Positions 1 through 64,000 of a DNA stretch of 64,000 nucleotides are shown one piece after another. The notes under the pieces are model-generated. The model was not told the origin of the DNA, did not search any database, and saw nothing but the letters and a program-made list of their open reading frames with translations. The stretch spans positions 55,180,001 to 55,244,000 of the forward strand of contig OZ076420.1 in NCBI GenBank assembly GCA_964187785.1, read 5' to 3'. The position numbers were made by a program, and so were the translations under genes. How positions within the stretch are numbered: position 1 is the stretch's first letter; each line of letters opens with the position of its first letter. The DNA is from Amphiscolops sp. MND2022. Its lineage: Eukaryota.

Positions 1-193
1 GGAATGTGACTTTTCTCGTTGGGAGAGTCTTGTTGGCTTGTTCTTGTGTCACTTGATTGCATTCGATGGGATTTGCTTGCACCCCTCCCCCCTGGAAGGC
101 GGAAGGAAGCATGAAGGCAGAAGTAGATAGAGTGGGGGGGTTGATACCCACAGATGCCAGAGGCATTGGTGGTGTGAGGATTGGAGGTAGCAT
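1..193 (-). CDS. Pro/Ser-rich ORF running off the window start (MLPPILTPPMPLASVGINPP...), probable accessory ORF of the Gypsy element
   Basis: ATG at 193-191 and 64 codons without a stop to position 1; starts 17 nt after the stop of ORF 210-800. Confidence 0.4.
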   Translation of the reverse strand, partial: MLPPILTPPMPLASVGINPPTLSTSAFMLPSAFQGGGVQANPIECNQVTQEQANKTLPTRKVTF

Positions 194-209
194 TTGAGGC
201 AAAGTGCAG

Positions 210-800
210 CTAAAAGTTGTAGTCTCGGGGGGTGGAAGCTGAATCATTGTTTGAGGTGGGGTTGGCTAAGATTGGCGGTATTGTTGGGGGAGAAATTCTG
301 AACGATCGTTCTTGGTCCATAGGAGGCCTGTCAGGTTCTCCGTAGAGCATATGGGAGCGATGGTCGATCAGGTTATGAGTTAAATCATAACCATGCCAAA
401 CACCATCGCGGAAGGTAGCGGAACGCTCAAGCGGTCCAATGCTACTTGTAATGGTCAATAAGACCTCTGGGTGGGTAGCTTGAGCTTGCATCTGCGCTAC
501 GATCATGGCAAAGCCGGTGATCATGGTGGGGGTGGCCCCATCTTGCAAAGCTTGCTGAACTAAGGCTAGTTGGTCGACTCGACCATTAACCTCGCCCATT
601 GATTGGAGAGTGTTAGAAGAAGGAATACGAGATTGGGGATTCTGTTGGCTATTGGGAGCAGGCATGCGATTACGCGATGAAGGATCCATTGATAGCACAG
701 ATAGGGAGTAAGTGGATATGGATGAAAGAGGGTGATGGTGTGATATAGGGAGGCTGCGCAAGGGCGAAGCAACAGGACAAAACTGAAAATAAAGTGGCAC
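210..800 (-). CDS. Accessory ORF 3' of pol, unknown function (likely start MDPSSRNR)
   Basis: 196-codon ORF in element sense ~220 nt after the pol stop; no recognisable domain. Confidence 0.55.
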   Translation of the reverse strand: MPLYFQFCPVASPLRSLPISHHHPLSSISTYSLSVLSMDPSSRNRMPAPNSQQNPQSRIPSSNTLQSMGEVNGRVDQLALVQQALQDGATPTMITGFAMIVAQMQAQATHPEVLLTITSSIGPLERSATFRDGVWHGYDLTHNLIDHRSHMLYGEPDRPPMDQERSFRISPPTIPPILANPTSNNDSASTPRDYNF

Positions 801-1021
801 ATGAACAGGGTATGTTAGAAGTGGTAAGAAAGGAGAACAAAAAGTTAAAATCTAAAAATACAGAGTAAGTGTTAAGTGGGCTAGTAGCTAGATAGAGTGC
901 AGTCGTTTAAAAAAGACCTTTTACGGACTATTTTGTATGTATCAAGGAAGTTAAAGAGAAAAGTGGGAGTGCATTTTAGAAAACAAGGGGGCGGGCCTCT
1001 GGCCCTTTAAATCATGACAAC

Positions 1022-2881
1022 TCAATCAGCAGGGATGTCAAATGAAGAAGTTGATGCAATAGAAACGTAGATTCTATCGTGGAGTACTATCTCAAGATTT
1101 GACCCGAAGAAGTGATCCCGGAGCGTGGCGTACCAAGTTGGAAGGAGATTGATCGATCGTTCGGGATCATAGATAGGTATGTGGATTTGGGAAATTTGGT
1201 GTTGATGGAGTTGATGCCGAAGATGGTTGAGGCATGCGTGTAGGGTCTCATGTAGTAGTGGGTATTTGGTGGAGGCTCTGGTGTATAGGAGGAAGATTTG
1301 ATTGTACCAGGGTGCCGTGTGGGAGTACTGCAAGCAAGTGGCTGTGCCAACCGAAGGTTTTAGACGGAAGATAGTTTCTTGTCCATATTCGCGAATGATA
1401 TATCGAATAGTTGCTGATTGGGATTGGAGGTCTGCAGGACAGCACAATACTAACGTGCCAGAGGCTTGCAGGATATCCGTGTCGGAGTAAGTGATCCATG
1501 ACACGTGGCTTGGGCGAATCTTTGGTTGTGAAATGAGCCATTTTCCAGTTTCTTCTGCATGATTCTCTAAGGGGTTTAACATTAAGTGTGCGAAAATTGC
1601 ATTGCGATCGTCCCATATTGTACGACGCAGGGGGCGGTTGCCCATATGTACGCACGACCAGCTGTGCATTACGGAGAGTGCTTCTAAGGGAGAAATAGGC
1701 ATTTCGGGCGTGTACGTTAAGCGGTCGAGAATGCAAATTTTCGTTTGTCTGCAGAAAATAATGGCTATTAGTTGTAGCCAATGTTGGCTCAAGAATTTGC
1801 CGCGACAAATGTCAGCTAGATGAAAACATAAGGTGTCGTTTGACTCTACGAGGGTGCGTAGGTTCTCTAGGCATAACAATAATGTAGTTGGTGAGACTAA
1901 TGTTGAGTCGTCAAGGGAAGTGACTAGAAGCCACCATCCAGTGGATGGTTGATATACATCACCCGGTGGGTAAGTGATGTGATTTTTCTGCCATAGTTGG
2001 TTTGCGGTGATGCAGCGGATCATTAGGGGGTTACCGCAGGTATCATCTAATTCACCAAATGAAAACGAGAGGGGTAAAGGGGGAATGATTGCTGCTAACG
2101 TGAATTCAAGTCCACCTTTTTCATGAGAAGTCCACTCTTTGAAGTGATAGGTTGGGCAATCAGACGGGGAGAATTGATGCATTTCCTTCAGGGTGGATTC
2201 CAAGGGTGGTATGGTTTCAGATTCGGTACTGGTAAAAGTCTTTTCGATTGTTAAAATGATGTGTCGGACGGTTGGTGTGATATTGGGATTATGTAGCTTT
2301 GTTCGTACATTGAGGATTTTGTGTTGTGGGTGGTTCGCTGTTTGTGCTAAGAGGAACTCGCAGTCCGGAATCGCCGCTCCCCGGGCCAGTCGCTGTTTCG
2401 GGGTTTCCGTTGTGACTAGCTGGACGCAACTACAGTCACGAGAACCACAGGTTCCGCACTTATATTTCGGTGTTCTGTTGGTTCGGAGTTGGTAGCGTGG
2501 CGCTTGTCTAGAATTATTATCAAGTTGGGGTGATTGAGCAGGGGATGAACTCTCTGGAATTTGAGGGAGAGTCACGGCTCTGTCAAGCGTTCTGGGTGCG
2601 GTCCTAGAGGAAAACTTGGTTCTTGGGCCTCTTCTGGGCCGCGTGGTGGGTTTCCGGGAAGACGTGGTGGTTCTGCTTGATGATGTGGGTAGTTGGTTTC
2701 GGCGACCAGGGGGTCTACCTCGAGTTCGACCTCTCCTTGTGGTGGTTGTAGGCGGTGGATTTGAATTCGCGATTTGGTCGTCAGGTCCGTCATTGCTTTT
2801 CAGTGGCTCAGTGGTCTGAATTGGATCAGTCAGTTCGTTGGGGTGCATTGTTTGTTGGTTAAACAAAGGAAAGTTGCTCAA
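1022..2881 (-). pseudogene. C-terminal Pol extension: Arg-rich/AT-hook-like segment, CxxC motif, two degenerate TARG1/Poa1p-like macro domains
   Basis: Same frame as integrase, separated by one TAG (2894-2896; reads SNP*LTDTLSNF). RGRPPGR and CGTCGSRDCSC. Segments ~1724-2070 and ~1078-1490 follow the macro pattern (GEL..RCITAN / DILQ..LVLCCPAD..FLLYT..L..CL..L..IHIP..W..L..F..LEIVL). Confidence 0.7.
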
Positions 2882-2893
2882 GGTGTCCGTGAG

Positions 2894-4813
2894 CTAGGGG
2901 TTGGAAAGTAATGGAGCTGAGGTTCCGGAAGGTGATGGTATTAAGCTTTCGATGAGCGTTGGTGGTAGTATTTCGTCCTGGTCGGAAAATAATGGTTCTA
3001 GATCATCGACTTCGGGGAATACTACTTGGGAGGGAGAGGTCATGGGGGGAGGTCCGGCCGCTTCGGCCTCGGAGTCTGATTCGGATGGGTAGCCGAATTG
3101 GCTGAATCTCCTGCGTGGGACCCCTTGTTCTAGGGCAGTTTGTGTTCGTGTCTGGATGGTACGAGGGGGGACCGGTCTCGAGGGTTCCATTTCGAACGAC
3201 GCCTCCGGGAGCTGTTCTGGAAAGAAGAAGTCTCTAGAGATGTCGGAGGTGATTTCTTCGTTAGTGTCTTCCACGTATGGATCAGCAATGATAGCTACAT
3301 TTTGATCTAGTCCGAATGGTTGGTAAGTGGTCCAGTCCCAGGGGGCTGGTACATGTTTCTTTAGTCTTTCGTATTGAACTTTTTGACCTGTGTCGAGCAC
3401 GTAGAGACGTCCATCTTGTAGTACATCGGTGACCTTGTGGGGTCCGCGCCAAGCGCGTATAAGCTTGCGAGTGCCGCCCTTGGGAATTATGTGACAAAAT
3501 ACCCAGACAGCGTCACCTACGGCGTGCGCTTTTGCTTTGAGGTGGCGATCAAATTTTAGCTTTTCTCGAAGCTGAGCTTGATGCGTATTTCTTCGAACTA
3601 ATTCGTGGATTTCTTGTTGTCTGGCCAACATGTGTTCCACGAACTCTTCTTTGGAATCAAAGCCTCGCGCTGCAAACTCTGGGTATATAAACGAAAGCGG
3701 CATCGATTTCTCTGCGCCATGATGGAGCATGTAGGGTGAGAACCCTGTAGTGGCGTGTATGGTGGAATTGTATGCGCCCAGAACTCCATCAAGGTGTTCG
3801 TCCCAGTCTTGCATTCTGCGTGAGGTGTAGACTCGGAGGAGAGTGAGCAAAGTTCGATTCTGGCGCTACACGAGTCCATTTCCTCTGGGGTGTGCTGGGG
3901 TAGACGTAACCTTGGTGACTTGAGAGGCTTTCATTAATTCCTGGGCGATTTCAGCGGTGAAGTTAGTTGCATTGTACGATTGCATCCTTGCAGGAGTGCC
4001 ATGCCTGGCAAACCATTTGTTCAGGATTATTTTTGCCGTGGTTTGCGCGTCATATTCGTCGTGAGCGCACGGGACAGCTTCTGCAAATTTGCTAAAATTA
4101 TCTATTATTACCAAAAGGCCGGTGTTGCCCGAGTCGGTCTTGCAGAGTTTCAAATGATCGAACTGAACCAGGTCGTTGAAATTGCTACTATTAATGCTCT
4201 GCAGGGGGTAGCAAGGATTTCCCGCTGGGTGCTTTGCTTGTTGGCAAGTTAAGCATTGCTTGATGTGATTTACTACGTCCCTCTTGATTCCCGGCCAAGT
4301 ATGCCGTTCTTGTATTCTGGCCAGCACTTTTCCCACGCCTTGATGTCCCGATTCATCGTGTGCTCTGTACAGGATTTCGTGTTGGAAAAGTTGCGGCATG
4401 ATTATCATGCATGGGCGTACGTGCAGGGCACGTTGCTGGGGAACGTAATTGACACAGAGTATGTCGTCAGGGTTCAAGAATAGCAGATCTTTCTTCTGAT
4501 GGTAATACCTCTTGGCGAAGTCTTGTACTTCATCTGGGAACATAGGATCTTCCAATGGCTCATTTCTCATGAGTTTCTTTAGTGCCAATAGGTGTACGTC
4601 TCTGTTCTGCGCCATGTGTAGGTCTCGGAAGCCATATTTGGTTAGATGGTGTTCGTGCAATTCGGTTTCAATGGTTCTCAAAATGTCAGCTTGTTTTTGA
4701 CACTCGACAGGCAGAGTCCCTAGGGTCGGGTCGGGCTTTGTCGTGTCTATTCGTGCCGGAGGCACTCTTGTGGTTATGCTCAAGATTCGATTAGGTCGCT
4801 CATCCTCTTCCAT
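2894..4813 (-). pseudogene. Integrase (HHCC zinc finger, inactivated DDE core, GPY/F-like motif)
   Basis: HDESGHQG..CLTC; FDHL; RMQSYNAT (second catalytic D replaced by Y); NGLV*RQNRTL (catalytic E is TAG at 3866-3868); WRGPHKV. Confidence 0.93.
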
Positions 4814-4871
4814 AGTCGGTGTGGTTTCCCATTGAATTTCGGGATACCAGGGGATATCTCCTGTTGGTTCT

Positions 4872-6346
4872 TTAGGCTGATTGTTCTTTCGTTTCTTCTG
4901 AAGGATGTATAGCTCGAGCTTCTGAAGGGAGTTCAGGGTGGTCTGGGATTAGATGACCACGTTTGTCGATGTATGGGACCGTGGGGAGTTCATCATAGTC
5001 TTTTTGTGACATGAAGTTGAATCCTTCGCTTACCTTTGGTAGCTTTTCAAGGATTTGTTCGCGAATAATGTAGTCGCTGGTGCGTTTGCTGAGTCCATCG
5101 ACATTTCGGTGTTGCGTACGCGGTCTGTGAATTGTTTTGAAATGATATTGGTCTAGGCGTGCGATCCAACGGCCTATCATGGCTTGGTCCATGGAGTAGG
5201 TTTTGAGCCATGATAAAGCTTGGTTATCTACGCGAAGCGTAAACTCTCGACCTGCTAGGTATGAGTGGAATGTCTCTACGAAGTAAAACACTGCATACAT
5301 CTCCAGCTTGGGGGCACCATAGTTCAGTTGGGTCTTGGTCAGTGATTTGCTACCGTAGACTATTGGTCTCAGGATGGTTTTGCCGTTGTTTTCCTGTTCT
5401 TCATGTAAAATACCCGCAATAGCTACCGTGCTGGCGTCGGTATCTAGCACGAACCGTCCTTGCTCGTTTGGTGCAGCCAAGGTGGTGGCATTGGACAAGG
5501 CTTGTTTCACTGAGTCGAAGGCTTCTTGATGTCTTTCCTCCCAGCAGAAGTGTTGATTCTTCTTTAGCAATTCCTGCATGGGTTGCACTTTGGAGGCGTG
5601 GAATGGGACAAAAACCCGATAGTAGTTGGCAAATCCTAAGAAGCTTTGGAGTTCTTCTTTGTTTCTTGGTGGCAACCACTCTTGGATTTTAGTCACTGCT
5701 TCTGGGTCGGGCTTGATTCCATCGGCTGATACTATCCGTCCCAGATATTTGGTTTCTCTGCGCATGAAGTCGCATTTTTCCGATCGCATCTTGAAGCCTG
5801 CCTCTCTGAGACATTCGAATACTTCTTTAATCCTCATTATGTGGTCTTCGATTGTTTCAGTTGCAATTACTATGTCGTCGATGTAGGCCATGACGACACT
5901 TCCGTGTCTTTGTTGGATTTTTTGAAGTGCTCTTGTGATGGATCGTTGGAAGGTGGCGGATGCATTGCATAGCCCGAAGGGCATACGTCGCCATTCAATC
6001 AAACCCAATTCACAGGCAAATGCTGTTTTCCTTCTGTCGCGTTTCTTCAGTGGTATTTGCCAAAAGGCCCATGCTAGGTCGATGCTTGTGAAGAATTTTG
6101 CGTTACCTATCCTAGACCGACTTTCGTCTATTCTGGGAAGGGGTAAGGCGTCTTTTACTGTCACGTCATTCAGCGGTCTAAAGTCGCAAGAGAAGCGAAG
6201 TTCACCTGTCTTCTTCTTCACCATTACTATTCCACTAGCCCAAGGCGAGTAGGAAGGTTGGATTAAGCCTAATGCTAAGAGGTTCCTCACTTCTTGGTTG
6301 GCTTTGGCGGCCTTGTCTGGTGACATTCGCCTTGCGCCCTCCCTGT
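4872..6346 (-). pseudogene. Reverse transcriptase + RNase H
   Basis: PSYSPWAS, DFRPLN, MPFGLCNA, YIDDIVI, YLGRIVS, FVLDTDAS, ELYAV-like LEMYAV, VDNQAL; frameshifts near 6346 (IP[H]REGARRMSP) and 4912 (LYILQKK..DIPWYPEIQW). Confidence 0.95.
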
Positions 6347-8215
6347 GGGGATAGCTTCTGGTTCCAATTCAATACGATGTTTTGCTATCGTACACTTTCC
6401 TATGTCGGCCTTATGCTTCATAAAGAGGTCGTCGTACTCGTTTAAAACTTCTGCTAATTGGTCTCTCGCTCCCTCCCCCCAAAAAGAAAGGACGGAGGAC
6501 AGATCAGGGCCTGGTATAGGTTTCAATAGGTCCGGGTCTGTTTGCGCACGTTTTTCACTTTCCGACATATCCTCTTCGGACAACTCAGTAGACGATAAAA
6601 AGTTTTGTGCGAAAGAACTGAATTCACTGCTTGTATCGTCAAGATCAACAATATTGATATTATTAACTTGTTCTATCAGAGGCATAGAGGTTCTATCGGT
6701 TTGGTCGACCGGTATCGGTCTAAACTTAAAAACATTAGGCTCTGCTTTGCCAAGGAAAGTTCGACTAGGAATTTGTAAGTTTTCGATGGCGGTTTTGTTT
6801 CTTACGGCCAAGTATACCGTGCCGTCGTCTCCCACTGAAGTTAGGGCGTCTTCTGAAACAAAGGAACTTCGGTTGTACACCCCGCTCGGGAGTATCATTA
6901 CATTACGGAAACGATATTCATTGAGATCTTGAGTGATGACTTGTGCTCTAACCAACTTACGTTCGAATGGTCCTAGTACAACTTTGTCGGTGGACACTAC
7001 TAAGGAACGTTCATGGTCACTAACCTCATGGATTGGTTTGAAATGGCGTGGAGTTTTTGGGTCCCTGATGGTGACCCTCATAGCGGTCAAGTCCACGAGG
7101 ACATTATAGGTGCGTAAGAAGTTGCGTCCTAACAGGAAGTCTTCAGCTCCTAGGTGATCAGCAATGACGATAAAGTTAGTCTTCAATGAGTGGCCGCCCA
7201 ATTGGAAACTCACGTTTTCTGCCATGCCGACCGTCGTTATTGTTTTGCCGTTTGCTGCGTATAGTTGGATATCGTACGGCATGAGGCTCAACGAATGGGC
7301 GGAAGCAATCTTTTGGTACGCTGCAAGGGAGAGGATAGAAACACCAGAACCCGTGTCAATCATACCATATAAGGGAATGGGCTCCTGGAGGTTGCTGCCA
7401 AAGGCAACTACCAAAGAAGCTCGTTCGTCGATGCGAGCTTCCCCTTGAGTGTCTTGCACTCCAATGTTATAACACCTTAACTCCTGGTGACCTAAGTATA
7501 ATCCCTGAGGGAAGTAACCTTCTACTACTACGATGGCGTCAAATTTCATGTCGACCCCGTCTACATTAATGGCTACCGGTACTGGGGAAATTGTTTTTAC
7601 CTTCTGGATTGGGGCCAATTTTGTCTCGTCCTCTCGGGTGAAATGCGGTAGCGGTCGAGCTGCGATAGTATACTTGGCATTTCTGCATAGCTCTTCTTTT
7701 AATTGCGCTAGCGTCAATTCAGGACGCGTTTTTTGTTCAGCCGATAGAAGTAAGTGTATGGAGATGAGTGTCTCGGTGCAGTCGGGGGCGGGTACTTCCA
7801 ACGTGGTAAGCACATGTTTTTCGCCGCAAGTGATGACGACGGGACGGGAAGGGCCTCCGGCCTCTGCTACCGAGATTACTCTGACTTGATCATCCTGTGG
7901 TGCGCCATCGAACTGATTGGTGTGCGGTGCATACCATGCTGCTCTTATTTGTTCTTCTTGCCTGGGGTATTCTGGGGATATGCATTCCGATGCGGAATGT
8001 TCGGCACACCCACAATTGACACAGAAAGCTACAGTTCCTTGGATTGGTAGGGATGCTGGGTACACTTCGTTGTTCACTCCGTGGGGTTGTGATGGACAAG
8101 TCCATCCACCGGAGGGGTTGGTGTGACAGAAGGTACTTGCTGTACCGGTTTCCGTGCACGGTCTTTGAGTGGGCAATCGTTTACGAAGTGTGATGGGTCC
8201 CCACAGTTGAAGCAT
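6287..8215 (-). pseudogene. Pol N-terminus: second zinc knuckle, degenerate retropepsin-like domain, active-site aspartic protease
   Basis: CVNCGCAEHSASEC; LYGMIDTGSGVSIL...FLLGRNFL; an upstream repeat of the fold ends in GLYLGHQEL. Confidence 0.88.
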
Positions 8216-10664
8216 GCTCGTTGGGGTTGTGGTTGGTAGGGTGCCGGTTGTTGTGGAGGTGGAATTTTTTGGGGTTGCGGTATCGGTGGTGGAATTGCCT
8301 GGGGCAATTTCGGTTGTTGATTCAGTTGTTGGGGCTGAGGGTGTTGAGGCTGAGGGTGTTGAGGCTGGGCCATTTGGTAATTGTCTGAGCGGTTAGAACC
8401 ACGCATGTGCAGGTATTGTTGGACTGTGAAGCGAAGCGCTTCTACCGTTGGAGGTGCTTCAACGTACTGTTCTTGCGCATACATTAGTGCGAGGTTCCTT
8501 TTGAGTTCGAAGTTGCGTACACCCTCGATGAATTTTTGCATTATCTCATATCTGCGAACGGTAACCTCTTCGTTGGGGTAGCCTTGACTGCGCAGGCCTT
8601 CGAGAGCATCGAGATATTGCATGTAGTCTTCTTCATTGCTTTGATTGCGTAACGGAATTGCTGCTGTATATGGATCTTGCTTGATCCAGTTCCGAATCGT
8701 CGTGCCAGTAATGCAAAGACTTTTTCATCGGTGTCTCTTTCCGCTTCGGATTTGTTGGTGGTGTAGTCACGGGCCTCATGTTCTAGGTACTCTATTATGG
8801 TCCAGGCCTTGTCGAGAGGAGTTGCTTTGGCATGCGCCTTCTCCAAGTGACGCTTCATCAGCATCATCCACCCGTCGGCGTTTCCGTCTTTGGTCCCTCG
8901 ATATTTTGTGGGTTTATTTTTCGATTCTTTCGCCGCGAGTAGCGGTTCCAAGCCTTTGGACATAGCGGTTGAAATCGCCTCCGCCAATGCTTGTCGTTGG
9001 CTAGTTCTTGGGGTGTCTGGCGTTGCGTTTGGCGATTCTGGAGACTGTTCCATTTCGTCATTGTCTTGTTCTAAGTTTCTTTTCGTTGTGGATTTTCGCT
9101 GCGTACTTGTGGCCACTGGCCGCGGGATCAAGTCTAGGTATGCTTGTTTGGGGGAATTTTCGCTGACGTTCGTCCTAGCAGTATGGTAATTTGATTCCCT
9201 TGTAGTCATACCGCTTGCGGGTGAATAATAATCTCCCGTTGTTGATGCACCGCGAGCAAAAGGATCAAATGAGATGCTGGTTAATGGGTCCGTGCCCACG
9301 TCGCGGGACTCTGTTATCACTCTTGCCATTTTGTTAGTTCGTGGCAGGTCTCTTTTGTAGGTTGCGGGTGGTATCAGTTTCAAGGGTTTGGCTTGCTCGG
9401 CGTTGGACTGGGCTACCTTGCGGTAAGCAGTTTGCGTTGGGTTTGGTGCTGCGCTAGTGGAGGGGTATTCGTCTGAATTTGAGGTCATTGACGCCACTGG
9501 CGTTACTTTTGCTTGAGTTGCTGCAGGTTGGGCTGCCATCGCTCTTACTCCAAGCGTCAAATCCTTCATCGTGGTCATCAAGTCTATCATTCTGGCATTG
9601 GCGTCGGTTTCTCTGCGCTGCATGAGATCTGACATCATTTTCATCCGTTCGTCTGCTTGACTGTCTCTCTCTTTCATCACGGCGGACATTTCGGCCATGC
9701 GCGTGTCTGCTATGCTTTCCCTCTGCTTTATTAAGTCGTTGAGAGAAGCCATGGACGCTTCCAGTCTTCCTTGGCTTTGACGCCCTTCGGCCTGTATTTC
9801 TAGCAGGCCTTTCCTCATCTCATCCATGTCTCTCATAATGACATCAGCCCTTATCACATGCTCAGTATTTTCTCGTGACAATCGCGAATGTACTTGTGAT
9901 AGCTGAGCCAGGCTGTTTCGAAATTCTTCTCTTACTGCTTGTGACTCTTTCGTGATTTTCGTAACGGTCGAGTCAGGGGCCGTTTCCATACTGGCTCTGG
10001 AATTAGGGGTATTGTCTAATCTGTCCATTCGCCTTGGGGCAAGATCTAGGTTTCTAGATGGAGGTGTTCTAAAGACGTACCTCAATGGGTTATCTTCCGT
10101 TTGTGTTGGTTGATCGTCGTTTGGTTGGGCAGGTGCTGTAGATGGCCCTGTGTTTTGTGCGTATCCGCTTAGAAAGGGGTTTTGATCGTTTCGATTCGCG
10201 TTAATATCTAGTGCGTGGGAACCCAGCGGGTTCTTTTTAACCAAAGGAGTGCGCGGGGCCGCCACAGGAGTTGAGTGATTGCTATTTTGTGATGCCGTTT
10301 CTTCGGCAGCACTTGTTTCATATTGGGGTTTTTTATTTGAGTTGGGCCATTCCTCTAGGCTATAGTCAGTGACTTCTAGAGGGGGCCACGCGTTATTTCG
10401 CGTAATGTTTCCTGTACTATCCACTGGATTAGTACTGTCAGGGGAAGCTTGCGACGAACCGAGCTGTTCTGCTGCGGTTGTCATCTCCGTGTTTTGATCT
10501 GTGCTGGGGATGTAGTGAGACATGAATTCTAAAAACATGTCTGTAATGGTAGGTTCAGGAGAGCTGTTGGTAAGAGTCTCCCAACTTGTTGCATCTCTTA
10601 CTATATTGCTAAATGGATTGGTGGCATGGAAACTTTTGGGAGGGTTCCTGTTCATTCTGGTCAA
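8074..10664 (-). pseudogene. Gag (coiled-coil, capsid-like region, CCHC knuckle)
   Basis: PTKYRG..ADGW, QQQFR..DYMQYLDAL (frameshift ~8650), CFNCGDPSHFVNDC; second frameshift ~8135. Confidence 0.88.
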
Positions 10665-13533
10665 TTTTTGGCGTATGGGTTCTGGTTGTAAACAAAAAGG
10701 GGAATTCTTGAATAAAGAATTTTTAATTTATTTGTTTCACCCTTCCCTCCAAAGAAAGGATGGAAGATGATCTTAGCTACTCGTGTTGATTTTTCAAAAA
10801 AAAAATTTATTAGATTACATGTATATGGTCGCTATAGGCAGGGCGCGACTGCAGGATTGAGGTCAACAAAAAGGTTAGTACTAGCTTTGGTAAGAGGGCT
10901 AGTTTAATTCTAAATATTAATATTTAACTGAAAGCTTCGTTTCTTTTCTCCACTGAGTGGAGGGGAACGGAATTTTAAAGAGTTAAACAGAAAAAGTTTT
11001 TTTTTTGTTTGAAGATTATTTACGTTTTACTTGCTAATTTACTTTGGAATAGGCTATGGAATAGCCTATAGAGCTTTGATCAGTGTTATAGGTGGCTAAT
11101 TATTTGGATGAATGGTAGTGGTCAATATGGTCTAAGCGCAGTGCGCTCTTTCGATTGGACGAACTTGTCACTCACTAAGTTTTCTCAACTTTCTGATTCG
11201 GGTACGGTGGAATGCAGGATTGGTAAAGGATTCGGGGATTGGTACGAAAGAAAGGGTTTAGTTAGCAAGGCGATTTGGATTAAAGCTGTTGAGCTAATGG
11301 GGATACAGTTTTACTTTTTTAGTAAATTCGGTACTGAGGTGTCCAATTTCTTTGGTCAGCAGAGTGAGTTCTTTGGAGGCCGTAGGTTTTGGGAGTACTG
11401 CTATGGCAGTCGATGCGGCTCTGTTGGGAGCGTGGGGGTGCTCCTTGTATTGAAGAGTTATTTTCAAGTCCTTACATGGGTTGTTGGGGACTGAAAGGGG
11501 GCTGTTCTCTGTTCAATTTTCGCGGAATTAGCAAATTTGTCGTCAATCGGCACGTCTGGGAAAGGTGAAAATCACTTCCAGAGCTCGTAGCGACTTGAAA
11601 ATTTCATACCATATATTACATCAGCTGAATCGTGGGAAATTGAACGCCAATTGAACAGAAATTGACCCTGTGGGTGTTACGGTCACTTAACAATGTTCAT
11701 TGAAAAATTGACTGTCGCGAAATTCGCAAAAGGTGGTCAAACTCGCATTCTGGGCGTTCTAGCTACCTGAAATTTTGCATGCGAGCGTAACTTGTGCTCA
11801 CATAACGGAAAAGTATGGCGGCGAGGTGCCTGGATCGATACTTGGCAATTCGAGGTGACAAAACCTTTATGTACCTGAGGTGCCACTTTTTCGGGTCAAA
11901 GTTCACAAAAATGTCAATTTCTCAGCTTTGGTTAGTAGCCGGCTGCTCAAATTGCACAAATCGTCGTGATCTAGTGCCGTGCGCACGAAAATGCAAGAAT
12001 TTTAGTGCTGGGAGACCTGCAAGGTATTGCACTTTGCTCAACTAAAATTCGATTTTTTCGACAATTTCGTACACTTTTTGAGCAAAACTGCGGCTAAGAT
12101 TTCTCAAGGACTAGCAGCGCTAGCGCAATGAAAATTACACCACTAACCTTACTTTTTGCAATCTACACGATGGTGCAATTCGTTTTGAGTTGCTCCTGCT
12201 GGGAGAGATTTCGACCTGCTCTGGTAACACTACACCAATGTTCCGAAATTGTCACTAAAATGTCGCGTTTTTGGCAATTTCTCAACAACCACTGGTTGGA
12301 ATCACTCGCGGTTTTCTGCGTTTGCAACGTGAGGGTATATACTGACAGAAAATAAGCAAGCGAAACCTGGTAGGTTCCAAATAGGGTCTATCAAAAATTT
12401 TTCAAGTTGCACTTTTTACACTCTCGGAACAATACTGAAATAACGTGTTTTCACCAAGAAATTGTTATTTATCGGTTCTTGGGCGTTTGGGATTGTTCCA
12501 ATAGTACTGTGAGAGAGTGTGACAACTTATTTTAAGTGGCTGGGGTTCGTTCAGTTATTATTTTTGATGTTATATGGCTCAGGTCTATGGGGTCCTCTAC
12601 TCAGGTCTATGTAATCAAAAGAAACAAGTTATTAAAGTTTCAATTTCTATTGGGGAGCCCTAAAAAGCAACTTGGTAGTAGTGTTTCGTACTACCAAGTT
12701 GGGGGGAAAGATTTTTGGGCTGATTCAGAAGCTTGGAAGCTAGCGTCCAAGGCTTTGTCCTCGTCAAATTGGGTCAAAATGGCCAAATTTGACGATTTTT
12801 TAACAAAAATTGCTGAATTTTTCGCTATTTTTGGAAAAATGACCCTGCAAAATTTTTTGTTCCTGACCCAGGGGGTCTGTTGGAACGTTTTTCTAGTATT
12901 CCCACTGGCCTTACTCTGTTTGATAAATATTTGCTTTCAAAATTGAAAATTTCGATAATTGAGCTATAAATAACGTTATTTTCGAGGTTTTCGAGCTCAA
13001 ATTTTTTAACAACTGATCGGAATACCCTGTGGGTATTTTTCTCAGTTAGTTATATTGGTAATAGGCCTGGGAATACTCTTTTTGGGCCGTTAAATTAAGA
13101 AAATAGACGATTTCACCCGTCTGACGTGATGTACTGCAATCACAGGGGCGTGGGAGGAGTGGTTGTGTAGGACGTCACAACGTCATCACAGCTGGTGGGA
13201 ACCTTCGGCGTTCGTCCTCTCTGTCCCCATACATTGCAAATTAGCTGAAAATAAGCTAGAAAACCCTTTAAAACACGTTCCGGACAGGCCGGAATAGCTT
13301 TTTTATTAGGTTTTAGTAAGGAAAAAGGGGGTACACTGTTAAGAACGGTTAATTTCTATAAGTAGACCTCAGAAACACGGGGAAAACGCAGGAATAACAC
13401 TAGTACAAAGCCCAGAGGGCCAGAAAAATGCTATAAAATGAAATCTAGGACCCTCCCTTGAGCTTTTCCTAGATCCGGACCTAACAGGGCCGGAAAGCAG
13501 AAGTTGCTCCTACCTGTACGCAATATGAAAAAT

Positions 13534-13551
13534 ATCCCTCTGTGGTCGCCA
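13534..13551 (-). promoter_or_regulatory. Primer-binding site TGGCGACCACAGAGGGAT (tRNA-Arg(UCG)-like)
   Basis: Plus strand ATCCCTCTGTGGTCGCCA resembles the 3' end of animal tRNA-Arg(UCG) plus CCA (recalled, not aligned); correct orientation upstream of gag. Confidence 0.7.
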
Positions 13552-13567
13552 TAAAAACTATTCCAGA

Positions 13568-13981
13568 TGTAACATCCGGCTAGCGGCGCACAACTAGGAA
13601 GAGGGACAATGCCTAGGATGCTCAAACAGGAGACCGTTGTCTTACTACATACCTAGACACTAGTTTTTGATCCCAAAATGGTCTCCAAGGGGGACTTTTC
13701 TAACGTCTAAGGAGGCTTCTCTGGTTAGAGCTCCGAAGCGACGCGCCGGCACTCTCAAAGTCCGAACACGCCCCACAAGCCTGTAAAAACAATCCTAAGA
13801 TTTCTAATGTACTCCTGCGAGTTCCTACATGCTTCCGAGGTCAAAACAGTGATTTAGCTGGAAAACATAGTATTTGGCAAATAAGATATAAAATGACCTA
13901 GAAGGTCAAACATCTTCCAAATATCGAAGGGAATTATGAAAATAACAAGGAAAAACGGGGATAAACCCCAATTACTTTACA
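13568..13981 (-). repeat. Candidate 5' LTR (~414 bp, TGTAA...TTACA)
   Basis: 5-bp inverted termini, 16 nt from the PBS; the partner LTR is outside the window, so unconfirmed. Confidence 0.5.
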
Positions 13982-15040
13982 GTTTCACGCCATAATTCGG
14001 AATATGCCTCTGGCAATCTTCATCTGATGTTGTTGAATTTCGTAGGAGATGACACAAAATCCCGATAATCGCCATTCTGACATTCCTCGATCTTCTTGCT
14101 CTTTCATCTTTTTCTGCTGTTTTTCCGGCACGTGTTCTCTTGCTCGCTCTCCGCGTGTTATCTTTTTTCTTTCACACTTTTGGTACCTGTCAGGTCGGCC
14201 ATCTTTTTTCTTCTATTTTGACATCGCACATTTCGAATTTTTCATCGAAATTTTGGTCATGCCGGTGGCAGACGTTACATATATATATATGCTCAAAAAC
14301 GCAAAGTCTCAAAGTTACTGCCAGTCGTCGCTTCACGCAACATCTAATAATTGTAGGAGATCAATGAAGTTCAAAAAGGTGCTCTGCAGCCTCGAAAAAC
14401 GTTTTTCTCCGACTGAAATTCTCAGAAAAAACAATTAGGTGACAAATATTTCCACAAAAAACGCCTAATGACGAAACATGACACACAGCTCTGAGAGACT
14501 GAAAGAAACGACAGGATCTTTTGTGCTCTTTGAGCCACTTTTTCAAAAGTGAAACGGTCTGAAAGCAATGGCCACTCCTTTGTAATGAAGAATGTCTTCA
14601 ATAAATTGGACAGTTACAAAAAACCTCAAGGATTTGCTACTTTCTAGCCTTGATGATGTTTCTACCTTGTGGTCCTAGATACCAATGATCTTAAATGCAT
14701 TTTAGATACAATTCAGTGAATATGAAAAATTTTAAGAAGTTGAACAAAATGTGGACCACTCAGTGTGACAACTGACAAAAAAACTACTTCGTTAAGAATT
14801 GGACACTTCTTGTTTTTGAGAAAGCGACGACAGAAAAGGTCAATTCTAAAAGTGATATAAAAACAAGGAAAGAGTAAAACGGGAAAAAACAGAAGGTTCT
14901 CACTCACGAGTAAAAGAAAATAACAAAATAGAAGAAAACGGCACACATATGTCCTCTGCTTGTTCTTGACGATTGTCAAAGAGACAATCTCGTGTAAGGT
15001 CACTTCTAAAGTTGCTTTTAGTTTTCTTACTGCGGTAGTC

Positions 15041-15240
15041 NNNNNNNNNNNNNNNNNNNNNNNNNNNNNNNNNNNNNNNNNNNNNNNNNNNNNNNNNNNN
15101 NNNNNNNNNNNNNNNNNNNNNNNNNNNNNNNNNNNNNNNNNNNNNNNNNNNNNNNNNNNNNNNNNNNNNNNNNNNNNNNNNNNNNNNNNNNNNNNNNNNN
15201 NNNNNNNNNNNNNNNNNNNNNNNNNNNNNNNNNNNNNNNN
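15041..15240. other. Assembly gap (200 N)
   Basis: Run of N. Confidence 1.
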
Positions 15241-16135
15241 CAATCTTTGCGAATCTGTAAAGATCTGCAGGGTTTTTTTCTGCAGGGTTCTGCAAAGATC
15301 GTTGCACTGAATCTTGAAGATCCATACAGATCTGCAAGATCTTTGCAGAAGTGTGCAGATCTGCAAGATCTTTACAGAAGTGTGCAGATTCTTTTTAAAG
15401 ATTTCGGCAGAAATATGTTTTTCTGCAGCTTCTAAGGAACCAGTATACTGATTTTTGGACTTCAACTACTTCATCGAGTATTTTAGCTGTCAGTCAGTTG
15501 AAACTCTCCATCACTCAAAAGTCTTGAGAAGGAAAATTTGTCCCCATCACGAAAAATTTTGTGACGGGAGAAAGTGCAGTTTTGGTAATTTATCAATTTC
15601 ATTCGAACTTTCTAGAAGTGATTGTTGAACTTTAAGAGATTCGTTTGCCATATTGACTTCGCTTTGGCCGATAAAATTTGACATGTGGCAACCATCTGGG
15701 TTGGTCGATGTGTTGATGAAAAGTTGTTTTTGTAATATTTCCGCAACATAGTTTGTTGGAGTATTTTTAGTAATTGCTGTTAACTTGGAATTCGTTATAG
15801 TAATTGTTTGGCTCTGTAAAGATCTGCAAAACTCTACAGATCTGTACAGATTGCTGCAGAAAAATGTTTCATCATTTTGCCATAAATGAGACTTCTCTCC
15901 AGTACATGATGTTTCCTTCAACCACATATGTAGTGACAGCCACAGCATCATCTCGAAGCGTTCAAATCGAAGACGGATTGGTGACCCAGGTTTTCGATCT
16001 TTGCGAATCTGTGCAGATCTGCAGGATTTTTGCAGATCTTTGCAGATATGTGCAGATCTGCAGAATTTTTACAGATCTTTACAGATATTTGCAGATCTGC
16101 AGAATTTTTACAGATCTGTGCAGATATGTGCAGAT
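15241..16135. repeat. Low-complexity AGATCT/CTGCAG-rich ~10-bp satellite patches (15241-15410, 15812-15860, 15997-16135)
   Basis: Recurrent GCAGATCTTT/ACAGATCTGT-type units on both strands. Confidence 0.8.
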
Positions 16136-16280
16136 TCGAAATAAAACTGACGTACTCAGAAATACAATGAAAACCCCACAGAGATGTCAAACGAATATTA
16201 AAAGTGTTTAAAACTGGAGAGAAGTCTCATTTATGGCAAAATGATGAAACATTTTTCTGCAGCAATCTGTACAGATCTGT
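15836..16280. repeat. 68-bp perfect inverted repeat (15836-15903 / 16213-16280)
   Basis: Arms are exact reverse complements; both strands give TGEKSHLWQNDETFFCSNLYRSV in the ORF track. Confidence 0.9.
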
Positions 16281-16297
16281 CTACGGTATTCCAGAAT

Positions 16298-16630
16298 TTA
16301 CTGAATACGGTATTCCAGAACACCAAAAGGTTCCAGACCCCCGAACTCAGACAGCATCAGATCTTTCACAATCTGGAGCACGACCCGCTGAGTGAACACT
16401 CCTGAGACCAACGGTTTCACTGGAGACGAAACTGCAACAGGACAAAGCATGGCCGATATGTATGATACATATCGGCCATGCTTTGTCCTGTTGCAGTTTC
16501 GTCTCCAGTGAAACCGTTGGTCTCAGGAGTGTTCACTCAGCGGGTCGTGCTCCAGATTGTGAAAGATCTGATGCTGTCTGAGTTCGGGGGTCTGGAACCT
16601 TTTGGTGTTCTGGAATACCGTATTCAGTAA
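16298..16630. repeat. 333-bp perfect palindrome (166-bp arms, 1-nt centre G16464)
   Basis: ...CCGATATGTAT-G-ATACATATCGG...; arms read as exact reverse complements. Confidence 0.93.
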
Positions 16631-16795
16631 TCGTTCTCGTTTTACGGAATGAACCACGAATGATTGTCCTCGTCATCGCACACTGATACTGACATTGGCA
16701 CTTGTCTCGATGCCATTCTCCAGTTGATCGATCTGTTGTTATCGGTCTGGATGATTGTAGATTCGTCATTAGAATGATTGTTATGAATAACAGTT
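16465..16795 (-). pseudogene. Coding-like fragment shared with 37700-37825 and 54050-54180
   Basis: HNNH.NDESTIIQTDN.RSINW.MASRQVPMSVSVCDD is encoded at all three places. Confidence 0.65.
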
Positions 16796-16829
16796 AAAAT
16801 CAATCATTGTTCTTTAAAATGTGCTTCCA

Positions 16830-16945
16830 AACGGACAGAGTTCCATATTTACAAAACTACGAACTTTGCATTAAGCATTTAAAACATTTGGGTCTTTTGC
16901 CACGAAGTTTAAATTGTCCCATTTGCAACTTGATAAATGATAATG
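16830..16945 (+). pseudogene. Possible Merlin/IS1595-like transposase N-terminal zinc-ribbon fragment
   Basis: LCIKHLKHLGLLPRSLNCPIC resembles the C..L...GLL....CP.C start; no catalytic core follows. Confidence 0.3.
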
Positions 16946-17306
16946 AAAATTATACCTGGATGGCATCAAAGACCGTGTTTGACTTAGTAAGTTTTACCTA
17001 GTGCAGAAACAATCAACGCTAGTTATCATTTAAATGCTTGCAGAAAATGTTGTACTCAAGGTCTTGCTGGAGTAGTCGGTTGCGCGAAAGATTGCTCTCA
17101 CACTAGTTGCATAGTGAAATATGGTGGTTCCAACCACGGTAGGAGACACCTTCATGGTTCATGGAATAGATACCACTGTGATTGTTGATGTTTCAATCGC
17201 CTCCACGGTGGAAATAATGTAGCAGTAGTGAGAGCAATGTCCTCCACTTCCTCGCGCAGTATGATTACTTCAACCAGGCTTTTTGGAAATATTTGTTCAT
17301 ATACTG

Positions 17307-17735
17307 CGTTACAGTTTATGCGTGACCAGTAATTGACAAATCAGTGGATGAGGAAAAGGAGTTTTTCCTTTAGTTTGACTGCATAAACTAGTACAAGTCA
17401 CACTACAGTAATTTGTCGCAACGGTCGCTCTGAGGCGGGGAGCATACAGAAGCAGCAAACTTCATCACTTTTCTATCCTTCGGTCCAGTCTGACCGGAAA
17501 ACTTCTCTCCCTTGTCGTGACAAACCATTATTTTTAGTGACCATTCTTTAGTAGAAAATCATTCTACTAAAGTATCTGTAATGTAAATACTATGTCTTAT
17601 GTAAAATATGTCTAATCGAAAAATATGATAATCGATCTTCAGGTGTGGACTAACTTAACCTGACACTTTGAAATTACTTTGAAATATGAAACGACTTTAA
17701 AGTATGAAACGTGCCTGAGATTTATCCCCATCAAC
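17307..17735. repeat. ~430-bp LTR-like block, inverted copy of 43316-43741
   Basis: Near-identical reverse complement; contains the TGTCACGACAAGGGAGAG segment also at 35906-35960. Confidence 0.8.
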
Positions 17736-18411
17736 TCTAGTGCCATCTTATATATTAGCACTAAATTAGTCGTATATTAGTTATTTCACTTGCTTTTCCC
17801 TACTTTCATTCCCTGAAAACATTACATGCAGTTTTACATATAGTTAGTTATACAGTGCATCGATTAATATTTCACAAAAAAAATATTTTCCCATCCATTC
17901 AGCAGTACCCATTTCTCCATTTCATTCAGTTGTTGCAAATTTCATGTATTGCCAATACATGCAGTGCGTCAATTCAAGTTAACAACCAAAACAATCAGTC
18001 GTCATCATCAGTTAGTGCATTGATCTATACTATCATAGTATACTTCTAGCCCACTTTTAGCTCCGACTAGTAGCACTGAACGATGGGCAAAAGATGTAAA
18101 GATTTGTTCTTTCATCGTTTTCCAGATTTTCACTCAATTGCGTGTGTTGCCGACGGCGTCAAAAATTGTCAGTGAATAATCTCATCGATAACCTTGTCAA
18201 AAAATCAGGAAGCGACCCGTTCTCTACTAGTAAGGCTCTTTTAGTAAGGCAACTTCCTATTATCTCTCAATCTCCCGGAATGGCTGTCTGACGACTTGGC
18301 AAGATTTTAGTGCAATGTCAGTCTAGTACCGTGTGACACCGCACTGACGGGAGAGAATGAATTTGCGATGTTTTACAGAGGAATTAAAAAATTTGGACTG
18401 AACGATGAGTT

Positions 18412-18885
18412 CACACGACGGTTCATCACACAAATCCATCAGCGGATAGGTAATTAACAAGAATTCAAGTGATTAACACCAATTTATAATAGCGCCATGA
18501 TGGTTTATTGAGTGATGATCAGGTTATTCCATCATGGCGGTATGCCTCAGTAAGGCATTTGGCCACGAGTGATACTAATTACTAATTAGTAACACCTCAA
18601 TTTAAGGCTGACTCAAATTAACTTAAGCTGACTCAAGTTGATCTACTAGTAATTGACCTAATCTAATATCTCCTTGTCAACTCGATTGTTCAGTTCACTT
18701 CTCTCTCCAATCTTCTTGCTTTGCATTTCGACCTTACAAACTTTAGAAACAAACTTGCATTTCTAGCTTAAAACTTGGAATTTTCTGAAACTTCTAACTA
18801 CTAGAGTTAGTTTTTACTTTTTAGTAAAATTTGACGTCTTTCTTTCCCTATTTGATTTAATCTACTAGAGTAATCTACTATTAGT
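18412..18885 (+). promoter_or_regulatory. Shared upstream module P, copy 1
   Basis: High identity to ~46905-47415 and ~59410-60146; ends in TTGACGTC...CCTATTTGATTTAATCTACTAGAGTAATCTACTATT just before a coding exon. Promoter role is inferred. Confidence 0.65.
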
Positions 18886-18899
18886 AATTTATCAATCCA

Positions 18900-21214
18900 T
18901 TGGCGGTAAACCCAAATTCCAGAACGCAGTTTTCCAAAATTTTCAAATGTGGCGACCTGGTGCAATGCTTCGAGGAGGAATGTGGACTTTGGCGATCTGC
19001 ATACGTTAAAGAGTTCATCGGCACACACAAGGTAATAGATTTGTGTCAGTTGTGAAAGTTTTTGCTTAATGGTAGATTTTAATGGTTTTTTTGCTTAGTC
19101 CGACTAAGCATTCATTCAGCGTGTTTTTCCTAAAAACAGCAAAATAAGTGAAATTAGTGAAAATAAGTGAAAAATTTTCCGGTCTTTAATCATTAGATTT
19201 GATTGGATGATCATTGGATGCGTGATTATCATGTACGCAAGAATATAAAGTTTAGACCAGGGATTTCAAAGATTCACGCAAAATCATTTCTAAAAATTAC
19301 GCTAAAAATCACCCAAAAAAACTTCTCGCTTAAATTCACGCTTAAATCACGGAAAAATCAGTTCAATACATCATTTATTTGATGGTATAAATTACAATTT
19401 TGATGCATTTCAGCATAAAAATCGTTTGAATAAAAAATACCACACAACATCGCATAGGGTAGATCTAAAATTCTCACACTGTGACTGGAAATCACTTTCA
19501 AAGTGAAAAGCAATCAAAGTGTGTAAGTTAGTGCTAACTTTGACTGTTTTCCACTCTGAAGCATTCGTCATTTCAAATGACGAATGCTTCAGAGTGGAAA
19601 ACAGTCAAAGTTAGCACTAACTTACACACTTTCATTGGTTTTCACTTTGAAAGTTAATTCCAGTCAAAATGAGGACAAGAGGAGTCAATTATTCGTAGAC
19701 ATCGCCTCGTGTTGGTTTAGATGGATGTTATTCGCTTGTCCTGAGGAGTCCTGGTAACTTACTTGTAAAGTAAAACACTTAATTTACCGTAACTAAAGTT
19801 TAAAATTAGGATTTTTCTGACTTTTGTGAGACTTTAGGCTGTGTTGGACATTTTCTGTTCAATGGAGTCCTGGAGCCCCCTTTCCAAATCATCATGATAG
19901 GATTCTTTTTAGGCCAATGTGAAATGGCTGAACTACACCAGCAAGTACGCAGCGGGAGTGATAGAAGCAGCGCCCAAGTTTCGTGAACACCCAGAAAAAT
20001 GGCCCATTCGATCGAATGAAACAAATGCCCCAGGATATGCTAGTAGTCGTAGGGTCGAATATCTCCTCAGTCTCGAAGTTCTGGGCTATATGAAGGAAAA
20101 ACGGGTCAGAAATGACAAAGTTCATTACAGTTGTCGGCAATCTTTGGACAACGAAGGCCCGACCGAACCCGAAGTCGTCAAAGCCTATGTGATCAAAAAC
20201 GATCCTTTTTTGAAAGAAATGCTGGTGTCACCGACGGTAGTGCCACTCAGGGATGGAGAATTTATCGACGATCAGATTGAAAAAATCGAGGTCACAAAAA
20301 TTTCGTATTTCCAGCTGCGGCCTGAAAACTACAAAAAGTCTTCAAGTTTTAGAAAAAAGCGATCATTGACTTTCGTGGACCCTCCGTCTGACACAGACGA
20401 ACTGGAAAGTGCCACTGGTGATTCACTGGCAGAAGATTGTTCCATAAAGTCACCGAGGGTTCCTAAAAGTCAGAACGAGTGCTCCGAGTCGAATTGTCAT
20501 AATACTAAGAGAAAACCACTGGCAAAGATCAGAGTCATCAAGGCACTGAATGGGGGACCATGTGATCCATTTAAAAACAAACCCAATGCACGGACTGACC
20601 TAGTTTGTGTCCCAGTTGCTACTGGAGTGGTAACCAGAGGTGACACCGTGACAATACTGGGGACGACATGGAAGGTGAATGGACTGTATTGGCACGACAC
20701 AAAAGCATTCATCGAAGTAGAAAAAGACGATGACATCTTGTTCAAGTCTACAGTTCCCCTCAATTATGTGCAGAAAGAAACTGAAGTCTTATCCAACAAT
20801 AGCCCTTGCATGCCTCTCTACGAAGAGTATTCGCTAGTCTACTGGGCTTACTCAAACCTCAAGCATCTTTTGATGCATTCCTTTAATGACAAGAGCAGGA
20901 TTAAGGACATCAAAAGAGACTTGGTCCCGTGTACCCCCGCAACCTTACATGCTTTTGGCATTGAAGAAGGCCCAGTAACTTTCAGCATCAAGGAAGAAGG
21001 TCCCTTTTCCACGGCGACATGGGATCACGTGCTGGGAGATCAATGGGATAAAGTGGCTGACGGCACAGCTGTTATCATGACCCTCAGGTTCAAGCAAGAT
21101 AAAAGCTGTGCACTCAACTTCAATACGAGTATCTTTGTTCACGTGACCCTTGTCTCAAACGTTAACTTCAAAACAATGCAAGGGTACCGACTGCACGTCA
21201 AAGAGCACTGTTGA
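18900..21214 (+). CDS. Two-exon gene (18900-19031, 19913-21214; ~477 aa) with N-terminal Tudor/chromo-barrel-like domain; start codon reads TTG
   Basis: Phase-0 AAG|GTAATA donor and TTTTTAG|GCC acceptor join FKCGDLVQCFEEECGLWRSAYVKEFIGTHK to ANVKWLNYTSKY, a Royal-family-like pattern; exon 2 is the 431-aa ORF. Confidence 0.62.
19482..19666. repeat. 185-bp palindrome (92-bp arms, 1-nt centre C19574) inside the intron
   Basis: GTCATTT-C-AAATGAC centre; inner part perfect, a few outer mismatches; arm sequence also occurs unpaired at ~42345-42410, ~55325-55390 and ~58260-58330. Confidence 0.9.
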
Positions 21215-21841
21215 CTACTTCTGTTGAAACTTCTGTTTTTGAAATTTCCCCAAGTTTCTTCTCAGCAAAAGGCAGTCCCCGAATTTCATCAAAGCATTTT
21301 TCAAATTTTCCGAACGTTTGAAAACAATGAAAAAAAATACACAAAAGAAGTGAAGATGCTAGTCTTTATGCTTGCTGATGGAGATAATGTAGCTTACATT
21401 AATCAGTTGAACTCTTGATTGGAATTATGTGATAATTGAATGTCTATTTTGGAAATTCATCCTTTCACCTAATTGACTAGTTATTTTAGAATGGCGTTAT
21501 GCTACACTTGAAAGACAAACACTATATTTGAAGACATTCTGAGACTCCAGAAAAGTGAAATTTCTGATTATTTCGAATGGGTAAATTTGAACTTTTTTTA
21601 CCAATGTCTAGAGTATTGTATTATCTTAGTCTCATTAAAATTGCTATTAGAAAACTGTGATTACAAACTAATTCAATTCTAACTAATTGTCAATATACAG
21701 GGCAAATTGTCAATATAATAGTGAAGCATACTAAAAATTGAAACAAATGTAAAATTGTAAGAGATCATAGAAGAAGGGGGCCCTTTTGACTACCCCCATC
21801 CCCACAGTGGTCTTCTAGCGTCATCCCCTTGACTTTTCCCC

Positions 21842-22304
21842 ACTTGGAAGCAGTAATGACGACTGCAAGTGTTGGTCGTCACTAGAAGTGTTTGTTGAAA
21901 CGGAATATCATTTGAACAACTTGGAAGCAGTAATGACGACTGCAAGTGTTGGTCGTCACTAGAAGTGTTTGTTGAAACGGAATATCATTTTAACAACTTG
22001 GAAGCAGTAATGACGACTGCAAGTGTTGGTCGTCACTAGAAGTGTTTGTTGAAACGGAATATCATTTGAACAACTTGGAAGCAGTAATGACGACTGCAAG
22101 TGTTGGTCGTCACTAAAAGTGTTTGTTGAAACGGAATATCATTTGAACAACTTGGAAGCAGTAATGACGACTGCAAGTGTTGGTCGTCACTAGAAGTGTT
22201 TGTTGAAACGGAATATCATTTGAACAACTTGGAAGCAGTAATGACGACTGCAAGTGTTGGTCGTCACTAAAAGTGTTTGTTGAAACGGAATATCATTTGA
22301 ACAA
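21842..22304 (+). repeat. 77-bp tandem repeat array 1 (~6 units)
   Basis: Unit AACAACTTGGAAGCAGTAATGACGACTGCAAGTGTTGGTCGTCACTAGAAGTGTTTGTTGAAACGGAATATCATTTG. Confidence 0.95.
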
Positions 22305-23335
22305 TGATATTCGATTTTTAAATTTCATCTCAATTACATCAGCTACACACGCGATTTAGTGAAATTCTGGACTGGAAAACGACAAAAGAACGATGAAAAT
22401 TTTACATTATTCAGTGCTACTAGTCGAATAATCATGCTCAATGATGAAGCGATGTAAAAACGATGATCTTTTCAAGAACAAATAAAAGCACAGCTTTTTT
22501 GAATTAAATTTTTGCCCTTCAAAAGCTAATTTCAGCCCGGGCCGAAAGAATAAATCAGTGTCAAGCATTCAAAACCAAATATCTCGTAAACTGTCATGAA
22601 TACAAACATTTGCCAGCTAGAAAAGTTTCTTAGAATTTAATCTAGTTTACAAAAATGTTTGTTTGAAATTTCTGCGACAAAAATTACAAAAGTTAGAAAT
22701 TGCAAATTTTGACAAAGTTTAATCAAATTTGCACTTTTTCTTCATTTCAACAAAGTTGAAAAAAAATTTTTGCAAACTTTTCAGTCAATCATTTGCCCCC
22801 AAATCTCCTGAGGATGCTGATATGATTTGATCGAGAAACTTTTTCGATTCAAATAAAAGTCACCAATTTTCTAAATGCAATTCTTATAGCCTATCTTAAT
22901 ACATGTACTTCAGTGCTCATAGAAACAAAACATAGTGTACATGAATAAAAACACAACGCTATTGCCAAAAGCCACTACAAATACGACTTGCATGTAAATT
23001 GAACAAATACAATCTCTCCGAAGTAGAAATACAAACGAAACATGCATCCCAAAACTGCTCCCATAATGCCCTATCTCGCCACTACATAAACTGTATATAG
23101 AATCACAATCAAAACTCCGTATACTTACAAATTCCTTGGACTTACTGGAAACAAAAAAAATCGGAGAAAAAATTAATTATCCATCGAATTAAAAGATCAT
23201 CAATTCAAATTCTCTCTAACTACAAAATCGAATGGCCAAAAATATCAATACAAGGTAAGCGCTTTGCACTTACTAAACAAAATAAATGTACATAATCAAT
23301 CAAGTTCATAGTCTAACAAATCAAAATAACAATCT

Positions 23336-26300
23336 TCAAAATCTACGTGCACCTCCAATTTCTGGACTTGCAGCTCTACTACCGTCAGGATTCAATCCCA
23401 TCCGCTCATAAACTGACTCCCTATAATCATCCGTCGATAACATTCCGACTTCATCCCACAAGTCGTCCATACTCACTCCTCCGAGTTCAATAGCGCGCAC
23501 CACTGCATCAATACACTCTGCGACCAGACCGTTTGGAATACTGTGTAAACTCCTCAAACCTCGGGATTGACACCAACTCAAAATGGTTCGAATCATGCTA
23601 GATACATTCTCTGACGACAACTGTGGCAGACTAAAATCCACGAAATTGTAGACTCGATTGAAACTACCACTCACACAAAAGGAGATCTGCATCAGTCGGC
23701 ACAACACTGCATCTTTCGATCCATACTGACACAACTCACTCTCATGAGTCTGTAAATCATAGCCTTCTCCATGATCATCCCTGAACTGACGAATGAATCG
23801 CACAAACGACTCAAGCATAGGTATTCTGTCTGTCGCGACAAGGCGTCCTCTCCGCTCCAGCGTTTCCAAAAAACAGCCCATGATCTCTTCCATCTCACTA
23901 ATATTGGCATGCATCAACATATCCGGGCCCCAACAGGCCAAAGCCATGTTAGTCCGATCCGACACCTGAGGCAACTGCAAGAGATTCATAGCAATGGTGA
24001 TGACAAATTCCTCCACCAACGATACAACTCATACGACTCAGGAACTGTACTGTCTTCAGCCACCATGAGACAGAATCGCCGTACCACGTTCAAGATCTCA
24101 CTCACACCGTAAATGCCACGATACAGTCGATCACTAAAAGTTTGCTGCAGTCCTTCCAACACTAAAACAGACAAAGAAACGATGAACAGGATCGTGTAAA
24201 ATTGACGATATCTAACCGATGAAATTCATTAATTAATATCGCGTATTTCAGATTGAGGCTCAAATCTACAAACAAACGATACACAACAGATGAAACCTAT
24301 GCCAAGTCCAACACGCAAACATATCGTTCTACCTAAAACCCCGAAGGCAATAAAACTCATAATAACCGTGCGCGTACACCAATCCCACCACATGAAATTT
24401 GAGTGACAATCCAGCCTCTTCTAGAACTAGCAATTCCATCCGCATTGGATCCACACTGCCTTTCAATTGGTCCAATTGTCTCACAAGGGCGATCAATCTA
24501 TCCCAAGAATTTCGTATTTCTTCCAACACTGCTACGATCTCCCAATTCGATATTTCCCCTGACACTATACACTAAAACAGTCAAACACAAAAACAGTCAA
24601 AATTAGAACGAACTTGAATCCGTCTCACCTCAGCCATAAACTACCCCCCTATCCCTCGAATCAAAGACACAGAACAAAAGGAAAACTAATCCACACTTAC
24701 ACGCACTAATGCAGGACAATCCATTAGAACGGGATCTGCCAGACAATCGCGTAGTTTCGACAACAAGAAATTCATGACCACGTGAACCTCTTGCCCAGAA
24801 AACACAGATAGCCCCGCGGCAGTGATCACACGCGTGAATGACTCGAGACGCACTGGATCCAATGACACACTTCCCCGTCCGTCCTCACCCTCCACCAATC
24901 TACGTAATGCGGGCATTATAGAACAACTGACTCCCACAGGCTCGAGTTCCTCCAACATGACACACCAGTAACTTGCGATCAAGTGCGCAGCTCTCTTTTC
25001 CTACTGTCCAATAGCTCTTACTTCAAATAGAATATATCCACGCAACATGCCCATTTCCGCCACTGTGACAGAACAACGCAACACATTTCGGTCAAGCTCC
25101 ACATAAAATCCAACACGCTTCCCTGCACACAAGTCTGTTGAAATCGAGCGCACCACATGCGGCCAAACTCCGAACACCAACACGGCCTAAATCAATCATA
25201 ACACACACCCTAGTATATATTAAAAACGAGAATAACATAGAAAACCCAATAGTACCATTACAAAAACACTATGAACAAAACACAAGCACATATATACAAA
25301 AAAAACATGTAATTCATGCAACACATGTAAATCATACTTACGACAACGTCTTCTTTCCGGCAACCACCGCTGAACAGGCAATGATACGACACATCAGTAG
25401 TCGCAACCGAATCCCACAGTTGAGTGAGACTCGTGACGTCTCCACCGCGATATAGCGCATCCAGAACGAAACACAAGAAGAGTCTCAAGCTCCGCTCGTT
25501 ATCAGGCACTTTGGGAACACCCGAATCCAGATACTCTCGCCTCTAGCCTCGACCGCAAAAACTTCTCTGACAGAGAAGGACGGACACACCTCAACTTCCG
25601 GCAACGACAAGCCTCTCAGCTCTTCCTCCATCGCAGCGGCTTCAGAAGCACTCATCAACGCTCCGTTCCGTCGACGCAGAAACAAACCACGCCGGGAACG
25701 CACCAAACAGTCTAGCTTGTGGTGTAGGACTCCACGACAATGTGATAAATAGGTCGAGATGCCGCGACTCCCGACTTTCAAGTCGCACTTGCAGAACAGA
25801 CAACGCACATACGCTTCTGATGACCTATGATGTCGTGCGAAGCCCAGTGACATTCCCGCATACTCGTGCTGGAACCAGCTTGAACGGACACTGTTCTTAA
25901 CGACTGAAAACAGAAACTGATGATAAAACGATGAAACCTATCTCACTGGCAACGACACCGGAGAACGAAAATAAAACGCTCTTCTTGCCTAAAACTATGC
26001 AAAAACGATGTTTTCACTTAAAACTGACCTCATGAGTCTAAAATGAAAAACCTAGATGTTTTGCTGAAAAGAAAAGCCAGCTAACGCAAAAAAAGGCACA
26101 AAATCGCCCACAAAACTACAAAAATATTAAAATTACCAAGTCAAACGACTGAACTAAAGTACCTAATGAAGAGTCTCAAACAACAACGTAAGTTAATAGG
26201 TAACGATAACATGTCGGAAATACGGTGAATCACATGACCGTTGAAGCTGTTTAGTTTACCTGACCGAACAAGACGACTACTGGAAGCCACTGCATTGCCC

Positions 26301-27114
26301 AAGGGGGGACTGCCGATGACAGGAACACTTGGCACAGCAACACCACCAGAAGTTTCTGGTCGATCAGCAACACCTACTACAGCCTCTACACTTGAGCCGA
26401 CACTCCTCACTGACCCTTCTTCACTGCTAGAAGATGAGTTGATAACGAATTCTCGCCGCGTCTGTGTGGCAACATTCCGGGGAGCCACCGATTCGTCAGC
26501 TCCACACGCAACAGACACCACCTGACGAATGACAGACCGCTCCAAACCACTCATCTCTCTCGGGACTAAAAACAACAGTATTCATCGTCCCTACATCACT
26601 TGCACAGCCAAGATGGGAAACAGATAAAACGTATGTGATCCGGTCTCAATGAACTAACAAGATCAACACATCAAGAAAACCAAGGCAATTTTGACTTACT
26701 GGAGTTAGCCAGCTCTTCTCGAACTGAGCTCCGCAAATAACCGTCATACCAGCCCAATGACAGCGAACCAAGAGACTGTTGCCAAGGCGTGTACACTGAA
26801 ATAACACTGTGATTGAATACCGATGAATACCGATGGAAGTGATAACTGGCGGTAGACGACTCACTCTGTGGATACATGGGCATAAGAGGATGCTGAATAA
26901 TGGGAGTCTGCACAGGCGGTAGCGGACCCACGCCTGTCAACTCGGTATAGACCCTCTGACTCCCAGACCCAGATGGTGTCATCCATTCTTCACCAGCTAA
27001 ACATAAAACAGAGTACATTACAATTAACCCAAATCCATAACAGCAGTGACGATGAAAGAACGATAACTCACTAAATGGATTCAACTCCTGATATGAATCT
27101 CTATTGTCAGACAT
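23336..27114 (-). pseudogene. Multi-exon pseudogene, paralog A: BED/C2H2-like zinc finger plus putative degenerate hAT-transposase-like body
   Basis: Collinear with 29820-33680 (CLFCKC..HCRGVLHHKLDCLVR; LFLCFVLDALYR; DPVLMDCP; LWDEVG..YRESVY..RAASPE); GT-AG junctions; W->TAG at 25001-25003 and a frameshift ~25530. Confidence 0.65.
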
Positions 27115-27741
27115 CTTGATAATAGCAGGCAGAAACAACGATTGCAATCTGAAAAAATAGAACACGAATGAAGGTAGATGATTAATGACCAATCAATTTG
27201 ATGAAACGAAAACATGGACAATCGACAAATATGATGCCCGTGATATAACGCCGATTCATCTCACAATTTCAAAGGAACAAACAACGTTTCGACTACATCT
27301 AACAATAATCAAATCAAAAAGAGGGAAAATCAGACCGAAAAATTCTTCAAGATTGATGCAAATTATCTATCTCCTTCCACCAACTAGCAGAGGAACTACG
27401 GTTTGACTATAATAATTTACTCGAAATTCAGTGAACAATCTTTTCAAAGTGTTAGATACAGCTGCCAGCGTCGTTAGCAATTGGAATGATTTACACACTC
27501 AGCGGAAAGACCCACTCGAAATTGTGGCTACCTTATTGACCTAATGACTCATTATGATAACTGAACGTTTCCCCCTCGCACACAGTTGGAATTTCTACCG
27601 CAGCCATTCACTCATTATTACGTCACATTCATTCACGCTTGTTCTGAATTTCCTCCAACAGTTCGATGGACATTCGACGGGCCAAGACCTAGAACTGACG
27701 CGTCCAACTTTATCCGAAAGGGGGGTTCCCACGAAGCAGAA

Positions 27742-27839
27742 TATTCACTAAGCCGAAAAAATGAAAGTATTCACTAAGCCGAAAAAACGAAAGTATTTAC
27801 TAAGCCGAAAAAAAACAAAAGTATTCACTAAGCCGAAAA
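27742..27839. repeat. 26-bp tandem repeat x4 (TATTCACTAAGCCGAAAAAA.GAAAG), subterminal-repeat-like
   Basis: Directly visible; adjacent to CAGTGCTA on the minus strand. Confidence 0.8.
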
Positions 27840-29446
27840 TTACGTAGCACTGTATAATTCTCTGCAATCTAATTGGCTGACGCGGGCGGACCGGAACGAA
27901 GTCCGTTCAGAATTTTTTTTAAAAATGAAATTTTCAATTTCCCCCAGTCAGCTATGTTCACATACTCCTAGTGCTACACATACATCGATTTTAGTGCTAC
28001 AATCAGTTGGACAACATCGCTTTCCCATCGCACAATGTACCTTATCTTGATTCGGCTTGAAATTAGTGCGGTATCGAATACTTTCAGCATATTTTCATCT
28101 CTATGGTAACTACTGTCAAATGTGCAGGCAATTTATACATCCATAAAACATCTCAGAAATCCAGTCTTCACTCACAAACTGTTTAATTCCCATAATCATT
28201 TTACTGGGTTCATAGAATATGATATAAAAAAAAGACTCAAGGTCTGTTGGTGATTTAAGAGACACCGCACCTAGTGGTCATTACATACATGAAAATTCAT
28301 ATAATCCAAACGGGAGATGAAAAAGTGATGATTTCAGCCAAATAACTCCTTACAAACATGCAATAATTACTAGCGATGCGTTTGAGATAGAAAATACCAT
28401 CAGAACGCTAATGCAGTCACGTTCATGCTATCATAATACTCTAGCTCGGCTAGAGGATGAAATAGCGATGAAGTCAATCAAAAATACCTTGCAAACATGA
28501 GAAACACTTAAAGAGATGTATTCGCGATGGTATTTTACCATCAACTCAACGACTGAATCCATCGTCACACTAGCACAATACTCTAGCTCGGTTAAAGGAT
28601 GAAAGAACGATGAACCCAGTCCAATCTAAAATACAAATGAAAATTACTCACAAAAGATGTCTTTGCGATGGGAAACACCATCCAAAAGATAATTCATTAG
28701 TCAGCTTTCTATCACAAGACTATAGCACGGCCAAAGAATGAGAAGGCAAATTTTCATGAAAGAATGAAATTACGGAAACAACGCGTACATGAAAACACAC
28801 GATGCCAAAAACAAAACAGGAACATGCAAAATACTCAAAATCCGAAAAAGATGAAAAGAAGATGAACTATACCAAATAACATGTAAAATGTTAGAATTCA
28901 AACTCGCGATGAAAAGACGATGAACCATGCAGATAAAATACATGTAACAACATGCAATGTTTCTTATGTAACGAACGATGTAAAAAGGTGAAAAAGTTGA
29001 GACGTTGCTCGGTCGACTGATGAAAACACGATGAAAATGAGATGAAAAATCAAAAGGGAGCGCTGATCTACTCTACCTACACTTACATGAGATGTAATAA
29101 CGATGAACACCGTGATAAAATCATATAAAAGTTCGTAAACTAAAGAGCGATGTACAAACGATGATAACTACTACTCGAAACACTCAACTGCCTAACAAGA
29201 AATTATTCGCAAAACCTACCTCCCCGTGTTCTCACTCACTAGTATCTCAAGAGAAAACCAATTCGGGTGCCAAATCCTTTAATTTGTACATAAAATGCCC
29301 CACCGAATTTTCCGACGTGGTTTCTTTTTCTTTTTTCAAAGTTATCGTCTCATAAGTTATCGTCACTTAAAAGTGACACACACAGTTGGTCACCCATTCC
29401 AAAGCTATCGTCAATACAAAAACTACAAAATAATAAATTAATACAA

Positions 29447-29780
29447 GCGGACATTACGCCCAAATGTAAATTACGGACAAGGAAATTACGATAATGTAAT
29501 CAGCTATGCTCACATACCCCTAGTACCTTAAATGCAGGAGCGAAGCGAAGCGGAGCGACGTGCCAATGTGGCCATGCCTCAATGTTGCTACTTGGCGAAG
29601 GGAGCGAAGCGACCGAGCCATACAACAAACATGCTAACCTCTTCAAATATTAACCTGAAAAAATCGCTGCTATTCTCTTTGAATAGCCTAATTTGCTTGG
29701 GCGTAATTTCCGTTTGGGCGTAATTTCCTTGGGCGTAATGTCCTTGGGCGTAATGTCTTTGGGCGTAATGTCCTAGAACC
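29447..29780. mobile_element. MITE with TTGGGCGTAATGTC subterminal repeats (longer relative of 48093-48369)
   Basis: Same ...GTCCTAGAACC end and ~15-bp repeats; internal GCGAAGCG-rich core shared with ~46005-46125. Confidence 0.7.
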
Positions 29781-29819
29781 TCAAATAACATAAGAGTTTC
29801 AAAATTCATCAAATAGTCT

Positions 29820-32800
29820 CTAAACCTCTGGACTGGCCGCGCGCTCTCCAGTAGCTGTAAAACCAATTAAGGCATACACAGACTCTCGGTACTCCTCATC
29901 AGCGACCACTCCTACGTCGTCCCACAGCATTTCTTCCGATAACTCAGATAAATCTGTGAAATGAGAAGTAGATTCCACAATGTCTTCTAGCAGCGGCCCG
30001 CTCACACTCTCAAACTGTCTAACTGAATGTGTTTTCAAATAGCTCAAGATACTTGAACACACACTTGTAGTCACATCGCTACTCAGACCGCCTACACTGG
30101 CACAACTGACATCTAATGGGAATAAGGGAGCCTCACTCAGACACATAAGATAGCGAAAAAACCGCTGACATGAAGCATTCCCACACGCACGCAAGATGTC
30201 CACTGCCACACTGGCACTATCCACAGGCACATCAATTGAACTCTGACGAAAGTTAGTCACAAACGCAGCGAAACTCCCATCCATCTGTCTTTTTTCTGCG
30301 GGCCCAATCCTCTTCAGATCCACCAACAAAGCAGTAAACCGCTCCACTTCACGTTGCAGTACAGGAACGTCACCTTGTAGCAAGACAGCAGGACAACCTA
30401 CACTCAGGTGAAACGTAACCTCTTCTCGCACTCCAGTAACAGATAACATCTCCTCGACCACCACAAACATGAAACTCTGAACAGAAGCCAGATGATCATC
30501 GAAAGTAGAAGCTTCCGCGAACTGTCCCAGATGAGCACCAAATTCATCACGCATGGCTCGCAACTTCGGGCCTGACACACGCAACTGGTCCACATCCAAC
30601 TCCAAGCAGGCTCGAACCTCGGTGACACTCGGTAAGTCACCCTCGTCAACCAGCTTGAGCAAGACAGCACGCACAAAACACGCACTCTCGTACGCCCAAT
30701 GGAAGCTTCGCAAAGAGCAACTGCTAAAACTCCAGCGATACGAATTGACGACTAAAACAACAAAGCATAAAAAGCAATAAAATAATAGCTGCGACATACA
30801 ATTACTATTTAAACTCTGAGCCTAAACATACTAAATAAGTAGAGACACTATTATTCACAACACAGAAACACAATATAAAAAAACGAAATGTACATACGAG
30901 CTCGGAAGACAATAGCCAGCGCCTGCAATCGGAGGGGAACACTGGCATCCCCACAAAGCACGAAGTCCAGAGAGTCGATGACACCAGACCCACTAGGCAC
31001 TCTCAATAAATTTGACATTTCTGCCCAATTCTCATATAGCTCCGTCAGCAAGTCAGGCACGTCCCAAAGAGTCACTTCTCCTTCTAACACGGACTATAAC
31101 ACACAGGACTACATCAAAACAAAAATTTCCATTGGACACACAAGACAGCTACAAAACAACAGCACCCAGAAGTCAAAGATCAATACTACTGAAGAACAAT
31201 CAAAGGATTGCACATATTTACCTGCAAGAGTTTTGGACAATCTAATAGAACCGGATCACACACAAATTCTTTCAAGCGGGTCTGAAGATGGTTCAACAGG
31301 CTGTGCACATCCGTCCCGCCCATCACACGGACGCTTGCATCGACCAGACACTTGGTTAAATCAACAAGTCTCAGTGGCACAAGCGACACTGAACCCAGTC
31401 CAGAGTAGTTGATCATCGCCCCTTCTACTCCAGGTAATAGACGACAATTGAGCCCAACAGGTGTCACTTGCCCCACAACACAGCATAGCAGGTCGACCAC
31501 CCACGAAACCACCCGCTGCTCCCACTCTCGTCCGTACACAAACGAAAAGAGCACATATGTCGAAAGTCCTTCCAGGGTACACACACTGACAGTGCCCACC
31601 ACTCTCTCCGCTACTATAGTGATCCCGAAGCTATTGAACTCCGTCTCGGACCACAATGCGATGACCCGTCGCATCACGAAGGGCCACAATCCAAGAAGCA
31701 CCACCCTCTAAAACGAAAATGCGAATTCATCTTACAAACATCGTTTTCAAAACACTCCTATCGCTACATATTCCACAATCACTTAAGGCATCACTAATCC
31801 TTTTTTTAAGAAAAACAACAAACATGCAGCATATACTACTAAACAAATAACATATAACATGAAATCACATGCAACGTGTACCTAACATATATGATTAGTA
31901 AAAGATTCATAATAACCAGAACGTCGGACTCTCGACAAGTCGATCCGAACAAGACCGAATGCTGACCGTTGGACGCAATCATGAGGTCCCAGAGATGCCG
32001 AACACTCGCGAAATTGCAATCTCGATAGATTGCATCTATCACCAAGCACACGAATAGACGCACACTTTCAGTTAGATCGACATCGTCTTCGCGTTGCGCC
32101 CCACACAGACCCGCCAGCTGACTCGATTTGTAGCGCTTCTAGCACAGTCACATTTGGGCAAACCTCTATTACAGGCACTGCTTCTCCAATCAATGTGGCA
32201 TTGCAATCGTCCGCCTCGCTCTTTGACATAAGGGTCCCGTCTCGCTTGCGCAAAGCCAAGCCACGCCGCAATCGTACTAGGCAATCGAGTCGGTGATGTC
32301 TGACACCCCGACAATGCTCCCAAAACGTCGTGATCCCTCTGCTTGCGATTCGAACGTCCTGTCGACATAACAGGCAACGAACAAAGGAGTCACGCGTCTT
32401 GTGATCTTTAGCGAACCCCAAAGCCAGTCCGCAGTACACGTGTTCAAACCACGTAGGTTAGAGGATCTTCTTTCCTGAAATCAAAATAAACTTTGAAAAT
32501 ACCAAACCCATCCTCTACACATCCTCAAAAACTGAAAAACGCAAAACCAACAGAAAACTTCAAAAAGCTCACCCGGAGTGATGAAAAAATGATGTAAACT
32601 AATATTTTCAAAAGAAGTTCATCGGGAAATATAAGCGAACAAACAAAGAAAAATGAAAAGATGAAAAAGAGATGTATCTACGGACCACCAGAACGAAAAT
32701 TGAAACTCTTAGAGACAAAAAAACTCGAAGGTTGAAAAGGGGATGTAAACCGAAAAGAGATGATGAGAGAAGCTGAAAACCAAAAGAGAAAAGTTACAAG

Positions 32801-33680
32801 GATGTAAAAGAGATAAAAACTGTAAAAATGAGCAAAACGCGAAAAGGAAGAAAGCACCCCGTTTGAAAAACTTAGACGATGAAAAATGATGAAAAATGGA
32901 AAACCTGCAAAATCAACTAACTAACAAAAGATCTAAACGATGGAAAATGGATGAAAAACAAGAAAACCTGAACTCGCTACAAAAGAAAATGTAATGAACG
33001 GAAGGAAAAAACAAATGAAAAGTTGTTGATCAGATACTTCACAGTTTTTCAAAACAGGTTTAAGTTAAAGCTGTTTAGGTAACCTGGTAGACGAGTGGCA
33101 ATCGCTTCGTCGTCTGAATCAACAAGGCTGGCACCCATCGGAGATGTCACAAAGGGTACAGGGTCTGACTCGGGAACAACAGTTTCTGGGGAAGAGTCGG
33201 CACCCAATGAGCCAACAACTGAAAGGTCCTCTGGAGGATCGGCAACTGGCTCAACACTGTCAGCAGATGGAAGAACAGGCGAAGTGACACCCAGACGATC
33301 ATGCTCAGTACCGACATCGCAGTACTCCACGACAGCCTGGACACTCTTGTCTGCAGTGACGATGACGACGTCGGTTGAAGCATCCACGAGCTGCACCTCA
33401 TCTCTGGTGGAGGTGCCACAAGAGACAGTAATGCGAGGCGCAGTAGGAGGACTTCGGGGGTGGCACAAGTATCAAAGTACCGATGGAAGTTCGGCGAGAG
33501 AACGGACACGGAAGCCCTCACCACAGGAGAACTCACTGCTCCCGGCAACAGGTCCTGAAGGAAAGAGGACACCTCTAACTGGGGAGGCCCTTCTTGGGTG
33601 ATAGCATCAGCACTGTCACTAAGATAATCACTCGTCCCTATCCCGACAGAGTAGGTGATAGGACGAGGCCTCGGAGCATG
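29820..33680 (-). pseudogene. Multi-exon pseudogene, paralog B of 23336-27114
   Basis: CLLCRQ..HCRGVRHHRLDCLVR; RLFVCLVIDAIYR; DPVLLDCP; LWDDVG..YRESVY..RAASPE; in-frame TAA at 32458-32460 and frameshifts ~32080. 5' boundary uncertain. Confidence 0.65.
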
Positions 33681-35642
33681 GATCGGCGTGGGGCCTAAAA
33701 TAGAAAAATGCCACCTACTATCAGGATGTTGATTGAAAACTGCGCAAAAATCAGTGAGGAGAAAATTTGAAAGTTCATCTCAAAACCATCTCCGGAAGGA
33801 TAACACGGTGAACCGACCACGAAGGATTGTGGATTTTGAAGATACATCCCAGACACATCTCAGAAATGAGTTACATGGCTAATCGACCGCAAAGGGCATT
33901 ACATGAAGATGAGATGGAAACATCGGAATTACAACGTAATGTCTGGACGACGCCCTATAGAGGAGAAAAATGGAAAATGTCGACTCACTATGTTGCTGGA
34001 TACTGTCTCGCAATAAGTCCCGCATGTAACGGTCATACCACCCGAAGGTGATACTTCCTAGAGATGCGTACCAAGGGAAGTGATCTGAAACACCAAATGG
34101 AAAGAGTCAGCTGCCGGATGAAACGGAGATGAGAAATGAAGGGACCGTGGACTGAATTGAACACTGTTCCAGATGGCATCTGGAAGGATAGTACTTACAC
34201 TGCGGCAGATACGGGACATTGACTGGCTGACCTATCTGAAGGTCAGGATCAATTTGTGGCTCAGCAATCGTTGGCTGAGCAGGCGGAGCCTCTTGTGGCG
34301 GCACAGTTTCTAGCGTCGTCAGGTCTGACACGATACCGACGGAATGGACTGAGTCAGCTAAAGCAAGATGAGTCCTTAGTGCCGAGTGTCCCTAGACTGT
34401 TTGTGAGAAGAAAGGAAAAATAGTGCACTTACCTCCGGTGGCCTCGGTATCTGGTAAGGAATAAATCGAGTGGATATCATCCGACATGCTGGAATCGAGG
34501 AATTGCAAGCAACAATCTGAAAAGAATGGAAGAGAGTGAAGGAAGGAAAGAAATCGAAGAACCCAGGACAGGAATTTGATCAGTAATTAAATGGCCTGAT
34601 CAACCATGATTACGAGAAACAAATTCACGTGAAGATTTCATAGAGCGCGAATGCAGCTTGAATGCCAGAGTAAATCAAATACTTGAATTCAGAAGATGAA
34701 AAATTGATGAAAAATTCACCGATTTCAAAGACTGACTACACTCCTTTTTCCCAGTTACAACCAGTTCAAAAACTTCTCAGAAAATGGATCGTCCACTCCT
34801 AGAACTTGATTACAAAAACTTCAAGTATTTGATTTGTTGACAGCTGCCAGTCTCAGATCAATGACGACGAAGTTGAGCGGAAACGCGCAAAGGAAATCGT
34901 GGCGATTTTCAAACCGACTTAACGGAAGATGATTCACGGATGAGAATGTCTTGACAACCGGTTGTATTTCCTCCAGATAAGAAACTCAGTCTCAGCCAAT
35001 CAGAACAAGTAACGGTTGCTATGGCGACGATTCATCTTTTTCTCATCACTGAGAAGTCAGACAGCGGAAGTAACAGTGACGGTTACTATGACGACGACTC
35101 ATCTCTTTCCTATCGCTGAAAATCAAACAGTAAAGCAGTCAACATCGATGTCTCGCTGTGTAAACAATTCATATAAATTCATCTCAAGATAACCTCAGAC
35201 AGACAAATAGCGGCGCCAGCTCACTGCTAAATTGTCAGTAATGTTAGCCGAAATGTTTACTCAGCGTAGGCGACTTGGGGAAAACTTTCCACCAGGAAAT
35301 CGAATTCCACCCAAACAATCAGTCAACCGGACTCCCGACAAAAGCATGACAATCAATAAATTGCAGGTCAGCGGACATCCGATGGGCCAAGAACTAGAGT
35401 TGCCGCGTCCAAAATTCAACCGAAATTACCAAGGATAATGCCAGACAGGAAACGACTGCCGAAGTCCCTTCTCAGAGAAGAGTTACATGGGACAGTACTA
35501 ACGAAGGAAAGGCCAACCCAGAACTAACGAAGGAAATTATCTCCCCAACCAAACGGAGGAATTAGTCGAAGCCCACGCTGAGACAACCATCCTCTGCACA
35601 TTTGGCCCCTGCACTCTCAGTCCAAATCCCTCCCCCGGGGAG

Positions 35643-36034
35643 TGTCATGACAGCATGATGGAAATATAGATTACTAAATATCTGTAATGTAAATATTATG
35701 TCTTATGTACTTATATGTGGGCAATATGAAGTCATATATTAAGAGCCATGGTTGTGAGCAACCCTACGTTACTTGTACTTAATTCCCCTTCCCCCCTTTG
35801 AGTGTGAGTTATATATATTTACTTAATACTGAGCGCTCTAGTTCCGGTGTCCGCACAAATGATCTTGATTATAGTCTTAATGTGCTGTAACTTTTCTTAT
35901 TGGGTTGTCACGACAAGGGAGAGAAGTTTTCCGGTCAGGCTGGACCGAGTGATATGAAGGTGATGAACTAAGTTCAACTAAGTTCAACTAAGTTACTTCT
36001 ACATGCTCCTCGCCTCAGAGCTATAGTCGTGACA
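35643..36034 (+). repeat. LTR-like sequence (TGTCATGACA...AGTCGTGACA, 392 bp)
   Basis: Inverted TG...CA termini; preceded by a short purine run (GGGGAG); its 3' part recurs at ~40405-40435, ~43528-43635 and ~44755-44785. Confidence 0.55.
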
Positions 36035-36833
36035 ATCCCTTCTCTGAAATTCATCGCTAATCCATCAGCGGGTTGAGCAGTGAACCTACGAATTGACTGA
36101 TATTTCTCCTTGAATCCATCAGCGGATTCACTGATGCTATTTAACCATAATTCGTCGCAATTTCATCCCCAAAATTGCGAATGAATTTGAATTGGGACTT
36201 TAGACTATTTTCATCACTAATCCATCAGCGGACCTTATGGGACTTGGTTTTAGTAAATTCATCTTAAATTCATCGCCGTATTACATTTAGTAACTCCAAA
36301 TGTGCTTCTCATTTCTTAAAGATGGTAACTCATCCCTATTTCATCGCATGGACAGTAGACAGAAAGAAAATGAGAAAGTACATCTCTAATTCATCCTGAA
36401 AAGAGTGCATGTGCTGGATTATCTGTTTGTTTGGTTAAATTTATCTCTAACCCATCCTGATTTTTATTCGCGCTAGAATTTGCTGATTTATTTGGTGAGT
36501 TCATCCTAAACTCATCGTTGAACCAATTGCTACTAGAATTGTTGTTTTATTCGATATCATCCCAAACTCATCGCTGATTTCGATTCACGATAAAGTTGGC
36601 TATTTCATTGGTTTTATTGAATGAATTCATCCTGAATTCATCGTCAATCCTACTTGTGCTGGAAATTAGCAAATAAGGAAGATACTAATTTCCTTCGTAA
36701 ACTTCATCTCTAAATCATCTCAGTTCAAAATTATTGAATTCGAGATATTACATTCATCAATAAAATAACAAAATACATCCGTAAAACATCCCAAATCCAG
36801 TCTTCACTCACAAATCCGTTTTCACTTATTTAT

Positions 36834-37163
36834 ATGAGTCAAAACCAGGGAACAGTACTCAGAAACGGTAAAATCATTGATTCCTCGTTAGATACAACTC
36901 CTCCTGAAGACTTGAACATGGCACAGACGAATTCGAACGATTCTGACACCAATGATGGTTCCGATATTTCTTCTCAGTTATCTGAAATAAAAGAAAGTTA
37001 TGAACGGAGAATTAATGAGTTACATCAGGAATTTAGTCAACTGAAGGACTTAATGATGGCAATTGTCAATAAGAATAACAGTGAGTCTCAGCCATCTAGA
37101 TCAAAAGGTCCTTCAAAGCCGCCCCAGCAGTTGGGGTCCGAGATCATGACAGTGTTTATTTAA
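36834..37163 (+). pseudogene. Truncated gag-like N-terminus (MSQNQGTVLRNGK... coiled coil)
   Basis: LRNGK start motif and heptad-like segment downstream of the LTR-like block; truncated. Confidence 0.45.
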
Positions 37164-37199
37164 ATGAAATAGTTTTCGTGTTTCGTTATTTCCTTCATG

Positions 37200-39050
37200 C
37201 TATTCGGGCATGACAGCCTGAGCAGCATTATTATTACTTCCAACAGTAATGGAATTCGAACAATCCGTTAGACATCATCGAAAAACTTCCGAGTCGTCAC
37301 GGCAGTGTAGTCATACGGTATGAGTGACTTTGCTCAAAAAGACTTTGTCAAAAACCTCGTTGCTTTTTAAAGAAAAGCCTTAATCAACTTGAAAGCATTT
37401 TACTTCAAACCGAAGTCCGAATAGTGAACGAAACAAAGGAAATGATGAATATTTAAATTTACTAAAATTAGCAATAGTTCGTTGAACCAATAAAAATTTT
37501 AAAAGATAAACCCCAAGGAAAAGTTTTCAAAGTCAGAGTTCACTGGCCGGAAGAATTGACAAATGATCAGCCTGAGATGAAGGGTCAGTGCCAGTGGTTG
37601 AAGACTCTTCGGAGTGGGTTTCAAGTTGGGGGTCCGATTGGGTGGTGGATTGCCACTGGCTGCACAGGGGTCAGTCACTGACATGACGGTCTTTGTTGTC
37701 CACGTCATCGCACACTGATACTGACATTGGCACTTGTCTCGATGCCATTATCCAGTTGATCGATCTGTCGTTATCGGTCTGGATGATTGTAGATTCGTCA
37801 TTAGGATGATTGTTATGAATAACAAACCCAGATGCCCTGCCAGGGCGTATTCGACAAGTTGTCGTCGTGTAGGACTTCAAACTCGTTATCCACATTCAAC
37901 CTCGACAGTGAATCTAAAAGAAAGCTAAGCGAATATTTAAATTGAAAATTGTAGGATTTTCAATGACGAAATAAACTCTTTTCCAGGAAAAACTTTTACT
38001 TTTACAAACAACATCGCTTTAATTTTGACTTGCATTTGCTTCTCTCCTTGGATTTAAAGTGGTGGAAAAAGAACAATATTTTCTGTAAGACAAAAATGTT
38101 TGATAGCGCTCTTGCTACTGGTCTTGTCACACCAGTACCCAGGGCCGCGACGAGGACACACGCTATCTGGGCCCCAAAAAACGGTTTTTTGGATTTTGCA
38201 TTTTGTTAGATTTTTCATTTTGGATTTTTTCGTTTTTTAGCAAGTGGATTGAGGGCATCACAACCATCCAAGCCAACACGAGGCGAAGCCTACGAACCAC
38301 TGGCTACAGATGGTTAAGATGAACTTGGACCGACACTTCTCATTTTTTTGGATTTCGCATTTTTTAGTTTTTTTGTTCATCAAAGTTTTTTTAGCAAGTG
38401 GAACGAGGATATCAGAACCATCCAAGTCAACACGAGGCCAAGCCTACGAACTATTGACTACAGATGATTCAGATGAACTTGGACCGACTCTTTTTTCAAT
38501 TTTTCTAAGTTCTAATCTAATCTAATGTATTATAATCTAATCTAAGGTAATCTAGTGTAATCTAATCTAAATTTAAGCAGATTCATTAAAAACCAAGATG
38601 GGTTTTGTATGTTCTCATTATTACAAAAGTTTTCAAAAAGTTTGTAGGTTAGAAAAGATACTTTGCATGCCATGCAGCAACCCGAAAGTTTTGCTGCTAC
38701 TCGAGAGTTGTCATGCATCTGCCTTTTGTCGACCCATTTAACTTTTCAATATTTTTTGAATTTTTCTAATTGGAGCTGTCTGAGCCCCATTTTTCGGTTT
38801 TTTTGGGTTTTTTTGTGAGCCTAACAAGAGAAAAACATCCATCTAATACAACACGAGGCGAAGCCTACGAATTATTGACTAGAGAAAATGAAGTTGCTCT
38901 TGCACAAACTCTTTTTTGATGTTTTTGGTGGGTTTCTCAACCCATTTCGTTTTTTTTTGTTTTTTTTTGGTTTTTTGAGAGCCTAACAAGAGAAAAACAT
39001 TCATCTAAACCAACACGAGGCGAAGCCTACGAATTATTGACTAGAGAAAA
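37200..39050. repeat. ~1.9-kb inverted duplication of ~52750-54660
   Basis: Mirror ORFs 37499-37928 vs 53940-54369 and 38310-38525 vs 53343-53624; DNA matches as reverse complement. Confidence 0.9.
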
Positions 39051-39154
39051 CGAAGTTGCTCTTGCATCAACTCTTTTTTTTGATTTTTTTGTTTTTTGTC
39101 GGTGAAACAACCATTCAAGACAACACGAGGCGAAGCCTACGAACTGTTGGCTAG
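38102..39154 (+). repeat. Trailer module T, copy 1: five CAACACGAGGCGAAGCCTACGAA units, three followed by CTAG
   Basis: Hairpins at 38281, 38435 (variant), 38856, 39018 and 39128; CTAG at 38879, 39041 and 39151. Confidence 0.85.
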
Positions 39155-39251
39155 AAAAAAGGTTACACTCTTTTTTAAAATTTTTTTTTGTTTTTTTTGT
39201 GGTTTTTAGACTTTTATCTTAGTGAAAATGAAATAGAATAAAAAAGAGGAA

Positions 39252-39360
39252 AACGATTAGATTTAGAAAAACTGTGATTGTTGATTAAGGCCTTCACAAA
39301 TTACTGAGTAATTTGTGAAGGCCTTAATCAACAATCACAGTTTTTCTAAATCTAATCGTT
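39252..39360. repeat. 109-bp perfect palindrome (54-bp arms, 1-nt centre G39306)
   Basis: AAATTACT-G-AGTAATTT centre; arms are exact reverse complements. Confidence 0.93.
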
Positions 39361-39942
39361 ACTCACACCTGTACCCCGACGAATCCCTTTTACCTTACGA
39401 CGTTTGAACCCATCCTTCCCTCCCTCAACCCAATCGATAGCGCTCTGTACCGTTTTTTTGAAAACCTCTGGCAAAACATGAACCCCATCCGCTTGAAAAG
39501 AATCCTTAGTTTCCCCCGCCCTATCTGCCCTAAAAAAACGAACGCCCTTTTCTTGCAGAGCATCTTTCAGGAAAAATTCTGGATTATCTCCTCTGGCAGG
39601 GCGGCGTCCAGTCATGGTTAGCATGGCTACACCAGACTGTTCCAGTCGCTGCTGCGCCTGCAGAAGGGACTCGGCAATCTGCTCGGGAGATTGCCAGTCC
39701 TTTTCATCAAAAGGGCGGTCTTTATTCGTCAGGCTGTTCAGTGGTATATCTGCATACACCACTACTGCCTTAGGATGATCTAGCTTCAGAGCCTGCCCGA
39801 TCAAACAGTCCAAGGTTTTGTTCTCATTCCTACTCTTAGTCCTAGCACCACTTATCCATCTGCATTTAATGTTTTTCTCCCATGTTTGCTTTGCAAAACA
39901 AGTTCCATTGGACGCGGCGAGGATGACAATGTTTTCTCTCAT
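39352..39942 (-). CDS. SGNH/GDSL-like hydrolase (~196 aa from MRENIV; may splice at 39366)
   Basis: Blocks ILAASNG (Ser), ISGA, DIPLNSL (Asn) and ADGVHV (Asp/His) are in SGNH order and spacing. Confidence 0.7.
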   Translation of the reverse strand: MRENIVILAASNGTCFAKQTWEKNIKCRWISGARTKSRNENKTLDCLIGQALKLDHPKAVVVYADIPLNSLTNKDRPFDEKDWQSPEQIAESLLQAQQRLEQSGVAMLTMTGRRPARGDNPEFFLKDALQEKGVRFFRADRAGETKDSFQADGVHVLPEVFKKTVQSAIDWVEGGKDGFKRRKVKGIRRGTGVSND

Positions 39943-40444
39943 TTTTGTAGAATTTTTGTAAACTGTAGTATTTTTTTGAGTTTGAAATGGAAATTGACTC
40001 GTTAAACTGAGTTGCAATAACTAAACTTTGAAAGAAGCAAGCAAGCACGCTAATGAAACTATATTAAACAACGATTGAAGCACCTGTATTGAAATTGTCA
40101 CCTTTTTGACTCAATTAGGACAAATTTCACAAGAGTCATTCACACCTGACGCGTGTGAAATGTGTCCTAATTGAAAAGCAGGTGTGAATTGAATTAGCAG
40201 GTGACAATTTCAATTCACACCTGCTAATTCAATTCACACCAGTAAAAAGCCGCCGGCGAAATTGCGTAGTCGTTTTTCCGAAAGATCCAGTTTGACGGGG
40301 GGTTATCAAACATGATGTGAGAAAAGCTGTTGACGTTTTTGCTGCTTCACAAAAAGTTGTTTCCCTGGAAGATAAAAAAGAGATGGAGTTTAGCACATAG
40401 TCAGTAAGCTCCCGCCTCAGAGCGAACTGTCGTGACAATTTATT

Positions 40445-42737
40445 TACGCTGATTGGCGGAAACGAGCAGTATTAATATTTATCGATCGCGGCCCCCTAAA
40501 TACTTGGAACGTTGGAATCTTTTGAGTCAATATTGTACTATATGGTTTATTGAGTGATGATCCCGTTATTCCATCATAGCGGTATGCCCCAGTAAGGCAT
40601 TTGGCCACGAGTGATACTAATTACTAATTAGTAACACCATATCTTAACAATTATCAAACAACGTCATTACTGCTTCCAAGTTGTTCAAATGATATTCCGA
40701 TTCAACAAACACTTCTAGTGACGACCAACACTTGCAGTCGTCATTACTGCTTCCAAGTTGTTCAAATGATATTCCGATTCAACAAACACTTCTAGTGACA
40801 ACCAACACTTGCAGTCGTCATTACTGCTTCCAAGTTGTTCAAATGATATTCCGTTTCAACAAACACTTCTAGTGACGACCAACACTTGAAGTCGTCATTA
40901 CTGCTTCCAAGTTGTTCAAATGATATTCCGTTTCAACAAACACTTCTAGTGACGACCAACACTTGCAGTCGTCATTACTGCTTCCAAGTTGTTCAAATGA
41001 TATTCCGTTTCAACAAACACTTTTAGTGACAACCAACACTTGCAGTCGTCATTACTGCTTCCAAGTTGTTCAAATGATATTCCGTTTAAACAAACACTTC
41101 TAGTGACGACCAACACTTGCAGTTGTCGTTACTGCTTTCCAGTTGTTCAAATGATATTCCGTTTCAACAAACACTTTTAGTGACGACCAACACTTGCAGT
41201 CGTCATTACTGCTTCCAAGTTGTTCAAATGATATTCGGTTTAAACAAACACTTCTGGTGACGACCAACACTTGCAGTTGTCATTACTGCTTCCAAGTTGT
41301 TCAATTGATGTTCCGTTTAAACAAACACTTCTAGTGACGACCAACACTTGCAGTCGTCATTACTGCTTCCAAGTTGTTCAAATGATATTCCAATTCAACA
41401 AACACTTCTAGTGACAACCAACACTTGCAGTTGTCATTACTGCTTCCAAGTTGTTCAAATGATATTCCGTTTCAACAAACACTTTTAGTGACTACCAACA
41501 CTTGCAGTTGTCATTACTGCTTCCAAGTTGTTCAAATGATATTCCGTTTCAACAAACACTTTTAGTGACGACCAACACTTGCAGTCGTCATTACTGCTTC
41601 CAAGTTGTTCAAATGATATTCCGTTCGAACAAACACTTCTAGTGACGACCAACACTTGCAGTCGTCATAACTGCTTCCAAGTTGTTCAAATGATATTCCG
41701 TTTAAACAAACACTTCTAGTGACGACCAACACTTGCAGTTGTCATTACTGCTTCCAAGTTGTTCAACTTACACACGCGATTCAAGGAACTCCTGGGAAAA
41801 CGATGAAAGAACGACAAAAATTTTACATCGTTTGCTTATCGTTCAGTGCTTCTAGTCGAATAATCGTGGTCGATGATGAAGCGATGTAAAAACGATGAAT
41901 TTTCAGAATATACATGAATCCTTACTCCATCTCTTACATCAGCTACACACGCGATTTAGTGAAATTCTGGAAAACGATAAAGGAACGATGAAAATTTTTA
42001 CATTATTCAGTGCTACTAGTCGAATAATCGTGCTCGATGATGAAGCGATGTAAAAACGATGAAAAATTTTTATCGTTAACAGATCCTCGAAGAAACCTTC
42101 TCCTTAAAAATTTGGAACGTTCAAGTTGCTAAAACGATAAATCTTTCATTCTAAGTCTAATTTGTGCCCCTATCCACTATACTTTATCTGTTTTTTATCG
42201 TTTGTGCCTCATGTCCTTGGATCCGGTCTTGATCTTTGGCCAAGGTTCAAGGGATCGTCTTGTGGATTCCATGCTAGACTTGTGTTTGCTGTTGACGCGG
42301 TGTAAAGTAATCGAGGAGGACATGCGGCATTGAGAAAATGATCAGTGGAAAACAGTCAAAGTTATCACTAACTTACACACTTTGATTGTTTTCCACTTTG
42401 AAGCATTCATCATTCTCTTGCAATCAACGCTGATTGGCGGAAACGAGCAGTATTAATATTTGTCGGTCGCTGCCCCCTAAATACTTGGAACGTTGGTAAA
42501 TCTTTTAAGTCAATATTGTGCTATATTCCCCCCATCCATCAGTTTCATATCCAAAACTTGAATATTGCACTCAAGGACGGGATTTATTCAAAAAGGGGAA
42601 ATCTGATGACTGTGTGTTCCAGTTGTACTTGCGCTGATTTTTCCAAGATGGTTAAATATGAATTGGCAACAAACTTACTCACAGTACGTTATTAGTCCTA
42701 CAATGGTATGGAAATGAAAAGTTATGAACACAAAAGA
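40445..42737. repeat. Inverted duplication of ~54962-58245, including the satellite and its flanks
   Basis: Flanks match as reverse complement; array length differs and the right copy has an extra block at ~57620-58030. Confidence 0.85.
40662..41765 (-). repeat. 77-bp tandem repeat array 2 (~14 units)
   Basis: Reverse complement of the array 1 unit; more point variants. Confidence 0.95.
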
Positions 42738-42755
42738 CTGGTTATTGTCTTTAGG

Positions 42756-43110
42756 CGCCCTGTTAGTCGGTTAGTCTTGGGTTAGTCCCGCTAAATGTGG
42801 GGTTGGTTAGTCTGTCAGGTTAAGTTAGTCCAACCTGAAGATCGACTAAGTCAGGGTTGGTTAGTCCTCACCAAAGCGCTATAAACAATGTTTAAACATG
42901 GAAAAAATATGGTTAGTCCAAATTCAGGTTTTTCTAGGTTAGTTAGTCTCATCCTGAAAGTAGTTAGTCTCAATTCTGATTGGTCGAAACCATTGTCACT
43001 CGCCCTCCGGAGAACTTAAAGAGTTAGTCTTGCGATTTTTTTAGGTTAGTCTCGAGTTAAACCTCCAACTTTAGTTTTAGTCTCAAGTTAGTCTCCAGTT
43101 AGTCCCTTTA
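42756..43110. repeat. GTTAGTC-rich dispersed repeat
   Basis: More than 10 TTAGTC motifs; reverse fragments at ~45770-45830. Confidence 0.6.
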
Positions 43111-45009
43111 AAAGTCACTCTTTAAAAAAATGTTTTGAAATGTTTTAAGAACTTTTATATCTTAATGGGGGGGGTATTCGGTGTATGCACGCTCGCCCTC
43201 ACCGTCGCAAAGACCAGCTCCCACCACGATCGTTCGCGCTCTCCGTTCCCGCTAGGTCTTTTCTCCTGTTCGACCTCGCTTAGCAATATGGGCAACACTC
43301 AGCGGGGCACTAGAGGTGATGGGGACAAATCTCAGGCACGTTTCATACTTTAAAGTCGTTTCATATTTCAAAGTAATTTCAAAGTGTCAGGTTAAGTTAG
43401 TCCACACCTGAAGATCGACTATCATATTTTTCGATTAGACATATTTTACATAAGACATAGTATTTACATTACAGATACTTTAGTAGAATGATTTTCTACT
43501 AAAGAATGGTCACTAAAAATAATGGTTTGTCACGACAAGGGAGAGAAGTTTTCCGGTCAGACTGGACCGAAGGATAGAAAAGTGATGAAGTTTGCTGCTT
43601 CTGTATGCTCCCCGCCTCAGAGCGACCGTTGCGACAAATTACTGTAGTGTGACTAGTACTAGTTTATGCAGTCAAACTAAAGGAAAAACTCCTTTTCCTC
43701 ATCCACTGATTTGTCAATTACTGGTCACGCATAAACTGTAAAATTCATCGCTAATCCATCGGTGAATTAGCTGGTGATTTCAATCAACTGCGATTTATAG
43801 TAATTCATCCTAAATCCATCAGCGGATTTGATAAAGAGCCTTTAGAGCCAGTTCTACCAGAGTTCATCACAAACTCATCCTCAGATGGGACCACTTTTAA
43901 TTTACTTCATCACCAATCCATCGACGGATTTCATGGGACTTTAATTTCACTAACCTATCCTAAATTCATCGCTAGACTATGCTTCAGTAATTTCAATTGT
44001 TTCTCATTTCTTGAGACAGGAAACTCATCATTTATTCATCGCACAACTAGTAAGAGAGAGCAATGAGAAAGTACATCCTTAATTCATCATAAAAAGCGAT
44101 TGTGCTGGATTTACTTGTTTTATTGAAGAATACATCCCTAATTTATCGCAAATTTGATTCCGTGCAGGAAATAGCAAATAAGAAAGGAAGTCCATCTTTT
44201 TTTACCGCAGTTTAACTTGTGCACTCGTTGGACGGAAACGATGTTAGTAATTGAGATGAAGTAAGGATTCGAGTATATTCTAAAAATTCATCGTTTTTAC
44301 ATCGCTTCATCGTCTTGCACGATTATTCGACTGGAAGCACTGAACGATAGGCAAACGATGTAAAGTTTTTGTCGTTCTTTTATCGTTTTCCGAATTTCAC
44401 TGAATCGCGTGTGTAGGTGATGTAATTGAGATGAAGTAAGGCTTCGAGTATATTCTAGAAATTCGTCGTTTTTACATCGCTTCATCATCTTGCACGATTA
44501 TTCGACTGGAAGCACTGAACGATAGGCAAACGATGCCTTGTTTCCCCAGGATTTCACTGAATCGCGTGTGTAGGTGATGTATTTGAGATGAAGTTTAGAA
44601 TTCAAGTCACGACAGCTTGCTTTGAGACCCAGCTCTCTGCTGTGTTATGTTTCATTGTTACTAAGGTCATCGTTTTTTCAATTGTTTTGGTTTTCCTCTT
44701 TTCGTGACGTTTCCCTGGAAGATGAAAAAGAGATGGATTTTGACACATAGTCAGTAAGCTCCGCCTCAGAGCGAACTGTCGTGATTATTTATCGAAAATT
44801 CATCGTTGCTATACTACTTGACTTGAAGACTGAAAGTTGACGAAAGCTCATCTATTTTTTATCGCTGGCTGTCAAACTTGAAAGATGTGGATTTAGATTA
44901 GCGCATTGACTAAAGTTAACCATCGTGAATTCATCAACAAATTTATTTAGGCGTGATTTTCAAAGCCTCTCTCCATTGCTGAAATAGAAACATGATGAAA
45001 ATGATCGTT

Positions 45010-45214
45010 GGATCTTTTCTGTTAATTCCCCCCCACAGTAAGCGCATAAATTTTAATTCCCCACCACTATCAGCGATGAGTTTCAGTTGCAGTTAGAGTT
45101 ATAAAATACTGCAATTTGATTGGTTGTTACTATTAATTCAGTGATAATTTCACTTGACCGCTTAACTGGGGGGGAATTAAATTGGTGGGGGGGCTGAATT
45201 AACAGAAAAGATCC
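45010..45214. mobile_element. Mutator-type MITE, TIR GGATCTTTTCTGTTAATTC, 9-bp TSD ATGATCGTT
   Basis: TSD at 45001-45009 and 45215-45223; a 9-bp TSD with G-starting TIRs is typical of MULEs. Confidence 0.85.
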
Positions 45215-46619
45215 ATGATCGTTATGTTCTTAATACTGAGTCAAATCAAGGTAGAAAGGAATTAGGCGATGAAAAGGCGATGGATTCTCCAAGCAATACA
45301 GTCAATTTCCCATTTTCTCAGGAAGGTAGAAAGGTCGAAAGGAATTAAGCGATGAAAAGGCGATGGATTCTCCAAGCAATACAGTCAATTTCCCATTTTC
45401 TCAGTCTCTTCAGCAAAACGAAGATGTTTACTAAGTTCAAGCACCAATTTAGCGTATGATGTAAAAAGGATGAATTCCCAACTATATTCACCCAAATTCA
45501 GCACTAGTTGGGTTTGCGATGAAAAAAAGACAAATTTCCTCCCATCTTTGTTATTTCCAGCGCGTTACTGAGTTGACGATGAATTATCGATCCAGCACAA
45601 TCGCTCTTTTATTGATGAAATTAGGATGTACTTTCCCATTTTCTCAGTCTCTGTAGCAAAACTAAGTTCAAGCACCAATGTAGAGTATGATGTAAAAAGG
45701 ATGAATTCCCAAGTATATTCACCCAAATTCAGCACTAGTTGGGTTTCCTTGTTTAAACATTGTTTAAAGGAGTTTTGTGGAGACTAACCAACCCTGAGAT
45801 AGTCGATCTTCAGGTGCGGGCTAACCTACACTGAAAAATTTGACGTTAGTCTATTAGTCCGGGGACTGTTCAATTCGTCGAACATTCAATTCGTCGAACA
45901 TTCAATTCGTCGAACACGTATTAATTTAGTATGACGTAATGGAATGAATTGATTTCGGCCAATCAAAATCGAGCATTCAAAATTACGATAACGTAGTCAG
46001 ATATGTTCACATACCCCTAGTGCCCTAAATGCAGGAACGAAGCGACGTGCCATATGGCCATGCTTCAATGTTGCTAATTGGCGAAGGGAGCGAAGCGACC
46101 GAGCCATACAACAAATATGCTAATCGCTACAAAATATAACAAAATGAAATTAATCGCTGATATGGAATTCTTTCGACGCATTGAATAGCTTTTTATTTTT
46201 CGACAATTTGAATCATTCCATAACCATGATGGCACCATAACTATGATGGGCACCTATTAGTCCACTGGGTTAGTCGAGTTAGCCATGGACCAACAGCGCG
46301 CCAAAAAGGCAAATGGCAAAATGTTATTGAATAAAACTCCCCAATTCGCTATCATTTCACCAATATGATGGTCCTACTGATATTTGAACTATTTCAGTTG
46401 TTACGTCATTTGCGACTATTCCAATCCCCTACCTTGAGTTGGCCAAAAGACAACAATTATATATGCACACTGTTTCATATCCAAAACTTTAAGTGATCTT
46501 AAGTAATGCTGCTACCAGTGTTGATCGTTTAAATGATTATTAAACGCTGAACAAGCGTTTAAACGCTGATGAAAAAAATAAACACTATTTAAACGCTCGC
46601 CAAGAAACGATCCGCAGGC

Positions 46620-47415
46620 TCTTCAAGTGAGAAAATGAGATGCAGAAATGGGGCATCGGCTCAGGCCGTAAATGCAGTTGAACAAATTCGCTGATGAATT
46701 TGCGATAAGTTTTACAGATGAAGTACTACTTATAGTATTAAATACCTTTTTTTTCAAAATTAATCCGGTGATGGATTTACGATGAGTTTACGCTTGGCTC
46801 TGTCTAATGTCCGCTCATCCGATGAACTTGAACTGGTGTTAATTATCAACACTCGTGGCCAAATGCCTTACGTGAGGCCTGATAATAGTATAATGTTAAT
46901 AATCACACGACGGTTCATCACACAAATCCATCAGCGGATAGGTAATTAACAAGAATTCACGTGATTAACACCAATTTATAATAGCGCCATGATGGTTTAT
47001 TGAGTGACGATCAGGGTATTCCATCATGGCGGTATGCCTCAGTAAGGCATTTGGCCACGAGTGATAATAATTACTAATTAGTAACACCTCAACTTAAGGC
47101 TGACTCAAATTAACTTAAGCTGACTCAAGTTGATCTACTAGTAATTGACCTAATCTAATATCTCCTTGTCAACGCGATTGTTCACTTCTCTCTCCAATCT
47201 TCTTGCTTTGCATTTCGAACTTACAAACTTCAAATCTTCGTACCAAACTACAAACAATCTCCAATCTTTCTGCTTTGCATTTCGAACTTACAAACTTTAG
47301 AATCAAACTTGCATTTCTAGCTTAAAACTTGTAAACTACTGAAACTTCTGAAATTTCAAAGTTGACGTCATTCTTTCCCTATTTGATTTATTCTACTTGA
47401 GTAATCTACTATTTC
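46620..47415 (+). promoter_or_regulatory. Shared upstream module P, copy 2
   Basis: Matches 59140-60146 over ~0.8 kb; TGACGTCA at 47363-47370; ATG 75 nt downstream of the module end. Confidence 0.68.
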
Positions 47416-47488
47416 AAATAACTTACAAATTTAGAAAGTGTTTGGAAACTGCTCGTCAATTTGCTCTGCATTTCGTTTCCGTTTAACA

Positions 47489-50400
47489 ATGTTGTCTGAA
47501 CTTCAGAAACCCAAGATTGTATCTGACCACACGAGTTACGTGAAGCTTTCGTTCCTGAGCATCCTATTCCCTACTATTTTTCCTCTTGAAAGCAACGGAT
47601 GCTTAAACCCAAACGATCGGCGAAAAGTCAAGACGTTTCTGACCAAGCAATTTGCAGGTAAAATTTGTCAGTTCATAATCGGATGTTATGTTAATATTGA
47701 AACATCAACAAATAAAGACGTTTCTGATCAGGGCTTTTTAAAATAATATTGCAATATTTTTTTGGATCAAAATATTTCCAATAAATATATTGCAATAAAC
47801 ATTGTCAAAAAAATACATACATGTATATTGCAATATGCTGAATTTGTGGAGAGAAACTTTGGCAAATGTGGAGTGCAAAAAATGTGGAGTGCAAAAAAAT
47901 TTGAAAGCAAGGAAAATTTCATTAACTATTTTTCATTGAATATCGATTCGATATTTGTCTTGGTATTGCAAAATTCGGAATTTTGTTGCCGCGGCGTTTA
48001 CCTCCCTCAGGGCTAAAAATTGTAGGCTAAAATTTTCACTTTTTTCAATTTTACAATTTTTTTTCATTTTTTGCACTGAGGCTGATTGGAATGGTTCTAG
48101 GACATTACGCCCAAAGACATTACGCCCAAGGACATTACGCCCAAGGAAATTACGCCCAAACGGAAATTACGCTCAACGAAATTAGGCTATTCAAAAAGAG
48201 TAGCAGCGATTTTTTTCAGGTTATTATTTGAAAAGGTTAGCATGTTTGTTGTATAGCTCGCAACATGTTTGTTGACGATTACATTATCGTAATTTCCTTG
48301 TGCGTAATTTACATTTGGGCGTAATGTCCGCTTTGGGCGTATTGTCCTTGGGCGTAATGTCCGGACACCGATTGGAATACCAAGACAAAACGAGTATATA
48401 TTTCAAATTTTCAGTTGTTAACGAAAGTCGTCGATCTGTTAATAGGGCATTACATTTAGTAATTGCCAACAGTGTTACAAATTGAAAACTTTAGCTATAA
48501 TTTTGCGATACCATTATATGATTTGTAACTTACATGAAGAAAGTTGTTCAGGCTTGTAACATGATGTTCAGGCTTCTTTTGATTGCATCTTACTATGAGA
48601 GTGAACACTCTAACATTATCATGATCAAAATATGGTATAATGATCAATTGATCAGCGATTTTTCGGAAGATATCCGTCTAACATCTATAATATTTGATAA
48701 TCTTATATATTACTCATGTATCACTTTGATGTCAGACAGAGGTCATGGTCCCTTCCACCATGATTTTGTATTTCATTAGCCTAATACTGAGTGCACTTTG
48801 TTGCAGGGTCAAATGTGAAAATCGATGATGCGTATAAGCCCCATGGTGTGAAAGTAGAAAGATGTGCCCTATTGCGAGAAGACTTGTTTGACCTTTTTTT
48901 GATATCAGCTCCTCCAGTCCTGTTACCTTGGACGACTGAAAGAGTGGAATTTATTCGATGCTATTTTCCATCAATACATTTATCATCTATTGATGGTTTT
49001 GCTCCACTTCCGACTAATGATGAATCATCTTTGAGAGAAGTCTCCCAACTCCAAAAGCGATCTTGCAAGATCAACCCAACAGTGTTTTCAAACCTCACCA
49101 ACCAATCGAGTCCCACGGTGCTGTTCGACCTTGAGTCAACAAACAAAGGAAACAACTTGAACACTTTTGACAACCCACAGGGAAGTGTTATCAAGCCTAT
49201 CCAACCAATCAATGCCACATTATCAAACTTTACCAACCAATTGAGTTCGAATCCACCGAGTGACCACATGACATCATACCGACAACTAAAGCATTTATTT
49301 CAAGTTCATGGTGCTACTTCTGACAACAAAACCGACATTTGGATGAATTGTTTCAAGCTAATATCTGAATCCGATGAAGCCCTTCAACAATTTCTCTACT
49401 GTTTAAATGACTTTTTAGTCAGTCAAAAAACAGTGTCCAAGAGGAAAAATTCAATTGTGCATCGTATCCTTCACTTGTTTCTGCCAAACTTGTTCGGAAA
49501 CGATAGGGAAGACATCCAAGTGGAGGTGCAATGTCTCCTCACCTTGAGCAACCCACAGGATCTCATCGTTAAAATTCGCCAACTTATAAAATGTCCCTTC
49601 ATCAAGTCAACAATACTTCTATCGAGACTAGAACTTGAGATGATCAATTCCACGTTGAGCATGGATTTCCGATCAATCCTTGAGCCATCAAGAACGCCAA
49701 GTGGATTTCGTGTCAGCCTTGTGAAGTTCGTCAAGTTCGTTGCGTCCAATGTATACAGCAAGACTACCCTATCCGGGTTAAGAGTCGACATTTATGGAGA
49801 TGCAATGTCTCGAGGAAAACGGGATGTTGTTAGAATGGCTTTCCGAATCTTAGACAGTGGAATCCACTCAGAACAATCTTCGACCCATGTCTTCACGTTC
49901 GCTGTATTTGACGTGAGTTCAAATTGAATTTGACAATTAGAATTTGCCATCTGTCATCATAGATGTGTGATGCCATTGTGTGTTTAAAGAAGCCCCCTAA
50001 AAATATCATATTTTTTTATGATTCTAAACCAGAGTTGGCCCTTGGGATCTTTTCTGTTAATCCCCCCCACCAATTTAATTCCCCCCCCCAGTTACGCGGT
50101 CAAGAGAAATTATCACTGAAGTAATAGTAACAACCAATCAAATTGCAGTTTTTTATAGCTCTAACTGCGACTGAAACTCATCGCTGATAGTGGTGGGGAA
50201 TTAAAACTTCCGCGCTTACTGTGGCCCCCAGTGGTGGGGGGGATTAACGGAAAAGATCCCAAGGGCCAACTCTAAGGTTTAGAATCATAAAAAAAATAAT
50301 CACCCCGGGGGGTGAATTAACAGAAAAGATTCGGAGTAATGATTTCAGAAATCATGTTTTCTCTTTTTACACCAAATCTAGTTTTCAACGTTTTCAACAT

Positions 50401-52388
50401 CAATTTGAACGTTTTTAGGGACGTAAATTAGTACCATATCCGATATTACCCGTACATGGTTTTACTCGTACATGTATTACTCGTACTAGTAGGTAATAAG
50501 TCATACTCGTACATGGTTTTGCTTCATTGTTAACTCTTTTGTTGTGTTGGAACAGGGAAAAGGTGTTCGAATCAATCTGGAGTACAACCTGACAATGCCA
50601 GAGATCCTTGGAAGACATGGCTGGCTGTATAACGAAACGAAAGCCCTACATGATGAAGGAGCTATTCTGAGCTGCTCAGGTGATTCGCCATTCCAACTGA
50701 CAATGTTGAAGGAAGTCAGCAGTGACGTGTCATGTCATTCCAAAATGTGTCTGTATGTTCCTGACCCGATGTGTGTGTCCACCTTGGATAGAGCGGGTTC
50801 AAAGCAACAGACCCAAACAAACAAAAAAGGATTGGAAGCAAAGGGCGTCATCCTCCCATCGACAGTAGATTGTGTCACCGGTCGAAGGACAGAATTGAAC
50901 ATCGAAGTCAACGAGGAAATTCCAAAAGAGTCCCTTTTGTTTTTAAAATCAACGTTCAATACCTGCCCGGATGTTCTTCACATGATTGTTCGTTCGGTAG
51001 AGAGTGATCTCAAGTTACATGTTGACGCACTGCTATTATCGAAAGATGCAAATGCCATTTCAAGACTTGAGTGCAATATAACTGACCGAAATGTCAAGCC
51101 TCCGCGATTCAAATTTGAGTTTGTTGACAAGCTTTGCAAACCCGTTTCACTGAGCTTCAGAGACGCTGAGGTCATCTTATCTGACTGCACAAGGACGAGT
51201 GAATACGGACGGACGGACCAGCCACTCTTTGAAGGAGTCTACTCTAAGGAAACACCATACATTTATAAAACAGATCAAACGGGATCAACCACCCCTTACA
51301 ATGTTCTTATATCTTTAGTAGGCGACTTGGAAAAATCATTTTCGAAAGGGATCGGGCTTTCTGTTAGGACACTAGCAGACCTTCAATTTCAGTCCTTATA
51401 CCATTTACTGGAAATACTTCGGCAACGGGAACTATCTCAGGCTGACCTCCAGAGGTGTAAAAACCTATATGAAACGTACTACCAATGTACTGTGTGTCTC
51501 TTTGGAGATCGTGGTTTGACACCTTACAAACTCAAACTCGACATGTTGCTTAGAATTGTCGAAAAGTGTGAAATACTGCCCCCTTTCTTTTACATGACAG
51601 AAGGTACTGAAAAGAGTCACCATACGGCAAACAAAGACTATAACTCGAAAACAATGAGAGACGGTGGTAATGATGCTTGGAACATGTCCTCAAATTATTT
51701 AGACATTCAGTTTTCGTTTCGCAGGGCCATCACTTTATGTTCATCAAAGGCAGCAATGCTTCGTCGATATCGGCACGTGAATGAAAATGTCAAATCGTAC
51801 CTCGAGATATGTCGAGAGCCTATTCCAGAGCCTGTACTTGATAATCAAAGAACTGATGATATTTTCAGGTGCATCAATTTTGTTGTTCTGGGGTCTTATG
51901 GCCACATAAAAGAAACACAAAGCAGCATCGAAAAGAAGATCAGAGAAAATGGTGGCACGATTCTCAACAACACAGACATCGTGAGTAGAAGCAAGTTGAG
52001 TTTTTTAAGTCACCATTACTGTGTTCTACCTAATCGCAATGTCATCGATACCTTTATTGGAAGCCCACTGACCAAAGAAACAGCAACAACAAAGGCGTTT
52101 TTTCTCACGACACAGGGCAATTGGACCTACATAAGTGCATTTTTCATCCTGGCGTGTTTGAAGGAGAAGTCACTCGTGGACCCCAAAGATTATATGTTCA
52201 ATGTGGATGTATCCGCGAAGATTAAGTTCAGAAGAATTCGGCACAAGTCAATTGCCCCCCAATTGCAACGTCAATCACAGCCCATGACATCTGCCAGTGG
52301 CTCCATTACCTATCACACAGCGTTGCGGAAGTACAAGAATGCAATACAGAGAAATTTTTTGAAAAGGAAGATCAGTTGTGTCGATTGA
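47489..52388 (+). CDS. Three-exon gene (47489-47657, 48807-49912, 50556-52388; 1035 aa): Transib/RAG1-like DDE fold plus C-terminal BRCT
   Basis: Phase-compatible GT-AG junctions (GCAG|GTAAAA..TTGCAG|GG; GAC|GTGAGT..AACAG|GGA) give 3108 nt with no internal stop. Motifs RVDIYGDAM, SCSGDSPF..C, LTPY..MTEGTEKSHH; BRCT-like IFRCINFVVLG..IRENGG..SAFFILAC..DPKDY. Confidence 0.72.
48093..48369. mobile_element. MITE in intron 1, imperfect TIR GGT(T/G)..GGACATTACGCCCAA, 9-bp TSD GATTGGAAT
   Basis: TSD at 48084-48092 and 48370-48378. Confidence 0.85.
50045..50259. mobile_element. Second copy of the GGATCTTTTC MITE, in intron 2, opposite orientation, flanks inverted rather than duplicated
   Basis: Internal sequence is approximately the reverse complement of 45010-45214; inverted symmetry extends to ~50011/50295. 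Confidence 0.8.
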
Positions 52389-52539
52389 TGTCAATGATAT
52401 TCGTAAATTTTCAAAGAAATGAAAAGCAGCCCAGTCCTGTAGTAACCACCGGCTCTCATTGTTTTCGAGTTATTGTCCTTGAGAGTTCCACTGGCAGAGC
52501 TGGTTTGTCAGGATCAAACTTTGCTGAAAAAGCGTGGAC

Positions 52540-53768
52540 CCCATTGCGTGATGTGATGATTAAGGGATTGGGCTAGGTTGATCAGAACAAAAAAGAGTGG
52601 AATAAATGTATTTTCAGCATCTAAAACTAATAGTTCGTAGGCTTCGCCTCGTGTTGGTTTGGATGAGTGCGATACAATTGTTCCACTCAACAAAAAAATC
52701 AAAAAAGAGTTGATGGCTCACAAAAAACCAAAAAAAAAACAAAAAAAACGAATTGGGTTGAGAAACCCACCAAAAACATCAAAAAAGAGTTGATGCAAGA
52801 GCAACTTCATTTTCTCTAGTCAATAATTCGTAGGCTTCGCCTCGTGTTGTATTAGATGGATGTTTTTCTCTTGTTAGGCTCACAAAAAACCAAAAAAAAA
52901 CAAAAAACGAAATGGGTTTCTCAAGTTGAGAAACCCACCAAAAACATCAAAAAAGAGTTGGTGCAAGAGCAACTTCATTTTCTCTAGTCAATAATTCGTA
53001 GGCTTCGCCTCGTGTTGTATTAGATGGATGTTTTTCTCTTGTTAGGCTCACAAAAAAACCCAAAAAAAAAACGAAAAATGGGGCTTAGACAGCTCCAATT
53101 AGGAAACTTCAAAAAATATTGAAAAGTTAAATGGGTCGACAAAAGGCAGATGCATGACAACTCTCGAGTAGCAGCAAAACTTTCGGGTTGCTGCATGGCA
53201 TGCAAAGTATCTTTTCTAACCTACAAACTTTTTGAAAACTTTTGTAATAATGAGAACATACAAAACCCATCTTGGTTTTTAATGAATCTGCTTAAATTTA
53301 GATTAGATTACACTAGATTACCTTAGATTAGATTATAATACATTAGATTAGATTAGAACTTAGAAAAATTGAAAAAAGAGTCGGTCCAAGTTCATCTGAA
53401 TCATCTGTAGTCAATAGTTCGTAGGCTTCGCCTCGTGTTGATTTGGATGGTTCTGATATCCTCGTTCCACTTGCTAAAAAAACTTTGATGAACAAAAAAA
53501 CTAAAAAATGCGAAATCCAAAAAAATGAGAAGTGTCGGTCCAAGTTCATCTTAACCATCTGTAGCCAGTGGTTCGTAGGCTTCGCCTCGTGTTGGCTTGG
53601 ATGGTTGTGATGCCCTCGTTCCACTTGCTAAAAAACGAAAAAATCCAAAATGAAAAATCTAACAAAATGCAAAATCCAAAAAACCGTTTTTTGGGGCCCA
53701 GATAGCGTGTGTCCTCGTCGCGGCCCTGGGTACTGGTGTGACAAGACCAGTAGCAAGAGCGCTATCAA
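52540..53768 (-). repeat. Trailer module T, copy 2 (five hairpin units)
   Basis: AGGCTTCGCCT at 52639, 52832, 53000, 53423 and 53577. Confidence 0.85.
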
Positions 53769-54039
53769 ACATTTTTGTCTGACAGAAAATATTGTTCTTT
53801 TTCCACCACTTTAAATCCAAGGAGAGAAGCAAATGCAAGTCAAAATTAAAGCGATGTTGTTTGTAAAAGTAAAAGTTTTTCCTGGAAAAGAGTTTATTTC
53901 CTCATTGAAATTCCTACAATTTTCAATTTAAATATTCGCTTAGCTTTCTTTTAGATTCACTGTCGAGGTTGAATGTGGATAACGAGTTTGAAGTCCTACA
54001 CGACGACAACTTGTCGAATACGCCCTGGCAGGGCATCTG

Positions 54040-54350
54040 GATTTGTTATTCATAACAATCATCCTAATGACGAATCTACAATCATCCAGACCGATAACGA
54101 CAGATCGATCAACTGGATAATGGCATCGAGACAAGTGCCAATGTCAGTATCAGTGTGCGATGACGTGGACAACAAAGACCGTCATGTCAGTGACTGACCC
54201 CTGTGCAGCCAGTGGCAATCCACCACCCAATCGGACCCCCAACTTGAAACCCACTCCGAAGAGTCTTCAACCACTGGCACTGACCCTTCATCTCAGGCTG
54301 ATCATTTGTCAATTCTTCCGGCCAGTGAACTCTGATTTTGAAAACTGTTC
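54040..54350 (+). pseudogene. Fragment whose 3' half matches the C-terminus of the SET gene (mirror copy at ~37510-37830)
   Basis: QSDPQ..SSTTGTDPSSQADHLSILPASEL* vs QSDPQTHSSTTGTDPSSQTNYLSILPASEL*; 1-nt insertion ~54215. Confidence 0.75.
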
Positions 54351-55981
54351 CTTGGGGTTTATCTTTTAAAATTTTTTTTGGTTCAACGAACTATTGCTAA
54401 TTTTAGTAAATTTAAATATTCAACATTTCCTTTGTTTCGTTCACTATTCGGACTTCGGTTTGAAGTAAAATGCTTTCAAGTTCATTAAGGTTTTTCTTTA
54501 AAAAGCAACGAGGTTTTTGACAAGGTCTTTTTGACCAAAGTCACTCATACGAAGTTTTTCGACGAAGTCTCACTTATCCTACTGTTAAAATTCCATTACT
54601 GACGGTTAAGTTTGACTCAGAAATAGTTTTGAATAAAGTTGATGTCATGCCCGAATAGCATACACATTTCATTTACTACTTTCAAACTTACATACATTTC
54701 AAACTTACTACATGCTAATATGACTGAGACAAACAGTTGTCAAACACATTCATGTCCATTGGGATATCTTCAACCCCGCTTTCATGCCGATTGACATGAT
54801 GTATTTGACAACGACTTGTATAGTCGTCAGAAACTGCAAATAAAGCACAACGCAAGCTAACAAGCTAAAAACTCATGAAATATTTTTACAAGGAAAGTAC
54901 AACCGGCTTATCCAGTCGTCAATTTAATTAAAATCATCACAAACAGTTCATCTGCAACCATTCTTTTGTGTTCATAACTTTTCATTTCCATACCATTGTA
55001 GTATCATGTAGTACATTCAATCCTTGCTGTACTATCAGTAACCAACGTAGTAGTGAGTAAGTTTGTTGCCAATTCATATTTAACCAACTTGGAAAAATCA
55101 GCGCAAGTACGACTGGAACACACAGTCATCAGATTTCCCCTTTTTGAATAAATCCCGTCCTTGAGTGCAATATTCAAGTTTTGGATACGAAACTGATGGA
55201 TGGGGGGAATATAGCACAATATTGACTTTAAAGATTTACCAACGTTCCAAGTATTTAAGGGCAGCGACCGACAAATATTAATACCGCTCGTTTCCCCCAA
55301 TCAGCGTTGATTGCAAGAGAATGATGAATGCTTCAAAGTGGAAAACAATCAAAGTGTGTAAGTTAGTGATAACTTTGACTGTTTTCCACTGATCATTTTC
55401 TCAATGCCGCATGTCCTCCTCGATTACTTTACACCGCGTCAACAGCAAACACAAGTCTAGCATGGAATCCACAAGACGATCCCTTGAACCTTGGCCAAAG
55501 ATCAAGACCGGATCCAAGGACATGAGGCACAAACGATAAAAAACAGATAAAGTATAGTGGATAGGGGCACAAATTAGACTTAGAATGAAAGATTTATCGT
55601 TTTAGCAACTTGAACGTTCCAAATTTTTAAGGAGAAGGTTTCTTCGAGGATCTGTTAACGATAAAAATTTTTCATCGTTTTTACATCGCTTCATCATCGG
55701 GCACGATTATTCGACTAGTAGCACTGAATAATGTAAAAATTTTCATCGCTCCTTTATCGTTTTCCAGAATTTCACTAAATCGCGTGTGTAGCTGATGTAA
55801 GAGATGGAGTAAGGATTCATGTATATTCTGAAAATTCATCGTTTTTACATTGCTTCATTATCGACCACGATTATTCGACTAGAAGCACTGAACGATAAGC
55901 AAACGATGTAAAATTTTTGTCGTTCTTTCATCGTTTTCCCAGGAGTTCCTTGAATCGCGTGTGTAAGTGATGTAACTGAGA

Positions 55982-57617
55982 TGAACAACTTGGAAGCAGT
56001 AATGACGACTGCAAGTGTTGGTTGTCACTAGAAGTGTTTGTTGAAACGGAATATCATTTGAACAACTTGGAAGCAGTAATGACGACTGCAAGTGTTGGTC
56101 GTCACTAGAAGTGTTTGTTGAAACGGAATATCATTTGAACAACTTGGAAGCAGTAATGACGACTGCAAGTTTTGGTCGTCACTAGAAGTGTTTGTTGAAT
56201 CGGAATATCATTTGAACAACTTGGAAGCAGTACTGACGACTGCAAGTGTTGGTAGTCACTAGAAGTGTTTGTTGAATCGGAATATCATTTGAACAACTTT
56301 GAAGCAGTACTGACGACTGCAAGTGTTGGTCGTCACTAGAAGTGTTTGTTGAATCGGAATATCATTTGAACAACTTGGAAGCAGTAATGACGACTGCAAA
56401 TGTTGGTCGTCACTAGAAGTGTTTGTTGAAACGGAATATCATTTGAACAACTTGGAAGCAGTAATGACGACTGCAAGTGTTGGTCGTCACTAGAAGTGTT
56501 TGTTGAAACGGAATATCATTTGAACAACTTGGAAGCAGTAATGACGACTGCAAGTGTTGGTCGTCACTAGAAGTGTTTGTTGAAACGGAATATCATTTGA
56601 ACAACTTGGATGCAGTAATGACGACTGCAAGTGTTGGTCGTCACTAGAAGTGTTTGTTGAAACGAAATATCATTTGAACAACTTGGAAGCAGTATTGACG
56701 ACTGCAAGTGTTGGTCGTCACTAGAAGTGTTTGTTGAAACGGAATATCATTTGAACAACTTGGAAGCAGTAATGACGACTGCAAGTGTTGGTCGTCACTA
56801 GAAGTGTTTGTTGAAACGGAATATCATTTGAACAACTTGGAAGCAGTAATGACGACTGCAAGTGTTGGTCGTCACTAGAAGTGTTTGTTGAAACGGAATA
56901 TCATTTGAACAACTTGGAAGCAGTAATGACGACTGCAAGTTTTGGTCGTCACTAGAAGTGTTTGTTGAATCGGAATATCATTTGAACAACTTGGAAGCAG
57001 TACTGACGACTGCAAGTGTTGGTCGTCACTAGAAGTGTTTGTTGAATCGGAATATCATTTGAACAACTTTGAAGCAGTACTGACGACTGCAAGTGTTGGT
57101 CGTCACTAGAAGTGTTTGTTGAATCGGAATATCATTTGAACAACTTGGAAGCAGTAATGACGACTGCAAGTGTTGGTCGTCACTAGAAGTGTTTGTTGAA
57201 ACGGAATATCATTTGAACAACTTGGAAGCAGTAATGACGACTGCAAGTGTTGGTCGTCACTAGAAGTGTTTGTTGAAACGGAATATCATTTGAACAACTT
57301 GGAAGCAGTAATGACGACTGCAAGTGTTGGTCGTCACTAGAAGTGTTTGTTGAAACGGAATATCATTTGAACAACTTGGAAGCAGTAATGACGACTGCAA
57401 GTGTTGGTCGTCACTAGAAGTGTTTGTTGAAACGGAATATCATTTGAACAACTTGGAAGCAGTATTGACGACTGCAAGTGTTGGTCGTCACTAGAAGTGT
57501 TTGTTGAAACGGAATATCATTTGAACAACTTGGAAGCAGTAATGACGACTGCAAGTGTTGGTCGTCACTAGAAGTGTTTGTTGAAACGGAATATCATTTG
57601 AACAACTTGGAAGCAGT
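55982..57617 (+). repeat. 77-bp tandem repeat array 3 (~21 units) with a 770-bp higher-order duplication
   Basis: Same unit; diagnostic variants recur at a 770-bp offset (56171/56941, 56691/57461). Confidence 0.95.
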
Positions 57618-59139
57618 AGTTATTTTTAGAAACCTTTATTCATGTATTCATATCCCCTGAATTAAGAAAGTTCATCTTATTTTCATTACATAAAAGAGCA
57701 ATTGTGCTGGATTGGTCATTTGAATGTAAATACATCGATAATTTATCGTTAGATTGAAATCGTGCTAGAGTGAATAGTATAGGAAGTCCATCCCTTTTTC
57801 ATCGCTGTATCGAATTTGATGCTGACTTAGTAGAGAATATTGCTAAGTTCATCGTCATTTGAAATTGTGGTGGGGGTAATTAACAGAAAAGATCCAAAAA
57901 TTGTTTTGAAGAGATTCTGGGACTAAACCGAGTGACCTAAACCAACTTGAACCAACTTAAAGCACAACCAACACACATAATACAAAGAACTTATGAAATT
58001 ACCTCAATCCATATATATGTAAGTTCTAATTTGAGTCAGCCTTAAGTTGAGGTGTTACTAATTAGTAATTAGTATCACTCGTGGCCAAATGCCCTACTGG
58101 GGCATACCGCTATGATGGAATAACGGGATCATCACTCAATAAACCATATAGTACAATATTGACTTAAAAGATTTACCAACGTTCCAAGTATTTAGGGGGC
58201 AGCGACCGACAAATATTAATACTGCTCGTTTCCGCCAATCAGCGTTGATTGCAAGAGAATGATGAATGCTTCAAAGTGGAAAACAATCAAAGTGTGTAAG
58301 TTAGTGATAACTTTGACTGTTTTCCACTGATCATTTTCTCAATGCCGCATGTCCTCCTCGATTACTTTACACCGCGTCAACAGCAAACACAAGTCTATCA
58401 TCTTTAACTCAGTAACGCGCTGGAAATAACAAATATGGGAGGAAATTTATCTTTTTTTCATCGCAAACCCAACTGGTGCTGAATTTGGGTGAATATAGTT
58501 GGGAATTCTTCCTCTTGACATACGCTAAAAATCTACTAGTTTTTATCACCTATTCATCCGTGCAATAGAATAACGTTCGATTTTGACTGTATTGCTTGGA
58601 GAATCCATCGCCTTTTCATCGCTTAATGTGTTTTACCTTGATTTGACTCAGTATTAGTACAATAACGATCATTTTCATCATGTTTTCATCTCAGCAATGG
58701 AGAGAGGCTTTGAAAATTTTTAGAATATACTTCAATCCTTACTTCATCTCAGTTACATGTTGAACACGCGATCTATTAGAGAGATTTTAGCGATGTAAAA
58801 AGGATGAAAGAATCCAAAACTTGAATATTGCACTCAAGGACAGGACTAATTCGAAAAGGGGAAATCTGGTGACTGTGTGTTCCAGTCGTACTTGCGCTGA
58901 TATTTGGTCAAATATGAATTGGCAACAAACTTACTCACTACTACGTTGGTTACTAATAGTACAGCAAGGATTGGATGTACTACAGGATACTACAATGGTA
59001 TGGAAATGAAAAGTTGTGAACACAAAATAATGGTTGCAGCCACATTGTATCAATCAAGCCACCACAGTCACACTTTTTATAGATAGATTTAGGATAAACT
59101 TTCTCATTTTCTTGTGTGCGTGTGTTACAACGATGTATA

Positions 59140-60146
59140 AACGATCCTCTTCAAGTGAGAAAATGAGATGCATAAATGGGGCATCGGCTCAGGCCGTAAA
59201 TGCAGTTGAACAAATTCGCTGATGAATTTGCGATGAGTTTTACAGATGAAGTATTAAATACCCTTTTTCAAAATTAATCCGGTGATGGATTTACGATGAG
59301 CTTACGCTTGGCTCTGTCTAATGTCCGCTCATCCGATGAACTTGAATTGGTGTTAATTATCAACACTCGTGGCCGAATGCCTTAATAATAATTAACACCG
59401 TGTGTGGTGACCAATTCAAGTGATTAACACCAATTTATAATAGCGCCATGATGGTTTATTGAGTGACGATCAGGTTATTCCATCATGGCGGTATGCCTCA
59501 GTAAGGCATTTGGCCACGAGTGATACTAATTACTAATTAGTAACACCTCAACTTAAGGCTGACTCAAATTAACTTAAGCTGACTCAAGTTGATCTACTAG
59601 TAATTGACCTAATCCTAATATCTCCTTGTCAACTCGATTGTTCACTTCTCTCTCCAATCTTCTTGCTTTGCATTTCGAACTTACAAACTTCAAATCTTCG
59701 TACCAAACTACAAACAATCTCCAATCTTTCTGCTTTGCATTTCGAACTTACAAACTTTAGAAACAAACTTGCATTTCTAGCTTAAAACTTGTAAACTACT
59801 GAAACTTCTGAAATTTAGAAAGTTTGAAAAAAATTTTGAAACAATTGGAAACATTTGAAGTTTGAAAAATTTAAAAAGTCACAAAACGGTTTTCAAACTT
59901 GAAGGTTTTGAAAACTTGAAGTTGCATTTCTAACATAAAACTTCAAGTAAGTTACAAACTTTAGAAACAAACTTACAAATTTAGAGTTTGCAAAAAAAAT
60001 TGAAAGTGAAAAATTTAGAACCGTTCATTTCTAACGTGACGTTGCATTTCTAACTTAAAACATAAACTTCTGAAAGTTTTGAATCTTCTAAAATTTGACG
60101 TCTTTCTTGGCCTATTTGATTTAATCTACTAGAGTAATCTACTATT
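59140..60146 (+). promoter_or_regulatory. Shared upstream module P, copy 3 (with expanded AAACTT-type repeats ~59815-60090)
   Basis: Matches copies 1 and 2; TGACGTC at 60096-60102; ATG ~99 nt downstream. Confidence 0.68.
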
Positions 60147-60244
60147 AGCAAAGGTTTTTAACTCACAAACTTTTAAAAATTTTGATTTTTTTGGAAACTG
60201 CTCATCTTTAAGTTGCTTTTGCTCCAATTGAAAACCTTCTAACG

Positions 60245-62635
60245 ATGCCAACTTTTCAAGCGCATGCTTCGTTTACCGTGTCCAATGCTTCATCCTCCAA
60301 TTCCAATTACCAACAAATTCAAAATGTTATTAATAAATTGAACGTTGATGAAAACCCACAACCTCTACATGCACCAATCGCTGCCAGTGTCGCAGTGACG
60401 AGCCACGTGTTACCTCCACCGACCCACGAGTTGCCAACATACGCCGAATCCCAATCGTGCCGAAATTTGCTTGTCCTTCAACCTCCCGGGCCGTCTCCGA
60501 GGGTTGACCAAGTTGACCCGTACGACTTCGTCTCTTCCAGTCTCTCCAATTCCCTCACCCCACCGCCGCGACCATACCTCGACCCAATCCCAGCTCAACA
60601 AACTGACCGCCGCGGTCCACTGACTTCCACTCCTCTGCGCCCGTTGCCGTGTCAACCACATGCTCAACCGACGGACACCTCTCTTACCCCCGTCACACGC
60701 AGTCCCGAGGTGTTTTCGCCCATAGGCACCGGGACTACCGTGGCAAAGATTGACAGAGGCTTGTCGTTGAACGACGAGCAATCAAAAAATATGCAGAAGT
60801 GGGCAGATAGTCGCTCGTACATCGAACACTTGACCAAGGTTGATGCCACGCCTCCGAAAGAAGACTGTCTGCTTGTCTTCCAATGTCTAATCATAATGTG
60901 GTGTTACATTAACAGTTACCCGTCGCGACTCCTTAAGAGGTTCACTGTGTACGACTTTGTGAACATTGTCGACAAAAATAACGAAGACAAGGAATTCGTT
61001 GTCAGTGTACTTGATGGCAACAAGTACAAATATCGAACGGCTTTAAAATTCAACAAGTTTGAAAAACAAGTGATGACATTTTATTTCAAACGTATACGAC
61101 CACTATGGATCAGCGGTTTGAAGTTGTTGAACGATAGTTTTTCTACCTGCATTGATACTATTAGTAACAATAAAATACAAGAAATTACTCAAATTTTTTT
61201 CTACAATTCCAATGGAAACAAACAGCTGAATGTTGCAAGAATTTGTGAAAACTTTCAAGCTAAAATGACGGCGCCGCACAAAAAGTCTAAACCAAAAGCA
61301 TCACTGGATGACAAACTAGGCCCTAGTTCATCCAGTGCTCAAGTCCCGGATCCGATCAACAAAATTTCGAGTCAACAAACTCCTCTGGAAGTGGCTCTAG
61401 TGACATCGGATGTGTTGGAAAATAACGAAAACGTTGATCCTGAACCTAGAAGGAAGCGTTTGTCACATCACGAGCTGATGCTAATTTCCCCCATTTCGAA
61501 GAAACGCTTATTTTACTCAACTGACAACCAGAGCATGTCTGCTAGTTTCAATGCCGTGAAAAAATTCTTCCAAACGCCAAAGAATGTTGATGAGACTATT
61601 CCAACGCCTGCGGAGTGTTGCAACATTATCTGCAAAAACACCAACATTGATTCAAGTTTGGCCAAAACGCTCGGTGAAAGAGTCAATGACCACTTGCGGT
61701 ACAAACTAGTCAATTTGCGAGTTCAGAAATCGTTGAATTTTTTCACTGGAGCAATTCGGCCATCCACAGACGATATAGCGAAGTTTGCACGAAATCGTGG
61801 TTCGTCTGATGTTGCACGAATTGTCGACAAAACGTTCGCATCATGGAAGCCAGCTCCCGCCAGTGACACAAGAAGGTCCACCCGCAACACGCCCCTTGAA
61901 GAACCTGCAGCTGCTCTACCCTCCAGAGGAGTGAACATCTTCTTCTGCAAATCGACGTCTACCATCTGCAACACTCCGAAGGTATCAGAGTACCTCAGCA
62001 GTCAACAATGGCCCTTTCTCCAGGTTTGCGAGAGAATCGTTTTTAGTAACGGTACTTTTGGAAGAGGCGTTGTTACGACAGCTAAGATCTGTGAGTCAGA
62101 AATAGTTTGCGACTATCACACAGATGTAATCGTTACCCAGAGTGTCCTTTTTCAACGGGAAAACACGCAATACATGATGGACTGTGGAGATATTGTTTTT
62201 GACGCCACCTTGGACACGTGCGCCTGTCACCCTGGACGGAGGACGTTCGGACGTCTCCTGAATTACAGACCATCTAACCATCCAGAGTGCAATGTCCGGG
62301 CCAGACGAGTCTCGATCAATGGCAAGCATGTAATTTTGTTCATCGCAAAAAGACCAATCGAAATATTGGAAGAACTCTGTTTCGACTATAACGACCCGAA
62401 ATGTAGAACGGAATTCGGACCTGCAGCTTACGTGCGTTCCGCCGGCGTCACGCCTCAAACGTCAACGGTTTCCCGTTCTGTATTCTCTCGTTTTGAAACT
62501 CCTGAGTCTTTGACCCCTGAGCAGCCAGTGCAATCCACTGCCCAATCGGACCCCCAAACCCACTCTTCAACCACTGGCACTGACCCTTCATCTCAGACTA
62601 ATTATTTGTCAATTCTTCCGGCCAGTGAACTTTGA
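60245..62635 (+). CDS. 796-aa intronless protein: Pro-rich N-terminus, degenerate tyrosine-recombinase-like segment, SETD8/PR-Set7-like SET domain
   Basis: SET at ~62009-62395: FGRGVVTT..EIVCDYH..YMM..DAT..GRLLNY..NV..ILFIAKRPI..EELCFDY. Segment ~60870-61270 (RFTVYDF..FVVSV..YFKRIRP..FFYNSNG) resembles the first half of a YR fold. Confidence 0.8.
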   Translation: MPTFQAHASFTVSNASSSNSNYQQIQNVINKLNVDENPQPLHAPIAASVAVTSHVLPPPTHELPTYAESQSCRNLLVLQPPGPSPRVDQVDPYDFVSSSLSNSLTPPPRPYLDPIPAQQTDRRGPLTSTPLRPLPCQPHAQPTDTSLTPVTRSPEVFSPIGTGTTVAKIDRGLSLNDEQSKNMQKWADSRSYIEHLTKVDATPPKEDCLLVFQCLIIMWCYINSYPSRLLKRFTVYDFVNIVDKNNEDKEFVVSVLDGNKYKYRTALKFNKFEKQVMTFYFKRIRPLWISGLKLLNDSFSTCIDTISNNKIQEITQIFFYNSNGNKQLNVARICENFQAKMTAPHKKSKPKASLDDKLGPSSSSAQVPDPINKISSQQTPLEVALVTSDVLENNENVDPEPRRKRLSHHELMLISPISKKRLFYSTDNQSMSASFNAVKKFFQTPKNVDETIPTPAECCNIICKNTNIDSSLAKTLGERVNDHLRYKLVNLRVQKSLNFFTGAIRPSTDDIAKFARNRGSSDVARIVDKTFASWKPAPASDTRRSTRNTPLEEPAAALPSRGVNIFFCKSTSTICNTPKVSEYLSSQQWPFLQVCERIVFSNGTFGRGVVTTAKICESEIVCDYHTDVIVTQSVLFQRENTQYMMDCGDIVFDATLDTCACHPGRRTFGRLLNYRPSNHPECNVRARRVSINGKHVILFIAKRPIEILEELCFDYNDPKCRTEFGPAAYVRSAGVTPQTSTVSRSVFSRFETPESLTPEQPVQSTAQSDPQTHSSTTGTDPSSQTNYLSILPASEL

Positions 62636-62689
62636 TCATGTATTTTGAGCTTCGAACCGTCGAAAATTGCGCAAACATTCTCCGTCAAG

Positions 62690-63501
62690 TAATTAGGATT
62701 AAGTGATTGGGCTAGGTTGATCAGAACAAAGAAGAGTGGAATAACTGTATTTTCAGCATCTAAAACTAATAGTTCGTAGGCTTCGCCTCGTGTTGGTTTG
62801 GATGGAGCGATACAATTGTTCCACTCAACAAAAAAATAAAAAAAGAGTTGATGGCTCACAAAAAACCAAAAAAAAGACAAAAAAAACGAAATGGGTTGAG
62901 AAACCCACCAAAAACATCAGAAAAGAGTTGATGCAAGAGCAACTTCATTTTCTCTAGTCAATAATTCGTAGGCTTCGCCTCGTGTTGGTTTAGATGGATG
63001 TTTTTCTCTTGTTAGGCTCACAAAAAACCCAAAAAAACGAAATGGGTTTCTCAAGTTGAGAATCCCACCAAAAACATCAAAAAAGAGTTGGTGCAAGAGC
63101 AACTTGAAAAAAGATTCGGTCCAAGTTCATCTGAATCATCTGTAGTCAATGGTTCTTAGGCTTCGCCTCGTGTTGACTTGCATGGTTCTGATATCCTCGT
63201 TCCACTTGCTAGAAAAACTTTGTTGAACAAAAAAATTAAAAAATGCGAAATCCAAAAAAATGAGAAGTGTCGGTCCAAGTTCATCTTAACCATCTGTAGC
63301 CAGTGGTTCGTAGGCTTCGCCTCGTGTTGGCTTGGATGGTTGTGATGCCCTCGTTCTACTTGCTAAAAAACGAAAAAATCCAAAATGAAAAATCTAACAA
63401 AATGCAAAATCCAAAAAACCGTTTTTTGGGGCCCAGATAGCGTGTGTCCTCGTCGCGGCCCTGGGTACTGGTGTGACAAGACCAGTAGCAAGAGCGCTAT
63501 C
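62690..63501 (-). repeat. Trailer module T, copy 3 (four hairpin units)
   Basis: AGGCTTCGCCT at 62778, 62970, 63158 and 63312; homology to copy 2 stops sharply after GAGCGCTATC at 63501. Confidence 0.85.
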
Positions 63502-63647
63502 CAATCGTAACTCATGAATTACCACGAGATCTTGTACCTACTGGCGTCGAATCTTGTACCTCAGAACAATAAAGAAACCCATCATTGTTATGACTCTTCA
63601 GCACATGTACAGGAGTTACGGAAAATTACTTATCTCGCCTTGAGATT

Positions 63648-63748
63648 AGACCTGAAGATCGTGTCCATTTAAAATTAACTGATACTATTCCCATTCACTG
63701 AATGGGAATAGTATCAGTTAATTTTAAATGGACACGATCTTCAGGTCT
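63648..63748. repeat. 101-bp perfect palindrome (50-bp arms, 1-nt centre C63698)
   Basis: CCCATTCA-C-TGAATGGG centre. Confidence 0.93.
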
Positions 63749-64000
63749 TCTGTGGCACAGAATCGAAATCGACATCGCTTCCAGAACACCGAAGCAGGAA
63801 GAAGACGAGCCTGACTATCCCACAAGCGAACCACTCAGACGCAAACGCCAGGAGGATGTCGAAGAGATGAATCTGACAATTAACACTGATGTGGCTCAAG
63901 ACGATGGGAAAGAAATGAAGTTCACCAACTGTGAGAGGACAGCGGCCTCAGATGACTCCATAGCGAACGACAACCATCTGACGTACCGCCTCACAGACGT
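63745..64000 (+). CDS. Possible exon running off the window end (LLWHRIEIDIASRTPKQEEDEPDY...)
   Basis: About 84 stop-free, charged codons after a TTCAG acceptor-like site; no domain recognised. Confidence 0.3.

Follow-up and report, generated by a model that had tools for sequence, protein, structure and literature searches.

A putative multi-gene DNA transposon with a RAG1/Transib-fold transposase and a SET-domain gene, present as rearranged copies

V(D)J recombination originated from transposases of the RAG1/Transib type, and RAG2 reads chromatin via its PHD finger. CACTA elements are large and multi-gene, with repeat-rich regions beside their genes, and gene-capturing elements (Pack-MULEs, Helitrons and CACTA captures) carry host-gene fragments that vary from copy to copy. 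The CMCT clade, namely CACTA/EnSpm, Mirage, Chapaev and Transib, has the signature C(2)C / H(3-4)H and terminal inverted repeats (TIRs) with 5'-CA..TG-3' tips, accompanied by target-site duplications (TSDs) of 2-5 bp, and RAG1-like transposases described as ESTA are detectable only through structure-level comparison (PMC12730594). Among DNA transposons with genes for epigenetic enzymes, HarbingerS and MuDR elements of Phytophthora carry SET genes and transposons of fungi carry TET/JBP genes (PMC12730594).

Here we analyzed a window of 64,000 nucleotides (hereafter, the whole stretch of DNA under study), for which a sequence-only reading had proposed a fixed cassette with swappable genes. In our interpretation, the portion between 16.5 and 64 kb is probably a nest of rearranged copies of one large DNA-transposon family with its own genes, the host being probably an animal. 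These genes would be at least three, encoding a RAG1/Transib-like transposase of ~1000 aa, which has DDE-type acidic residues and ends in a BRCT domain, a KMT5A-like SET protein and a third protein previously labelled 'Tudor'. More tentatively, and with considerable doubt, the family may belong to an undescribed, superfamily-level lineage of the RAG1/Transib fold, in which a BRCT-bearing transposase has co-evolved with a SET methyltransferase and a third conserved partner; within the sample looked up, this lineage is known only from unannotated metagenome and raw-read assemblies. We agree with the sequence-only reading that the region is mobile-element territory.

The transposase gene extends over 47489-52388 of the plus strand and comprises three exons (47489-47657, 48807-49912 and 50556-52388; ~1036 codons). 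The open reading frames (ORFs) formerly named 'Transib/BRCT' are exons 2 and 3 of this single gene, with GT-AG introns in frame, and the earlier picture of simple uninterrupted cargo frames has to be given up, the 'Tudor-like' gene having two exons. Intron 2 lies at the same codon position in a second, diverged family present in this genome (family B, see below), and homologues are contiguous where the window's gene passes from exon 2 to exon 3. In the window none of the three exons is interrupted, and every invariant residue of the family is kept. The homologues found form 189 clusters, with full-length members of 850-1300 aa; those elsewhere are uninterrupted ORFs of 1000-1300 aa located on short contigs.

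No sequence match to RAG1/Transib was obtained at E <= 10 among all PDB chains, either with phmmer or with a 35-sequence profile, and Pfam recognized nothing besides BRCT in the transposase family. The exon-3 product alone, examined with Pfam, PDB and AF2, also returned BRCT only; the RAG1-like fold emerged solely with a full-length natural homologue, P0058, which comes from another sample, aligns with the window's exons and is 33% identical, and the evidence for the fold is that of P0058 rather than of the window's own protein. When the AF2 model of P0058 (pLDDT 81.9, pTM 0.73) was compared with the PDB by Foldseek, the best 49 matches were all to RAG1 core, BbRAGL or HzTransib, with E values from 3e-8 to ~1e-3, 560-790 aligned columns and, in all except one, TM scores by target of 0.38-0.56. 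The next match after this group was the P-element transposase, at E = 4e-3. The acidic residues of the family map to beta-1, to the region following beta-4 and to a late helix, and the window's copy retains every one of the invariant columns (D, D, D-H-E and E-E-H). We therefore regard the mobiliser, previously taken as unknown, as visible, because a homologue of the transposase models onto RAG1/Transib cores: the 'Transib/BRCT' gene is, as predicted by modelling and at the fold level only, a DDE-type transposase of the RAG1/Transib fold. Its 'Transib' label is supported at the level of the fold.

Like the structurally detected transposases of the CMCT literature, the protein was recognized only by structure-level comparison. 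The CMCT signature C(2)C / H(3-4)H was not seen in that exact form; the family has C-x-C columns (conserved in 47% and 72%), then an invariant D-x2-H, and H(93%)-x2-E-x2-E-x3-H(100%), comparable in placement but different in spacing. In contrast to Transib and RAG1, to which the predicted fold is similar without similarity of sequence or profile, the transposase carries a BRCT domain at its C-terminus (~51864-52193). This domain scored 21.7 bits with Pfam BRCT_2 in the window, below the cut-off of 27.3, and was matched in 7 of 40 family members (best 1.6e-6); Foldseek retrieved the BRCT domains of Lig4, XRCC1 and REV1 with a probability of 1.0 and TM scores by target of 0.6-0.75, so that its presence is clear at the level of the modelled fold. 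The element may move by cut-and-paste via this transposase, the BRCT domain of which could couple excision or integration to DNA-repair factors. Our literature search retrieved no paper joining Transib with BRCT.

The second gene, found at 60245-62635 of the plus strand, is open and encodes 796 aa with a SET domain at ~62060-62392, preceded by an N-terminal region of 600 aa of no assigned fold. The domain reached 43.9 bits in Pfam against a cut-off of 22.4, and its best PDB match is KMT5A/SETD8, with NH paired to NH and EELcFDY to EELlFDY. From these sequence comparisons the assignment of a KMT5A-like SET domain is solid, and the protein is a predicted chromatin enzyme, which would modify chromatin at or near the element. 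The N-terminal 600 aa gave no Pfam match at E <= 10, the PDB matches being confined to the SET domain, and a word-based homology search with words from the first 500 residues, which leave the SET domain outside, recovered only the protein's own cluster. A tyrosine-recombinase label (YR) had also been attached to this gene, and no such match was seen at E <= 10. Between copies, the SET gene shows pN/pS of 0.3-0.6 (p down to 1.5e-6), indicating purifying selection, whereas exon 3 of the transposase shows no constraint.

Downstream of the SET gene and its trailer, an ORF of 220 aa starts at 63702 on the plus strand and runs past the window end at 64000. It accompanies the P-SET-T unit in the copies having it, has gene calls in loci L001, L009 and L010, and produced no credible Pfam match.

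The third gene, 'Tudor-like', occupies 18888-21214 of the plus strand and has two exons, the second at 19913-21214, separated by a GT-AG intron; their join is confirmed by a contiguous relative, P0037. In the window this gene is broken once and lacks a start codon, an ATG being present in three of five copies. Its pN/pS is 0.14-0.65, and its paralogue families at ~50% identity count 22-121 members per 90% cluster. A Tudor domain was found neither by Pfam at E <= 10 nor among PDB matches, of which none was relevant, with exon 2 or with P0037 including exon 1. Among the chromatin and DNA-damage labels given before, SET is confirmed by Pfam and BRCT by its fold; Tudor is left without Pfam or PDB support. 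The same applies to the SGNH label of a multicopy ORF of 196 aa at 39352-39942 on the minus strand (its relatives are 43-97% identical and form clusters of 1 to 15 members), for which Pfam gave no SGNH/GDSL match at E <= 10 and the sole PDB match was unrelated (E = 0.18).

In comparison with ProtoRAG, the transposase is similarly accompanied by a partner gene; the partners here are SET and orphan proteins, unlike the Kelch/PHD RAG2-like gene of ProtoRAG/RAGL, and neither Kelch nor PHD was matched in the neighboring SET, orphan and orphan 196-aa proteins. A parallel of our own drawing concerns RAG1-RAG2, since RAG2 is a chromatin reader and the partner here is a predicted chromatin enzyme. If our reading is true, a second, independent RAG1-like cutter would be paired with a chromatin-directed partner, and a distant lineage with a histone-methyltransferase-like gene and a DNA-repair-type BRCT would widen the range of RAG1/Transib elements. 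With HarbingerS and MuDR-SET elements and the TET/JBP transposons, the present family would share a stable accessory gene for an epigenetic enzyme, with the proposed role of countering or steering host silencing, although its transposase is of another lineage and its probable host group, animal-like, is different; it also differs in that its SET gene is KMT5A-like and is accompanied by one more conserved gene and by a transposase with a BRCT domain. An animal-like host would then join the short list of those whose DNA transposons carry epigenetic enzymes. The literature search on SET and Tudor retrieved no paper describing such an element.

The recurrence of non-coding blocks around different genes, first noted from the sequence, is real. 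We recovered three copies of an upstream block P, three of a trailer T and three arrays of a 77-bp satellite. P, of ~0.4-0.75 kb, lies at 18411-18795, 46619-47363 and 59147-59824 with a mutual identity of 96-98%, and is associated with a 53-bp motif that occurs exactly three times in the window (at 18830, 47361 and 60094, vs 0 expected), 40-100 bp ahead of each gene start. P1 with its motif (18411-18882, plus strand; motif at 18830-18882 with 0 mismatches) is 96-97% identical to the others, P2 (46619-47413, plus strand; motif at 47361-47413) contains internal inverted repeats of 32 nt, and in P3 (59147-60146, plus strand) ~265 bp of extra short repeats separate the block from the motif (60094-60146). 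The motif contains TGACGTC and, across 11 loci, was found only upstream of genes of these families, with one locus lacking detection. P probably represents a core promoter with 5'UTR.

T forms a variable array in which 3-8 units of ~155-190 bp are repeated in tandem, and it stands 3' of four genes. Its description as a hairpin trailer is correct as to recurrence and incorrect as to a single hairpin, an 11-bp hairpin being present in only one unit. The copy after the transposase gene, with its 'tail', covers 52558-54591 of the plus strand (array 52558-53766, five units with a 24-bp motif), the tail carrying a relic of the SET gene 3' end at ~54195-54336; that after the SET gene has four units at 62697-63501 in the same orientation. 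The inverted copy with its 'tail' spans 37318-39198 of the minus strand (T units at ~38102-39198, with five T motifs on that strand) and is 97.6% identical to 54550-52771. Across the 11 loci, T arrays were seen only directly 3' of gene stops, except for one solitary motif in the 'Tudor-like' intron. The inverted T does adjoin the 'SGNH' ORF, as claimed; there is no P unit in sense orientation, only an inverted partial P core at 40446-40647 on the minus strand, antisense to the ORF and without the 53-bp motif. This core is 95% identical to 58245-58042, which falls in another inverted partial P core (58020-58245, minus strand) revealed by sequence comparison within the window. The only conspicuous hairpin is a near-perfect palindrome at ~39250-39362, which overlaps the 'SGNH' stop (~51-bp stem; -85.7 kcal/mol; z = -19), and the trailers of the other three genes folded no better than shuffles.

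A spacer block, X, is found at 55044-55968 and, inverted, at 41766-42690 on the minus strand (96.6-99% identity). The former is continued by satellite array 3 (21 units at 55982-57618, the whole feature being 55044-57618 of the plus strand), and arrays 1 and 2 lie at 21842-22304 (plus strand, 6 units) and, inverted, at 40662-41766 (minus strand, 14 units), as delimited with TRF; for array 1 the copy number varies among loci from 6 to 17 units. In JGI metagenome contigs neither the T motif nor the P core was matched (0 in each of two scans), and Rfam and tRNA scans of the window gave no matches.

The presence of the same P and T around unrelated genes is what the cassette explanation rests upon, according to which gene-capturing element(s) shuffle unrelated host genes as swappable cargo into a fixed P/T expression unit. 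It is also in line with locus L007, where T and not satellite follows the 'Tudor-like' gene, with loci L002 and L008, where the SET gene occupies the position of the window's transposase gene, and with the adjacency of T to a fourth gene ('SGNH') and to the 220-aa ORF. We consider this explanation improbable on account of locus L011, which belongs to family B (50-63% aa identity, with DNA similarity confined to exons) and contains the transposase, SET and 'Tudor-like' genes inside 10.3 kb, without any P or T in common with the window family. Moreover, SET-domain ORFs adjoin the transposase gene on the P0058 contig of the other sample. Because the genes are linked in a diverged family lacking P/T, and transposase and SET also in another sample, they would be the element's own, ancestral components rather than swappable captures, and the sharing of P/T would be a family-specific homogenisation. 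Families A and B are not alike in the order and orientation of their genes, and in the readable parts of one contig (L007 plus L010) the 'Tudor-like' and SET genes are present with no transposase. Further arguments against capture are that no host-gene parents were detected, all the genes being multicopy orphans, that no inverted termini surround a P-gene-T unit (the start of P and the end of T share no inverted repeat) and that breakpoints lie within shared blocks or at microhomologies, as expected from recombination or deletion. Different genes between identical non-coding blocks are indeed a likeness to Pack-MULEs, Helitrons and CACTA captures; unlike in those, the gene set here is constant across diverged families and the element does not terminate in these blocks. 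Scans should take into account that homogenisation and unequal recombination in a multi-gene element can give different genes identical flanks, which need not imply gene capture.

In the proposed transposon family, every gene of the window's family would have gained a copy of the same P, and most also the same T, with X spacers and 77-bp satellites between gene units. As these blocks are near-identical, copies would recombine unequally, deleting, duplicating and re-pairing gene units and producing the look of one cassette with varied cargo. Accordingly organized copies are seen in L002, L008 and L010, where the region upstream of P2 is joined straight to P3-SET, in the SET-T-SET-T tandem of L008, in the 20.6-kb deletion of L003 (2-bp microhomology) and in L004, which lacks 58285 to ~64389. 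From these sequence comparisons, the differences between copies appear to result from deletions and from unequal recombination involving the repeated blocks P, T and X. Multiple genes, repeat-rich gene-adjacent regions and large size would make the family similar to CACTA; with at least three genes having their own putative promoters, internal satellites and a length of tens of kb, it would depart from Transib/RAG1.

TIRs, TSDs and clean filled-versus-empty sites were found neither for the element nor for any P-gene-T unit, the search for termini covering the window, the flanking loci and L011; nor were the RSS-like termini and 5-bp TSD of Transib/RAG1. Comparison of left and right flanks yielded only an inverted P copy, the flanks of L011 yielded no termini, and the filled-versus-empty comparison at 58285 to ~64389 placed the junction in MITE-like sequence, with microhomology and no TSD. 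Since element ends and TSDs were not found, mobility is something that we only infer. Collinearity between several contigs extends beyond 20-55 kb, so that these could represent haplotypes or segmental duplicates and not insertions that arose independently. The lack of termini and this collinearity, together with the purifying selection on SET, the spliceosomal introns and the shared promoter-like blocks, would also suit a host gene cluster in a repeat-rich region, in which genes for a SET enzyme, partners and a RAG1-like nuclease that had been domesticated were amplified by segmental duplication and had their regulatory regions homogenised by gene conversion. This alternative is unlikely, since truncation or splitting affects many copies (the 4-15 members of the 90% clusters include many truncated ones), exon 3 of the transposase is unconstrained between copies, homologues elsewhere are the uninterrupted ORFs on short contigs mentioned above, and a single genome harbors diverged paralogous families side by side, with the large clusters already given and one contig of higher coverage (177x for that of L011 vs ~100x for others). 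Among 10 long homologues looked up, none had a full-length member in NCBI or UniRef.

The window derives from a metagenome assembly, is interrupted by an N gap (15041-15240) and has an odd palindromic junction of ~50 bp at 16416-16512, all of which would fit an assembly artefact in which collapsed or chimeric repeats create a P/T/satellite mosaic that is not a real locus. Such misassembly, once named as a possible refutation, is very improbable, given that the arrangement recurs piece by piece, with 98-99% identity, on independent contigs: L005 and L006 cover 16460-36833, L002 and L008 cover 38754-42690 and 44329-46870, and L009 covers 49206 to past 64000. Viral readings (a giant-virus promoter/hairpin rule, or a polinton) were also considered and rejected, with no capsid, polymerase or packaging genes and with Pfam matches to viral families far below threshold.

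Two segments next to the putative transposon copies belong to an unrelated repeat. That at 22828-28179, with ORFs on the minus strand and no Pfam matches for them, is an unclassified repeat forming a 5.35-kb insertion/deletion polymorphism, present in the window and L005 and absent in L003 and L006. A second, diverged member, similar at the protein level and also on the minus strand, occupies 28180-36833 and is collinear with L006; it gave only a weak BED-finger-like match (zf-BED, E = 0.028, below cut-off). To their left, the shared segment 16460-22827 of the plus strand contains P1, the 'Tudor-like' gene and satellite array 1, and from 16460 rightwards the window is collinear with L003, L005 and L006 at 98.5-98.8%. 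Left of this position the window diverges, and the three loci stay together for at least 6.5 kb further left.

Self-comparison of the window confirmed that the same non-coding blocks recur around its different genes, as the sequence-only reading had reported. The shared upstream block, P, is found at 18411-18795, 46619-47363 and 59147-59824 with 96-98% identity between copies, and terminates in a 53-bp motif containing TGACGTC, of which 64 kb contain exactly three copies (none expected), each of them 40-100 bp upstream of a gene start. Nested inverted repeats are present inside P (46840-47073), one with 32-nt arms separated by 170 nt, the other with 15-nt arms separated by 25 nt. The shared 3' block, T (52558-53766, 62697-63501 and, inverted, 38102-39198), had been described as a hairpin trailer, a description that does not hold: it is a tandem array rather than a single hairpin, formed by 3-8 units according to the copy, each of about 155-190 bp with a conserved 24-bp motif. 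The only remarkable hairpin follows the 196-aa ORF (formerly 'SGNH'), the stop codon of which is overlapped by a near-perfect palindrome having a stem of about 51 bp (approximately 39250-39362; -85.7 kcal/mol, z = -19); for the remaining genes, trailer folding resembles that of shuffled sequence. Three arrays of the 77-bp satellite are present, with 6, 14 and 21 units, and inverted partial P cores adjoin two satellite arrays (40446-40647 and 58020-58245). Two scans of JGI metagenome contigs, for the P core and for the T motif, returned no matches.

The apparent 'inverted duplication' of 37318-42690 versus 52771-57085 retains the order of its two blocks, each block being inverted, and is best read as a repeated arrangement, on both strands, of satellite with its adjoining spacer block X followed by a gene with T and its 'tail'. 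Relics of the 3' end of the SET gene, covering its last 34 codons or so (77-84% identity), lie at 54195-54336 and 37533-37673. Because these relics sit in the 'tail' 3' of T, behind the transposase gene and the 196-aa ORF, respectively, they suggest that the T-tail block spread from a SET unit.

The genes of the region contain GT-AG introns. The two ORFs previously labelled 'Transib/BRCT' constitute, together with a short upstream ORF, a single transposase gene with exons at 47489-47657, 48807-49912 and 50556-52388 and in-frame GT-AG introns; natural homologues are contiguous over exons 2 and 3, and a transposase intron occupies the identical codon in the diverged sister family of locus L011. 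The third, 'Tudor-like' gene has two exons, and its contiguous relative P0037 reads straight across their junction; the missing start codon, which is present in 3/5 copies, is the one break in the window's copy, the rest of the frame being open. Neither the SET gene (796 aa) nor the 196-aa ORF is interrupted. A 220-aa ORF (63702-64000, continuing to position 14120 of locus L001) lies 3' of SET-T and is retained in L009 and L010; it gave no credible domain match. MITE-like palindromic inserts and clusters of a 15-bp repeat lie within introns of both the 'Tudor-like' gene and the transposase gene (approximately 19487-19655, 48093-48330 and 50000-50300).

The SET assignment is supported by a Pfam score of 43.9 bits (cut-off 22.4) and by the best solved relatives of the protein, SETD8/KMT5A, with which the NH and FDY motifs align, whereas the Tudor, tyrosine recombinase and SGNH labels found no support in Pfam or PDB. 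For the transposase, the sole Pfam family match is a sub-threshold BRCT, and the exon-3 product, when modelled (AF2; pLDDT 82), has BRCT domains as its only structural matches. An exhaustive HMMER search retrieved 189 homologue clusters, the full-length members measuring 850-1300 aa, at about 33% identity. We modelled one of these, P0058, a full-length homologue from another sample, on an alignment including the window's exons (AF2; pLDDT 81.9, pTM 0.73). The top 49 structure matches of this model are all RAG1 core, amphioxus RAG1-like or Helicoverpa Transib structures (E-values of 3e-8 to about 1e-3 over 560-790 aligned columns; with one exception, TM by target is 0.38-0.56), the next match being P-element transposase at 4e-3. 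On the modelled fold, the closest relatives are RAG1 and Transib, which lie within a broader clade termed CMCT (PMC12730594). The invariant columns of the family, namely two D in the first strand, a D past the fourth strand, a D-x2-H...E block and an E-x2-E-x3-H block, are all kept in the window's copy. No sequence-level match to RAG1 or Transib emerged, even in profile searches, and the family does not show, as such, the C(2)C / H(3-4)H signature described for the CACTA-Mirage-Chapaev-Transib clade (PMC12730594). Consequently, the 'Transib' label is right on the fold, as modelled for P0058, while membership is unproven.

The sequence-only reading had proposed that a mobile element, or a family of such units, captures genes and swaps them as cargo into a fixed expression cassette. 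All four gene families reappear on one small set of other contigs within the assembly. The most telling locus is L011, a contig of 42.6 kb at 177x coverage, which carries a sister family with 50-63% protein identity and DNA similarity confined to exons, in which a stretch of 10.3 kb contains the transposase, SET and 'Tudor-like' genes, in an order and orientation differing from those of the window; the transposase gene and the SET gene are both broken into at least three ORF pieces, the third gene being open. No shared P-like or T-like blocks were found in L011, where other tandem arrays lie 3' of the transposase and SET genes. Moreover, the transposase P0058, which is 33% identical and comes from a different sample, has as neighbours ORFs of divergent orientation, including one with a weak SET match. 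The linkage of the genes is therefore older than P and T, which argues against swappable captured cargo. The genes are the element's own components rather than captures, and P and T have come to be shared through recent homogenisation within the window's family.

The window was compared with eleven loci on six other contigs. In L002, L008 and L010 the region upstream of the second P is joined straight to the third P and its SET gene, 46870-59147 being absent and the breakpoints lying inside P; L008 additionally shows a SET-T-SET-T tandem, and in L007 T takes the place of the satellite 3' of the 'Tudor-like' gene. In L003 a deletion of 29221-49842, with a 2-bp microhomology at its junction, truncates the transposase gene, and L004 lacks 58285 to about 64389, with the junction within MITE-like sequence. 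A palindrome related to the intronic MITE-like inserts is present at this 58285 junction. Unequal recombination and end-joining of near-identical blocks would give the swapped-cassette look of the copies, and no inverted termini bounding a P-gene-T unit were found. Since contig pairs are collinear over tens of kb, some of the 'copies' may be haplotypes or segmental duplicates.

In comparisons between subfamilies, pN/pS is 0.3-0.4 for the SET gene (binomial p = 5e-4 and 1.5e-6). The 'Tudor-like' gene is under weak constraint, and transposase exon 3 shows none (0-2 synonymous versus 10-18 non-synonymous changes). Full-length members within 90% clusters number 5/15 for SET, 5/8 for 'Tudor-like', 2/7 for exon 3 and 1/4 for exon 2; among the copies read, transposase exons 2 and 3 are both open only in that of the window.

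We infer that the element is mobile from its transposase fold, its copy number, its decay and the coexistence of diverged families; neither element ends, target-site duplications nor a clean empty site were found in the window, the flanking loci, L011 or the L004 junction. The RAG1-like DDE enzyme would carry out cut-and-paste transposition, its BRCT domain connecting this step to repair factors; chromatin on or near the element might be the target of the SET protein and perhaps of the third protein as well, and the common P motif could co-ordinate expression of its genes. SET-carrying transposons are known in other superfamilies, namely HarbingerS and MuDR of Phytophthora (PMC12730594), and our literature search found no paper that describes BRCT, SET or Tudor partners for a RAG1/Transib-like element. 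Ten long transposase homologues (among P0046-P0081) all derive from ENA, JGI or Logan assemblies, in contigs of 3-11 kb, and none of the ten looked up has a full-length NCBI or UniRef member. That the family represents a new superfamily-level lineage is a tentative and rather doubtful proposition.

The window belongs to ctg185869, a contig of 854 kb covered about 104x in the ENA metagenome assembly ERZ25074608. Its collinearity with three other contigs ends exactly at a palindromic junction of about 50 bp (16416-16512), some 1.2 kb beyond an N gap (15041-15240); this junction represents a rearrangement breakpoint or else a seam of the assembly. Positions 1-11000 hold a Gypsy-type LTR retrotransposon on the minus strand, its zinc-knuckle gag, aspartyl protease, RT-RNase H and integrase being divided among six or more neighbouring ORFs. 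This retrotransposon and the GT-AG introns of the genes give the window a eukaryotic look. An unclassified repeat with minus-strand ORFs has two diverged members (22828-28179 and 28180-36833), its sole domain hint being a weak BED-finger-like match (E = 0.028); the former member is an insertion/deletion polymorphism between contigs, without clear TSD or TIR. The only clues to the host come from host-like genes near the copies: a Kringle-domain protein (L008, 1-780), which also looks eukaryotic and points towards an animal or a close relative, and a JmjC-like fragment (L010, 4218-4580).

Follow-up and report, generated by a model that had tools for sequence, protein, structure and literature searches.

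How did one block of DNA come to stand in front of three genes with dissimilar products, and what might it do there? The question is raised by a stretch of 64,000 nucleotides from Amphiscolops sp. MND2022 (hereafter the window), in which a block of 0.5–1.1 kb, which we call P, occurs three times, always in direct orientation (Table 1). A repeated block is not in itself unusual here, because the window is a mosaic of many duplicated and inverted blocks, including a second block, Q, a 77-nt satellite, and others. The window also contains a Ty3/gypsy-type element at 1–10664, for whose RT a search returned only unnamed ENA and JGI proteins, and minus-strand open frames at 23–34 kb, which gave nothing in Pfam or PDB sequence searches. 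The answer that we consider probable, with moderate confidence, is that P is a promoter and 5'-leader cassette internal to a three-gene transposon-like element, among the genes of which it was spread by recombination.

Table 1. Position of P, Q, and the three genes in the window (numbered from its first nucleotide).
Feature	Position	Strand	Remarks
P copy 1	18411–18885	+	Short form; self-comparison
Terminal motif, P copy 1	18831–18882	+	CRE-like TTGACGTC, AT-rich TATA-like box, then CTACTATT
Gene 1, exon 1	18924–19031	+	36 codons; GT donor at 19032
Gene 1, exon 2	19913–21214	+	Phase 0 join after AG at 19911–19912
Q, inverted copy	37318–39091	−	About 98% identical
P-core fragment	40542–40647	+	No terminal motif, no gene; abuts 77-nt satellite
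P copy 2	46570–47457	+	Long form; self-comparison (46620–47415 in the original prediction)
Foldback inside P copy 2	46840–47073		32-nt inverted arms, 94% complementary, 170 nt apart
Terminal motif, P copy 2	47362–47413	+	Includes perfect TGACGTCA
Gene 2, exon 1	47489–47657	+	ATG at 47489
Gene 2, exon 2	48807–49912	+	First candidate catalytic Asp (DIYGD)
Gene 2, exon 3	50556–52388	+	Second candidate Asp (CPD..H), candidate Glu (MTEGTEKSHH), weak BRCT match
Q after gene 2	52558–54550	+	Starts 169 nt past stop; units of about 160–190 nt
P-core fragment, inverted	58020–58147	−	No terminal motif, no gene; about 400 nt from 77-nt satellite
P copy 3	59135–60206	+	Longest form; about 270 nt of extra short degenerate repeats
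Terminal motif, P copy 3	60095–60146	+	
Gene 3	60245–62635	+	Single-exon 796-aa ORF; C-terminal SET domain closest to SETD8/KMT5A
Q after gene 3	62697–63504	+	Starts 61 nt past stop; 95–97% identical to Q after gene 2

Structure of the Repeated Block

A BLASTN comparison of the window with itself confirmed the original prediction of a repeated upstream block in three copies. Identity is 83%, indels counted, between copies 1 and 2 (18411–18882 and 46903–47413), 97% between copies 1 and 3 (18462–18743 and 59413–59690), and 87% between copies 2 and 3 (46619–47363 and 59147–59824), and an ungapped core of 182 nt is 97–99% identical among all three. Weak similarity of copy 1 to the left module of the other two extends back to about 18355. 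The foldback of copy 2 recurs in copy 3, at 59354–59532. At the right end, copies 2 and 3 can be aligned for 45–60 nt past the terminal motif described below (47309–47457 and 60042–60206, 77%), and this alignment ends about 30–40 nt before the ATG.

The Terminal Motif and the Coding Starts

Every P copy in the window is closed by a motif of 52 nt, composed of TTGACGTC, 8 nt, and then CCTATTTGATTTA.TCTACT.GAGTAATCTACTATT. It occurs exactly three times in the window, always on the plus strand, and 0 times in 100 shuffles. Six further terminal motifs were found in the sister loci L001–L006, where they precede gene 1 or gene 3. In L005 and L006, gene 2 lacks P, exon 1, and part of exon 2, and P before gene 2 is therefore seen directly only in the window. 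All nine motif copies have a coding start downstream in the same orientation, so that the predicted placement of P directly before a coding start, at constant orientation, holds for the three window copies and the six from sister loci.

The motif ends 41 nt before the first codon of gene 1, 75 nt before that of gene 2, and 98 nt before that of gene 3. The distances initially given (about 18, 75, and 99 nt) were correct for genes 2 and 3 but not for gene 1: the TTG at 18900, about 18 nt away, is not a plausible eukaryotic start and was rejected in favor of the conserved start at 18924.

In cAMP-responsive genes, core promoters carry TGACGTCA a short distance upstream of a TATA box. P has a comparable arrangement of predicted function, in which about 10 nt separate TGACGTC from an AT-rich box downstream, and the coding start follows that box at about 70–130 nt. 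It differs from such promoters in that the full palindrome is present in copy 2 only, as had been foreseen, and in that the box, TATTTGA, is not a canonical TATA box. The CRE, TATA, and initiator assignment, which we infer, is pattern recognition on three similar copies.

P could instead be a passive duplicated block with no regulatory role, its copies kept similar by gene conversion and put in place by duplications that took the 5' ends of the genes along. The mosaic structure of the window is consistent with this, as is the presence of P fragments away from genes, namely the two P-core fragments of Table 1 and an inverted left half of P at 20921–21457 of L005. The left limit of P homology also varies, and L001 and copy 2 have a further 2 kb upstream in common. 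However, homology stops 41–98 nt before a different coding sequence in three of three cases, whereas duplications carrying gene 5' ends would share coding sequence, and none is shared. Each motif-bearing P copy found is followed by a gene start, the two P-core fragments of Table 1, which lack the motif, are followed by none, and the terminal 52 nt are a conserved island next to a preceding segment whose length and sequence vary from copy to copy. We consider a passive block unlikely, and a promoter cassette remains the preferred reading.

Genes Downstream of P

The first exons of genes 1 and 2 had been proposed from splicing logic, and this proposal stands: the exons join in phase through canonical GT–AG introns, and their peptides are conserved in the diverged copies L007 (74–77% identity) and L008 (77% for gene 1, 52% for gene 2). 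In the window, the frame of gene 1 is closed by a TAA at 18885–18887 and contains no ATG; the start at 18924 is ACG there and ATG in L003, L004, L005, and L008. The protein of 469 aa has no match in Pfam or among PDB sequences, and its exon 1 peptide gave nothing in Pfam even at E up to 10. Its AF2 model has a pLDDT of 35, and a word-based homolog search returned a small family.

Gene 2 encodes a protein of 1035 aa, its exons likewise joined in phase through canonical GT–AG introns. Pfam gave only a weak match to BRCT_2, a profile search of PDB sequences likewise gave only weak BRCT matches, and neither phmmer nor this profile search returned RAG1 or Transib. The structure of a homolog, P0056 (E 3e-53 with exon 3 of the window), points in a clearer direction. 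Its AF2 model has a pLDDT of 74.8, with blocks at about 230–960 mostly above 80, and the 47 top Foldseek matches are all RAG1, BbRAGL, or HzTransib (best E 2.4e-8, probability 1.00, target-normalized TM 0.38–0.56), aligned over about 650–790 columns. RAG1 has the catalytic residues D600/D708/E962. In P0056, the candidate D-D-E residues are D330, which lies on a predicted strand, D533, which closely follows a strand, and E749/E752, at a helix start; none of them varies in the family alignment, and gene 2 of the window has them all. An alignment of 32 sequences contains no conserved Cys pair and no H-x(3-4)-H between D533 and E749. Judged from this fold alone, gene 2 would encode a transposase of the RAG1/Transib fold. 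The family forms about 190 clusters at 50% identity in public data and is apparently unannotated, since none of the 10 clusters looked up is named beyond "hypothetical protein."

Gene 3 is predicted to encode a SET-domain lysine methyltransferase. Its SET domain matches PF00856 (E 3.4e-11; 43.9 bits, the cut-off being 22.4), and the nearest PDB sequences are SETD8/KMT5A. A word-based homolog search with this ORF returned only itself.

A Conserved, Linked Trio

The three genes had been described as unrelated, P being reused for different cargo. Their proteins are indeed dissimilar: pairwise BLASTP gave a best E of 0.04 in a three-sequence database, which rules out diverged paralogs. The genes nevertheless form a conserved linked trio that belongs to one multi-copy element. 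In the same assembly, the trio recurs on many contigs: some copies are about 98% identical, subfamilies share about 70% identity, and truncated copies number in the dozens. The clusters at 90% identity comprise 22, 42, and 28 different sequences, which are spread over numerous contigs and in many cases truncated. In L007 and L008 (65–78% nucleotide identity), genes 2, 3, and 1 lie within about 11 kb, and L010 and L011 have a unit of about 10 kb in common with L008. Beyond this assembly, the Logan contig L009, from another sample, carries the trio at about 33% protein identity: a SET ORF homologous to gene 3 (E 1e-20), a gene 2 homolog of 1301 aa, and a gene-1-like ORF lie adjacent to one another. 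In an ENA contig of a further sample, the SET gene adjoins a gene 2 homolog.

Purifying selection is shown for all three genes, with pN of 0.18–0.30 against pS of 0.75–0.82 between subfamilies and a dN/dS of 0.28 within one subfamily.

Flanking sequences also recur in the family. In the window, Q follows genes 2 and 3, and gene 1 has no Q downstream. In L008, the same ~34-nt tandem array follows the stop codon of all three genes. The unit of about 10 kb (three copies, in L008, L010, and L011) is bounded by tandem arrays in inverted orientation, placed after the outward-facing gene ends. Outside the arrays, L008 and L011 still have sequence in common, and in L010 there is also an inverted array of another kind. 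Comparison of these three copies revealed neither element ends nor target-site duplications. On one sister contig, a Kringle-domain ORF was observed, a hint of an animal source.

These flanks bear on a second alternative, in which every gene would sit in a mobile cassette of its own, with P at one end and Q at the other, that moves or is exchanged as a whole; P would then be a subterminal region of a transposon and not chiefly a promoter. A 5' P and a 3' Q bracket both gene 2 and gene 3, Q exists as an inverted copy of 98% identity, the inverted arrays of the L008 type resemble long terminal repeats, and gene order differs between the window (1, 2, 3, all plus) and L007 and L008 (2 minus, 3 minus, 1 plus). 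On the other hand, P and Q showed no similarity in the self-comparison of the window, and no terminal inverted repeat linking the two was observed. Every full P copy is in direct orientation, Q is missing after gene 1, and no target-site duplications turned up. The sister loci, moreover, differ by large deletions and not by the clean presence or absence of P...Q units. Separate cassettes thus seem to us quite improbable, and we retain P as a cassette internal to one element.

Distribution and Recombination of P

P had been called portable, a description that its distribution does not support. Apart from the window's own contig, which the look-up does not list, small ORFs internal to P were detected on no more than five contigs, and three of these five also carry trio ORFs at at least 90% identity. 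The diverged copies L007, L008, L010, and L011 lack P, and JGI metagenome contigs gave 0 matches when scanned with the terminal motif and 0 with the P core. P is a low-copy sequence, seen in the window's subfamily only. On contig 134730, the same 55-aa ORF of P occurs together with a full-length ORF of exon 3.

This distribution also weighs against P being an independent small mobile element, such as a MITE, a SINE, or a solo LTR, co-opted after insertion in front of the three genes. Promoters are often contributed by transposable elements, and the foldback of P, with its 32-nt inverted arms, is MITE-like. Yet P itself has neither terminal inverted repeats nor an LTR structure, it has no target-site duplication, and its left edge is ill-defined. 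More specifically, the self-comparison of the window detected no similarity of P to the Ty3/gypsy-type element, of which P is therefore not a solo LTR; Rfam (gathering thresholds) and tRNA scans of the window were empty, which rules out a known RNA gene and a SINE derived from a tRNA. An independent insertion of this kind is, in our estimate, very improbable, and the internal cassette is the reading pursued here.

The diverged subfamilies have no 5' block in common and no CRE at matching positions; since synonymous sites are saturated, the fact that P cannot be aligned there does not date its origin. Within the window's subfamily, relationships among P copies are reticulate. The P that precedes the SET gene in L001 and L002 is a hybrid, with its left flank and first 150 nt or so from copy 2 and the rest from copy 3. 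P copies visibly recombine with one another.

A Model for the Role of P

It is proposed that the window contains one copy, rearranged and swollen by repeats, of a multi-copy, DNA-transposon-like element with three genes; this element would be mobile and would encode a putative transposase of the RAG1/Transib fold (gene 2), a predicted SET lysine methyltransferase (gene 3), and a conserved protein (gene 1). In the window's subfamily, each gene would be a separate transcription unit under the same P, which most probably serves as their common source of promoter and 5' leader. Transcription would start at CTACTATT, about 25–30 nt past the AT-rich box, with leaders of about 40–100 nt. With one such cassette in common, the three products could be produced jointly. 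Recombination or gene conversion, within and between elements, may have brought P to all three genes and may keep its core at the observed identity; the same process would reshuffle the neighboring genes and flanks.

Relation to Known Transposons and Implications

The known elements closest to this proposal are the Transib and RAG1-like transposons (RAGL, ProtoRAG), within the wider CMCT clade (CACTA/EnSpm, Mirage, Chapaev, Transib). Transposons of the Transib and RAG1-like kind have terminal inverted repeats with CA...TG termini and target-site duplications of 2–5 bp. Besides the match of the gene 2 model to RAG1 core, BbRAGL, and HzTransib, the candidate D...D...E residues are placed in keeping with an RNase H-like fold. 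H3K4me3 is read by the PHD finger of RAG2. As in the RAG1L/RAG2L pair, the putative transposase travels with partner genes, one of which is chromatin-related. In contrast to RAG1 and Transib, gene 2 has no sequence-level match to them, its proteins are larger (about 1000–1300 aa), the weak BRCT match is C-terminal, and there are three genes rather than one or two.

For the repeated promoter, a parallel is offered by MuDR of maize, in which near-identical terminal inverted repeats hold the promoters of mudrA and mudrB. Similarly, one repeated sequence heads each gene of a multi-gene transposon and would coordinate expression. However, the MuDR repeats are inverted termini with convergent transcription, whereas P copies are direct and internal.

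In the portion of the literature covered, no Transib or RAG1-like element with SET or BRCT is described, and the sole precedent found is HarbingerS. HarbingerS is reported to be a DNA transposon with its own SET-domain gene beside the transposase gene, as is proposed for the trio; it differs in that its transposase is of the Harbinger/PIF superfamily. We tentatively suggest, as a possibility and at limited confidence, that the trio represents an undescribed, superfamily-level lineage of eukaryotic DNA transposons, with the RAG1/Transib fold without the zinc-motif signature of the clade and always with a SET methyltransferase and a third protein. In one subfamily, all three genes would have acquired P by recombination, and P would now also act as a junction for reshuffling.

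If this is true, a multi-gene transposon in which a repeated promoter and leader cassette heads every gene would be a plain example from nature of expression being coordinated through copies of a single regulatory block. P would also be a recombination junction, and the hybrid P of L001 and L002 shows such exchange. The origin of V(D)J recombination centers on RAG1 and Transib, and a distant branch of the same fold without zinc motifs would add to the diversity known around it. Finally, permanent partners that are not RAG2-like, one resembling a histone methyltransferase and the other being the third protein, would suggest another coupling between transposase and chromatin.

Block P and the Coding Starts

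A BLASTN comparison of the window with itself confirmed that the three upstream stretches named by the original prediction are copies of one block, P. Copy 1 (18411-18882) aligned with copy 2 at 46903-47413, copy 2 (46619-47363) with copy 3 at 59147-59824, and copy 1 with copy 3 at 97% (18462-18743 against 59413-59690). In a MAFFT alignment of the copies, P falls into modules. A left module, which stands out in copies 2 and 3 only, is followed by a foldback formed by 32-nt inverted arms, a ~180-nt core (97-99% identity in all three copies), a stretch of short degenerate repeats (34-67 nt) that varies in total length, with ~270 nt extra in copy 3, and a terminal motif of 52 nt. This motif, which opens with TTGACGTC (perfect TGACGTCA in copy 2), has exactly three occurrences in the window, all on the + strand, and was absent from 100 shuffles.

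The ATG of gene 2 (47489) and that of gene 3 (60245) follow the motif after 75 and 98 nt, respectively, near the predicted distances. The ~18 nt proposed for gene 1 did not hold, as the codon at that distance (18900) is TTG. Gene 1 has a frame that opens past the TAA at 18885-18887, with no ATG within the window. Its codon at 18924-18926 is ACG here and ATG in three sister loci (L003, L004, and L005) and in the diverged copy L008, which indicates that the real start lies 41 nt past the motif and is mutated in the window copy. With its ACG start, this copy may perhaps not be translated normally. The first exons, found by splicing logic, are real: they join in phase at canonical GT-AG sites, and their peptides are conserved in diverged copies (74-77% identity with L007 for genes 1 and 2; 77% and 52%, respectively, with L008).

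Genes and repeats of the window and of diverged copies
Feature	Position	Strand	Remarks
Gene 1	18924-19031 + 19913-21214	+	GT-AG joined, in phase, 469 aa
Gene 2	47489-47657, 48807-49912, 50556-52388	+	GT-AG joined, in phase, 1035 aa
Gene 3	60245-62635	+	single ORF, 796 aa
Q after gene 2	52558-54550	+	starts 169 nt past stop
Q after gene 3	62697-63504	+	starts 61 nt past stop
Inverted Q copy	37318-39091	-	
77-nt satellite array	21842-22304	+	6 copies
77-nt satellite array	40662-41766	-	14 copies
77-nt satellite array	55982-57618	+	21 copies
~34-nt-unit arrays	L008 1-358, 3571-4123, 10987-11405; L011 11541-11921		

A Conserved Gene Trio

The genes headed by P had been regarded as unrelated cargo. 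Their proteins are indeed mutually dissimilar, with no similarity found when the three were compared with one another, but the genes form one conserved linked trio of a multi-copy element. Gene 3 encodes a SET domain (Pfam, E 3.4e-11), to which SETD8/KMT5A is the closest among solved structures. Genes 1 and 2 matched no PDB sequence and no Pfam family, apart from a weak C-terminal match of gene 2 to BRCT_2.

In an exact-sequence look-up, copies at least 90% identical to the ORFs of all three genes were found to share other contigs of the ENA metagenome assembly ERZ25074608. The sister loci L001-L006 match the window at 94-99% identity over long stretches, but with large deletions and rearrangements relative to it. 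Two of these (L005 and L006, ~98-99% identical) lack window positions 29220-49843 and 36198-49266, respectively; the deletions take in P copy 2 and, from gene 2, all of exon 1 and some of exon 2, so that gene 2 is 5'-truncated there. L007 and L008, copies diverged to 65-78% nucleotide identity, have the trio inside ~11 kb, with genes 2 and 3 on the - strand and gene 1 on the + strand, and two L008-type copies (L010 and L011) have a ~10-kb three-gene unit in common with L008. At 90% identity, the clusters of these subfamilies contain 22, 42, and 28 distinct sequences, on many contigs and often truncated, as is typical of a repeat family that is scattered and decaying.

In another sample, a SET ORF with homology to gene 3 (E 1e-20) lies on a Logan contig of 10.5 kb (L009), beside a 1301-aa gene 2 homolog in divergent orientation (~33% identity). 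An ORF of 473 aa further downstream aligns with the conserved motifs of the gene 1 family. In a further sample, SET adjoins a gene 2 homolog on an ENA contig. Between subfamilies, pN is 0.18-0.30 against a saturated pS of 0.75-0.82; within a subfamily, dN/dS is 0.28, and all three genes have evolved as functional coding sequences.

The Product of Gene 2

HMMER, run in full against 1.8 billion representatives, gave 187 relatives of gene 2, the full-length ones ~1000-1300 aa long; none of the 10 names looked up went beyond 'hypothetical protein'. In one 90%-identity cluster (P0044), a 48-aa protein of the bacterium Shimia gijangensis is grouped with a 655-aa gene 2 homolog, which may reflect contamination or a short match by chance.

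One of the full-length relatives (P0056) was modelled with AF2 on a 32-sequence alignment; the model has a pLDDT of 74.8, with residues ~230-960 in blocks mostly >80. When it was compared with the PDB by Foldseek, the top 47 matches were without exception RAG1, HzTransib, or BbRAGL, the amphioxus RAG-like transposase (best E 2.4e-8; target-normalised TM 0.38-0.56 over ~650-790 alignment columns), and the P element transposase ranked only 48th. Three acidic positions invariant in the family, D330 (in a predicted strand), D533 (just past a strand), and E749/E752 (at a helix start), all have equivalents in the gene 2 of the window, and their modelled positions are consistent with a DDE transposase. 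None of the sequence methods used detected similarity of the family to RAG1/Transib, and the C(2)C and H(3-4)H motifs common to CACTA, Mirage, Chapaev, Transib, and RAG1 (PMC12730594) are not conserved in its alignment. As both sequence-level signs of membership are absent, the product of gene 2 is called, on the strength of the predicted structure, a transposase with a RAG1/Transib fold rather than a Transib member.

HarbingerS, a DNA transposon with a SET gene, is a precedent cited in PMC12730594. In literature other than Repbase Reports, we found no account of a transposase of the RAG1/Transib fold in linkage with both a SET gene and another conserved gene, an absence that is weak evidence given this coverage.

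Flanks of the Trio and Neighboring Repeats

In L008-type copies, ~34-nt units (with TGACATGGTCA inside the unit) form a tandem array past the stop of each gene. The two outer arrays are mutually inverted and bracket the unit, which they flank as long terminal repeats would; the third separates gene 2 from the SET gene. L010 has inverted arrays of another type on both sides, their units being ~200-350 nt long. Just beyond the gene-1-side array, L008 (~11450-11840) and L011 (~250-660, -) have a common open frame with a C2H2-zinc-finger-like pattern, which could be a fourth gene of the element or a neighboring gene.

Copies (95-97% identity) of a 3' block, Q, follow genes 2 and 3 in the window; its units, ~160-190 nt long, have GTTCGTAGGCTTCGCCTCGTGTTG as their core and A-rich tails. 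Together with the arrays of the L008 type, Q indicates that common flanks around the three genes recur in the family. The stretches from P to Q could be read as separate mobile units, enclosing genes 2 and 3 as they do in the window, a reading that we consider improbable. A single Q unit lies at 19683-19742, within the gene 1 intron, and an AATAAA near the start of Q behind gene 2.

The 77-nt satellite (95-98% matches) lies between gene units and is present in sister loci as well; P fragments that lack the terminal motif (40542-40647 and 58020-58147) adjoin it or lie near it, away from genes. A ~210-nt inverted repeat (87% identity, internal G/C runs), probably a small mobile element, is present upstream of P copy 2 (45010-45214) and in gene 2 intron 2 (50045-50259, -). 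Window 1-10664 (-) contains ORFs of a Ty3/gypsy-type LTR retrotransposon (aspartic protease, RT, RNase H, and integrase zinc-binding and core domains), with >1000 related proteins, nearly all from ENA metagenomes. A run of minus-strand open frames (94-333 aa; strong GC and AT skew) at 23339-34391, is also found on contig 768584 (L003 and L006); those tested had no match in Pfam or among PDB sequences. A called ORF of 525 aa on contig ctg184133 (L002 1-780, -), ~9 kb upstream of the SET gene, contains a Kringle domain, the one hint of an animal host.

P as a Probable Promoter Cassette

P is low-copy: its small ORFs occur on only five other contigs, 3/5 of which also carry trio ORFs. That P is an independent small mobile element is thus highly improbable. 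In L001-L006, its terminal motif is found only ahead of gene 1 or gene 3. JGI metagenomes gave no match to the motif or to the core. A search of L007 and L008 revealed neither P nor a 5' block common to their own genes, and there is no CRE at the matching positions of L007, L008, or L009; as synonymous sites are saturated between subfamilies, the absence of P from diverged copies does not date its origin.

Copies 1 and 2 have in common a 50-nt segment missing from copy 3, copies 2 and 3 the left module as well as a duplicated unit of 40 nt, and copies 1 and 3 several point variants. In L001/L002, the P before the SET gene combines the left flank and approximately the first 150 nt of copy 2 with the rest of copy 3. 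These reticulate relationships indicate that the copies recombine, and recombination inside P couples different flanks with different genes.

That P is a passive duplicated block is a reading that we find unlikely beside the placement of the terminal motif. The best-supported interpretation is that P would serve, in the subfamily of the window, as a promoter and 5' leader common to the three transcription units of the element. In the motif, a CRE-like site precedes an AT-rich box by ~10 nt, and CTACTATT lies ~25-30 nt further on, a layout that resembles CRE-plus-TATA core promoters and would yield leaders of ~40-100 nt. The closest transposon analogy for P heading each gene is MuDR, in which the promoters of both genes are carried in repeated termini.

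Of the portable promoter originally proposed for unrelated cargo, the promoter cassette is thus retained as probable, but it would serve three genes of one element. A repeated regulatory block in a multi-gene mobile element is a known arrangement; what would be new, if this is true, are three direct internal copies that double as recombination junctions. The element itself is a more interesting result than block P.
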